A program made the position numbers and the translations under genes. Under the pieces are notes generated by a model, which was not told the DNA's origin, did not search any database, and saw only the letters and a program-made list of their open reading frames with translations. Below, piece by piece: positions 1-64,000 of a stretch of 64,000 nucleotides of DNA (position 1 is the first letter of the stretch; each line of letters opens with the position of its first letter). Origin of the DNA: Moniliella sp. 'wahieum' (taxonomy: Eukaryota); assembly GCA_003971905.1 (NCBI GenBank), contig RSEE01000062.1, forward strand, positions 1 through 64,000. The letters run 5' to 3'.

Positions 1-21
1 TAACCCTAACCCGTAACCCTA
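1..21 (+). repeat. Telomeric repeat (TAACCC)n, C-strand; chromosome end
   Basis: Window begins taaccctaaccc-g-taacccta, about 3 units with one extra base. Confidence 0.85.
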
Positions 22-206
22 GGGGAGGGCCGAGGGTAGATAGCGAGCTACCCGAAGGGGAGGGAAGAGTTATGCCGAGGCGATAGCTCGCTATAAAATC
101 GTCCGCTCTTTGCAGCATATGGCCTCGTTTCTCGATTGGACGCACCGTTGACAAGTTACACCCCCCCATCCCTAACCCTACCCACCCCGACCCACCCCAA
201 CCCACA
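14..206 (+). repeat. Subtelomeric ~190-bp module, copy 1
   Basis: gggtagatagc..gctacccgaagggg..gttatgccgaggcgatagctcgcta..atcgtccgctc..gcagcatatggcctc..gacgcaccgttga..aagttacaccccccatccctaaccctaccc; recurs at 3921-4101 and 4094-4646. Confidence 0.9.
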
Positions 207-429
207 CCTGTTGATCATCTATCCAATGATGCGCTTGACAAAGGGGGACAGTCGTTGTTATGCTCGCCTCAAAGACCCACGACCGTCGTCGTCATTGTGC
301 ACTTCAACATCTGACAGGTGCTCGGATGCTTCTGTGGTGCATGTACTAGAGTGCATGGAGAGGTAGGCTGAATGATGGTATGCATTGCTATGTTCCTATA
401 CATGCTGGATGTTGAGACGGGGAGCAGAG

Positions 430-985
430 GCGTGGAGATGGGGAGCAGAGGCTTGATGGGGAGCGCAGGCTTGGAGGACGAGCACAGGCTTGGGGATGGA
501 GAGCGTGGGTGGAGGGCGCAGGCTTGGAGATGATGAGCAGAGGTTGGTGGCCAGTACAAGCTTGGGGATGACGAGCACAAGCTTGGTGCGCAGCCCAGGT
601 TGGAGATGATGAGCACATGCTTGGTGGTGAGGGCAGGCTTGGAGATGATGAGCACAGGCTTGTTCGCGAGCACAAGCTTGAGGACAGAGCGCAGGCTCGG
701 AGATGATGAGCACCAGGTTGATCGCGAGCCCAAGCTTGGTCCCGAGCACAGGCTTGGGGATGGCGAGCACAGGCTTGGTGGGGACGACAGGCTTGGGGAT
801 GGGGAGCACCGGCTTGGTGGCGGGTACAAGCTTGGAGATGCGGAGTGCAGGCTTGGAAGCGGTTGGCACATGCTTGCTGATGGCGGGCACAAGGATAAAG
901 ACGATGGGCACAAGCACATGGCAAGCACAGGCTGCGAGGCGGTGGGCGCGTGCTTGGACGTGGCCGCGCAAGCTTGGAGATGCCT
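430..985. repeat. Degenerate 21-bp minisatellite (consensus ~ggcttggagatgatgagcaca)
   Basis: More than 20 imperfect units; reads RLGDDEH on + or KPVLIIS on -. Confidence 0.85.
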
Positions 986-2049
986 GGCACAAGGTGGAAA
1001 ACAACAGGGGCCGTCGGGGGAGCGCAAGGGTGGACGCGACAGACAGACAGAGCACGACGTTGTACTGGCCCATGGGCTGCTCGAGCTTGAGCATGGCCCT
1101 GACGAGCGTTGAGATGGGGGCAATGATGGCGGAGAGCGGAGGGATGAGTGGCAGAACGCTGGTGCAAGAGCGGGTCAGAATGAGGCAGGGTGGCATGGGA
1201 TGGAATGGGATGGGATGCGTACCGATGCGCTCAGGTTGCACATGGCCAAGACGGCGGTTGGGATGAGCATCCCAAGCAGGGTGACAGCAGGTTCGCCAAG
1301 CGAGTGCACATGGGCCGGCAGAGCGTCCAAACGGGACGGCATGGCACGCTGCACGGTATGCGTTGGCATGGCCGAGCCTGGAACGAAGATGGCCAAGACG
1401 AGGATCCGGATGGCCAAGCCAAGCGTCCAGAAACCAACTCAAGCGCGGCAGTGGTGGGGGCAGGCGAGGCTGTGACCATGGACGGCCAGCAGGCATGCAC
1501 CATCCCCTGCACCATCCCATGCTTCCGCTTGCCCGACCCGACGGTGGCGATGGCCGAATGAATGGCGGCGGTGGCCGAGTCAATGGCGGGGATGGCCTGG
1601 GCGGGGGTGGGAGGCAGGAGCGCGGCGCTGGGACGGGTCGGGAGGCAGGGGGACGTGGGAAAGAGCCCCGGGGTGGCGGGCAGTACCTGCAGAGACCCAG
1701 AAGCTGGACAGAAGACACAGAGGCGAGAGGGTCAGTAGAGGGCCGGTGTGTGGCAGATGAGGCGCGGGAGGCACCGAATGGGGGAAAGGAGGCTCAGAAC
1801 GAGGGGTTGAAACGAGGCAACAGACCTTGGGGGGCGGGCAAAGCCAGCCGGGTTGGGGGGGGGCGGGTAAGAAACCAACCAGATCCGTCGCCTGGCCCGT
1901 GCATTCATCCGCCGCGGGCTGAAAATATTAACATTTGCAATTGCACCGATGCACGCGCAGCCTGCGCGGTCAGATTGGCTCGGCCGCACCAAATCGACCA
2001 AGCCGCCACCACCACCAACGCATCCACCGCCACACGCCGTTCTCCATCG

Positions 2050-2740
2050 CGGTGCATCGTCTTGCGCCCCACGCGTGCGCGTCTGAAAGAGGACTACCTG
2101 GGGCACGCTACGCCACCACTCGTGCTCTGACTCGTCCCATATGGGTGGGGCACCGACGCTGTTTGTTGGGACCGTGCGCCGTCTGGACCGCACCTGAGGT
2201 AATTGGATGTGGTGTGACCTCAATCCTGGACCGAATCAAAAGCGCATCATCATTCTTGAAAGCCTTGATTCTGGGCTACGCTACACCGTTGACAGATCTC
2301 TGATTCGTCCAGAATTGGTTGAACGCCGGCAGCATCAACATCGACCATCCGCTGTTTGGACCTAACCTCTGATGTTCACATGTGGTGTGACCTCAATCCT
2401 GGTCCAATCCTGAAGCGCATTGCTGCTCCTGAAAGCCCTGCTTCCTGTGCACGCTGTGCATGTATGCAATGTATTGTTTGATGAAGATTGGTGCTGTGCC
2501 GGCACCGTCAACATAGACCTTCATCCGAATCAAGCTAACATCAGATGTTGGGGCGTGTTCTGACCTCAATGCTGGACCAATCCTGGAGCGCCTTACCTCC
2601 CTGGAAGCCCTGCTTGTAGTGCACGATGGGGCGCCGACGATCTCTGACATCCGACGACAACTGGTGGAGCGGCGGCGCCATCAACACCCACCTGCCCGTG
2701 TTTGGACCTGCTGTGCACCATCGCTTCAGCTGGTGGACAG
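2050..2740 (+). repeat. About 4 diverged ~174-bp tandem units; possible decayed LRR-like coding repeat
   Basis: tgacctcaat(c/g)ctgg(a/t)cc recurs near 2216, 2388 and 2561; ctggg..acgctac / gtgcacg near 2098, 2272, 2447 and 2620. Translation fragments include DLNAGPILERLTSLEALLVVH, with stops and frameshifts. Confidence 0.6.
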
Positions 2741-3212
2741 ATGCAGATGGTAGTCGATGTAGGCCTGCCCTGGTGGAAGGCGAGGGAGTACGCTGCAGCG
2801 GGAGGCTTGGATGAGGCGTGCACCTGAGCGGGAGCGGCTGGGATCGATGCATGCTGGGATGAGATGGTGGTGGCGTATGCCGGCGGGACCAAAATGGCGA
2901 TATCTCAGCCGTCTCTCATCCGTTCTGGCTCACATTTGGCATGCTACCAACGGTAAGCAAGCACTGTTGGAGGCATGCATCAGATCCTCCATCTGCCTCA
3001 CGATCAGGGGCAACGCGCATAGAGGTGTGCTAGCGCCAAATGAAGCACGGATATGGACGATGCTCACCACGAGACGGCCATGCATGGTGACATGGGTGGT
3101 GGTGGTGGTGAAAGTGGTGGTGGCGGTGGCGGCGCTGGATTAATGGTTTGCGCACACCAACATCAGATGCGCTGCGCCGGCAGCGCGCACAGCGGTGGAC
3201 AGCGGTCGGATG

Positions 3213-3632
3213 GCCACAGGCCAGAGTTGGGACTGGACACGGCGCAAGCAGCGTGGCAGGGCCCGCTTGGCGGATTGACCCAGAATGCAAGGTAAAGACA
3301 GGCCTGACCACTTGTGACAAGCGGCTCTTCGGCCCAATGCAGGACCAGTCACCAAGCGGACCCAGCAACGGCCCCAGCCGCCCCGCGAGGACCTGTCACC
3401 AAGCGGACCCAGCCACGGCCCAAGTCGGCACGCCCAGGACCCATCACCGAGCGCACCTAGCCACGGTCCGGGCCGGCACGCCCCGTCACCTGCCCTCGAC
3501 CAGAAAACAACCAATTACCTTGGTCGCGAATGGCCCTATCGCCGTTGCCGATTATCCACGGAGCGCTGGCCCAGGCGCCACACAGGCCAGAGTCGGGACC
3601 GGGCACGGCGCAAGCAGCGTGGCAGCGCCCGC
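3213..3632 (+). repeat. Direct repeat pair (~55 bp), copies at ~3213-3268 and ~3578-3632
   Basis: acaggccagagt(t/c)gggac(t/c)gg(a/g)cacggcgcaagcagcgtggcag(g/c)gcccgct occurs twice. A second pair, aatgtcagag(c/a)tcaccaaacgtcag, lies at ~3661 and ~3767. Confidence 0.8.
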
Positions 3633-3920
3633 TACGTTTCCGCAAGGAACGCCATCAAAGAATGTCAGAGCTCACCAAACGTCAGACCCGCATTTTGCCC
3701 TCCTCACATGTCACATTCCAGGCGTGACAGCGTGAATCCCGCATTCCAGGACTAAGCCCCACCCGAAATGTCAGAGATCACCAAACGTCAGGCACCACAT
3801 TTGGTCCCATCACACTGTGGTGGCTGACTTTTCGTGGGGTGTCCCAGTTTGGGCTAAAATACCTGTCTCAGTACTAATTGAGCCGCGTTTTCACAGGACT
3901 CATCACAAGCCAATATAAGA

Positions 3921-4101
3921 CTAGGGTAGATAGCTCGCTACCCGAAGGGGAGGGAGTTATGCCGAGGCGATAGCTCGCTACGAAATCGTCCGCTCTATGC
4001 AGCATATGGCCTCAGATTTCCCATCCGACGCACCGTTGAGAAGTTACACCCCCCATCCCTAACCCTACCCAACCCGACCCAACCCAACCCACCCTAACCC
4101 T
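3921..4101 (+). repeat. Subtelomeric module, copy 2, ending in degenerate telomeric tract
   Basis: Near-identical to copy 1; ends ccctaaccctacccaacccgacccaacccaacccaccctaaccct. Confidence 0.9.
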
Positions 4102-4646
4102 AGAGGGGGGTCGGCCGAGGGTAGATAGCTCGCTACCCGAAGGGGAGAGAGTTATGCCGAGGCGATAGCTCGCTACCCGAAGGGGAGAGAGTTATGCCGA
4201 GGCGATAGCTCGCTACCCGAAGGGGAGAGAGTTATGCCGAGGCGATAGCTCGCTACCCGAAGGGGAGAGAGTTATGCCGAGGCGATAGCTCGCTACCCGA
4301 AGGGGAGAGAGTTATGCCGAGGCGATAGCTCGCTACCCGAAGGGGAGAGAGTTATGCCGAGGCGATAGCTCGCTACCCGAAGGGGAGAGAGTTATGCCGA
4401 GGCGATAGCTCGCTACCCGAAGGGGAGAGAGTTATGCCGAGGCGATAGCTCGCTACCCGAAGGGGAGAGAGTTATGCCGAGGCGATAGCTCGCTACCCGA
4501 AGGGGAGAGAGTTATGCCGAGGCGATAGCTCGCTACGAAATCGTCCGCTCGTTGCAGCATATGGCCTCAGATTTCCCATCGACGCACCGTTGAGAAGTTA
4601 CACCCACCATCCCTAACCCTACCCACCCCGACCCACCCCACCACAC
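4094..4646 (+). repeat. Subtelomeric module, copy 3, with internal 40-bp expansion
   Basis: Starts ctaaccctagagggggg and has the same 3' tail as copies 1 and 2. Confidence 0.9.
4124..4536 (+). repeat. Perfect tandem array, 10 x 40 bp plus 13 bp
   Basis: Unit gatagctcgctacccgaaggggagagagttatgccgaggc starts at 4124, 4164 and so on to 4484; partial unit at 4524. Confidence 0.95.
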
Positions 4647-5369
4647 AAATAGGATCCGTACCAACTGTAGGCTGGAAACAAATAGAAATCGACACTAGTG
4701 TCAAATTGCATTTGTCGCCGTCATATCATCGATCAGCCATACCAACTGTATCACTGAACATACGTCTAGACCGACCCGACGGTGGCGATGGCCGAATGAA
4801 TGGCGGAGATGGCCGAGCGACTGGTGGGGATGGGCGAGGGAAAGGGGGGGGGGATTGCTGGGGCGTGCGTGGGAGGCAGGCATGCGGGTTAAAGAGGGCA
4901 AAGAAGGGGAGAAAGCGGGGCGGGATGGCGGGCAGGGGCTGGACAGAAGGCACAGCAAAGTGGGTCAGTGCGGGCGTGGGGAGGGGCAGCCAAGGCGCGG
5001 CAAGGCGCCTGAGAGCGGCGGAAGGAGGCACAGATGGGAGGGGAAGCGAGGCAACACACCTTGGGGCGCGGGGAACGCTGCGAGGGAGGGGAGGATGGAG
5101 GCAAGAAGGCAGCGTACCAGCCCCCATCGCCCCCCCATCAACATCTACCCCCAACATGCACGCCCGCGCGCCCACCCATTAGGTAAGGACAGCGCGGCGC
5201 CGCGGGTGGATACAGGCTTGCAATGTTCATTAGGTACCGGCCACGCGCGCAGCAGGTGGATACAGGGGTGCAATGTTCATTAGCTCAGCGCCATGCTGGC
5301 CGGCGGTGGATACACGCGTCGACGGGTGATGACTACGTCAGAGGTCATAGGCCTCAGGACTATTGAGGT

Positions 5370-5397
5370 ATCGCATACGGGCTAGCCCGTATGCGAT
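5370..5397. other. 28-bp perfect palindrome
   Basis: atcgcatacgggct|agcccgtatgcgat; extendable by gaggt/acctc with a 1-nt bulge. Confidence 0.9.
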
Positions 5398-7749
5398 GAC
5401 CTCCGCCTCGATTGCTATGCGCCTCGGGACTATTGAATCTTTGAACATACGTCTAGGCCACCTGGACAGAGTGCCTTCCGGCGACTCGCCGGAGCGGTGG
5501 TCGATACCCCCTGTAACCTCCGTACGGGACTTCTCTCCCCACCCCCCCCCCACAGTCCAATGCATGCCCCTTATACTCTACCGCTACCACCATCCACAAC
5601 CATAGAACCGTGACCGCTCCGCATCCCGTCCGATCTGCCACGGAGTCACCACCGCATCACCAGTCAGTATATACCGCGATGGAAGATGAGGCTCACGTGG
5701 GAATCCTCGATGCCGCCCTTCATTATGTACCCTGCTCCTCTCCAGCTGCGCCACCGCGGCTCTCTTTATACCCACGCCCATCTCCCTTCTAGAGCTCCAT
5801 TTTTCCGTGCAGTAAGAGACCCTCCCCACCGCCCACACACCAATAGTGATGAGCAACAGCTGCCCCGCATGGTACCTCCCAACTGCACCTTAACCCTGCC
5901 AAACGATCGGCCACCCCGACGCCACCCTAAGTCCAGTGGTACTCTTACCCACCCCCTTCACTTTGTACTAATACCGCTTGGACGTAGCACCTGCCACGCT
6001 GAAGTTATACCGTCTCCTTCCCTGAGAACTCAGTCTGAGTCGTTAGTAATGGGGCGGCGCATATATTCCTAACCCTAGTGCCATAAGCACGTGCACGTGC
6101 ATCTTAAGCTTGGCACATCACATTTGGTCTGGCCTGCGACAGCCGCCTGCTCCCTTTGCCCCTCCACCCCCACCACCACGTATGCCAAGTCATTGTTCCG
6201 GTCAGCACTTTCAGCATGTTCGTTGGGCCGGCTGACTGTGGCTGGACGCGACCAATGCGGGGCCATTCGAGGTATCGTGGGTGTACAGCCCGGGCTCGAT
6301 TCGCTGTATCCGGGCCTCAATCCCCTCTCCTCGAAACAAGCGAGTGGAAGATGACATGCCGAATGCCAGCTTACTCATCGGGTGAACGCATGCACTGCTT
6401 GGAGTAAGTCCCCATTACTGCACCGCTTGCTCGTCACTAGTCACTGACTTTCCAATTTGAAGACAGGATGCGCCTTATGGGATGCACCTGTCCCAATCTA
6501 TTACGTTGCGAAACCCCAGCCCTAGGTACGGGCTTGGCGACTACGCCTGTGCAAGAACGGTTGATTGACGATGATGTGCCCTCGACAATGCGAGCGATGC
6601 AGGCATACGGCAATGGTCTGCCAACAAGCAGCGACTGGAGGCAAGAAGTGCGGCCTGTGCCGCATCCCGGCCACCGGCGGTGACCAGTTCCAAGACTTGA
6701 TTGATGTGTCGAAGCGGTCGATTGCTCGGAAGAAATGAGTACCCCCTACGCTGGTCGAATGCAGCCCAGAGGACGTCGTGGCAAACGGGTCGGAGCGAAT
6801 TGGAACGGCAGCGGCAGCAGCAGCTTTTGATACGCCCCTGGCAAGAGCGCGTGGTTCATCCGGAAGGAAGTCTTGTCATGTTTACTCCCCTCCGAATCTG
6901 TGGGTGAGTTTTTGGTGGTGGTCAAGATGCCAGCGACAGGTGCGGTCGTGGTCGTGGGGCGTCAGTGGGACCGGTGCGCCGGTCGACGCGGAGGGCAGCG
7001 CTCAACTCTGTCTTTGCGCACAGGGTTGCTGTCGCGGGGAGGCCTTGCCCCCTTGCCCGGCGGATCTGCCAAGGGGTTGACGTCGGGTGAGGATGATGAG
7101 GAAGGAGCAGGAAAGGATCGGTGTGGATTGGAAGGCGAAAGCCGATAGCGAGGGCGAGCAGGCCAGCCCGGGGAGGGGCCTGCTCGAGGCGGCTTTCGGT
7201 CCTTCTACCCTGCCTGACCCGCGGCGGAGATTCTTCACACAAGGCAAAGAAAACAGGCCATGTTCGCCAACGTGGCCTGAGGCTCCATGCTAGCGGGGAT
7301 GCCCTTGTGGAACATCTCGTACTAGTCCATATTAACACGCGCTGACCGACGCAACCCTCGGTGCTATTGTCTCGCCGCTGTCGCTCGTCCCCCTATCCAC
7401 CTGCCCGCCGCGGAGAAACAGCCTCCTTCAAGAATCGATACACTATGGCTCAGTGTCGACGAACCCTTCAGTGCTTCATCCCTTGCCCCTCATCTGTCGG
7501 CATTGTTCGCTTACGAATCTAGCTTCGCTGCCTTGCCGGCCCAGGTTGTGATGGCGGTACGTTACCCACGTTCTTTTGCACAGTGCGAGTGCTGACAGCC
7601 ACAGCAGATCGAAGACCGCGCCAGAAGTAACTGTGGAGTACGTGTTCACACAACGAGGAATCTGGCTGAATCAGTACACATTTGCCACGCGTGCGAGCGT
7701 ACGCGGTGGATGCACAGGCCCTGTTTCACTTGGCGATGGGCACTCGCAA

Positions 7750-9950
7750 GGAAAGTGCGCGCACCGCTCTCCCTTCGATGGAGTCAGCACAGAAGAGCCT
7801 GATTGCGCTTGGGCCGGGCAGGGAGGTGCGAAAGGAGTGTCGGAGCTGTATCCGCCTCTTTTAGGTGCCGGGCGCCAACGCTGTGGGACGGCCAGCTGCG
7901 CCTCGCCAGCACGGCGGGCACCTTCCAAGCCTTCTGCAGTGCTGGTCTTGCTCGTGGGAGAGGGAGCCTTGGGCGATAGTATCTCTTGGCCGCGGCAAGG
8001 GAAGATGGTAGCCGACACAAAGCAGCTGCCCGGCGAACAACGACACGCGACCGCTTCCGCGAAGCAGCGCCGACAGGGCTGCTGTCCCCAAGAGTCGGGA
8101 GCGTACTGGCCAGATAAGGACGGGCCAGCCGAGGAGGAGGTGCTGCGCGACGAGGGGCCAGTGACGCGAGTGCGGTGCCGATGTGGGTGCGGATGCCCCC
8201 GTCGGCACAGCACTAGGCGCCCTCGGTATCGCGGCGAGCGTTGCGGCCACCGCCGCGCTTGAAGCAGTCGCAATTTATCCACACGGCCATGCCGTCAATA
8301 ACCCTAGCACCGCGCCGAATTTGATCCCGTCGCGTCTGGGCGGCATTTCCTTCTCCGCCACCAACCAACACTTTGGGACCGCTGCTGCGCCTCGTGTCTT
8401 TGCTGCTGTTCGCCCTTCTCTCTCCTGCGCACCAAGCCGGATGCGTCGCTCATGAGCACATCGTTAGCTGCCAACAGGCCTTGTGGGAACTGCAATGTTG
8501 GGGGCTGGATTTGCGGTCCTTCCAGTGCGATGGTGCAGCTTGAGGCGCCAAACTATGTTGGCAGTGCGTTCCCCTCTGGACTCGGAGTAAGATATGACCC
8601 CCCCCTCCCCCTTTGGGCCCCTATCCGATGTGCCGGGGCGGATTCTGACGTGGGCTGTGGCTCTGCGCTAAGGACGCTACTGATGTATGGGTTGCGGATG
8701 CGGGCAGCACCGGTTGCCACCACCAACGATACTCCTGAGGCTGGGGTTGAATATGAAGGCTAGGAAAGCTCCATGCGCCTGAGGGCCAGATCCCACACCC
8801 CTTGGGCCAAAGATCGCCGACGGCTAGCAATAACTACCTTCCTTGTATACCACCATGCCAATGCCGAGATCGATCATCTGCACGGCACGACTCAATATGG
8901 GGTCGTGATTCGCGTTATTGGTCCAACATGTACGATGACCCCCAGCACTTCTTCTGGTGTGACGTGCTGACTTGCCGGGTCCGAACTTACAGGCACTGGT
9001 GTACATTCGGGAGACGATAAACAAGATGATCTGAGCACTAGGACAAGAACGTGGATCAAGTCAGTACCCGCTTTTCATGTATGTGGGAGATGTTAGTATT
9101 TCGGAAATGTTCCGCACTTGGCCACTCCCCAATAATGCTGTGGAAGCTGCCAAGTCATGTGCTTCCAGGCTCCGTCTCGTCTGGGGCCAATATCCGACTG
9201 CTGCATATTAAGTACCCTCTCCCTCATCTCCCAGATGCGATCCAAGTCCAGGGGAGAGCGGGGCAGATTATGTGTCGGCTGGACATTTACATAAGGCGAC
9301 CGAGGCGAAGAGCCCGAGTGAAAAAGAAAAGGTTCCACTGTGTTACGTCGCAGATGTGCAAGCGCAACGTCCCAAGATCGTGAGCTTCTGCATTGGGGCT
9401 AGGACCACCCGAGTGATGTTCTTGCGGGCCAAGGGTGCGGATCAATCCACTCGCCTAAATGGCCTCCCGTTCCCGCATCAGGCGTTCCTTTTACAGTGGG
9501 TGCTTGCAGCAAACCCGCCGTCATCTGCTTCCCCCTAGGCGAGAGAAAACGGACCTCTATGCCACGATGTACAAGTCATCAGGGGCGACGATCGTGGCAA
9601 TGTGGTTGGTCAATGGTAGGACCAAGTTGTCATCCCCATGTCTGTCGGTTTAGGCAGATATGTGTTGCTGCTCCCTCATCTTGGCCTTGCTCAACGCGCC
9701 AAAGCATCGGCTTGTGCAGCAAGACGAACGTATGGGAGGATCAGGTGATCGGCCGCCCACCAAAGGGATACGAGTCTGCTCCTCGACATGGTACAAAGAA
9801 GACACGACGGTTTTGCTCCCCGCCGGAATACGACGCTGCCGAGTGGAAACTCGAGCCGTCACGCGTGAACCGCGCCATCAGAGCCCCATTGAGAGTGTGG
9901 GTGCCCGAAAATAGTGAGGCCAATCAAGACCCCGTCCCATCACGCGGCCG
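7750..9950 (-). pseudogene. Decayed RecQ-like telomere-linked helicase (TLH-type)
   Basis: Motif remnants in RecQ order across frameshifts: SGGSKTV..FFVPC (motif I, ~9830-9785), IT-LILPYVRLAAQ (Ia), PLARKNITRVV (RPNI-like), YTSACKFGPG..VIVHVGP (V), ESCRADDR (VI, cf. QESGRAGRDG), then GSCF-CRLP near 8020. Motif II (DExH) is not recognisable. Confidence 0.6.
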
Positions 9951-10988
9951 ATTGCAGAGGCCTGGTGGAGCGTAGCCGACCAGCACGGCTTGCTGTACGC
10001 TCGCCCCAAGACCCGGCTGGCCGAAGGGGATGGGGTATGTGCTCATCCCCCTCCTGGGCTCTGTCTGAGATCTGATGCATCTGATGGCCTCGCTTGTGGT
10101 GCGTGTTTGAGTGTTGGCCTGGTTGCAAGCTGAGTGGCTGCACTACTGGGTTGCCAGCGTTTTTTCTGTACGTTCATTCTCCGAAGCCCTGTCGGCGTGT
10201 AATGCATGAGAATCACACTCTACCGAACTGTTTTTCCCCTGATCCAAGCCCAAGCGCCAGGGGAACAAGTTGAGGACGCGGAGCAGACTGTCTTGCGGGT
10301 CTCTGGGCTGAAAATGGGCGGGAAGCTTGCGGTGGTGGAAGACGCGCTGGGAGGAGACGGTCACCTCCAGGCCAAACCCACCCCCCAGCGGCCGGGGAGC
10401 GGGAGGATGGAAGTAGTACTGCTGCAGAGCGACGGCCCACGGCTAGAATCTGAGCCACTAAAACGTTTTTCTACCCGAGTTGGGCTCGTCACTCAGTGGG
10501 GGCCAATAATACTTGAAGCGAAAAACCAAGTGTGAACCAAGGCCCTGAACTAAACCTTGTAACCCCCGCGCAAGGCAGCCCATCATACCTGCAGAGACGA
10601 TACCGGGGCGAACTAAATCTAGGAAGAGAAGGGGGACGGGAAGAGGAGGGTGAGGGAGAGACCATCCCAGCATGGACAATTGCCCAGTGGCACGCCGGAG
10701 GAAAGTTGGGTGTTGACCAATTTAACTGAAACAGCCCAAAGCGCGGGAGCCACACAGGCAACTATTAAGTACGTCTGATGGGGTCTAGGACAAGATGTTG
10801 CGTCTCCAACCTCCAACCTGGGAACACTAACCACTAGTCTCGTTGGGAGACGTCGGGGGCAAAAGGACTATGGGAGCAGAACCATAATGGGGCGCAGGGC
10901 GCGATTCATGGAGAACCTAGGAGGACCTCAGGAGAATAGGGGAGAGAATCGTGATGAGGACCTTTTGGAGCAAAGACTGAAGCCTTTC

Positions 10989-12287
<1,299 letters not shown>

Positions 12288-12323
12288 TTATCCACCCGGG
12301 CAGTATCGGCGACACGGGATTCC

Positions 12324-14800
12324 CTATGCTCTTGGCACGTCTGATAACTTAAGATAGGGCAGCTCATCTCCTTCGTCCGGTTCGTTCGCCCCAGCGGCCG
12401 CATATTCAAGCCGTGATCCGTACCTCCTGATCGTGCCGGGTCGAAGCGCAGTGACTCGCACTGGATCCCACGTCCGGTCCAAAACCGTCCTTTGCGATAA
12501 ATGTTTCCAGTCCACCACCACCCAATGCCAAATTTCTTGTGTGTGCCTCTTCTTTTCCCGTTTCTTTCCCCATTTCTTTTGCTTAGGTACCCAGAAGGGC
12601 CCCCCCTTTAGCCCTACGGTTATCCACAAGCGTCCGTCCACGGGGGGTACTAACGCAATACGAACTTCCGTATTGGGTGTACCAGAGCCGGCAGGACCCT
12701 CCAAATTGGGTCCAAGCATCAAAATCCCCGTCAACGACGCACGCCCACGGTGCACTTGTCCCGTAAATGCATGCTTGTAGTTTTGCAAGATCCATATCAC
12801 TGGGAATTCGAATTCCTCGTCTTGTTTGGACTCGATCCTATCGTCATCCCGCCCCGGTTTAAACACGATTGTTTCGCTATCCGGGCAAAATAGGGGCCAC
12901 CATGGGCCTCGCCAGGTCGAGACGAGACTCAACTATCACATGCCAAAAGGATCAGAAAACATCAGGTCTTAACCGGTTCATGGACTCAGTACTCACAGGG
13001 CATCGTTTCAACCTAGGCGTCTCGTTTAGGTCAAGTGGGCCGAATTCGTAAGACGCAATCTCATCCAAATGGTACTTGGCTGGCTCTTGGATCATATCAG
13101 GCAAATAACACACAGTCTGCAATTTCTTTGGGGTACTGCTGCTAATGTCGAGCACTGCCAAATTGGGATCTCTTGAAAAGAGTGAATCTGCAAAGAGGAA
13201 CTGGTCGGTCATAATCATTTGTCTGAAACGCAAATCGTCAAGATGCCTGCATAACTCGTTCAAACGAGGGTTAGCTCTGTTGTATATACCGGCACGAACG
13301 CTCAATCGTCCAGGCACACACGTACGATCGTTCCGGACGGTGGGTCAGGTGAAGGAGATGGAGCAGTGGAAAAGACACCACGAGATCATTGGGCCGATCA
13401 ACATGATATTTATGCAGTCTCAGATCATTGGGATCCGGGACGCTGAAGCACCGAAAAGTTCAGCAGGGGAATCCGCCAAAAGGAGTGGAAAACATACAAA
13501 ATAAAGACCCAGGGCAAAACAAGCTGGGCTTTAACACGGGGCGAAAATGATTCCCACATGGCTTCGAGGTTGTATCCAAATGTGGGCGGGTCTGGCAAAT
13601 AAGACCGAACTTGTGGAGTGTGACTGGGGTGGGGCTACCCGCAGGAGGGTTAATACCTGATTAATCAGATGTGTCAGTCTTGCCAAGTGACATGCCGCCA
13701 TGGAAAGCAAAGATCGGCTCCATACCATTATACCATGTCGTCAACAGCCAATCGTCTTGCGTTTGTACCGTTGAGACTCCCCATTTAGGATTGTTATCAG
13801 GCTTGTAAGACCACACGCACGCCAACGTCTTCATGTCGAGCAGGTGAATGCCAGTTTCACTACGCATCACCGGCCCACGGCGACCACCGACACTCAAGCC
13901 GCCCTGTACGGCCGAAATAGTAGGTGTTGTGTGGCAATCCGTACTGTTGCTTGCCTCTCCCGAATAGCGTCCATCCATACTGCCGCTCCTGGAGATCTAG
14001 CGTCAGCAGCAACGACCGCCACGTTTCCGCCTCTGGAAACACGCCGCACAAGGAACTGGCCTCCGACAGAGACGTCTTGGCAGTCACCTCCACCCTTGGC
14101 TTCAATCTGGATAGGGTGCGCTGCGCATAGCGCCTCCAGGGGTAGTCATTGGCCAGCGTCCCGTACAAGCCTGATGATGGTCAAGGCACCAAGATGTATC
14201 AGCAACTAAGCCAAAGACGTGCAGATATCGGATGGAGGGAAACAACTCACTTTGGTTGCAACAGCTCAGCCGAACGATTCGCCTGGGTTGAGCACGCCAC
14301 AAGACGCAATCTCCCAGACAATTTCGACCGAGGAGAGAAAGAAAGGCAGGGCCACCCAGCCGAATCGATTGTTTTGACTGACGTTGTCATGGCCGCCGTG
14401 TCCGTTCTGCCAACCATATGGTTTAGAACTTGCCGGGCGAGATGGAATAGAGGCCGCCCGTTCTTGGACCGGCAGCCTGATTGCTCGTCTTGTGCGTGCT
14501 AGCAGATGACCGAGCGGGGACGGTCGTGTGGACAGGCGCTCGCCGCGAGGTGTATGAGCTGCAGAATCGCCTCGGTGTTCAAGCATAGTGTCGAGAAAGC
14601 CACTAGCACGGCGGAAAGTGGACAATGGGGCAGATGGTGATGGAGAAAAAGATCGAGGCGGGGGGGAAGGGCCAGATAAGGTGCATCGGCGTCCAGCTCA
14701 GCCTGAGCACCGACCTCGTAAGTACATCTCGGGTATTCCCGAACAGCAGCGCTCGGCTTGCTCCGGCCGGATGCGGCACGGACGCGGCATCTCTCCGGCA
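12324..14800 (-). CDS. Hypothetical protein, fragmented ORFs
   Basis: Chain of protein-like minus-strand ORFs (12324-12932, 12952-13317, 13661-14168, 14266-14801); no family recognised. Confidence 0.35.
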
Positions 14801-15047
14801 TTCACAGATCTCTGATGCCGCTACGCCACGCTACCGACGGCTGAAAGAATTGAACGTCTTGGCATTTTTGCGGCTGTGCGTTGGGTGACTTTATAGTGAA
14901 GCTTGAAGCATGATGCATGAAGTGCATGAAGCGTGAAGCGTGAAGCTTGAAGCTTGAAGCTTCAGTCATCTAGTCATCAATCTAGTCATCGATCATCCAC
15001 CCTTCGTTCCTATCCCCCAGGAGCATGATCTGATCAGGTATCCATAC

Positions 15048-15134
15048 TCCTCGATGGTCCAACGGCTATGATGTGACGCTCTCAACGCCTGCGTGGTGAA
15101 CCGTCAAGACCGGGTTCGACTCCCGGTCGGGGAA
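15048..15134 (+). tRNA. tRNA-Glu(CTC) with 16-nt intron (15085-15100)
   Basis: Acceptor stem TCCTCGA/TCGGGGA, anticodon stem TGACG/CGTCA, CTC at 15081-15083, T-arm CCGGG-TTCGACT-CCCGG, T-run terminator at ~15137. Confidence 0.93.
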
Positions 15135-15464
15135 CATTTTTGCCTAACGCCGAAGGATGCTGGTGAAGGACACACGGAGACCAGCGTCAGAGGACGTGAG
15201 GGAGTGGGTTCTAGAGGCGGTCACTGGGCGGTGGAGAAGCAGCCTGCAACAGCGTCTGCCTCTAGGAGCATCAAACGGAAGACGGATTGGCCGGCGTGGT
15301 TGGCCTCGGCATCACGTGATGGCATGGCGGAATGGGGCGGTTTGGCTCGAAATTTGGCTTGGCCTGGCTTGGCTTGACTTGGGGCGGAAAACCATCCACT
15401 GCGGCTCCTTGAGCAGACAAGTGACGCAAACCCCCACCACACTTCTACCTTCGTCGCGCACATC

Positions 15465-16677
15465 ATGGGGGTGGCCGAGAAGATCAAGGAGATTGAAGAT
15501 GAGATCGCACGGACACAGAAGAACAAGGCGACCGAGTACCATCTCGGTCTGCTGCGCGGCAAGCTGGCGCGCTTGCGCATGGAGCTCCTTGAGCCGGCCT
15601 CCAAGTCCTCCCGCCCTGGCGAGGGGTTCGACGTGATGAAGTCGGGCGACCGCACGGGTTGCGCTGATTGGGTTTCCCTCGGTGGGCAAGTCGACGCTGC
15701 TGAGCAAACTGACCGATACGGCCTCCGAGGCGGCCCGTACGAATATACCACCCTCACCGCCATCCCCGGTGTGCTGGAGTATGATGGTGCCCGAATCCAG
15801 CTGCTTGACTTGCCAGGGATTATTGAGGGTGCCGCGCGCAGGGCCGTGGCGTGGTAAGCAAGTAGTGTCGGTTGCCAAAACGGCGGATCTGATTTTGATC
15901 ATGCTTGATGCGACCAAGTCGGCGCTGCAGCGGCCTCAGCTGGAGAAGGAGTTGGAGGATGTCGGTATCCGCCTCAACAAGACCCGTCCGGATGGTACGT
16001 ATCTCACTGACCCGATGAAGGGCGTTACTGATGCTTATGGATACAGTAACCATCAAGCGCAAGATGACGGGTGGGATTGTGGTGACAAAAGGCACAGGTG
16101 TCACCTTGACCAAGATTGATGAAAAGATGATCCAAACGATTCTGAAGGGGTACAAGATGCACAATGTGGATGTGCTGGTTCGAGAGGACATCTCAGTTGA
16201 CGAGTTTATCGATGTGGTACTGGGAAACCGAAAGTACACGCCGTCTGTATGTGTACAACAAGATTGACTCCATCTCGATGGAGGAGGTGGACCGATTGGC
16301 GCACCAGCCCAACTCGATCGTCATCTCGGCGGAGATGGACTTGAACTTGGACGGGCTGGTGGCCACGATTTGGGAGCACCTTGGACTTGTGCGCATCTAC
16401 ACCAAGAAACGGGGGCAGCACCCTGATTTGGCGGACCCGTTGGTGTGCGCAAGGATGCTACGTTGAGCACGTGTGCCATGCCGTGCACAGGGCGATTGTG
16501 GACAAGTTTAAGTATGCCCTGGTCTATGGCAAGTCATCCAAGTTCCCACAAGAACAAAAGGTCGGATTGACCCACCGCGTTGCAGTACGTTACTTCCTCC
16601 TCCTTTAAGTTATATCGGGGTCTTACTGATCCATGATTTGCCAGCCGGACGACGTGATTACCATCTTCACCAAGTAG
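15465..16677 (+). CDS. RBG2: Developmentally regulated GTP-binding protein (DRG2/Rbg2)
   Basis: [67 protein letters not shown] and a TGS-like end. Introns at ~15995-16046 and ~16585-16644; several frameshifts. Confidence 0.92.
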
Positions 16678-17273
16678 GCTCGCGCACAGTGGATGGAGGT
16701 CCGGCCAGGGCTTTTTGGGGTATTGCATATGACACGTGTTTGGACCATGTTGGTGCAGTTGGCCGAAGGGGGTAGTGGCCAGACAACTGCCAGGAGAGTG
16801 ACGGCCCTGGTGGTTAGGGTGGGAGTGGGGGCATGAGCAAAGATTATGAGACCAGGGCACGATGGGAATGGACGCGTGTCTACCAAGCCCCAACAGCTTG
16901 AAAACCTGCATTTATGAAGCGAGTTAGAGACCGCGGGCCAGATTGTCATTGCCATTGCAATCGTTACGCTTTGCAGCACCGCCGTCTTTTTTACCGTTCT
17001 GTACAATGTTTCCCACCAACCGGTTTGGGGAACACTCCCTCGTGTCTATGGTCATCTTTCCGCCACTCCCACCATCCTCCAACCAGCATCAGCCAGCAAC
17101 GCTGGGCACGTAGCACTGTCAATAGAAACTCGCTTTGCAGTACCCCTGTTACTCACTTTTCCTCCGCCTCACCACCTTGCAACTCTCCCGCGTCGTTTCG
17201 TCGATTACCATCCATTCTTTCGCTCCTGGGATGGGGAGGCGCGATTCGTGCCGGAGCCGGGAAGCAACGACGG

Positions 17274-18975
17274 TCAAGACCAACCAATGGTACTGAGCAA
17301 CCAGTAGACCAAGTCGTTCCCGCCCTGGCCACCCGTTTGGACGAACCAGAAGCCCAACACGGCCACCGCCACACATTCGAACAGGCCGCCCACCAAGCTG
17401 CCGTATCCGGCGGAAAGGAGCAGCGACCAGAGATAGCCGACGAAACGGTCCAGGGCCAGGCCGATGGTTTGCTTGATGCGCCACTGCGGGTCCAAGGCGT
17501 ACGGAGCGGGGAACGTAATCCGCGCCCGTTGGCCGCCGGGATGGGAGGCAAGGTGAGGATAGTGGTGACGGGTTGTGATCGGAATACTGGCAGGGGGGGG
17601 GGGGGGGGGGTTAGCGGTTAGCTCAAATCAGTCGAAAAAGGCAAATGGCAGTAGACGTACAGTGTAGCTCATGATACTCCTGTGGAGCTCCACCTTGCTC
17701 ACACCCGGTCCCTCAAGGGGCGCTGTCTGGTCTCCATCGGCCCAGGACCGCCAGAGGATCCGGTCGCACCAGCCAGGGATGCGCTTGGAGGAAGTTGGCG
17801 GGTCTGTTCCAGGGTTGGGACAAAGGGCTTGGATCCAGGTGGCATGGCGGGGGCCTCAAAAATCTTGTACTTGTACGTGGGACCAAACTGGAATTGGTCC
17901 AGGGGAGTTCGGTGAGGCCTTGCAGAACGCGCCCATAAACGCTCGATCGACAGTTGGTCGTAGTTTGCCAAGAGGGGCCAGTTGCTCTTGTGCACTTCCT
18001 CCACCACTTGGGTGGGAACGAGCTTGGCCGTGGTGGGCAACTTGGATCCGGGCTTGGGCGGGGTGTCGACGGCGATGCGGTAGTTGAGGTCCCCAAAGAA
18101 AATACGCTGGAGCTGTCGTACATAGAGTACGTGTTGGCGTCCAACGCTTGTGCCGGGCGCTGCTTGGGCCCACTGGTCTGCTGAGCATACTGCGCCTTGA
18201 GCTCGTCAAAGCTGGCAGGTTTGGTCGCCATGCCCGTCGGGGCAGAGGACGCCAGGGGAATCGGCAGCACCTTGTCGGGAGGGAAGGCCAAGCGGGAAAC
18301 AATGTTGGCAAAGTCCTGACCCCGTCTGGCGACATTGTGATCGTGTGCGGCCAGATGGGCACATACAAAGGTCAGAACCTGCTCCTCCCCGGGCTTGTCT
18401 GCCGTCGCACCGGGCGGGCCAAGAACAAGACGAATGCCGACGCGCCCTTGTTGCCGAGGAGGTTGAAGATGCCAGTGCCGACCTGGTTGGCGCGGACCTC
18501 CTTGACGCGGTCGGGGATGCCACTGCGGTCGCGGCCATAGACAAAGAGGGAAATGCCAGCCATGTTGATGGGGCGAGGAGGGTGTAGTTCTCTGGGCCGC
18601 CCTTGTCGGGATACAGGCCGCCGGGGCTGACGACGGCAGCGTGGGGACGGATGGCGCGGCGATCTCGAGGTCGGTATGGTCGAGGATGCTCTCGGCGCCG
18701 CGGACAAGGGGCACATAGGGCGTGCCGGGGCCGCTGCCGGAGAGGCCAATGTGGAGGGGGAGGTGCTCCTGGAAGCCGACGGCGTAGATGTCGGGAGCCT
18801 CGCGGGTAGCGCCCTGGGGGGCGGGGACGGGCATGGGCGGTGGCGTAGCGCGTGTCGCCCTCGGCGCAGGAGGGCACGAGCCATTGGCGGAGGTCGGGTG
18901 TGGCGCGGTGCGGGTCGCCGCGGAGGTGTAGTTGAAGGTGCCGATCTGCACGCGCAGCGGCGGGTGCGACGCCAT
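17274..18975 (-). CDS. Inositol polyphosphate 5-phosphatase with hydrophobic C-tail (Inp54-like)
   Basis: QIGTFN, PDIYAVGFQE, LLGNKG, TFVCAHLAAH, GDLNYR, FGPTYKY, PSW.DRILW; intron ~17592-17661 then YSDH; tail LALDRFVGYLWSLLLSAGYGSLVGGLFECVAVAVLGFWFV. Confidence 0.88.
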
Positions 18976-19272
18976 GGCTGCGGTGGGGGGGCTGCGGGCG
19001 GCGGTGGGCGGGGCAGGCAGCGGCAGCGCCAGCCCGCAGCAGCCCCGCATCCGGAGTGCGTCCAGTCGTCCCCACGCCGCTTCGATCGGCGCGCAAGCCA
19101 GCGCAGGGCAGCCGCATGACGCATGATGCATGACGTCAGACGCAGCGGAAGCCAGCGCGCAGGCGCAGCGGAACACGGGTTGCAGCGACGCCATCAGCAG
19201 TCCAGTCCATATTTCCAGACCACCCGCCGCCAACCGCTGCCTGCCTCGCCGCCGCCATGCGAGTATAGCCGA

Positions 19273-21186
19273 CATGGAGCAGTGGCTCGACGCCACTGGC
19301 CCGACAGTCTGGTACGTTCCCCGCCCCCCTCCCACACCTACCGCCTGCTGACCCCCCACCACCACCAGCGCGACCTCCCGCAGCACGTCGCCGACACGGC
19401 CCAGTTACTACACACCCTCGCCGACGAGCTCGCCCGCTACGCCCCGCCCGCCCTGCCCGACAGCGTCCAGGCGCAGCTCCACACTCTCCAGGGCAAGCTT
19501 CTCCCTCCACCCTCCCCCGCCCCGCCCGCCCCCGCCCCCGACACTGCTCTCTGCCCCGTCGGCTGGGCCAAGGACCACCCTTTGACCTCGTTGCCGGCGC
19601 AGCCGCAACTCGGTCGGTCTCGGCCTCGCCTGCCATATGTTGCCCCCGACGCACCCGGGCCGTGGCGAACCGTCTGTGCGGCCGTGCTGTGCGCCCTGTC
19701 CGTCGCCCTGCCCGCGTGCGCAATGGCATTCGCCGCGAGGCCGTCATCGTCCTGGGTGCCGACACCCCCTGGGGCGTGCGCTCGTCACCAGTTTAACCTC
19801 CGAGGGCCTGATCGTCATTGCGGCCGTCAGCAATCCCGCCAGTTTCCGCAGCCTGGACACGCAGCTGTTGCCTTCCAGTGGGTATGTGGCGGTGCGGCAC
19901 TTTGATTGGCGTCGCTGCCCGGTCGGTGATGGGTTTGTGGGAAGATGTCAAGTCGGCCTTGGCGCTTCGGTTCCCGCTCCATGGCGGGCGACCCGTTTGC
20001 GCGCCCGGTGATGGGGTGATCCTGATTGGCATTGTGAATGCCTTGTCGTACATGTCCGCCTCATCTCCGACCGCCGAGGAGGGCAGCATGGCCAACTGGC
20101 CACTTCGGCCGCCAGTGCGGCGCATCGCTGCAGCATACGCTCAGTGCTCATGTGACCGCGCCCGTCGCGGCGATTTCGGCGCTGCTGCCCGAACTGCGCT
20201 TGGGACCTCAACGGATTTACACGCAAAACCAGAATACTTGACGCCGCTCACTGTTCTCACCCTGATTGATGGCGCGGCGGCGCACACTGCGTCGGCAATG
20301 TGGCCCGTTTGGTAGCCGAGGGCGCGACGAGTGCGGCCTCGACGTTGCGCCAGTCAGCTTCGGAACGTGCCTCGGCCCAAGCCAACGCTCAAGCCGTACG
20401 CCGTTGCGCTTCACTGTCCTCTCCTGCCGCCCGTGAACGCCAAGGCGACCTGGACGGACAAGGAGCGCGCTAAGCCACCGCGTGACGGATACCGTTGTGG
20501 ACCTGATTCTGCCTCGGATGCCGAGCGGCCCTTGCGGCCACGGATGCGGGTGAGCCTCGGGATCCCAGTGTGGGCGGGACGTTGGAGCCGCTGTGGCAAG
20601 CGTGGAGCCAGGCTCGCCTTGCGGTCGCGGCCAAGCTGCCGCAACCTGTGGTGGCGTGGATCGAGCATTGTACCAGCGCCTTTCGACTTTATCCCGGCAG
20701 ATCCAGACGCGCTTGCCTCTGTCGGGGCGCCGGCGCCGGCGCCGTCATGGGGGGGGCAAGAGGGACCACGGCGTACACCGTCCCACTCGGCGCTGGTCAA
20801 GCGGGACAAGTGGGGTGGAGCGAGTACAAGGGTACAAGTTAACTTTTCCCGGCAGGGCGCAGCGTCGAGGCCTGCACCGGTCCCCTCGGGCCCGTTCGGC
20901 CGACTGGATGTCCCTCGTCCCTAGAGACGGGCAGCAGTGCGACGGAGACGAGGTGCTGCGCTCTGCTCCGTCGTCGGCGTTTGACGAAGAGGAGGAGAAT
21001 GAGGGAGGAGAAGCGGCGGACGTGAGCGCGCGCGCTGGGACAGCGGGGTCCGGGCAGCCAGAGCAGCCAGAGCCAGCGGCGGGTTCGCCTCCCCCAACAG
21101 CATCACCGCAGAGAGGACAGAGTGGACCGAAGACGGGCGTGGCGGGCTTGGACCAGAGCTGGGTGGAGCTGGGCGAGGGGCAATGA
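19273..21186 (+). CDS. Hypothetical protein with hydrophobic segments and acidic low-complexity C-terminus
   Basis: Overlapping protein-like + ORFs from MEQWLDATGP to AGLDQSWVELGEGQ*; frameshifted; divergent from the phosphatase gene. Confidence 0.5.
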
Positions 21187-21609
21187 ATGATGCTACTGAA
21201 GGACAAAGCTAGTTGGGACACCCAAGGACAGCGGCATGGGCACTCGCCATTAGAAAGAAAACCAGGCCATCTCAGCCCCCACTCTAGGCTCAATATCACT
21301 ATTTGATTCGGTGGGGAGCGCAGGTTGCAGTTGCAGTGGGAAAGGGGGAACGCAAGCATGTTTTCTGCCTAATCTCGGGTTCTGTGTTCCGGCATCTAAC
21401 ATCGGGGCACCGCAGGGAGCGATCGCGTTTGTTGCTTCCGTCGCAGGCCATCCGTCGCACACACATCACATACACACACACATACACACACACACACAGC
21501 AAGCCATTTCGTCTCCTCGAGCCATAGCCTGTTACAGCGGATATGCATGTCGGCGCATAGTAGCTGACAACGTGCCCGCCGACGCACTCCTCCGTTCGAG
21601 ACAGCCTGC

Positions 21610-22827
21610 TCAAAGCTTCTCCACTACCAATGCAGTGGCCGCGCCGCCTCCGTTGCACACTGCCGCGACCCCTTTTGGCCCGACTTGAGGGCGTGGAGGA
21701 GCGTGACGAGGATTCGACTGCCCGAGCTGCCAATCGGTGGCCCAGACTCACCCCGCCGCCCAAGACGTTGACCTTGGCGGGGTCCAGGCCAAGGAGCTGG
21801 ATGTTAGCCAGCGGTACAACGGCAAACGCTCGTTGATCTCGAACAAGGCAATATCCTCCTTGGTAAGCCCGGCGCGGGCCAGCGCCTTGTTAATTGCCCC
21901 AGCGGGGGCAATGCCAAAGTCCATCGGGGCCAGAGCGTGGTCGGCAAAGGAGAGGATGCGAGCTAGAGGCTTGTACGATTTTTGGTCCACCGCGCTCTCA
22001 CTAGCCAACAACAGTGCGCTCGCTCCATCGGCCAAGCTCGAGGCGTTGGCGGCGGTCACCGTGCCATCTTTTGGAAGACAGGTTTCAGGGCACGGATCTT
22101 GGCCTCGTTGGCATTCTCAAACCCTTCGTCCCGACGGACGATCTGGTCGCCCTTGCGCTTGTCGGTAATCGTCACGGGTGCAAGCTCGGCATCAAACGCT
22201 CCGTTAGCCCAGGCTTCAGCGGCACGGCGATACGACTGCAGTGCGTAATCGTCCTGTGCCTCCCGTCCAATCTTCAGGTCGGCCGCTGTCTTTTCAGCAC
22301 AGACGCCCATCATGACCTTATTGTACACGTCAAACAATCCGTCCTGCACCAACGAGTCGGTGAGATGGCCATGGCCAAAGCCCGAGGCGGCCGCCGCTTG
22401 ACGTAAAACGGGGCATTGGACATGGACTCCATGCCACCTGCAATGCCAGGGCACGCTGGCCCAAGGCCAGTAGCGACGCCATCAACGCCACGCTTTTCAG
22501 CCCCGACGCACACACCTTGTTGATCGTCGTCGCTTCGGTCGAGGCGGGCAAGCCAGCAGCCAACACTGCTTGGCGGGCCGGAGCTTGGCCGAGCGAGCCT
22601 GCACCACATTGCCAATCAAGGCCTCTTCCACATCTTGCGGCGCCACGCCAGCGCGTTCGACGGCGGCCTGGATCGCTGTGGCGGCGAGCTGGGCGCGGTG
22701 GCTTTGGCCAGCGCGCCGTTGAAGGAGGTAGTGGGGTGCGGGCGCCACTGAGGATGAACACGCCCTCGACCGCGGCGGAGCGGGCGGGCGAGGCGGCGAG
22801 GCGGCGCGTGCACGAGGGGACGACCAT
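21610..22827 (-). CDS. Acetyl-CoA acetyltransferase (thiolase)
   Basis: [90 protein letters not shown]. The N-terminus resembles a mitochondrial presequence. Confidence 0.95.
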
Positions 22828-23492
22828 GGGGGAGGCAGGCAGGGGCAGGTGGACGGGGGATGGCTAGGCGGTCAAGAGGCGCAGAAAGAGGCAGAGCCAC
22901 GCCAGGCCAGCTACAGTCGCCCGAGCAGGCATGCGCCCAAGCGTACTATAAGTACTTAGTGGCTACTAATACTTGGCGAGCACTGGTGGCGGGCGACGGA
23001 TACCGGAGGAGGGCGGAGAAGCGGATAATCAAGGACTGATGGGCACCGGCCCGACGCACTGCCGGGCCGAAGCGGCGCGCCCTGGAGCCCCGCCTCCCTC
23101 TCGCTTCAACGATGCGGCGACCGCCAGGCAAGCGAGCCCCAGGCCTGCGGCCAGTGCCATCCGCAAGTTGATTATGCTTCGTGGCGCTTGTGGGCTGCGG
23201 GCCGGTAGCCGGCAACCCCCAACCGGCGTCCTGCCCCCACCCACCGATGGGTAGCCGGTGGTACCCGGCCCTAAAAAGCGCTGCGCGTGGTGTGTATAGT
23301 ACGCTCTTGTCTCTGTTCCCCCATTCGATGCCTTGCTATGTGGGGGCGGCATCTGTCCCTCTGTCTCTGCCAGTACTACTCGGACCTCCCTCCTGTGCCT
23401 TCGTGCCGCCGCCGAAACAAAAGAGGCGTCGCATCCATGATGACCATTAACGCATTGACGCTCAACGTCTAGCACCATCGATGAGTCTAGTC

Positions 23493-26695
<3,203 letters not shown>

Positions 26696-26906
26696 CGTGC
26701 GGTGCAGCAACGCGGCAAAGCAGAGCCAAGCAGCAATCTAATGGCACTGGAAGTGGTACTGGTGGCGGCCGTGGCCAGGCGGGGGCTAAGGGTTATGTAA
26801 TTCCGCCCCAACGCCTCATTTTCTCCTCGCCGGCGGCGCAGAGGCACGGCAGGTGCTCTACAGGCTCTACCGCCCGCGGCTAGTCTGCCTGCCCAACCAC
26901 ACCGCC

Positions 26907-27213
26907 ATGACCCGCGGCAACCAGCGTGAGCAGGACCGGGCCAAGGCGCAGAAGAAAGCCGCGGCGGGCAACAAGGGCAAGGCCAAGCAGTCCGCCACCT
27001 CGCTTGCCCAGCGCCGCGAGCAGGACGCGGAGATTATCCGTCAAAAGATGGCTGTAAGTCCGTCCGTCGCGCGCCCGGGTGCCCTGCTGCGACCCTGTTT
27101 GGCATCCTGACATCCTGGCATTCTCTCGACTGACACAGTACCTTCTTCTTCCAGGCTAAGGCTGCCCGGCCGCCGAAGGTGGGGAGGAGCCCAAGGCCAG
27201 AAAGGGAAAGTGA
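26907..27213 (+). CDS. SERF/4F5 family small protein
   Basis: MTRGNQREQDRAKAQKK...RREQDAEIIRQKM; intron gtaagt ~27054 to cag ~27153. Confidence 0.9.
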
Positions 27214-27403
27214 ACTGGCATTTTCTGGGATTCTGGGCTCGATCCCGTTCTGGTTTCCATGCCGGGTTACGCTCTTCTCTCCCTCTGTTCCGTTATGCTC
27301 TGACCTTGTCGCCTCTCCTCGTATCGGCCCTCGTGCCTGGACGCTGGAACTGTCCATAACTGTCCATCGCAGTCCCTTTTGTATAGGATCGTGTTTCCCC
27401 TGG

Positions 27404-28223
27404 TCACATAGGCCTACATTCTGCAAAACCACCTTGCGCTCGCATTCTACGCTTGCTCTGTACGTTGTGGCATGGTAAACGTGTATTGTATGGTAAGGCG
27501 GTATACATGTCAGGTCTGACCGTTGACTTGAACTGCTCGGTTGAGATGTGCTTGGTCAGTTTGGTTTGGACTTCTTGGGCCAATTGCAGTGCATCGTCCG
27601 TGAAGCGCAAACAAACCGGTCCAGGTTGGGCGTCGCAGCTTGGCACCAGGCCTCGGCCAAAACGTTTTCGCATGCACTTCCTTCCACTGTCGAAAACGGT
27701 ACTGAGCGGATTAAACTCTGTCTTTGTTTGCGATGAAAAGTGGGTAGGAACCTGTTGCGTTGAAATGAGCGAGCTGTATATGCATGAGGCGACAGAGTAC
27801 ACCGCCAACACGCGTTTCCAGAAGCTCCAACCAAATTCTACCTCGTTCTCTGCGTAGAAGAGCAAGTTGGTGCTGCCGGACAGCGTGCGACGGCCGAGCC
27901 GGTCCAATCCATTCCCCCAGGTCTCGTCGCAGAAAGGGGGAATGGTACAACGAGCCAGGGCACGAGTCGAAGCGCCTAGCCGAGAAGGTGAGGACCAAAG
28001 CCAAGGCGGGCCAGATTGACAAGGGATGGATCATGCGCGAAAAGGAGCTGATCGCAAACAAACGCAGCAAGGGCGCACGTTTGCCTGTCCGTGCTTGCTG
28101 TGTCTTTAGTACATTGACCTGGTTGTACAGGTTCCCAAACATTCCAAGCACAGTGGTCGCCAGTGCAAGCACGCGTTTTAAGTTTTAAGCACGTCCCGAT
28201 ACCCCTTTGCTCGCCTTGGCCAT
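27404..28223 (-). CDS. Hypothetical membrane protein
   Basis: Two overlapping ORFs with hydrophobic stretches (IHPLSIWPALALVLTF; VLAVYSVASCIYSSLI). Confidence 0.4.
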
Positions 28224-28233
28224 GCATCAGTAT

Positions 28234-29361
28234 TCATGTATTCCCTTCGGGATTCCATGCCAGTGCCTGAAGTGCCATGGCGACCGCCCCTTCATAGGTG
28301 AGGCTGCCTCCGATAAAGCCGTGGCATGAACAAACGTGCAGTCGGGAATGCCAGTAACGCTGGCTATCACATCGTCTCTCAACCCCCGCCACGGCTTTGG
28401 CAGCGCTTTGCGACACGCAAAGCTCTCTGGTGACTCGGGTACGGCTTGTACGCGCCAGGGCCCTGTTCGTCCGGGTATAGCACATAGAGGATGGGCCGAT
28501 CCACAGCCAGAGCGCGCTCCCAATTGAACAGGTGCTGTTTCCACGGAGCCGCACAGGGCAGCACGATTACCTGTCCCTCGACACCGGGTACCTTGCTGGT
28601 GCGCGTCAACATGGCTTCATGTACCACGGCGCGTGCGGGAATCCAGGAATGCACCGTGTCTTCCACCATGTCCCAAAACTCTTGCCCGGCCATCGCGCTG
28701 GCCTGAGCAAACTTGGTGTCTAACTCGGCATCGGTCACCGCTTGGTTCCAGCGCGGGTTGAGCCGCTTAATGCGAGAAGAAAGGTCGGTGCGAATGGAAT
28801 AGCGGGAAGGCGGGTTGCTACGTGGGATTCCATTGTCAATCGCGTCAATGGATTGGACCACATCGTCGTAGAGCTTGATCCAAACTGTCTCCACCTCGAG
28901 TGGGGTCAGATGGGGAAAGTTGTGTGCGAGGATGTCTTGGCCAAAGTGTCTGGGAGTGTTTTCCATTTAGTTTTCACGGCGAAGAGGGGAGGGGGGGGGA
29001 GGACACGACGTACTTCCACACCAGGCCAGCCGAAGAGAGACGCACCGTATGGGCGGCGTCAAAGGTGGAGTCGAAGCTACGCTGGTGGTGGTCAAAGCGC
29101 AGGGTGGATGGATCGTACACGCCCCCCACGTCCAGGACGAGGGCTGCGCGATCCAGCAAGGCGGGGTCGCGGGTGCGGGTGAGGGCGAGGGAAGCAAAGC
29201 GTGGTGGCGGCGGACGAGGGCGACGGCGAGCGCCTCGTCGGCATGGAAGGAGCCGTTGTGCGTGGCCAGCTCGATGGGCGGGTGTGGCTGGGTGCGTAAA
29301 GCCGGCTGGGGCAGCCGCGGCGGGGCCGAGGTGGACGCGCAGCGGCGCGCGTGGCGGCCAT
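28234..29361 (-). CDS. MYG1: MYG1 family exonuclease (UPF0160)
   Basis: LATHNGSFHADEALAV, RTRDP, LDVGGVYDP, FDHHQR, LSSAGLVWK-HFG across an intron at ~28946-29012, IDAIDNGI, LPKPWRGLRD, FVH..GFIGG. Confidence 0.93.
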
Positions 29362-29680
29362 CGCACGGCAGTCGCATGGGCATTCGCATTGGCAGTCGCA
29401 CGGGCATTCGCACTGGCAATGGGCTCGGCATTCGCATCGGCCTAACGCACAGGAAGCACACCCAGCACCCACCGCTAGACGGGCGGGAAGAATTTGAAAG
29501 TGGCAGATGGCGCACGTGCCGAACGTCCGCTGCTGCCCAGCGCCTGACGTAAGGCGCCAGCGCAGCCGAGGCGGACGCTGCCGACGCGTTTTGTCAGCGG
29601 ACGCGTGCTAGGGTTGGGGGCGCCAGCAGGGCGCTGGGCAGGCAGGCACTGTGGACCGCCGCGGCGGGGGACGAGTGAGC

Positions 29681-29733
29681 GAGGCAGAAGCGAGGCCAAG
29701 AGGCAGAAGCGAGGCCAAGAGGCAGAAGCGAGG
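29681..29733. repeat. 19-bp tandem repeat, about 2.8 copies, in the MYG1/ATP19 divergent intergenic region
   Basis: gaggcagaagcgaggccaa repeated. Confidence 0.85.
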
Positions 29734-29772
29734 GCGGCCGCTGTTCTTCTCACCCACCGCCGCTTGTTCGCC

Positions 29773-30236
29773 ATGGTTGCTACTACCCCCGTCTTCGGTG
29801 CGTCTTGCTGCTGCGCCCGATCTCCGCCAGTGGGTGGCAGGCAGCCCCAGCCGGCAGTCCTCCCTGCCGCCCCGCTCGGCTGCTGCTGCTGCTGCGCCCT
29901 GCCACCACGGCCCCGTCCCCGCATCCTACTGACTCTCCCTTTCGTCTGTCCCTCTCTCCGTCCCCCAGGCCGCGAAGTGTCCAAGCCGCTCCTTTCCGCC
30001 GGCATCCTCGGCCTACGGCGGGATCGCCTTCTTCATGAGCCGCCCCAAGGCCGGTACCGCCCCCGGCCCCACTGAGCCCGTCATCTCGGCCTCCAGCACG
30101 TGCGTATCTTCCCCCCCCGCGCTCCCGCCCTGCGCACATACTAACGTGAACGTGCGCGCAATAGTGAGGAGGAGGACTTTATCAAGAAGTTCGTCGCCGA
30201 CGCTGAGAGGCCGAGAAGGCAGCGGGCAAGCACTAA
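29773..30236 (+). CDS. ATP19: Mitochondrial ATP synthase subunit k (Atp19-like), 3 exons
   Basis: MVATTPVFG|REVSKPLLSAGILG..FFMSRPK..EPVISASS|EEEDFIKKFVADAE; matches the fungal Atp19 pattern P.I.ASS.EEE.FIK.F; GT-AG introns visible. Confidence 0.75.
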
Positions 30237-30620
30237 GTGTAAGTGTATACCGGCCTCACTAGGCTTCCCATCCCCTTGCCCTGGGCACCTCTCCGTAAGC
30301 AGCTCCCGCACGCCATCGCTTCCAACAGGGTTTGGCGTGGAGGGGCTGCCATTCGTAGCAGCGTAGCTCTGCTTTCTAGTGGACGAACATCGCGCAGGCA
30401 CATGGGACCACGTCCCACGGTCAAGCCAAGACCAGAGCAAACTGCTTTCGGACTGAGTCGGATGCGGGGTAGAGGATCTGGTCAGTCAATCAATTTAGTG
30501 AGGAAACGTTGGCGGCATCATGTTGCATGTGGAGCAGGGCGCAGGTATATACTGGTGTATTGTCATGGGGGGTAGCCAAAAGGTCGAGGCACGCTACGGG
30601 TGACCGGAAAACGAAGCAAA

Positions 30621-31246
30621 TTAAGCAGCACCCAAGGGCAGCCAGTGCGCCCCCAAGCGCAAGGAACCAGCTAACTGCCCCGTGGGCGCGGGGACAAGGC
30701 AGTCGTACGGGAGAGCCATGGTTCCATCCCCATCGTAAGGCGAGCAATCGGACCAAAGACCGTCCGTCGTGCCACGCCAATGGCTCATGCGCGGGCGAGA
30801 ATTGACCCAATCCGCTTCAAGGTCCGATTCCGGTTCATCAAAGCACGGGGGAGTGAAAGAACCCATCTGTCCTTTCGCATGCGACGAGACAGAGAGTTGG
30901 CCCTCTCGGCCCTCGTCAGGCAAGGTTGTTTTCTCTCGGGAACCCAGACCGTTACAGCAGGTACCGGTGTATGCACGTATAGGCTTCAGAAGTTAAGGGG
31001 GGCGACGACCGGGTGGTAAGGCGTCGCGGCCTACGTACTACAGGGCATTGCAACCCCCTCGACACCGCTGGCGCCATTCTCTCCCTTCCGCGGACGAATC
31101 TCTTTTTGTGTGTTGGCTGATGTAGGGAGACAGTGAGAGAAGAGAACGCCGAGAGGGATGTCTGTCGATGATCAACCTCCCTCCTTCCGTAAGGCCCTGT
31201 TTGATTGACTTGTAGCGCTTACAGGGTGTATCGGGCGTGTGTACAT
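30621..31246 (-). CDS. Possible hypothetical protein (frameshifted)
   Basis: Protein-like ORF ending ..FDEPESDLEADW..LPLGAA*; no family recognised. Confidence 0.25.
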
Positions 31247-31634
31247 GTGCGGAAGGAGTTGGTGGCAGCGTTTTGTGTGTGCCTGCTACTCGTACGGCGA
31301 TGCCTCTATCATACGGTAGGCTGTGACAATATGCATTACTTTAGCTTCAGGAAGAAGATTTGGGTAATGTTGAACGTTTTGAGGACGTTGAGGTCTACCC
31401 CGCAGGATGACTCTCATTCTTACGACTGTCTGTGGCCTGTGTCCCAACGGCACTTTGTCAAGCTTCAAGTCAAGTGAAGCTTCAGATCGACTTCAGACCT
31501 AATACAAGCTCCATCTGAAGCTTTCTTCAATTTGTTTTGTCCCTGTTTCGCAATGGGGGTCTGTGGTAGCGCCTGGCCCGTTGAACGTGTTGAACGCCAA
31601 TACGTTACTGTGGGTGTCGTTACCTTGTAGCGCT

Positions 31635-32058
31635 TTACACATCAGAGGATACTTCGGTTCCGGGAATAAGCGCTTCAGCGGTTAGCGCAGTGGCTATTAC
31701 GGCCGACCCCAACCCCAGGACAAGCAGCATGCGAATATTAACGACCCAGCAAATCAACTCCCACGCGACAGTGGCAATAATGCTCCTGCGCTCACTCTCG
31801 CCTCCTTCTGTCTGAGACGCGGGGGAAATGAAGACTTCCCTGGTGCGGCAGCATCTCAGCCCCGGCAGCCGGCAAATCCCGGGCCGTGGGGAAGCCAAAG
31901 CGGAAGACAGTATGCTCGTGCGTGCTGCTCTGTTTAATTGCTCCCACCCGTCCGTCACTTCGGTCCTCGGCAAGCCCCTGCGCGGGCCATCCTTGTCCAT
32001 GGAATCCCGTTAACCACGCGTCCGGGCGGGGAGGGGGTGGGATAAATACGTTGTCCAC
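31635..32058 (-). CDS. Possible small protein with C-terminal hydrophobic helix
   Basis: IIATVAWELICWVVNIRMLLVLGLGSAVIATAL; divergent from the acyl-CoA dehydrogenase gene. Confidence 0.3.
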
Positions 32059-32153
32059 GCTGCCGGCCGCGCCTGTGTGCGTCTGCCGTGCATCTGCCTT
32101 CGCCTCCGCCGTCTCTGCCGATTGGTACCACCTGTTCGTTTCTGCTGCCAGGC

Positions 32154-33572
32154 ATGCCTCTTCCCGCTGTTGCCCATGCGCTTGCCCGCACCGCCGCTCG
32201 CTCGGCTGGGCCCGCCGTCCGCCTGGCGCCCACGGCGGTGCGCGCCTTGACTTCCTCGGTGCCCGCGCACGAGTTTGACTCGCCGTTTGGCATCAACTCG
32301 CTCAACAAGTTTCCGAGGAGGAAGAGATGCTGCGCGACTCGATCCGCTCGTTTCCCAGGAGGTGATTGCACCCAAGGTGGCGGAGATGGACGAGAAGGAG
32401 CTGATGGACCCAGCCATCATCAAGGGCCTGTTTGAGAATGGCTTTATGGGCATCGAGACGGATCCGGACTATGGTGGAGCGGGATCGTCCTTTCGGCGAT
32501 CATTGTGATTGAGGGTACGTGCGTGCGATGGGTGGGGTTCTTTCCTTCCTGGCTTTGCTTTGCTTGCCTTGTCTTGCTTTGTCTTGTTTTTCGTGCTTTT
32601 TTGTTCTCTGTTTCTGTTTCTCCGTAGTATGCTAATCTGTTGTCCTTCCAGAGCTGGCCAAGGTGGACCCTTCTGTGTCGGTGTTGTGCGATGTGCATAA
32701 CACGTTGGTAGCAACGGTGATGCGCAAGTACGCCAACAAGGCCCTGCAGGACAAGTACTTACCTTTGCTGGCCGAGGGTACACTTGGCTCCTTTGCCCTG
32801 TCGGAGCCGTCGTCGGGGTCGGACGCGTTCGCGATGAAGACGTCGTACAAGAAGGACAAGGATGGCTCCTACATTCTCAACGGCAACAAGATGTGGATTA
32901 CCAATGCTGCCGAAGCAGGGTTCTTTATTATCTTTGCTCAGGGCGACCCGTCCAAGGGTACAAGGGCATCTCTGCCTTTGCCGTGGAGAAGGAGCAAGGA
33001 ATTGAGATTGCAAAAAAGGAGAAGAAACTGGGTATCAAGGCGTCGGCGACTTGCACGCTGAATTTGGACGATGTCCGGGTCCCAGCTGAGAACTTGATTG
33101 GCGAGGAGGGGAAAGGGTACAAGATTGCTATTGAGATCCTGAACGAAGGCCGGGTAGGCATTGGTGCCCAGATGCTGGGTCTGGCCAGGGGGCGTACGAG
33201 AAGGCTGTGCGGTATGCGCTGGAGCGCAACCAGTTTGGTCGCCCCGTCGCCTCGTTTCAAGGCATGCAGTTCCAGATGGCCGAGGTGGCGATGCAGATTG
33301 AGGCGTCGCGTGCGCTTGTGTACAATGCAGCACGGTTGAAGGAGGAAGGTCGACCGTTTGTGGAAGAAGCGGCGATTGCCAAGCTGTTTGCTGCTAACAC
33401 TGCGGAGCGTGCTTCGGCTCGCGCTGTCGAGTGGTGCGGCGGAATCGGGTTTACCCGCGAGATGGGCATTGAGAAATACCTCCGTGACTCGAAGATTGGC
33501 CAGATCTACGAGGGCACCCACAACATCATGCTCGAGACGATCTGGAAGCTCCAGGTGCGCAAGTTCAAGTAA
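32154..33572 (+). CDS. Short/branched-chain acyl-CoA dehydrogenase (ACADSB-like), mitochondrial
   Basis: GLFENGFMGIE, VLCDVHNTLV, SFALSEPSSGSDAFA, LNGNKMWITN, KEKKLGIKAS, LNEGRVGIGAQMLG, RNQFG, RDSKIGQIYEGT; intron ~32515-32652. Confidence 0.95.
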
Positions 33573-36500
33573 ATGTAAATGCACAGCGATCAGTGTTGTC
33601 GCAAAGATCGTCTATCGCGTATATTGGTGGGATGAGACTTAGTTATGGCAGGGGCCGTGAAGGGCATGCATAACCACCCACAGGTCAATGGATGGCGAAA
33701 GGGTGTCACCTCTATTGAGGAATACACAGGCATGCAAATATCTGAACCACCAGTTAAGAGATGATCGATACTCCGCGCCGCTTGTGCACTGCTCGCGTTT
33801 TCTCCTTGCGAGTTCGTTGCGCCACCCACATACAGATCGCTGGGAGGTGGGAGAAAGGCCCGCTTGACGGAGGAATAAGCCCTGAAATAAGTCTGGCAAC
33901 TTCCTCATCACTAACACAACTCACTGGTGATAGCCCAGTTGTAATGGGGTGAAACGAAAGGGGACTCAATCCACGATCTATATAATAGACCAAAAGCAAC
34001 ATATGCTCCGTTTCACACAACGGAGTACATCGGTTTGTTCAACGTCGTTCAGACGAGCTAGCTTGTTAGTGATATCGATGCAATTCCGACAAGGGGGACA
34101 AAAGGGCGAGCGTAGGCGCTGGGCCCGGGGTCTGCAATCGCACAACGCGCTGCAGAACTAAAGGATGCGTATTCAACCGTTTAGAGGAGATGAAGGATGC
34201 CAATTCAAAAGAACCACAATACCCTCAATATCATGGGCTGATTGCTAACCGCTAACTGCTCTTCAGAAACCCATTCTATTTCCGTCACGTTTCATAGGTT
34301 CCAACCTGTGGCGCTTCTTCTCCGTTCACTACACTATCAATCATCGCGCCCGAGTCTTCCAATCTATAGACACTCATTTCTTGTCCTAGATGTTCTCATT
34401 CCTTTGCTGTGGCTTGTGGGTGCGTCTCCCCGGCATATATAGGTGTTCAATGTTAGAGAGAGGGAGAGGACGACGACAGCTTGCCAGGTGAATTTTCCAA
34501 CTTCGGGCCTACGTCATCTATCGCTCCCCTTGTTCTAGAGATCAACATAAATTGACACCCTTATTCTCTTGGTCCTCACCCGGTAGGCTATCTCCACCCG
34601 CCGGCATTGCTGATACCCCGTCCCAAAAGGCTACTGATACCATCGACGGTACTCGCATTATCAGTTATTAATAGTGACGCACAAAGAGGCCGCCCAACCG
34701 CAAGACACGTACAGAAAGGTCAGAACATATCCTGAGACGCTAATGACGAGCCGCAATGGCAAACTGAGAGGGAGAGAGGGGTGCACACGCATTTTGCCAA
34801 TGAACAGAGGCCACGTATATCCAACACACACCGTGAAATGTTCCTTTTTCGCGGACGATTAACATGAGAGCTAGGATACACGATGCACCCTCGATCTGTT
34901 TTTGACGCCGGTCTGGGCGCGCTGTTCGGTGACCGAGAGTAATACGGACGGTGAGCTATAGCGCCAAGAAAACAGATTTTGTATATTCTTGGTATCCCGC
35001 CCCCAGTGTCTGTGGTCCAGGCAGAACGAAGAGGGCACTGCCGAACCTCCCTATACCGTGATTCAAGCTCGCCCCAATTTCCCTGCTTCCTGTGTACACT
35101 TCGTCTCGTTCTTCCCTTTTTCCCTTTTGCTCTTTTTCTCTCATTACTGTAGATGGAGATGAAGAAGGAAGGGGACGGATCATATTCATTTTCTGAGAAG
35201 CGGGGACCAGGTGAGCTGAGTTTCATAGAGAGAAAGATGAAATCTGATCGAGAGCCCAGATCGGAGAATTTAAGCACCATGATGAACGTCGAGGGAGAAA
35301 TCAGGGTCTGCAGAACAACAAATCATCGCTCACATTATTGTCAGCGGGTGTAGCCAAGCTGGTGACTATATGTTTGTGACCAAATATGTTTGTGATCCTG
35401 TCTGATTCCGTGACACTCTTGTTCCTTGTCCGAGATGCCTCTTATTCCCTCTCAATACGAGTGGTCTTTCGTCACGCGTCACTCTCCCCCCCGTTTTTGA
35501 CTGTGGACCCTTTGGTTTCCCTCGTGTGGTAGCCCCGCCTGCAACATCAAACACAACCTCGGGACAGTGACATTGACATGCTACTTTTGGGACGTATCAT
35601 CATGCGGCACTGGGAGACGAAAAGCACACGTGCATACCGCGATAGAGACACGTGTAGGAAGTAGGCAACTCGAGAGGGACCACATGCTATAACAGGCCAC
35701 AACCTCGTGTTCAATACGTTCAACGTTCAACACGTTCACGACACATTTAGCCGCTTAGCGTGTGTTCAAGAACGTTCAATTCAATGGCCACTAGTCACTA
35801 GTCATGCAAGATCGCACCGCGTCTCGGTGAATTGCGTATATCTATCTATACATCGCGCATCTATTAACGCCCAGGAAGAGCTCAAAGAGCAGCAAATGGG
35901 AATGGTGGTCGATGGAGATCAAATTGCTAAGGCGGTGGCGAATCCAAGTCATCATGGAGTCGGAAACGCCACGTCAGAAAACATCACACGCGCATCACAT
36001 GATGTCACTCGGAAGTGACCTTGGCCATAAATGACCAGAGGTCAACAGCATCTTGGCTTCAAATCGCTCAAGACCCTAAGAATCCCGAACGGAGTAATAC
36101 CGATGAGTGTACTGAGGTACTGAAGCGTGGAGCCTGAAGTTAAAAGGCCACACGGGCTTGGCAAAAGCAATTTCAGGTACATATAACTAGAAACCTGAGG
36201 CTGAGGCCTGACGCTCAGCCTGACGCAACCATCTCGGTCCCCTTTCGTACCTTATTGTTCGCAATATGCATCATCTCCGACGTCCAGGTGCTCCGGCGTT
36301 CTGGCTGTCCACGCTTCGTCAATGTCACACGAGGAATGTCAACAGCAGAGAGCTAGGGACTTGATGCGAATGGACGCTGGGGTTCCGCAGGGCTTCGGAG
36401 GGTTTTCTTGGTTTAGTTGGAGGTTGGGGCAGTTAGGGCTTGGCAGACCGCAGACCGTCTCGGGTGCGTGCTTTACGTGGTTAGCTGCGCTTGAAGTTTA

Positions 36501-38151
36501 CTGGGGCCGCCGGCGAGATTGCTGCGTGTGATGAAAACGTTCGACGTTAATCCAACTCTGACGGCCACCCGTAGAACTTGGCATGGACGACCTGCGGGGG
36601 CAGCTTGAAGAAAGGTACGTGAGACGGAAAGGCCTCGAGGAAGAAGTGACCTGGGGGATGTCGTCGGGGCCGTCGGGGCCGTCGGGGCTTGGCATCGGCG
36701 AGTGTGAGGGACTTAGGGTACTGAGTACTGTTTGCTGAATGAGAGCATGGTGGGCACTACTGAATGGCCCAGTGCATAGGCATAGGTATTTTTGCGAACA
36801 GGAAAGGCCAGGCGAAGAAAAGAAACATCGGTAGCTGGCCGATGGTGTGGCTGGCAGATGGCGTGGGCGAGTGCACTGCGGGATTCGGCAATCGATAATC
36901 GACAATCGGTAATCGAAATCCACGCTGCTCTGGCTGGATTCTAGCAGATCCTGATGCGAGAGCCGATGGATCTGGCCCTGTCTGGCCCGCCTGGCAGGCG
37001 TTGGTCGTCCATACGCCGAGGCGAGGCAGCCCCTTGTCCCTCCAGCACCGCAAGAGAGGTGCGACTCCAGGCACCTGGCCGCACTGATTTCGAGGTACCG
37101 CGCCCGCAGACACATGCCCTGCATCACGAACCCTAGGCCTGAGGCTGCCGCGGAGCCACAGGAGCTGGAAGAAAACACGATAAGGGCATGGGGGCAGTGT
37201 GAGAACCCCGAGTGCCGCTGCCGCGCCGCCCGCTGCTGCGCCAAGCTCCAGCTCCACGGCACAGAGTGGAATGCTGCAGTGGGCGCGAGTAGTGCAGGCA
37301 GGGCGGGCTTGTGCGGCAGGGCGGGCAGGGCGGGCAGCGCGGGCAGCGCGGGCAGCGCCACAGGGCGAGCGTCCGTTGGGCGCTGCCTCCGCAAGCGAAC
37401 CGGTCAGGGGGGTTGCTGGGGGCACGGCGGCTGCGTGCATGGCGTGGGCCTCGGCAGGCAGATGGCACTCCAGCCCAGGCACGGTGCGACTGTGAGATAT
37501 CGGCGGCTGGCGAGCGAGAATGGCTGCCGCTTGGCGCTGAGTGTGATGGAACGGGGGAGCGCAGCAGCAGCACACGCGAGCCGCTCGCCCTCGGGGAGGG
37601 CGTGCTGGTGCTGCGCATGCGCGCGCTGGGCGGTGGTGAGCGGTTCAGCACTAGGGAGCACTGAGTGCTCCGACTGAGCGCTGAGGCTCAGCTGCGGCGC
37701 TGCAGCAGGCGCCAGCAGGCTGCGGCGTGGTGCCGTCGGCGCGAGTGCCAAGAGTGCAGCAGCACTGGCGCCATGCAAGCTCGCGTTTGGCGCACGGGGG
37801 CACACTAAGGCGCGCTCGCCGACGAGGCCATGCCGCGGCGGCACGGGGGCAGTGCGAGTGCTGCTAGCATGCGTGCTGGTCCAGCGCAGCAACTCGGGCC
37901 AGGGGGGCGGTGGGCCCAGGGTCGCCCAGAGAGGCCTGGAGATGGACTGGGCTGGCCCCAAGAGTATATAGCAGCGTCTGCCGGCACGCCTTTTGCCTCC
38001 CTCCGATCGCTCCACCGCTGCTTGCCTCCTGTCTGCGCCCCACCACCGCTTGCCTGGCTGCCACCAGCATCTTCCTGCCCTTCTTCCCCACCCGCACCCG
38101 CCTCCTCCCCGTCTGTTGCTGGTGTTCGCCCAAGCGCAGCTGCGTGCCACC

Positions 38152-40251
38152 ATGTCTGCTCCCATGCCTGCGGCCCCGCCTTTGCCCCCGTCCACCCGCA
38201 CCTCTACCACCACATGCCAGCCTACGCCCCCTCTGCCTCCTACTCCCACCCTGCCCCCCCCCCCGCCACACAACTAGCGGCCTCTGCCAGGATGCCCCCC
38301 GCCCACCCCGCCCCGATCCCGGGCTCTTGGCGCACGCCCGGTCGTGCTTGGACGGCCGAGATGGACATGGCTCTTGTCCGTGCCTTTTCCCATCACAGCA
38401 ACCCCTCCCCTGCGGGCCCACCAGTATGTCCTCCTTCTTTCCTCTCCTCGGATGCGCTCCGACAGGAGGTCCGGGTCCTTAGCCTAACTCGTCTTGCCAG
38501 CCTGCACGTAACTTTTGGCCAGCTGTAGTCAAGGACATGCTCTCGGCCAATGCGCCCATCTCCCTTTCCCACGAGGACGAACGCGAGATGTGTGACTCGT
38601 CGCGCCACAGGCTGAAGCGTCTGCGCCAATACGCTGCCCAAATCCGTCTTATTCTTCACCATCCCTCGGGCACATTTACTTGGAACCCTGTTACCGCCCG
38701 AGTGATCCCTGCTCATGCTCCTCCCGCCGACGCGGCGGCTTGGTCGTTGATTGGCAATGTCAAGCTGCGTAACCGGGTGCGGGATGGCGTCTTTGCCTGG
38801 TACCCGCTCTTGGTTCAGCACATTGACGAGGCCGACTTGAAGCAGGCGCAGACGCCCACTTTGTTCGCCACCTCGGCCCCGTCTGCGACTGAGCAGTCGC
38901 GCAAACGCCGTTCGACCGGCCAGTCCATTTCTTCCTCCACTTCTAGCGACGAACCCACCACACCGAGTGACACGAACGAAGACCACCCTCACCCCAAACG
39001 TCCTCGTCACGCCAGTGTCACTCGCTCCGAGTCGGATGACGAAAGACCCTCGCTGCGCCCGAACCTTCCAAAACTGGCGCCCTGACCACCCTGGGCAAGG
39101 GGAAGCGTACCTGGACTACGGAACGGGATGTAGCGCTGGTGCAGTGCTACATGGAGAACCGTGCGCTGATGCCGTCTGAACCGACGGTCCGACCAACGAG
39201 CAGTGTGTGGCGCAGGATTGTCCGCTCCGTGTTTGGACCCGCGTTGACAGTGGGCGAGCGGGGGCTGGCGACTCGGCCCGGCACCGTCTGAAGAAACTGA
39301 AGGGGTACGCAGCGCAGGTGAACAAGCTTCTTTCGGCGAACGAGCGCATGTTTGTGTGGTCTGACAGGGAGGCACGTCTGCATGTCGCGCCCGGTCTCGA
39401 GGCCGAAACGACCTGGGGCAAGATTCGCAACCCGCAAGTGCGCAACCGGTTGATGCGCGCACATTACCCGTGGCTTCGCATGCTTGCCGTCTCGGATGCC
39501 GACCTACCTTCGACCTTTTACTCCACTACCTTGGGCCCAGTACTTTGACCCCAACCCTGCCGCTACCGCACCCACTGCTCCTGCACCGGGCACGCTTCGC
39601 ACCTTTGATCAACGGTTCCTTCCCCCTCCCGTTTCCGGGTCAGGAGCAACAAGGGATGGGTACTCTTATCCCCGCTTCACGTACCGTTCGCCTCCCTCGT
39701 ACCACCTTCCCCCGCCTCGCGCTTCCCCCACCCTTCCCGGCCCTACCATGCACCGTCCCCCCGCTCTACACGACCCTTCGCAGCACGCTGTTCTTCCTCC
39801 GCTCCAACCATTGAACGTGCGCCGCTCCCCCCCGTACGCGCGTTCCCCTCCGTACGTGCGGTCACCCGGAACCGACCGGTACGCGCCCAGCGGCCCCGTT
39901 CGTCCTACCTCAACGCTCCCCCCGCTCCATTCGCCCGTACACGGTGGTAGCAACCACGCCGGTAAGGGTGCCAGTGCGGCGGCTTGCTCTGCGCCCCTTG
40001 CCGACGACACGACGGTGGGCAGTGTGACGCGCAGCTCGCGCATCATCTTGACGGATTTGGAGCAGGGGTTGTTTTCGGCCGAGGTGAGTCGGCGGTACCT
40101 GTTGCTACTACCGGCGCTCACCCCGGCGCAGCGCGAACTGTTTGAATCGGTGCGTCAGTTTGATGCGGCTGGCGAGCAGAGCACCCACAGCACCAACCGA
40201 GCCCGCCAGGCATATGCGTTACTCAACGATTGGTTGGTGCCTGAGGCGTGA
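38152..40251 (+). CDS. Protein with two Myb/SANT-like domains (Myb_DNA-bind_3 / PIF-Harbinger ORF1 type)
   Basis: Repeat 1: RAWTAEMDMALV..DSSRHRLKRLRQYA..FTWNP..AWSLI..RNR..FAWYPLL. Repeat 2: RTWTTERDVALV..VWRRI..DSARHRLKKLKGYA..FVWSD..TWGKI..RNR..YPWLRML. Intron from ~38425; frameshifts at ~39080 and ~39545. Confidence 0.7.
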
Positions 40252-41678
40252 AGTTACGCATAAGGCTTGGCTAGGCTTCATTGCTTAGGTTGTATTTTGT
40301 TTTGGTCACCCCAGCTTCATGTTGTACCCGGTATTCCTGCAAGACAATTCTTATTACTATTCATTTTGTGGGCTTTCGCGTGGCCGAGGGTAGCATTCCA
40401 TAGCTCTTCAGGTACCTCTCTACTATTTGCTAATCACTAGTTGCTAGTGACCGGAGTTAGTCGGTCGATGGCTGGATGGTGTGGCTCACTGGGCGACTGC
40501 CCCAATGAAGCTCGATGAATCTGGAGGGAACGGGACCGACGTGATCAAAAGGTATCGGCCTTGGGGTATTATGCTTGGATGGGGTGGACAGTGAAAGTGA
40601 ACAGCAAAAAGCAGATTCATAACACACGCCGACCTGCGATTCCTAAGGACACTGGACTCCACTACCCTCACCACTGCCCTCCCATCTCATCAGATTTCTG
40701 AGCAGGGTGTCCCTCCTCCGTCTCTTTTCTTCGCTCAAAGTCAAATATACTAACCCAACCCACAGGACCAATTACGTCCCTAACACCACTGCAAGGCGAG
40801 AGAGACCAAGTCGACACGCAAGGAGTCAGGCAGGCAGTGTCAGTAGCCAGGCAAAAGCATATCAGTCAGAGGGGAGCATCGATGGCTTAGGCTTTGTTTG
40901 TGGCGATTCAGCAGCAGGGCGGAGAGGCTACGGTTGACGGTACAAGAGGAAAGCGAAGCGACGGCACCACAGTCAACTAGGTCAGCTCGTGGGTAAAGAA
41001 GAGAGCTGAAAAGAGCTGGATGACCGACGTTCCTACTCAGCACCGTGAGAGGCACACGAATTGGAGCTGGAATCTGTTTCCCAACCAACAAATACGTGAA
41101 TTTCCGGTACTTCTTAGCGTATTCTGCCAGCCATTGGCAACCGGGAATGAGTCACACACTACTACTAGTACTACATCCGATATATGTGCTTCGCTCCGTG
41201 CTATAGCTGCTACCGGGGGGGAGCAGGGGCTAGCCTTCAGCTGAATGTGAACAAGTGGGCGAAAAGAGGAGAGCCCAAATAAGCAGGGGTGCTAAGATGA
41301 AGGGTAACGGTTGCAAGTCCATTCGGTTGAGCTTGAATGGCCCCACCTTGCAGCGGTGGGAACATGAGGAGAGGGGATGAGGTATGTACAGGACAAGGGA
41401 GGAAGAGGGAGGCGGGGGGAGGGGGAGGCGACAAACGTGAGCAAAGAGCAGAGCCAATGGTCAGAGGCAAAAGCAACAAGCAAAGCAAAGCAAAGCAAAG
41501 CAAAGCAGAAAACAACCAACCATTGTGCCATATCAAATAGCGACGCAAATAAAGGGAATCCACAACAGCATGCGACATAGAGCAAAGGGGGGAAGGCAGA
41601 AGAGGAGGGGAAAGGAAGGCCTCAAGGGAACGAGAGGAGGGAGGGTAGATGATTAGGCTTAATAGGGGGGGGGGGGGG

Positions 41679-42503
41679 CTAACCATTGAGCACAGGCTCA
41701 TGCAATTGCTGTGTTGGCAACATGACTGGCGGTCGAGCTTGAAGGAAGAGCGGGGACATGGCTGCGCCCGCCCGCCTCGCTTCCCTCCGTCTTGGTACAT
41801 TTGCAACGCGTACGCCGACCCGACTGGCTGACTAAAGCCGGTACTGGATTCGAGGTAAATCGACCATTCCGGAATCAGTTCAAATTGGGTGTACCAGTTT
41901 TCTTGCACGGTCTGTCCACCACACATATCAACAGTGAGCACATGGCCATCGGACGGGAACGGACGAAGGGAGAGGGATCCGTTGGAGTTGAAGGTGTAGG
42001 TGCCGTGTTGCCACAGAAGCGTGGCATTCACACATCGGTTGTAGGTAGGGTCGTTGGTAAAGAGATACTTGCTCTGCTCCCAAAACCCATTGTCGGTGAA
42101 ACTGTAGCTCACCCCGCCCGATGGTGGTACAGCAAACTCAAATGTCATGGGGTTGAAAAAGCTCTTCAAGGCGCAGAGCACGGTAGTGCGGGTCAGCTAC
42201 CGTTCTGCAATGCGAGGCCATGGAGCACACACGTACCAATCCGGTGCTCACAGCGCCAGAGCCAGAACTCCAGGTACCCTCAATCGACGTCACGTTGTTC
42301 TTCAACCCGGCAGCCGAGCATGGCACGCCCAACCCCACAGCAAGAGAAAGTGGGAGGCCCGCCCAGCCAACTGCACGACCCAGCTTCGTCAAGCGAGATG
42401 GTCGGGTGCGAGGGTATCTGCGACGCGACGAGCTCGCTCTTGGTCGGCCGATGGCGGGAACAAGGGGCGGAGAAAACAGATGGCTTTCGCTGGTGGTCAT
42501 CAT
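41679..42503 (-). CDS. ROT1: ER chaperone Rot1 family protein
   Basis: NVTSIEGTWSSGSGAVSTG|FFNP..F..P..GVSYSFTDNGFWEQ..N.C...LLWQHGTY..NGSL.L.PF..DG..PLFL.ARPP.MLPT. Confidence 0.88.
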
Positions 42504-43954
42504 GGACTCATTAGGTGTGGACGCAGGCCGCGGCATGGGTAGTAGAGGATCAGGCACGGTCAGCGGCCTAGACAGGGGGGGCGATCGGGCTATGCTGGAG
42601 GGTAGCTAGGAACAGGAGGAAGGGACAGATGGGGGATGATCGTGAACGGAGGGCCGGTCGGGGAAGGAGGAGGGGCAGCGGGCCGTCGAGAGCACGCAAA
42701 GGAGCACCGGCAGCTGCAAAAGCGGAGGATAGCGAGGCGGGGGTGGTGGCGGTGGCGGTGGCGGAAAGGCCATCAAAGGCCATCCATCCATCTACCGTCT
42801 CCTGAGACTCAGCCCGAGCTGTCCATCCAAAAAAGCTCATCGATCATCAACAGCGCACATCCGATCGATCGATGAGGAATTCATCAATGAAGTCGATGAC
42901 AGAGGTGGGCCATCGATGACTGAAAAGATAATCGATTCATCGATCATCGATCGGTCGGCTGCCAATCCCACCCTGTCCCCCCCCTCTTTTCAGTCGAATG
43001 CGATAGTGTCTTACGCCCACGAGGGCAGGATCAATTCGATCTATCATCCATCATCATGATCCCTTCACGCTCGCCCGCCTCCATCCCACTGCATCCGTCG
43101 GAGCCCAAGCGCCAGCAGAGGCTTGCTGGAAACGGGTTGAGCGTTGGGTTCAGCTGCTGAGCCGCTGAGCGCTGAGGCTGAGCGCGCTGGGCCAACGCTC
43201 CACTTGACCTCCTGCTGCCTGTTTGGGTTGGTGGAGGGGCGCAGGTAGGCGCAGGTACGCTGTGCTAAAGCTGTGTGACTTGTGAGGCCTGAGGCCTGAG
43301 GCTTGAAACAGGCTGAAACGGAGAGTTCAAGCGCTCTTTGAGCTCTCAAGCTTCAAACTTCAAGCTCCAAGCTTCAAGAGCTTCAAGGCGCTCAAGGCAT
43401 TCCGACTGTGGGGCCTGAGGCGCTGATGATGCGCTAATTAGAGGGGTTTGTCGCCGTTGGACGCTGGGCATTCGGATGATGCAGTTGATGTGCATGCTAT
43501 GCGGAACGGTTCCCATTTGAAGCTTAATACGTCATCACGACGTCATTAATCATTGGCGTTATACCCACCGGTAACGACTTTTCATTACGAATCATTAATC
43601 AGGGAGTTGCCAGAAAGCTTAGCCCTTACGTACTACACCTTCCTACCCGGCAGAATGTAGCAGCACTGCCACCACTCGGTAGGCGGTTAGTAACGGAGGG
43701 ACCTGCTACAGTGGCTATGCAAATGCGCCAGTGGGGCTCTAGTTTGAGAGCAGCAGGTGTGAGTTAGGTAGGGGAGGGAGTAAAGATAGGCATTATCATC
43801 GTTGCATTGAGGACCGAAATGTATGCCTCAGCGGATCAAATAAAGCGGAAAGTAAACGCAGCAAAGAGGCGGACCACGGAGGGGCATCAGTTGTTTTTGT
43901 AGAGATGAGGAAAGATGGAATGGGGATCTGAGAGAGGGGATGTAGGAACCCCGT

Positions 43955-45591
43955 TCAGATCGTATCGCGCACACGAATGTAGTTGAGGTACATTCCCTTT
44001 GTCCAACGGCGGAAGGTCTTGCCCCAGATCATCATGGGAATGCAGAGAAGAATAAAAAACAGGTCGAGCACAGCACAGGCGATCATAGCGTTCTGCACCC
44101 CACTCGCCTGAAGCCAATCGTCGACAATGAACGTAAAGAGGCAGGCCATGCTGTTGTTAATCAGAGCAATGCAGGCCATGCCCTCAATCGTTGCGTCAGG
44201 GTAGGATTCCGAAGCAAAACTCATACTCAGGTCACCGCAGCAACCAAAGCCAAAGCCAAGGAAGCCCAGCCCAACGTAAGGGACAGGCCAAGACCAGCCA
44301 TGGGCCGTTCCGACGCCCATTAGAATCATGCCCACAAAACTGACAAAGGCTGCTGGGATCATAAACCACAGCCGGTCCTCAGCCTCGCGATGACCACCGT
44401 TACGCCTCGCGAGCCAGATGACAAACTTGTCGTTGAGCCAGCCACCATAGATACAGCCCAATACTGCACCAATGAGAGAGGGAACGTTCATGATCCCATC
44501 CGCCGCGTCGTCATAGTTCCACGGCGCATCCGTCCAGTACTCCTCCTCGAGGGAGAGGTAAAGGAGAGCCAGGCGTCCTGTGCACCCCATTGAAGACCAC
44601 TGTACAAGATGCCAGGGAAGAGGAGCATACTGCACATGGTCAGCAACCGACGGAAGTATTGCACAAAGCCGGTGCCTTTGAGGTTGCGAGCCGGTGTGAT
44701 GGGCTGGATACGTTGCCAGTAGGTCTTGACAGGCTCGTGAGCGCGCGACCCGGCTGACTCAGGTGCGAGCGCACCAGCTTCAAGCAGCGTCGGAGCAATC
44801 CCCTCCGCAATGTCCTTCTTTTCCTGTCCACACTCGAATTGGATGCGGCATCTTCCTCGGATGCAGAAGAGGTGTGCGCCACCGCTGCTGCCGTCGCGGC
44901 ATCTGAAGGGGTACGGTCAAACATACTCTCGTCCTGCAAGAAGAGCAGACGAGGATGTGCCACCACTGATGATGGCTGCCCACCAGCCAATCCAACGCCA
45001 GCCCATCGAGCTGTCGGCAATGAAAGAGGCAATAAGGGGACCGAGGAAGTTGCCGCTCGAGGTACTGAGCACATACCACCCGAGCGCGGTACCTTGTTGG
45101 TGCTCAAAGGTAAAGTCACTGAGAGACAGCTGGACGTTGGCCTCTGCACAGGCTTCACTGGCGCCAACAAAGATTTGGTTCAATACCGAGTCGGTTGGGG
45201 TGGTAATCTTGGCGTACCAGATGGCGCCTGCCAAGCCGGACAACATGCAGAGCAAATACAGAATCTTGCGGCCGTAGAGCCATGGCATGGGCGCCGTCGT
45301 AAACGATACAAAGGCAATCGCGGCAAACAGAACGCCAGCCGCCTTGTTTTCATAGTCTTCCGAGATGCCCTCTTCTGAACTCATGCCCTGGCCACCGGAG
45401 CCAGCATCGTTGGCAGTAGCGGCGGTTAAGGCAGCGAGGTAGCACACTAACAAGCCATTCCATACCTTGCGGGCACGGGACCAGTTGAGGGGGTCGTTGG
45501 GGGAGTCGGTGGGGGCGGGGCGGAGGATGATTTCGCCGTGGGAGATCAGCTCCCAGGAGCCGGGAAGCTCTTCGTCGTGGTAGAGGACCAT
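43955..45591 (-). CDS. MFS transporter (HOL1-like)
   Basis: IILRPAPTDSPNDPLNWS, YGRKILYL, FEHQQG, NFLGPLIA, GWRW, RRNGGHREAEDRLW, WGKTFRRWT; multiple TM segments; frameshifts. Confidence 0.9.
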
Positions 45592-46518
45592 CGAGCCGAG
45601 GGTGGTGTGGGAGGGGGGCAAGCAGGCAAACTCAGCAGGGACGGGAGACGGAGTATGGTGGCTTGGGCAGCAGGGCATTCCGTGTGGAAAAGACGAGGAG
45701 GAGTTGCGGGCTCTTGCGAAAACGAGTTTCGGCAAGGGAAGGAGGTGGTAGTGGTGGGGAAGAAAACAGGGGGAAGGGAGGCGGCCACGCTACTTCATGC
45801 GGCCTATCAAGGAACGGGTGTGGTCAGTGTGACGCATCGTGCAACCGGAGACACGAGGCTGCAGTTTTTTTTTTTCTTTTTTCCGTGCCTGGTCAGCGTC
45901 CGCAAGAGCAGAGCGCCCAACGGCAGAGCGTCAGAGCGGGCTGGCTCGGTTGCGGCCGCACAGGGGTGCTGTGCCTGACCACGTGACATGCATCGCTTCC
46001 AGCCCCAGGAGCTCGGCGCAGGCGAGTGGGCGGCGGTTGGGATGGGCGCTCGATTACGAAACGGCGGTTAAACCGTCGCGAGGCTCCTGGCTGGGTGATA
46101 CGGCCGGTGAGCTGGCAAGCCGGGGGCGGCAGGGCAGTGTGCCGCTCTGCGGCTGCCAGCCAGAATCCTGCCGCTCGCTCGGCCTGCGGCAGTCTCAGCG
46201 CTCGACACGGCGCAATTCGGCCGTCGCCGCACGGGGGCTGTGTGTGGTGCAATTAACAATTCGCCTTCGCCACGGATGGGCAGTTGCAAACGGCGAGATT
46301 GTTGAGAGGTTGAGATCTCACCGCGGTAAGGCCGGCCTAAGCCCAAAGGACCTAAGGTCTAAGGATGCGGTCGGATAGATAGATCGGAAACAGGAGGCGC
46401 TGCCATCAATGCACCCGCCAACCGGAACGACCGGAAAGCAAACCGGACCGCCACTCTAGTGACTCTAGTGACTAGTGACCTAGTGACCAGAAGAGTCAAA
46501 GTCAAGCTTCAAGTTATT

Positions 46519-47151
46519 TGTTCAAAATTGTTCAACAGCTGGACAAGATCTAGTACCTTGCACCCGCACCCAGGCCAAGTTTGGTGCGTTGCATGAGGCA
46601 GTGCGGGAGCCCATTCTCCAGCTCATACGCTCCATCCCCGACACCCACGTCCGCAACGAACCTATGGTGGAGGAAGAGGATGGGAGGAGACAGAGGACAC
46701 AGCGCACCGACTACCGCGTGATGGGGCCCGGAGCACTCGGTGGGTCAGGAATGGAGGTAGACCGCACGCTGCGCGACACGGGATCGCTGGAGGCGCAGAG
46801 CGCGTACCGAAGGGTGGTGCATGAGAGCACCGCAACTCCCTTGGAACGCCGGGAGAAGGAGCTGCTTCGGCTGCTTGAACAAGCAGAATGCGACAAGAAC
46901 GCCAAGTACCAGGGACGCACTCAAGAGCCGTTTTTCCCCTGGTTTTGACGACGCGAGGATACTACGGCACCAAGACAGCGGGCAAGTTGTTTGCGCATTG
47001 GAAGGATTTGGCTACTAAGTCTCAGTGGAAATGGTTCCTCGCTCGGATGTCAACCACGTTCATCCGTGTCCACACGCGCTTCCTAGGGTACGTGACCGGA
47101 TGGCGAGAACCGGAGGGTCCTGATATCCTGGCGATCCCCCTGGTTCCTTAA
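46519..47151 (+). mobile_element. 5'-truncated non-LTR retrotransposon fragment, restriction-like endonuclease domain (CRE/Cnl1-like)
   Basis: Decayed Zn-knuckle, then LHEAVRE (RHD-like), EP, RTD, EVD, K.AKY and FFPLVLTTRG, in the order typical of RLE C-termini; no RT domain present. Confidence 0.72.
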
Positions 47152-47955
47152 CCTTGGTAGCGCTTCCAAGTAACCCCCGCAAGATGAACGGTTAGGTTTA
47201 GACGTAGCGTTCCCCCTGTCCCAGCCTTAAGCTCTATCAATGAAATGGACGCGATCTAGTATGCCCACACAGATATTTTCTTCTGCGTATTTTGTCACCA
47301 CCTTGTCGGAGACGTACCAAGTAGGAGGGTGACCCCTTCGGTGTCCCCATGATGTCACCCGCACTGTGCTTATCCGGCCCTACGGAAGGGTCATTAACAA
47401 CAGGGTCATCTCGTTTGAACAGTATACTGTGTGCGGTGGTCGTCGGCTACTAACTAACAATAACTTACACTAACTTACTCGGCCCGCAATAAGAACCAGA
47501 CCATCAAATATAACACAATCATGTGGTCTTTGTTCTGGTTTGCATACATGGTTTTCGGGTCATGCATCATGCCAGCCAAGTCGATTGTCACATGTCAAGC
47601 TTCAAGGTTGGGCATGGAGAATCGTTTTCCGTGTCAACATGTATCAAGCCTGGCTATATCTCCATGGAAGGGAAGAGCGTTGAGATGAATGACATTTCAC
47701 GGTGATGGCAGATGCAGCGGTACCACGGATACGAATGTAGCACAGGGGGAGAAGGGGGGTAGGAGGTGCCGCCTGGTCGCGTAACCAGTAGCACCAAAAG
47801 AAGAATACAGTATATGAATTGTTCGAGGTTGAACGTCGATATGAGCAGCGCAAACTCCCCACGACGCTGGGAGGCATAAACAGTAATGAACAAGAAGAGC
47901 ATGATTGACAGTGGGAGATCGAGACGCGTAGAGCAAGCCACCCTTTTGGCCTGTG

Positions 47956-50240
47956 TCAGTATGAACCGATCTCGTCCACCGCATCAGTAAGTGAAGGGAT
48001 GCATAGGGGAGCTTCGCCCCTCTTGTTTGACTTGACCGAAGGCCAGCTCTGATCCCACTCCAAAACGGCGGGAGGGGGAGTAACCTTACTCACTAGATGA
48101 GAAGTCGGGGGGGCTCCCTCTTCCTCCTGCACGTCCAACGATACACCGGGGAAGTCGAAACGCCCATGAGGAGCCGTTGCTCCCCCTGTGCCAGTTCCTC
48201 CGACCCACGGGCACAGGTACAGTGGGGGGCAAGGTGTGTGTCGCAGTGTCGCCGTAGTACGGAGACGGGAGCGACCAGTCCGGCAGCGGAGGCGGCGCGC
48301 TTTCTTCACTCCAGCCGTTCAGGCTCAGGTCCATCTCAACCGAACTCGTCACGGTCTTGGGGGATGCGGTGAGTGTCCATTTTTTACCCAGCATGGAGCG
48401 TGGGGCAGTAAACGAGTGCAGCGTGTGTAGCGTGCGCAGGGTAGGCCGCTTGGTAGACGGGTGCGGGGCATCTTTCCCCGCCCGGACCAGAGTTTGTATT
48501 GACTTGGACTTGACAAGGCGGCGGGTAAAGCCCTCGGTGGGAGAGGAAGCGCGAGGCTCAGGTGAAGGGTCGCGGGAAGGTCCATCGGCGGGGGAGGTGA
48601 CCAGACGCGCGCGCAAGGCCCTTTCTTCTCTCTTTCGTAAGCACCAGAGGGGGAGAAGGGCTGGATCTATCGTCAGAGAGTTGTGGGCAGTCCATAGTCG
48701 GCGACGGGCTGTCTTGCCGCAATCTCAGGTGAGAGTAGGGCGGGGGCTCCAGCGAGTAGGGCGGAAGGTAGATCGTGTCATGAGTGCAGGCACAGGAGGC
48801 AATGGCAACAGTCCGATGCATGGAAAAGACCTGCACTTTAGGGAGACCAGTCGTGCCACTGTTGGACATCGTGTTCAGTACACTCAAGCGCGAAAAGAAC
48901 ACATCAATCCCAATCTCGTGCGAAACCCGAATGTCCGTCTGCGATCCACGCACGGTGCTCGGCCGCATCGCACCATGGTCGGGCAAACGGAAGATGGACT
49001 GGAGGGAATAGCCATCACTGGTCTCGGAGGTAGGTGGGGAATGACGGCCCGCTACGCTATAGTGAGCAAAGGTGCCGTCAAGCACGGTACCAAAGGGGCT
49101 GATAGTGGGTTGTCCTGCTGCTGCACCCAGTCCGGGCCGTCCCGGAGTGGCCTGGCCGTCCTCACCCTCTTGGGCAAACCAAATTGTGTCTTCGGGCAGT
49201 CCCTCGTCCGGGCGACGGTAGGGGGAGGGATTGCACCCTTTTTCCCACAACCGTAACTTTTTCGCTGGGAGCTTGAGCCACTTTTGTCGTTGAGAACTGA
49301 AGAGCTCCACAGTTTTTTCAAGTAGACACGAATGGTATGCACTGTCACCCCGCTGGTGGATCAGGGTGACGTACTCCCACCGCCGCTGTCCCTCCCACCG
49401 TCAGTGAGGCAGAGAGAAGTGAAAGAGAAAGAAGACCCAATGCCTCATGGTAACCTTCAAATTGCATGTCGAGGGGGGCAGGACCTCCATCGGGCTGAAC
49501 CTGGGTAAGGAGGTACACTTCCTTCCATGTAGACATGTCTGACTTACCCCCCCTCCCTGCACCCAACGCCGTGGCGGTCACAACATAACGAAGCGACGCA
49601 TCCTCAGTCCGGGAAAAGGAGGCAGGCGTGGTGGCTGGGATGATAAACACATACTCAAACCTGGAGCCCATCAAAAAAGGAAGTCAGTTTGCGTTGGCTC
49701 GATCATCTTACAGGGAAACAGCATAATGCATACCCGTGCACGCCAGCTGTGAGCTGCAGCGGCTGGTGGGGGGCTTTGACCGATGGTGTGTGGGTCGTGT
49801 CGGGAGCGTACTGCGGGGGTGGGTCGGTGGTATGACCCAACTCGTCAGGAACAAGCGAAGAGGGAGCAAATTGGGCTCCATCTGTCTCATTTTCGCTTGT
49901 CAGTGTGGGAGAGGCATCGGGCATGTGGGTTTTGGGAGTTCGAAGGTAATGTTTGACGAGATAGAGAGTGCTGCTGAACACCACTTTTTCCTCGCAACGC
50001 ATCCCAGTTGCATGGGTAGTGTCCGGGAAATAGAGTGTTTGCCGCCCCTCGAGTGATACCTTGACAGACTGGATCGACCGGTCGGTCGGACACATCAGCT
50101 CTACCACCCCGCTCAGAGTCTGGTCTGGGCCAGGCAAACGTGACCGGGTGGAGCAGGGCGCAGATAACGTCCTCACTCGCCACATGGAGCGCAATCTCGC
50201 ACGCCGGTGTTGGTGGGTGCGCCCGTGGATGGGGAAGCAT
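47956..50240 (-). CDS. Arrestin-fold (arrestin_N-like) protein
   Basis: DQTLSGVVEL..IQSVKVSLEGRQT, LTAGVH|FEYVFIIPATTP, LRYVVTATALG, ASLTVGG; PY-like motifs PPQY, LPPY, PPPYS and PSPY. Confidence 0.7.
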
Positions 50241-53200
50241 TGTTGCCAAAAAGCGGATGAAGAGACCGGTACTCCTTCGATCGCCCTGGTGGGTGTGGAA
50301 GAAGAAAGGACAGCAGGTGTTGTGGAAGGAGAGCCGACAAGAGATAGCAGACAAAGAGGTCGAGATGGTGAGTATATATCGGAGATGGAGATATGAGCTT
50401 TCAGATTGTGGCTGGCATGAATTACTGATTGACACAGCAACATGTGTCACTGGAATTAGCTGCAGCATCCCAGCGCACCACTCCTGCATTCGACCGAAGG
50501 GTGTAATCGGGAGCACAGGGACGCAGGATACGCTCTTAGTAACGCACCCGTCACCCACGTCACCCAATACTGTGACGCACTAGTGATGCTGATTTCAGAA
50601 TAAGGGACCAATGACTAGTGACGCTAGTGACGCGTGACGACCGGCGATGCATGATGCATGAAGCTGAAGCTGCGTAACGTAACGCGTAAAGCTTAAAGCT
50701 TAAAGCTGGATGCGTTTGAATTCACAGGCCAGGGCGGCCCCTGGTGCGTGGTGGCCCATTGTGCTCAGCCGGCCAGCGGCTCAGCGGGAGCCAGGGGAGA
50801 CTAATAAGCGCTAAGCATAAGTCCATGGCTGTTCTGGCTGAGTGCCCAGCTGGGCCCACCGCGCCGCCTAAGCCGCTAAGGCCTAAGGCCGCCTCAGGCC
50901 TCGGTCTCACCGGTCACTGGTCACCGGTCACCGGTCACCCCCAGCCCTTTGATAATGGCAATTGCCCAGTAGATACTAGATCTGAGTTCAGATCGTTCAG
51001 AACTCACACCGAGTAACTGAGTTACTGAGTTACAGTAGGGTTACTAGCTTTCCTCAGTACGGCCAGTACGGAATCTGCGTGCACTGAATTCAATCACCGA
51101 GTACTGAGTTACGGACCCGTCAGTACTCAGTCATCGTCAGCACTTTCCCGCTGTTCGCGGGCCAGGTCCAGGCTATTAGAGCGTACACTTGGCCAATGCC
51201 CCCTTCTGTTAAAACCGCATACTAGCTTTCACACTTTTTAGCGATGAGCACAACGCGCCATACTGCATACCAGGCCATACCAGGCCATACCAGGCCATAC
51301 CGGAAACGTTACCCATTACCGGTTGCCAGGTGATGGACAGCGGTCCATGTTACCCTTTCCCGCTTGTCCTTTGTCCCATGGACAACGGGGTCACCGGTCA
51401 CCGGCTACAGTAGAGGCTAGATAATGTTCTCGCCCTCCAGAACGGAGAATATTGCATCAAGAAATGATTAATGAACCCGGCGGTTCCGGGCGTGGGCTAC
51501 CGGCGCCACTACACCAGCGTGGCGTCGCAAAAGTGTCTAGGAAGGCCTGCGGGGATCCCTCAGGCGTGCTCAGCCCTATAATAGCTTAGTGTTAAATTTA
51601 ACCCTTGACTGGTGACCCTTAAAAAACGTGAGCCTCGGCGCTGAGCTCAGCCTCAGCCTCAGCCTCAGCCTCAGCCTCAGCCTTCTGTGTGAGGCCTGCG
51701 ACATAAGTGAGGGGTCGTCATTCACAACTTCTCCATCAAGAAAAACTGGAGCTCAACCGTGGTCAGCATTGTAGCATGTTGATCAAAAGCAAAGGAGGGG
51801 AGCAGAGGTTGACCGAACGTGTGCCCGTGAGAAACTCTCAATGCTCAGTAAGCTGAGCTCTTACTGGTTACTCCCAGAGATGCTGAGCACCGACGCTCGC
51901 GGCCCGCAACTGGATGGGGTGCATGTCACTGTCTGCCTTAGTAAAACATGTAATGCATACCATGAGATCCCACCGGCAATGAGCGTTGGACGTTGAACGT
52001 TGAACGACGTTGAACGTTGAACGTTGTGAACAGAGAGGGTCTTGGTTCATCCATATTGAGGAGTGACCTCACCGTCACTTGTGACCGGGTGACCCCCACA
52101 AATTGATTAACGAGGGCGAGAGTCGGCGGGTACATGCATGTCCACGAGAGCGCACAGGAGGGGGTGGTAACGCGTAACGGGTAACAAAAGGTGTTACGCG
52201 GGTGCGGGGGCCAAGCATGGCTAAGCTGTTGGACCTACGCATTGCATGCTACATTGCATGACGTTTGTGGTTGCCAATGGTGCTATGTCCTAAACATGTA
52301 ACGGTTTGAAGGAGCCAGTTAGTGCATGAGCGGGTTTGGGGGGTCCTGCATGTAGAAGAGCAATTAAGCTGGCAGATAATACCATTACATCTTCCGGCAT
52401 TACTATCATCTCGTCACCTTCTCACGATCCAGGCCCCAGGGGTTCATCGACAATTAGATCACGGATGTATATAGTTGTGTCAACGGCCTCAGCGGCCTCA
52501 GCTTATATTCAACTGCATAATGGCACCACCTACAACAGTTACGTACTCTTTACTACTACTCTCATATCGACGAGAAAAGAATATAGACGACGTGCAGGAA
52601 ACCCACTTCACCTGTCAGCATGTCAGGTCAGTTGACCGATGGCAGAGGAACAACGACGACGGACGCCATCTCTCCGAGAGAGTAAGGTGGGCAGATTGAA
52701 AAAGGCTGGTAGGATTGAGAGCAACAGCGGACGACCAGAGAAGAAAAGCCCTGCCGGAAAAAAGAAAGCTGTTCGTTTCTTCCATTTCTCCACATTGTTA
52801 CTTGAGTTGCTTCATTGTACAACAGTCCTAGTCATGTCGGGATCAGAGCGACATGGTCACATATAGTCATCAGGTTTGATGAACCCTCATTTGTTCTAGA
52901 CCCTGTTTGCCCTTTGTCTATGCTCCCCCTGCATTCTACGTCTGACTCAGCTCGCATGCTATCTTCTCCGAGGTATATTATATAACCTCGCCTCCTTTCT
53001 CCTCGATGAATATGATTCTCGTCCTTTTCCCATCTCCATCTTCTGTTAAGTCATACTGTCTTTACCTTGGTGCTCGCCACGGGTCCAAGAGGGTCCAGTA
53101 TGGGGGCGTGGCTCCGGACGAGAGGGACGATGTATCGTTGGGTGGTGGGTAACCGGTAACCGGTAGCCGGTAACCGGTAAAACCTGTGGCGATTGTATGG

Positions 53201-55219
53201 AGATAATGATGACCCTCTCAATCCATCGACCCGACGGTCACTCATAGATGAGATCAGAGATGCAAGAAGCGGCTGCGGAGCGCCAGGTTGCATGTTGTCG
53301 GGCGATGCGGACGAAGGAAGGAAACCTGCGCCGGAATCCTCCGCCATGTACCGCGGCTCTGCAACCTGTCGCCTTTCACGGCAGGTGTGGGGTAAGGAGT
53401 GGGTCACCGGTGACAGTCACTGTGACATGTGACATGTGACATGTGACATGTGACCGGCCAGCCGGTCAAGCCCTGGCAAGGTGATCCGGTGACCCGGTCA
53501 CGTGCACCGGAACAAGGTCCGCGTGGTCAGACTGGTCCGGTGGCCAGGCACCGCGAGCGCACCAGGGCAAGGGCTGCTGAGCGCACCCCAAGCCAGGCAC
53601 TGTGAGCATGTTGGGCGTGCCGCTAGGCTTGGTGGCCAATCGGCGCTGTGCGCGATTAGCCGCGCGGACGTAACTAGTAACTCCCAGCCAACGCAGCCTT
53701 GGCAGTCGGCATTAGAAGTGCCTTGCCTGGTGTTGCCCTTCCCCGTCATGTTGACGTGTCAATATTCAATCAATCGCCGCCAGCGTGACACGTGCCGCGT
53801 GACGGCATAGTGCACCATGGCGCATGGGTGAGGTGTGACGCGGGAATGAACATGCCGGGCCGGGACAGGCGGACCCTTCTGTGCCCCAGCAGCCCAGCAG
53901 TCCAGCCGCGCTCCGGCGGAGCGCTGAGCATCAGCGCCCACGGGCATTGGGGCAGCGGGGCACGGCGCCAGTGGCGCCCAGCAGCCCAGTGCCCCCCAGT
54001 AGCGTCGTCGGCGTCGGCCGCCCCCGGCAGCGATGGCTGCGGCGGCGCTGTAGGGCGCTGTCCGACCGGGTCTGCTCGCATGCGCCGCAGTGCGACACAC
54101 GAATGCGGGGGAGGCACGGCGCCTGTGCGCGCCCCCTCGCCCAGCGGGGGAGGCGGGGCGGGGTCTGGTTGGGCCTGAGACAACTAACACCGTCCTCCCT
54201 CCGCGGCACGGCGCCAGTCTCTGCGCGTACCCCGCCATGTTCGGCCCCCCGCGACCGATGCGGGCCCAACCGCGGTCGCCCCAGCACGCCAGTGTCGCCG
54301 CACCCGCGCGGCCAGCCGGCTCGGCTGCTCCGGCGCCCAGGCCACGCCAGCCGGATCGGGCATATATAACGAATGGCACGCGCGCCCTGCCCGCATCACC
54401 CGCCACAGTCCCAGCCCCCGTTCGCAACCGCCGTCCTCTGCGGTCTGCGTTTCTGTCCTCCTCCCACCCGTCCCCGCCCTCGTCCCCATCCCCATCCCCG
54501 TCCTCGTCCCCGTCCCCGTCCCCATGCCCCCGCCGCCATCATCATCCCCTCCCCCGCCCGGCAAGCCCTCCCCCCGCCTCCGCTGCCGCAGCCCGCGAGG
54601 AACCGGCCCTTGTTCCATCGCCCCGCCTCGCCACCTCCGCTCCGCCGCACGCCCCAACAGCGCCACGCCGGCGCACCGACGCTCCCGGCCATCCACGATG
54701 CTCACACTGCTTGGTCTCCCGCCGAGACTCCTCTGCCCCCCATCGACCAGCTCACTGTTATCTCGCCTCGCCGACACAGCGTAGCTCCGTCTACAACGTT
54801 CACTCCCTCGTCGCGTCCCTCCTTGCCATCCACCACCTTACCACCCCCCCGCCCCGCCCCATCGCGCCTCCGTCTCCTCCACCACCTCCACCACCTCCAC
54901 CTCTTCTGCGCCGCTGGCGTCTTCCCTGCTTCCGCCCCATCGATTCCCGCCTGTGGGTGGGTGGGGGGAGCGTCCACCGCCCCGCCAACATCGTTGGTCT
55001 GACGATTTGCCACAAGCACGCAGATATGCTGTGCGTGCCAACCTACTCTCGACTGTGACCGAAGCGAGTGGGTCGGTTACGCCTGCCTGGTCCGGAGCCT
55101 CGACCCCTCACACCCGGTCCCATTTCATCGCCGCCGATCCACACCGCCACCTCCCACCTCTGCCCCCGGCAAACAATGTATCCCCCACCTCGTCTACCCC
55201 ACTCGTGCTAGGCCCAGTT

Positions 55220-57044
55220 ATGGCGGACCCGTCGGTATTGCGTGAAGCCCCTCCATCTAGCTTTGTTGGGGGAGATGAAGGTTGGGACATGCCCTATGTG
55301 CCACAGCGTGGAAAGCGAAAGCGGTCACAGCGTTCTTGCACTTCCTGCCACAAAGCCAAACGTCGATGCGACCGAAAGCAGCCATGTGGCAACTGTATTT
55401 TTAACGGCAAAGTGTGCCAATACTAGTACGCTCAGTTTTCTCTGTTTCCCTTGTGCTGGAAGAGGAGGTGACTGACCTTGTGTGCATGTTAGCGACGAAT
55501 CCGGTGTCTTGGCTCCGGCGAGTCAGCACAAGCGGCTCGAGTCTTTGCCCTCCTCATACTCTCTTCAATCTGCCGTGGACACTTTGGATGGGGAAGAGAC
55601 GTCACTTCCCAAATCAGCGGTTGGAAGAAGCGTTTCAACTGGCCAAATTGGTGCTCGTTTACCTACCTTTGGGCCTCGCAGCCTACCACCTCCACCGCAG
55701 CCTACTAGCGACAATTCGTCACTGGCAGTCCTGGCAGAAGCTGCTGCTCCCTCCAAGCCTACTGCAGGGGCTACCCCGCCGCTCTCGGTGCTCACCCCAC
55801 CACCTGCTGTTGTGCGGCGGGCATCCTCCGTGGTTCCCCCGCTGGCCGGGCCCTTGTCAAGCGACTCGCGCTCTTCTCGTTCCTCTTTGCCCAGCCTGGG
55901 CGAAAGGGCAGGGGAACCTGGGCCGGTTGATACCGTCACCTCCGAAGCGGGCGCCGGTTGGACAAGCGCATTACCTCCTGCCTCTGCTTCCCCAGAAGGC
56001 TGGTCCATTGCGCGCGGCAACAAGGTCACGACCACCTTCTCCCAAGGTCATCATCGTCCCGCCGACGGAATTGAGGCAATGCTTCGACAATCGGCTGTAG
56101 CTCTCCTGCCCCCTCTCGATAAGCAAGAGGAGCTCGTTGCACAGTTTAGGACTAGTGGGTTCCCGCTCGCGTTATGTCTCCCCTCCTTGACCAAGATGGA
56201 GAACGACAAGGATGGGTACCGGTTTGACATGGACCCGGCGTTGCACCATGCTTTGTTCGCCGCTACACTTTCGCCAGATGAAGGAGCGCCTCATGCCCAG
56301 GCATCTCGTCTGCTCCTTGCGCTCACACCTGAGCAGTCCTGTCATCCGATGACATATGCCCTGTTGGCACTTGCCGCGCTCGCTAGTGGGCAAGCGCGCC
56401 AAGCGGCCCTGGACACGACTTGTGCGTGGCGCCTGGTGGAAGCGGGCGAAGGTAAGAAGGAGGGGCTGCTGGCCCATGCGGTAGCGGCCATGGACGCAAT
56501 GGCGTGCCTGTACGCTGGCGCTTCACCTTCCGTCCCAGCTGGCGGCTTTGACGCCAATGTGGCTGGGTTAGAAGGGGCTTTGGCCGCGCTCATTCAGAGT
56601 CTGACTTGCCGGTCGAGGGGAGAGATGGATGAGCTACTGGCCTCGCTCCCTCCTAGCTTGAAATACAGCGAGGATCACCTCAACCCACTGATTCAAGCGG
56701 GCGAGCAAGGGGCGCCACTGACGGAAGAAAGTATGGCGCATCTTGCTTGGGCCTGTTTGCATGCTCATGCAGCAACGATCCAATTGGGAAGTGGTCATGC
56801 GCCCTCCATTGCCCTGGCACGGGGACGTATCGCGACGCTAAAAGCGGCCTTGGACGTGTTTCCTCCCCACGTGGTAGGCATCTTCTTCCTCACCCCGTTC
56901 TTCGCCATCGACCCTCCGCGTACGCCCCGAAGTGACGCTGAGCGCATGGCTCAGCAGGCGGTCGACCGGTGGGTCAGACAGGACTGCTCGGCCCTTTTGC
57001 TTCTTGAACCCTTGCCGCGCAAGTCCCCCTGCGCAGCACCATGA
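55220..57044 (+). CDS. Zn(II)2Cys6 fungal transcription factor
   Basis: RSCTSCHKAKRRCDRKQPCGNCIFNGKVCQY; intron ~55426-55491, then an open frame of about 520 aa. The start codon is uncertain. Confidence 0.92.
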
Positions 57045-59775
57045 TCTCCTCATATCGAGTCGGAACCACCCGACCCAAAAGTTAAAAGTTTTTGCCTTGT
57101 TCCCTTACGACACAGCTCTCATCCCATTCTCCCTGTTCACATGTCACAGGCGATGTCATGACTGTGGAGGATGTGGTCTGGTGGCTTGATCTGATTCCCT
57201 TGTTGTTACTACTACTTATACTCAGTCCGTGTGAAAGTCATGTTGTGGGTATAGATACGCCACGGAACCGTGGCGAAGAGACGCAGAACGAACGCAGAGA
57301 CCGCGGGCGTTGTTCTGTGCCGTTTTGCAGGAAAGTTATGTGGGACTAGTATGGAATACGCACAGTTTATACATCAGGCTGGCAGCATCTGTATGCATTT
57401 AAAACAGGATTAGTAACGTATAGCGCATACATTGTCCACAGTCCATAAGCCTGGCTGCGGATGGGCCTTAAGGGGTTCAGTGAAAAAGGTTTGTTCATAT
57501 ACTTTTGCGAGAGACACAACTGACCCTGCGACAGCCTTCCTAGCTGGATGGCCGAGATCAACTGAACCAAGATGCCATGGTTTGGCCGAGTGAGATCTCC
57601 TCATAGAGAAGGGTTGCTGCGTAGAATCAAGTTGTAAGTAACTTCACCTAGTACTACTTTGTAGTAGTAGTACACGGCTCTTGCATAGCCCGTTGATACA
57701 GTTGGTTGTATACAAAAAAGGGTGTGCATTTTGCCGATGATGTTTTTAGAGCGCGAGCACAAGTACCACAACCTGTAGAGTAGGATAGATCGGGACGTTA
57801 GAGACAATAATAATCCGAAGATCAATGAAAAAAGCGGCGGGGGCATCCCTCCTTTGGGAACGGCCAACTGTTCGGATTCCTGCAACGTCCGTTTGGGCGT
57901 CGTGCACCCAGTTCGCCCCCTAGCACGCAAAGGTGACCGTGTTGCACGGGGATCGCGGTTAAGGCCAACCATGTTGTGGGCCTTCTCAATGACACATGTC
58001 CAACACACTGATGCCGCCATCTGGAAGGAGGCGCAGCCTTCTCGCGCAGGAGATGCGTTTGGCTTTAGTTACTGTCTGAACCAAGGTCGAACTTGATTCA
58101 ATGGGTTTTTAGAACTGTTGTGGCTTTAGAGCCGATGGTCGGAATGGACATGCCTCATAGTCCCGATCGACCCCATATCTTGGCCCAGAAGAGACCTGGA
58201 GTGTCTCTCATAGTCGCCAGTCAAAGTTTGGCGAACAACCATCGACTTCCCACCGCCACTTGGTCCCGCCTACCCGACGGGGCCTTTATTTATGCCATGT
58301 TTCGATCCTCCTGGCCTTCGTTATCGTGTACCACAAGACCTGTGGCGCATGCCAATTGTTGCTCCCCAACAGAGCAAAAGTTTTGCACACAATAAAAGTG
58401 CGCCTGCGCTCCCACCTTGCAGTTCGTATGGGGGCGAAGGCATTACGGTTCGGGAGAATGGTAACCTCGCGTATGGGCCGGTTCAAATTTTCCTTTTGTG
58501 AACTGCGTTGTATCAATATTCTTGAGAGGGAGCCCCATATAGCAGCGCTTTTGACCGATGGATCAAAAGGTGTGGGACGTGGGTCTACGGAGGTGGAGGG
58601 TCAAGAGTCGATGGCTGCGATGATGACACTGGCAACGTGAAGCGCCTATAGGCACAGCCGTATCATCCTAGCAAATTCCATAGAGGGCTTCCGGAAACTT
58701 GCTAAGGCCTCGCTCTGAAAGTCGTCTGTGTTCTTCGGGATTTGGTGTTAAGGGCGAAGACGGACTCGAAAGCCTAGCGGAGCCTATGCGTAGTTTGGTT
58801 GGCGTGGGCATGGGCCTGACGCCGATAGTCCGTCTGATGATCTAGGTATAGCCACGATGAGACTAGTAGGTTGGATTTGGGAGCAAGCTCTGGGATCGAG
58901 TCTAGGGAGAGGAGAAGAGATCGCATAGGCTCCGACTGACTTGCCAGTCCGTCTTCGCCCGTGCCATTTGGGGTGTTTGAACCTCCCCACATAAACCCCA
59001 TCGTTACATTCTTATTCCGTCGAGAGGCTTTCAATGCATCCCTAGCATTTGGCTGTGAGCCCGCAGTATGGAGAGGGCAGTGGGTACTAGGTGCGAACGA
59101 GTGAGTGCCAGATCCCCTCTGGAGCTCTCACTTGCTGATGTATCGAAGTCGGGATCAAGGTCTGACAGCAATGGGAGGGAAATAGCCCTTTGGCCTTCTA
59201 TTCGTTCTTATGGTTGAAACGGAAGACTAGTGCCACAGAATCATAATAGCTTCCCTTCCTTCGTGCTCTCTTCAATCTCCGCCACGTTCCACTTCCTGTA
59301 CTCTTCCCCCTCCCCCCCGAAAGCCCGCAGAACGATGTCACTCGGTATTTTGGGACTCTTCTTGCACAATGTCTCATCACGGGGGGCAGCTCAACGGACT
59401 TTATGTGGAGCACATCGATAAGAGACCCCAAAATGACTATAATTACGGATGACATAAGGGTGCATATTCGGCAATAGATTGACATCGACATTAAACCCAT
59501 CTAGTAGTATAAGGGGTCGAGAACCACGAGAAAGCCGGAAAAGGTAGGTGAATTATTGACTCAGGCCCGTTTCGTCAAGTGTCCGGAGAAGTGAAGCTCA
59601 TGCCCGTGGCGGAGAGGGAAAAGAAGTGGATTGAAAGGCATCAAAGAGGAAACAGAGGAAATATCCACAATGCGACGGTTCTGACGGCAAGGATGTTGAA
59701 CGCCAGGGGGGAGTACAGAAGGAAGGTTGAACCTGGATTCTGATATGTTTTATAGACGATGAGATCGTCCCCGTT

Positions 59776-61963
59776 TCAATTCCCGGGGATAGGTATCTCC
59801 TTTGCAAAGCGTTTTGCACGCCATTTGGGCCCGTGAATCAGAATGGTAATCACACCTGGCACACTGAGGGCAGAAATCCCGGCAACGACCGTGTAGGTTC
59901 CGCCGGTACCAATACTTCTGATCATATACTCGATGCAGGCTGTTCCCGCCGCACCTAGGAGACAACGAACGAAGTTGCTGGAGGCGGAGACGCCAGCTGA
60001 ACGACCAGGCAAGAAGTCAAGCATAAGGTTTTGGAAGATTGTGCTGATTGTTCCGACGGTAAACCCATTGAGGAACAAAAATACGATAGGGGCTGCACAG
60101 CTAGTCCGTCCAACGCTCCATCCGTATGCGATAGTAGCAACCTGGCAGAAGGAAAGCAGTCAGCATTGGGTACGGATGCATGGTCGCAGAAGAGAAAACG
60201 AGAGAACGCGATCAGGGAACATACCACATTCAGACCAATCATGTACGGCCAAAGCATCAGACGTGCCTTTTCAATCGGGAAGGACAGGTCCTTGGCACCA
60301 TCAGTTCCAACAGGTTTGCGACGAGGGGTTTGGGTTCCCGGGCCTTGGATTTCGAGCTTGGCGGTACTTGCAGATGTGGAGAGGGTGCCTTGCTTCTCGC
60401 GATCCATTTGCTTGTCGGAAATGACCGTAGAATCAATAGGTTCGTCCATTTGTCCATGTTTCATGTCCTGTTCCAAGTCTTGCTGCGCCAAACGCTCCTC
60501 AGTTTGTTGTGCGACTCGACGATAGGTCCAGTTCAAGACTCGGCCGGTGCCAAAAGCCGCCAGCATGGCTCCCGTTCCAGTACTGATAAAACCAGACCTG
60601 ATTGCATCACCGTGACCCGTAGTGTTGCTCGAAATTGGTGGCGATGGTAGAAAGAATCATCATCTGGCCGAAAAAGGGAATGCGTACCCTAGAAGGCACA
60701 ACACCACCTCGGAATCAGCAAGAATCTGAGAGGAGTAAAAGAGAGCATATCCTTCGCCTCGTAACAGATGATCGCGAAGCGACGCTGTACGGGACTTTTC
60801 CCTTCCAATCGAGATGGGTCGCATGGAAGTGGTAAACCAGGCCGAGCCTGTCCCGTCCGTTGAGTCACGGTCTTTCCCGTCAGGAGGCAGAATAGGGCCT
60901 CGTGCATCAGGGTGGGAGCTGGCTTGCTGCCATTTCCAACCAGCTTCCGTAGGGTTTCTGGCAGGAAGAACAGAAGTGCAACAACACAAGCTGCGGCCAG
61001 GCAAAAGCAAAAGAGGAAGATATATCTCCATCCGGCACCCGAAGTAATAGCAGCTCCAATGAGCGGAGAGATGGCGGGAGCAACAGAATAGGAAGCCACA
61101 AAAATTCCCAAGGGTCCAGCTCGTGTGGAGCTAGGGAACAAGTCCGCCACTGTACCAGAGCCAACGGACATTACAGAGCTGCTTCCTACCGCTTGTAGCG
61201 CACGAAGCACCATGAGGCCAGCGTACACTCCGCTCTTGGACGAAGGCGTAGCATTGGGCAGCAGGTACATCCCAATGCAGGCACCCAAATAGATTATGAG
61301 CGAAATGATGTACACTGGTTTGCGGCCCGTTCTTCGGAAAAGTTTGGTTAGTGTATGGAACTTGATGGCAGAAGGGTACATACTTGTCGGTATTAGATCC
61401 GAGAACCATAGGGCTGAGACCTTGAGCAATCATAAAGACGGTTACACTCAGCTGGATGCTTTCCTGAGGTTGCTTCAAATCCTGTCGGCACATCACAGTT
61501 AGTGGTTATTGTTTCATCAGAAGGGCAATGATAAAAAAAATGGAACGTACCCTCGCAATACTAGGGATAGCCGACATGTAGATGTTGCTGGTCATCGGAC
61601 TGAGGAATGCGGTTGTGGTGACTAGCCCAAGGATAAGATTTTCCAACTGGGGGCAAAAACACTGTAAGGCGGTTCCTCTTGTGGGGGGGAAGGGGGCGAG
61701 AAGGCAGTTGTACTAGTATTGGTGCTGTTAGTAGTGATGCCTGCAAATTTGCCATCCGCATCGTCGATTTTGGTGTCCACCCCGAAACTGATCTGGCGGT
61801 CATTCGAAGACAGACGCCGGGACTTGGAAAGTGACTGGACCGGAGAACAATGACCCGGCGTTTGGGAGCCCGATTCCATCACGTGGGAGGCCTCTCCTGT
61901 TGGCGGGTTGAGGGGCGGCAGTGCATCGCTGCGAATAGTGACGCGGAGGTGATTGCCAGCCAT
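59776..61963 (-). CDS. MFS DHA1-family drug:H+ antiporter (QDR/AQR-like)
   Basis: AFLSPMTSNIYMSAIP, SVTVFMIAQGLSP, GRKPVYIISL, LRALQAVGSS..GSGTVADL, GWRYIF, LPETLRKLVGNGS, FPIEKARL, SASSNFVRCLLGA; several introns. Confidence 0.92.
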
Positions 61964-64000
61964 GACGGATATATCAAGGCTCTTTGGAAGGGCGAAAGGG
62001 GATTGTGGGCAGAGCGGGAGAGGGGATTGTGTGCGAGAGACCTGACACGATAAAAGCGATTGGTAGCGAGGGACGCTTAGAGGAAGTGGATCGAGTGGCT
62101 AGAAGTTTGCGCAGTGATGGTGTTAAACACACCTGCTATGCTGACCTTTATATATAGCGGACAGCCACGGAAGCCACAAGCTGGTTACGGTTATAACAAG
62201 ACATGGAGGATGACCCCACGGCCTGCCCAAGGGAGACTTGGTGCCCGCATATTGGTGATGCATGATGTCTGATGTCTGATGTGTGACGTGTGACTTTCGA
62301 AGGGAGACGTGTGATGTACGATGCATGATCCAAATGATGTGGATGATTCATCGATGATCGATAGTGGATAACGGGCGGTTGCTGAGTCCATGCACCATGT
62401 TACACCCGTTTACACCCTGTTCCATGTTACACCTTAATAGCTTCAAGCTTTTCATGCATCATCGATCATGTGCATGGTTTTTGATTTTTAAGGCTTAATG
62501 ACTTGTCAATGAACGCGGTTAAGATGATTGTGCTACGTAGCAAGTCCGGAGCGCTGGCACGCGTTTGACGCTCGTGTCGCTCCAGCAGGCCAACCCAACC
62601 TGCTGCACCATCCTCTGTGGAGCGCTGTAAGCATGCGATGAGCGCTGAGCGCGAGCGCTCAGGCTGAGGACTGCTTAATGACACCAATGATTAGATCGTA
62701 AACATCAGGACAGTTGCACCCTCCCGTAGGTGGCTTCGGGGCCCCATACTCCCAGCGTGGATTTTTGACTCCGCATACAGGGTGTCTTCCTCTTCACGCG
62801 CGTAAAACGGGACTTTTCCAAGCGTTCATCGCGATCACCGGGGGTGCTCACGGATCAATGTCACTCCTTGCTGCAGGCCTCGGAGGATCAAGAGCACCCA
62901 CCGCCACATCGTGCCCACCGCCAAGGAGCCTGGCCTGGGCAAGTCTGGGCGCCGAGGCCCCCACATGTCGTAAGTCACGCGTGACGTGCCACCGAAACGC
63001 ATAACGCGTAACGCGTAACGCCTCAGGCTTGCGAACAACCTCAGTGTCTCAGCGCCTCAGCTCGTCTGTCGTTTCTAATTCGTGTCGCTCCGTACATTCA
63101 GGCGTACCCGCACCGCGTCACACAAAAATGCACGGTACGGCTCTCCTCCACAGGCCTTGGCGTGTCATTTTTACCTTGATCGATAAGATTAGATATGCCA
63201 ATATCTTATGCCAATGCGGCATGGGCACGTCTGTGCTTGGCGTGCTGTAAACTCAAATTGCGTCCGCGGGTTGTATAGACTAGACAAATTCCGAACAGAA
63301 GGAAGACAAGAGCCAACACAACAATTAAACATCCAAGCTTTTGGACTTCAACGTCAAGTTACCATGTGAAATTGGCATTGAAGCGATCGGACGGCGATAG
63401 CCAATCCCCTACTTCGCGCATCGGGGGTACCGGGTACCCTCCACGCCCATCGCACATTGCTTCCGTCCCCCCCCCCCGCGCCACCGCTGGCGTGATTTCA
63501 CAAAAGAAGCTTTTGAAGCTTGGTTCGCTCTCATATAGAGAAAGAGTATAACATGTGTATACAATGCCGTCTACCATGACGGTTATTCCCTTCGATCCCT
63601 ATTGCCCCTACATATAATACAGGATGCCACATGTGGAATGGGTCTTCTGGAGTAATGCAGCACCGGTCATCATGCATCATGGGAAATTTTTAAGGCCAAT
63701 TGGGCTCAAAATGATTGATTAAAGAATGTCGGTTTTTGAGGCAACGGTACTATTAGTGTACTCAGTCTGAGTGTACCTCGTCTCTTCATCTATCAGTACT
63801 CAGTTGTGTATTCAGTGAGTACACTAGTACTGACACCAAGTCACTGGTCACCGGCCGGTAAGGTCTAACCTTCGCTACACTTTACTTACAGTTACTAGTT
63901 ACTAGTTACTGCCAAGCCGAGCAAGCATGCACTTATCTATGTGTGCATGCTTCCAAAAATAAAGTTTTAAAGGTCCCGGTCACCGGTCACATTCAACGAT

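Follow-up and report, generated by a model that had tools for sequence, protein, structure and literature searches.

TNA-centred palindromic scars of constant +7 bp, copied from their flanks, in the non-coding DNA of Moniliella sp. 'wahieum'

Results

The window analysed here is the whole 64-kb stretch of a Moniliella sp. 'wahieum' contig (RSEE01000062.1, positions 1 to 64,000), and its genes include a + strand GTPase-like gene, Rot1 and two MFS genes. Its DNA also carries short scars in which two TNA triplets with the same N enclose a 4-bp palindrome (TNA-pal4-TNA), the units being strung into chains where they share a TNA. The scars are confined to zones without ORFs of at least 100 amino acids, and they are clustered, 42 of the 64 one-kb bins being empty and the variance/mean ratio being 3.05. 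The hot zones mostly adjoin the 5' ends of genes and, at roughly 10 kb in all, contain most of the window's 67 exact extra units together with 656 present-day TNA sites. A preliminary description had the pattern begin at 14897, but there are earlier instances at 3704, 4726, 6434, 10066 and 12986; all but one of its examples hold an exact TNA-pal4-TNA in place or a few bases away, the exception being 50663, for which the nearest instance lies at 50652-50661. The scars are listed below without strand; k and the variant classes are those of the formula given further on.

3704..12995, isolated single scars: 3704 TCA-CATG, 4726 TCA-TCGA, 6434 TCA-CTAG, 10066 TGA-GATC, 12986 TCA-GTAC; variants within it are 7+2 at 10071-10086 and k=4/5 at 9859
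14897..14995, composite cluster upstream of the + strand GTPase-like gene, with TGA-AGCT, TGA-TGCA and TCA-TCGA scars: 3-unit chain 14941-14957, 7+2 variant 14916-14931, k=4/5 variant TGAAGCTTCA at 14955-14964
19124..37684, isolated single scars: 19124 TGA-TGCA, 31458 TCA-AGCT, 36202 TGA-GGCC, 37675 TGA-GCGC; variants within it are 7+2 at 31580-31595 and k=4/5 at 22949
35472..35804, three scars: TCA-CGCG 35472, TCA-ACGT 35720 (both flanks match), TCA-CTAG 35795
42837..43601, hot zone from the Rot1 5' end to the MFS 3' end, seven chains: cores TCGA (two), GCGC, GGCC (3 units, 43283-43299), AGCT and TTAA (two); 7+2 variant 43372-43387
46458..47604, hot zone right of the MFS gene: TGA-CTAG 46469, TCA-AGCT 46502, TCA-TGCA 47560
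47588-47604, two-core chain TG-TCA-CATG-TCA-AGCT-TCA-AG, whose cores are exact mirror copies of the left flank TG and the right flank AG
50612..50937, densest stretch, eight chains, including (TCACCGG)3 at 50921-50937
50680-50703, chain CG-TAA-CGCG-TAA-AGCT-TAA-AGCT-TAA-AG, with cores from the flanks CG and AG
51120..52177, six chains: TCA-GTAC, TCA-CCGG, TGA-TTAA, TGA-ACGT (two), TAA-CGCG
53150..53768, five chains: TAA-CCGG (two), (TGACATG)5 at 53423-53453 (the longest chain), TAA-CTAG, TCA-ATAT
53404-53413, k=4/5 variant TCACCGGTGA, within 53150..53768
57137..57146, isolated scar TCA-CATG, the sole scar between 54 and 62 kb
62256..63989, hot zone right of the second MFS gene, eight chains: TGCA, TGCA/TCGA, GCGC, (TAACGCG)3, TGCA, GTAC, (TTACTAG)3, CCGG
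62348 and 62975, k=4/5 variants, within 62256..63989

In order to gauge the excess, we counted TNA-pal4-TNA 10-mers with the same N in the window and in 100 dinucleotide shuffles, and found 67 compared with 2.2 (SD 1.4, maximum 7), so that the pattern of TNA plus a 4-bp palindrome claimed in the preliminary description is real. The controls it had named were run: the excess is found at TNA and not at other spacer triplets (ANT, 2 against 2.0 in shuffles; CNG, 4 against 7.0; GNC, 2 against 7.1), and the core is palindromic in 67 of the 123 TNA-N4-TNA 10-mers, as against 2.2 of 34.4 in shuffled sequence. Fourteen distinct cores are used, and the central N across the TNA chains is C in 27, G in 19, A in eight and T in one. 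The same signal appears in the tandem repeats, perfect two-copy tandems numbering 35 at period 7 as against seven at period 8, with period 7 accounting for 29 of 150 TRF rows by our own count. The unit is a 6-bp palindrome plus one base in 23 of the 35 perfect 7-bp duplications, and 22 of these 23 are of the type A-N4-T, which is equivalent to TNA plus a 4-bp palindrome. 12-mers that miss the rule by one mismatch number 103 where 10 are expected, their mismatches being spread over all 12 positions.

The 67 10-mers fall into 55 chains, of which 46 have two units and are single events, seven have three, one has four and one has five, so the earlier picture of mainly short arrays does not hold and the 7-bp arrays are secondary. 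These chain sizes are close to those simulated by letting 67 events fall at random, re-hits included, on 300-450 starting TNA sites (45-51, 6.5-8.2, 0.8-1.5 and 0.1-0.3, respectively). Ordinary microsatellite slippage had been judged insufficient to explain the units, rightly in our view: the insertions carry inverted bases templated by the flank, one rule covers 14 cores, and 46 of the 55 chains are first events.

The palindrome had been treated as a free variable, whereas in 49 of the 55 chains one of its halves is identical to the two bases next to the outer TNA, on one side only in 41 and on both sides in eight, at least one match being expected by chance in about 12%. The remaining six chains are each one base off this rule by eye; the short inverted copy at the joint (P nucleotides) tracks the local flank. 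Because 41 chains match on one side only, the palindrome is made at the site and is not pre-existing. The chain at 62452-62468, with cores TGCA and then TCGA, is not accounted for by its present flanks.

A single formula covers the scar and its variants: a site S = pqTNAwx becomes S, followed by k inverted bases of S, followed by S from base k+1, with the length change constant at +7 bp. At sites with unrelated flanks, we counted 42 cases of k=2/3 (32, with a further 10 that could also be read as k=1), six of k=4/5, one of k=6 and none of k=7, with shuffles giving at most 0.35; sites centred on ANT, CNG or GNC show no excess for k of at least 1. When left offsets were set against right ones in an 8x6 grid, the diagonal predominated, the off-diagonal cells (2,0) and (2,1) holding five each. 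When structures of the form U + rc(last k of U) + U were scanned without bias, the peak lay at k=2 and a U of 5 bp (104 hits compared with 10.8), U starting with TNA in 76 of the 104; among U that start with TNA, the other values of k gave five (k=0), 10 (k=1), none (k=3) and one (k=4). If the inverted copy is held at 2 nt, the length of the direct repeat is 5 bp in 76 cases, 6 bp in five, 7 bp in eight and 8 bp in one, with none longer outside arrays, and where a 7-mer is repeated across a 2-bp spacer, the spacer mirrors one of its ends in eight of nine cases by eye; together, these limits point to a 7-bp duplication. In the k=4/5 class N is switched to its complement, because the copy is inverted, and the predicted flank stands before or after six of the 10 TNA-pal4-TN'A 10-mers, compared with 0.2 expected. 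Plain 7+0 duplications occur at five loci with TNA centres, compared with four, eight and nine at other centres; 6-bp and 9-bp relatives of the scar are few, and 7+2 and 6+2 classes are also present. Four features are read directly from the sequence: the constant +7, a palindrome templated by the flank, the confinement to TNA centres and the spread of k values.

Several other schemes were tried and set aside. A 3-bp duplication with hairpins, as for PIF/Harbinger, finds no comparable excess, TNATNA occurring 51 times against 36.3 ± 5.6 and TNATN'A 21 times against 33.3 ± 4.9. A 5-bp duplication with one-sided P nucleotides predicts TNA after the k=4/5 class, where wx is found instead, keeping the +7; a RAG/Transib-type 5-bp duplication likewise meets wx at this place, and the 7+2 and 6+2 classes also exist. 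A 4-bp duplication with three P nucleotides would need a variable duplication length for the k=4/5 class. The odd-palindrome products that Ac-type offset hairpins predict for a 7-bp site occur 0, 0, 0 and 3 times, and hAT7 cutting, if Ac-like, should also give odd palindromes, which were not found. An array of transcription-factor sites needs a flank-independent core consensus, whereas each of the 14 cores is set by its flank.

We also looked in the 64-kb window for a donor element. Searches for terminal inverted repeat (TIR) pairs bordered by a repeat of any kind, for 7-bp repeats centred on TNA whose inner ends are inverted, and for 3-bp TNA repeats accompanied by TIRs of at least 10 bp gave chance-level hits only, and the motifs CTCACTG, CACTG and CACTA showed no paired structure in the window. 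A Pfam scan of 36 of the 62 ORFs of at least 200 amino acids, the other 26 all overlapping scanned ones, and of all 214 ORFs of 100-199 amino acids found no transposase, integrase or RT domain, although some fungal transposase groups are invisible to it for want of Pfam models. Internal paralogues that might give ancestral states amounted to subtelomeric repeats in the window, none with scars. A query with a DEAH-helicase fragment found no relative among metagenome contigs, and a Rot1 query matched one protein, at 37% identity.

Discussion

The scars are probably excision footprints of a cut-and-paste DNA transposon of which the window holds no copy; the transposon itself, hairpin formation, joining in register and the heteroduplex are inferred, as parts of this model only. 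The element would insert at nnTNAnn and duplicate 7 bp, S = pqTNAwx, symmetric about N. On excision, both flanks would end in hairpins whose closure lies exactly at the boundary of the element, as with RAG and Transib, and host nucleases would open each hairpin by a nick about 2 nt 3' of its tip, leaving 4-nt palindromic 3' overhangs, wxx'w' at one end and q'p'pq at the other. With the overhangs set opposite each other and both strands ligated, the joint would always be 7 bp longer than the empty site, and the 4-nt heteroduplex would resolve to TNA-wxx'w'-TNA or TNA-q'p'pq-TNA. Each scar would supply a new TNA and an already palindromic site would give perfectly cohesive overhangs, so that later hits would lengthen a scar into a 7-bp array. 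The model assumes that the two hairpins are opened at the same offset and that overhangs can be ligated despite mismatches, and such equal-offset, in-register joining predicts two sister products with different cores from each excision. Both target copies are retained around the joint, as a direct repeat of 5-7 bp, and the flank-tracking copy lies between them. The very high density for a family without a remaining copy counts against the excision reading, as does the finding that plain 7+0 duplications are not commoner at TNA.

Flank hairpins are an established route for hAT, Transib, MULE and RAG (PMC5499845, in excerpt). The closest likeness is to V(D)J P nucleotides and Transib/RAG hairpins, in that the palindrome is even and centred exactly on the break, with no base of the core wxx'w' replaced, as for a hairpin exactly at the boundary. 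The target duplication of Transib is 5 bp. Unlike V(D)J and Transib/RAG products, the present scars have a 7-bp duplication, almost no nibbling or untemplated addition and a length fixed at +7, and the events are in the germ line and spread widely over the window's non-coding DNA. The inverted copy is most often 2 nt long, varying between approximately 1 and 4, comparable with Artemis opening at +2 (PMC2175297).

With Ac/Ds and other hAT elements in plants, S. cerevisiae and Candida albicans, the scars share retention of both target copies and P-type inverted repeats at the joint. According to the excerpt of PMC5873905, P-nucleotide footprints are seen for Ac/Ds in yeasts, and these footprints involve host hairpin opening (Pso2) and end joining; they are heterogeneous, with 28 types in 128 events, whereas one type dominates here. 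The Ac-type palindrome differs in being odd, centred on the complement of the base beside the element and accompanied by an 8-bp duplication, while that of the scars is even and the duplication 7 bp. Basidiomycete DNA transposons with 7-bp duplications do exist, namely hAT7 in Pucciniales and Kyakuja (KDZ) in Laccaria, the termini of Kyakuja being CA..TG like those of the RAG-related CMCT clade, in which the target duplication is 2-5 bp (PMC12730594, in excerpt). The window contains no copy of either, and the excerpt of PMC12730594 describes no footprints for them. PIF/Harbinger shares the T-N-A target and the preference for gene-flanking DNA but duplicates 3 bp rather than 7. The first option of the preliminary description, repeated PIF/Harbinger insertion and excision, was right about the kind of scar and wrong about the family, because the unit is 7 bp centred on TNA and not a 3-bp TWA.

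The main competitor is an enzyme acting independently of any transposon, either host-encoded or a domesticated transposase, which would make cuts at chromosomal TNA sites that are staggered by 7 nt and end in hairpins, perhaps at open promoters or during meiosis, and leave repair to write the +7 with no element involved. We consider this unlikely, although the lack of an element in the 64 kb, the very high clustered density, mostly beside gene 5' ends, and the very stereotyped scar all speak for it. Judging from the geometry, a single hairpin break lacks the duplicated 7 bp, and its opening and in-register joining would give a substitution rather than +7, whereas a staggered cut with fill-in predicts mainly plain 7+0 duplications, which are rare and not TNA-specific; moreover, we know of no enzyme that cuts TNA sites in this way. 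Improbable, in our judgement, is a template switch in replication or repair, or hairpin-stabilised slippage, in which the growing strand would fold back at a TNA quasi-palindrome, copy two bases from the opposite strand and then continue, and arrays would grow by slippage of self-pairing units. The arrays are indeed quasi-palindromic and could fold, period-7 tandems are over-represented and 6-bp and 9-bp relatives occur, if few. However, slippage cannot start the 46 first-event chains, and the unrelated flanks at 41 chains offer the returning strand no homology for landing exactly 7 bp back. The effect is also limited to T-N-A, and the multi-core pattern was found in none of 120 metagenome contigs selected because they carry an (AAGCTTN)3 array (at most seven other hits, two cores, 8 kb), so such arrays alone do not generate the grammar. 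The second of the earlier options, template switching or hairpin repair, survives in that the palindrome copies the flank in inverted form, as a hairpin would, but a switch does not account for the exact +7 at unrelated flanks.

A selected regulatory, insulating or frame-closing code, with TNA half-sites recognised by a dimeric factor or retained as all-frame stops, is more improbable still. The gene-flanking, ORF-free location would suit it, as would the resemblance of the TGA/TCA half-sites to bZIP half-sites, and stop codons do fall in all three frames on one strand; this last is pure arithmetic, 7 and 3 being coprime, and no sign of function. Against the code, and against the dyad-reading origin suggested earlier, the 14 cores follow no common sequence or consensus, each being determined by the local flank, most instances are single 12-mers, and the many one-mismatch copies look like neutral decay; absence from coding DNA is expected of any +7 insertion. 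An assembly or base-calling artefact is scarcely credible for a pattern that is flank-templated, strand-symmetric, TNA-confined and absent from long ORFs, and we know of no sequencing error mode that gives such insertions. Excision thereby fits better than any of PIF/Harbinger scars of 3 bp, odd palindromes of the Ac type, slippage, template switching or a regulatory code.

We found no published description of a genome-wide TNA/7-bp palindromic scar pattern in open-access papers and preprints. As a tentative suggestion, which we hold with considerable reserve, the scars may have been written by an uncharacterised DNA-cutting system, either a new group of transposons that make 7-bp duplications centred on TNA and RAG-like hairpins at the boundary or a host-tamed descendant working on its own genome, with such activity in gene-flanking DNA as to be a main source of promoter turnover and new tandem repeats in this fungus; they would then be a natural record of many hairpin-opening and end-joining events in vivo. 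If the excision reading is true, the genome holds a dense and readable record of transposon traffic, in which each scar gives the site of the element, the distance of hairpin opening and the mode of joining, and repair preferences could be measured on natural events without a reporter gene. Excision would also be a tangible way for tandem repeats and small palindromes to arise de novo, and would concentrate mutational input beside genes, where each event lengthens the spacing by 7 bp and brings in one stop triplet and one 6-bp palindrome.

Enrichment of the TNA-palindrome motif

The preliminary description of this stretch had proposed arrays of TNA triplets, each joined to a variable 4-bp palindrome (pal4), and the motifs that it described are present where it placed them, one coordinate being approximate. 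Counting TNA-pal4-TNA 10-mers with the same N in both triplets, we found 67; the figure for 100 dinucleotide shuffles was 2.2, with a maximum of 7. Other spacer triplets gave flat counts, observed against shuffled, of 2 and 2.0 (ANT), 4 and 7.0 (CNG) and 2 and 7.1 (GNC). When the core was left free, 67 of the 123 TNA-N4-TNA 10-mers proved palindromic, compared with 2.2 of 34.4 in the shuffles. Perfect tandem duplications of 7-bp units pointed the same way: in 23 of 35 the unit joins a 6-bp palindrome to a single base, and in 22 of these 23 the palindrome is of the form A-N4-T, which is the TNA-pal4 rule read in another register; by eye, TNA is still present in seven of the remaining 12.

As a control elsewhere we used 120 metagenome contigs chosen solely for the heptamer array (AAGCTTN)3. 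The multi-core grammar was absent from all 120, the best of them having seven other matches with two cores in 8 kb; a palindromic heptamer array alone does not bring the multi-core pattern along.

The elementary event and the flank rule

The motif was borne out, but not the view of arrays as its main form, because the 67 10-mers group into 55 chains (runs of consecutive TNA-pal4 units), 46 of which have only two units. In 49 of the 55 chains the half-palindrome equals the two bases outside an outer TNA, on one side only in 41 (seen on the + strand, the right in 25 and the left in 16) and on both in eight; by eye, each of the six chains outside this rule is one base off. The elementary object is therefore a 12-mer, [TNAwx] x'w' [TNAwx], in which a 5-bp direct repeat is separated by the mirror of its own last two bases (primes denote complements), and the palindrome is created by the event rather than existing before it. 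A scan blind to TNA, for U + rc(last k of U) + U with U of 3-8 bp and k of 0-4, peaked at the same object (U = 5, k = 2), with 104 matches against 10.8, 76 of which begin with TNA. In one chain, TCA-TGCA-TCA-TCGA-TCA at 62452-62468, the second core, TCGA, is not derivable from the present flanks under the rule; a substitution that came later, or an overlapping event, could be the reason.

One formula for the variants

When the mirror length was set at 2 nt, direct repeats measured 5 bp in 76 cases, 6 bp in five, 7 bp in eight and 8 bp in one, and none outside arrays exceeded 8 bp; of nine TNA-centred 7-mers that recur after a 2-bp spacer, eight have a spacer that mirrors one of the 7-mer's ends (by eye). 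We therefore modelled the site as a symmetric 7-mer, S = pqTNAwx, and searched for the product S + rc(S)[:kL] + S[kR:], where rc(S)[:k] denotes the first k inverted bases of S, at sites with unrelated flanks (pq differing from x'w'). Products on the diagonal kL = kR prevailed, with 42 at k = 2/3 (these two values yield an identical string and were counted jointly), six at k = 4/5, one at k = 6 and none at k = 7, against shuffled expectations of 0.35 or less; the off-diagonal cells (2,0) and (2,1) held five each. Relative to S, all diagonal products have gained exactly 7 bp. The mixed TCA/TGA units, which had been described as such, belong to the k = 4/5 class, in which N is complemented as the mirror copy passes through it, and six of the ten 10-mers of this class have the predicted flank, compared with 0.2 expected. 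Sites centred on ANT, CNG or GNC showed no excess at k of 1 or more, and among plain 7+0 duplications (direct-repeat length plus spacer length) TNA centres were no commoner than others.

Genes and repeats of the window

Telomere repeats (TAACCC) open the window, and its G+C content lies between 50 and 69%. Spliced-looking genes gave Pfam matches to Hsp70, an OBG/DRG-type GTPase, thiolase, a DEAH helicase, MYG1, acyl-CoA dehydrogenase, two MFS transporters and Rot1; Pfam describes Rot1 as a fungal ER chaperone, which is why we regard the window as the end of a fungal chromosome. The other features are as follows.

1-21, 139-205, 4027-4100 and 4580-4647: terminal telomere repeats TAACCC and subtelomeric block copies
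437-857: degenerate 18/39-bp minisatellite (GAGCACAGGCTTGG...), within long overlapping ORFs without a Pfam match
4124-4536: perfect 40-bp tandem array, 10.3 copies, 100% identity
10993-12354 (+), opposite 10992-12287 (-): ORFs antisense to the Hsp70-like gene, matching Pfam NAD-GH (PF10712)
17593-17610: G18 homopolymer, in otherwise gene-dense surroundings
21458-21498: (CA)20 dinucleotide repeat, in otherwise gene-dense surroundings
38001-40000 and 54001-56000: two G+C-rich blocks (0.64-0.66) with strong negative GC skew (-0.23 and -0.22)

Three subtelomeric block copies follow the terminal TAACCC, with degenerate telomere-like runs inside (CCCTAACCCTACCC...), which suggests that chromosome-end modules have been duplicated at a spacing of about 3.9 kb. 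The 40-bp array is very young or homogenised; single diverged copies of its unit lie at 42-138 and 3929-4025. The NAD-GH family is known to catch antisense reading frames of Hsp70 genes; the PF10712 match therefore marks no real second gene. The G+C-rich blocks could be + strand sequence that codes for proline-rich protein; C-rich 6/12-bp repeats occupy 54467-54554 within the second.

Distribution and history of the scars

The scars, as we call the 7-bp insertions at TNA sites, are clustered, leaving 42 of the 64 kb-bins empty (variance/mean 3.05), and most lie in six zones, about 10 kb in total, in which no ORF reaches 100 aa. On our reading of the putative gene models, five of the six adjoin a gene or long ORF at its 5' end. 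The densest zone also contains a perfect (CTCAGC)6.3 hexamer array (51646-51683) and a (CATACCAGGC)3.6 decamer array (51266-51301); the hexamer reads as repeats of TGAGG+C and is possibly a 5+1 relative of the scars or an ordinary microsatellite.

The six zones now hold 656 TNA sites. A simulation that placed 67 hits at random on 300-450 initial sites, with one site added per hit, gave chain numbers, from two units upwards, of 45-51, 6.5-8.2, 0.8-1.5 and 0.1-0.3, compared with the observed 46, 7, 1 and 1; re-hitting alone can therefore build the arrays, and slippage, which may also contribute, is unneeded. Beside the 76 exact 12-mers, 103 more lie one mismatch from the rule, against 10 expected, with mismatches at all 12 positions and some excess at the outer flank positions. 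The process has therefore been long-running and many scars have decayed, and the window has probably undergone well over 100 events in all. Of the 55 chains, 46 have C or G as their central base, a preference that is moderate, since TSA and TWA sites stand at 450:206 in the scar-rich zones.

Mechanism and candidate elements

Going beyond the sequence rule, a constant gain of 7 bp with a variable mirror length is what insertion, hairpin excision and in-register joining would be expected to leave. Insertion would first yield a 7-bp target duplication and, as the element left, both flanks would be closed as hairpins exactly at its boundary. Nicking of each hairpin k nt 3' of the tip would give 2k-nt palindromic 3' overhangs which, opposed and ligated on both strands, would produce, on one strand, S followed by k mirror bases and then by S without its first k bases and, on the other, the mirror-image product, the mismatch then being resolved to either core. 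Such a scheme would account for right-type and left-type events and for two-core chains whose cores mirror the left and right flanks (for example 47588-47604 and 50680-50703); the rare 7+2 and 6+2 forms would arise from unequal opening offsets, and arrays would grow because a palindromic site yields perfectly cohesive overhangs. By analogy, the k spectrum fits the way hairpins are opened by Artemis:DNA-PKcs, for which an excerpt of PMC2175297 reports positions +1 to +4, +2 being the main one and 4-nt 3' overhangs dominant. Flank hairpins are described as established for hAT, Transib, MULE and RAG in a passage of PMC5499845, and Ac/Ds hairpin repair in yeast depends on Pso2, as cited in part of PMC5873905.

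As to the source, the PIF/Harbinger option of the preliminary description is ruled out for that family, because scars of a 3-bp duplication showed no comparable excess. Ac-like hAT chemistry is likewise rejected: Ac footprints, according to an extract from PMC5873905, are palindromes that have as their centre the complement of the base adjoining the element, and the products that such chemistry predicts for a 7-bp site occur 0, 0, 0 and 3 times. The scars share their even palindrome with RAG/Transib, whereas their duplication has 7 bp, not 5. Among Basidiomycete elements, 7-bp duplications are listed in a portion of PMC12730594 for hAT7, in rusts, and for Kyakuja, with CA..TG termini, in Laccaria; within the window, we found neither an element with a matching 7-bp duplication nor a transposase-like domain. 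That a nuclease independent of any transposon writes the scars seems to us unlikely, as its geometry predicts substitutions or plain 7+0 duplications, not a +7 mirror series.

In open-access papers and preprints we found no description of a genome-wide pattern of 7-bp palindromic scars at TNA. Returning to excision of an inserted element, we class the scars as probable excision footprints with P nucleotides, unusually uniform, unusually dense and tied to a TNA-centred 7-bp duplication, which also serve as a source of tandem repeats.
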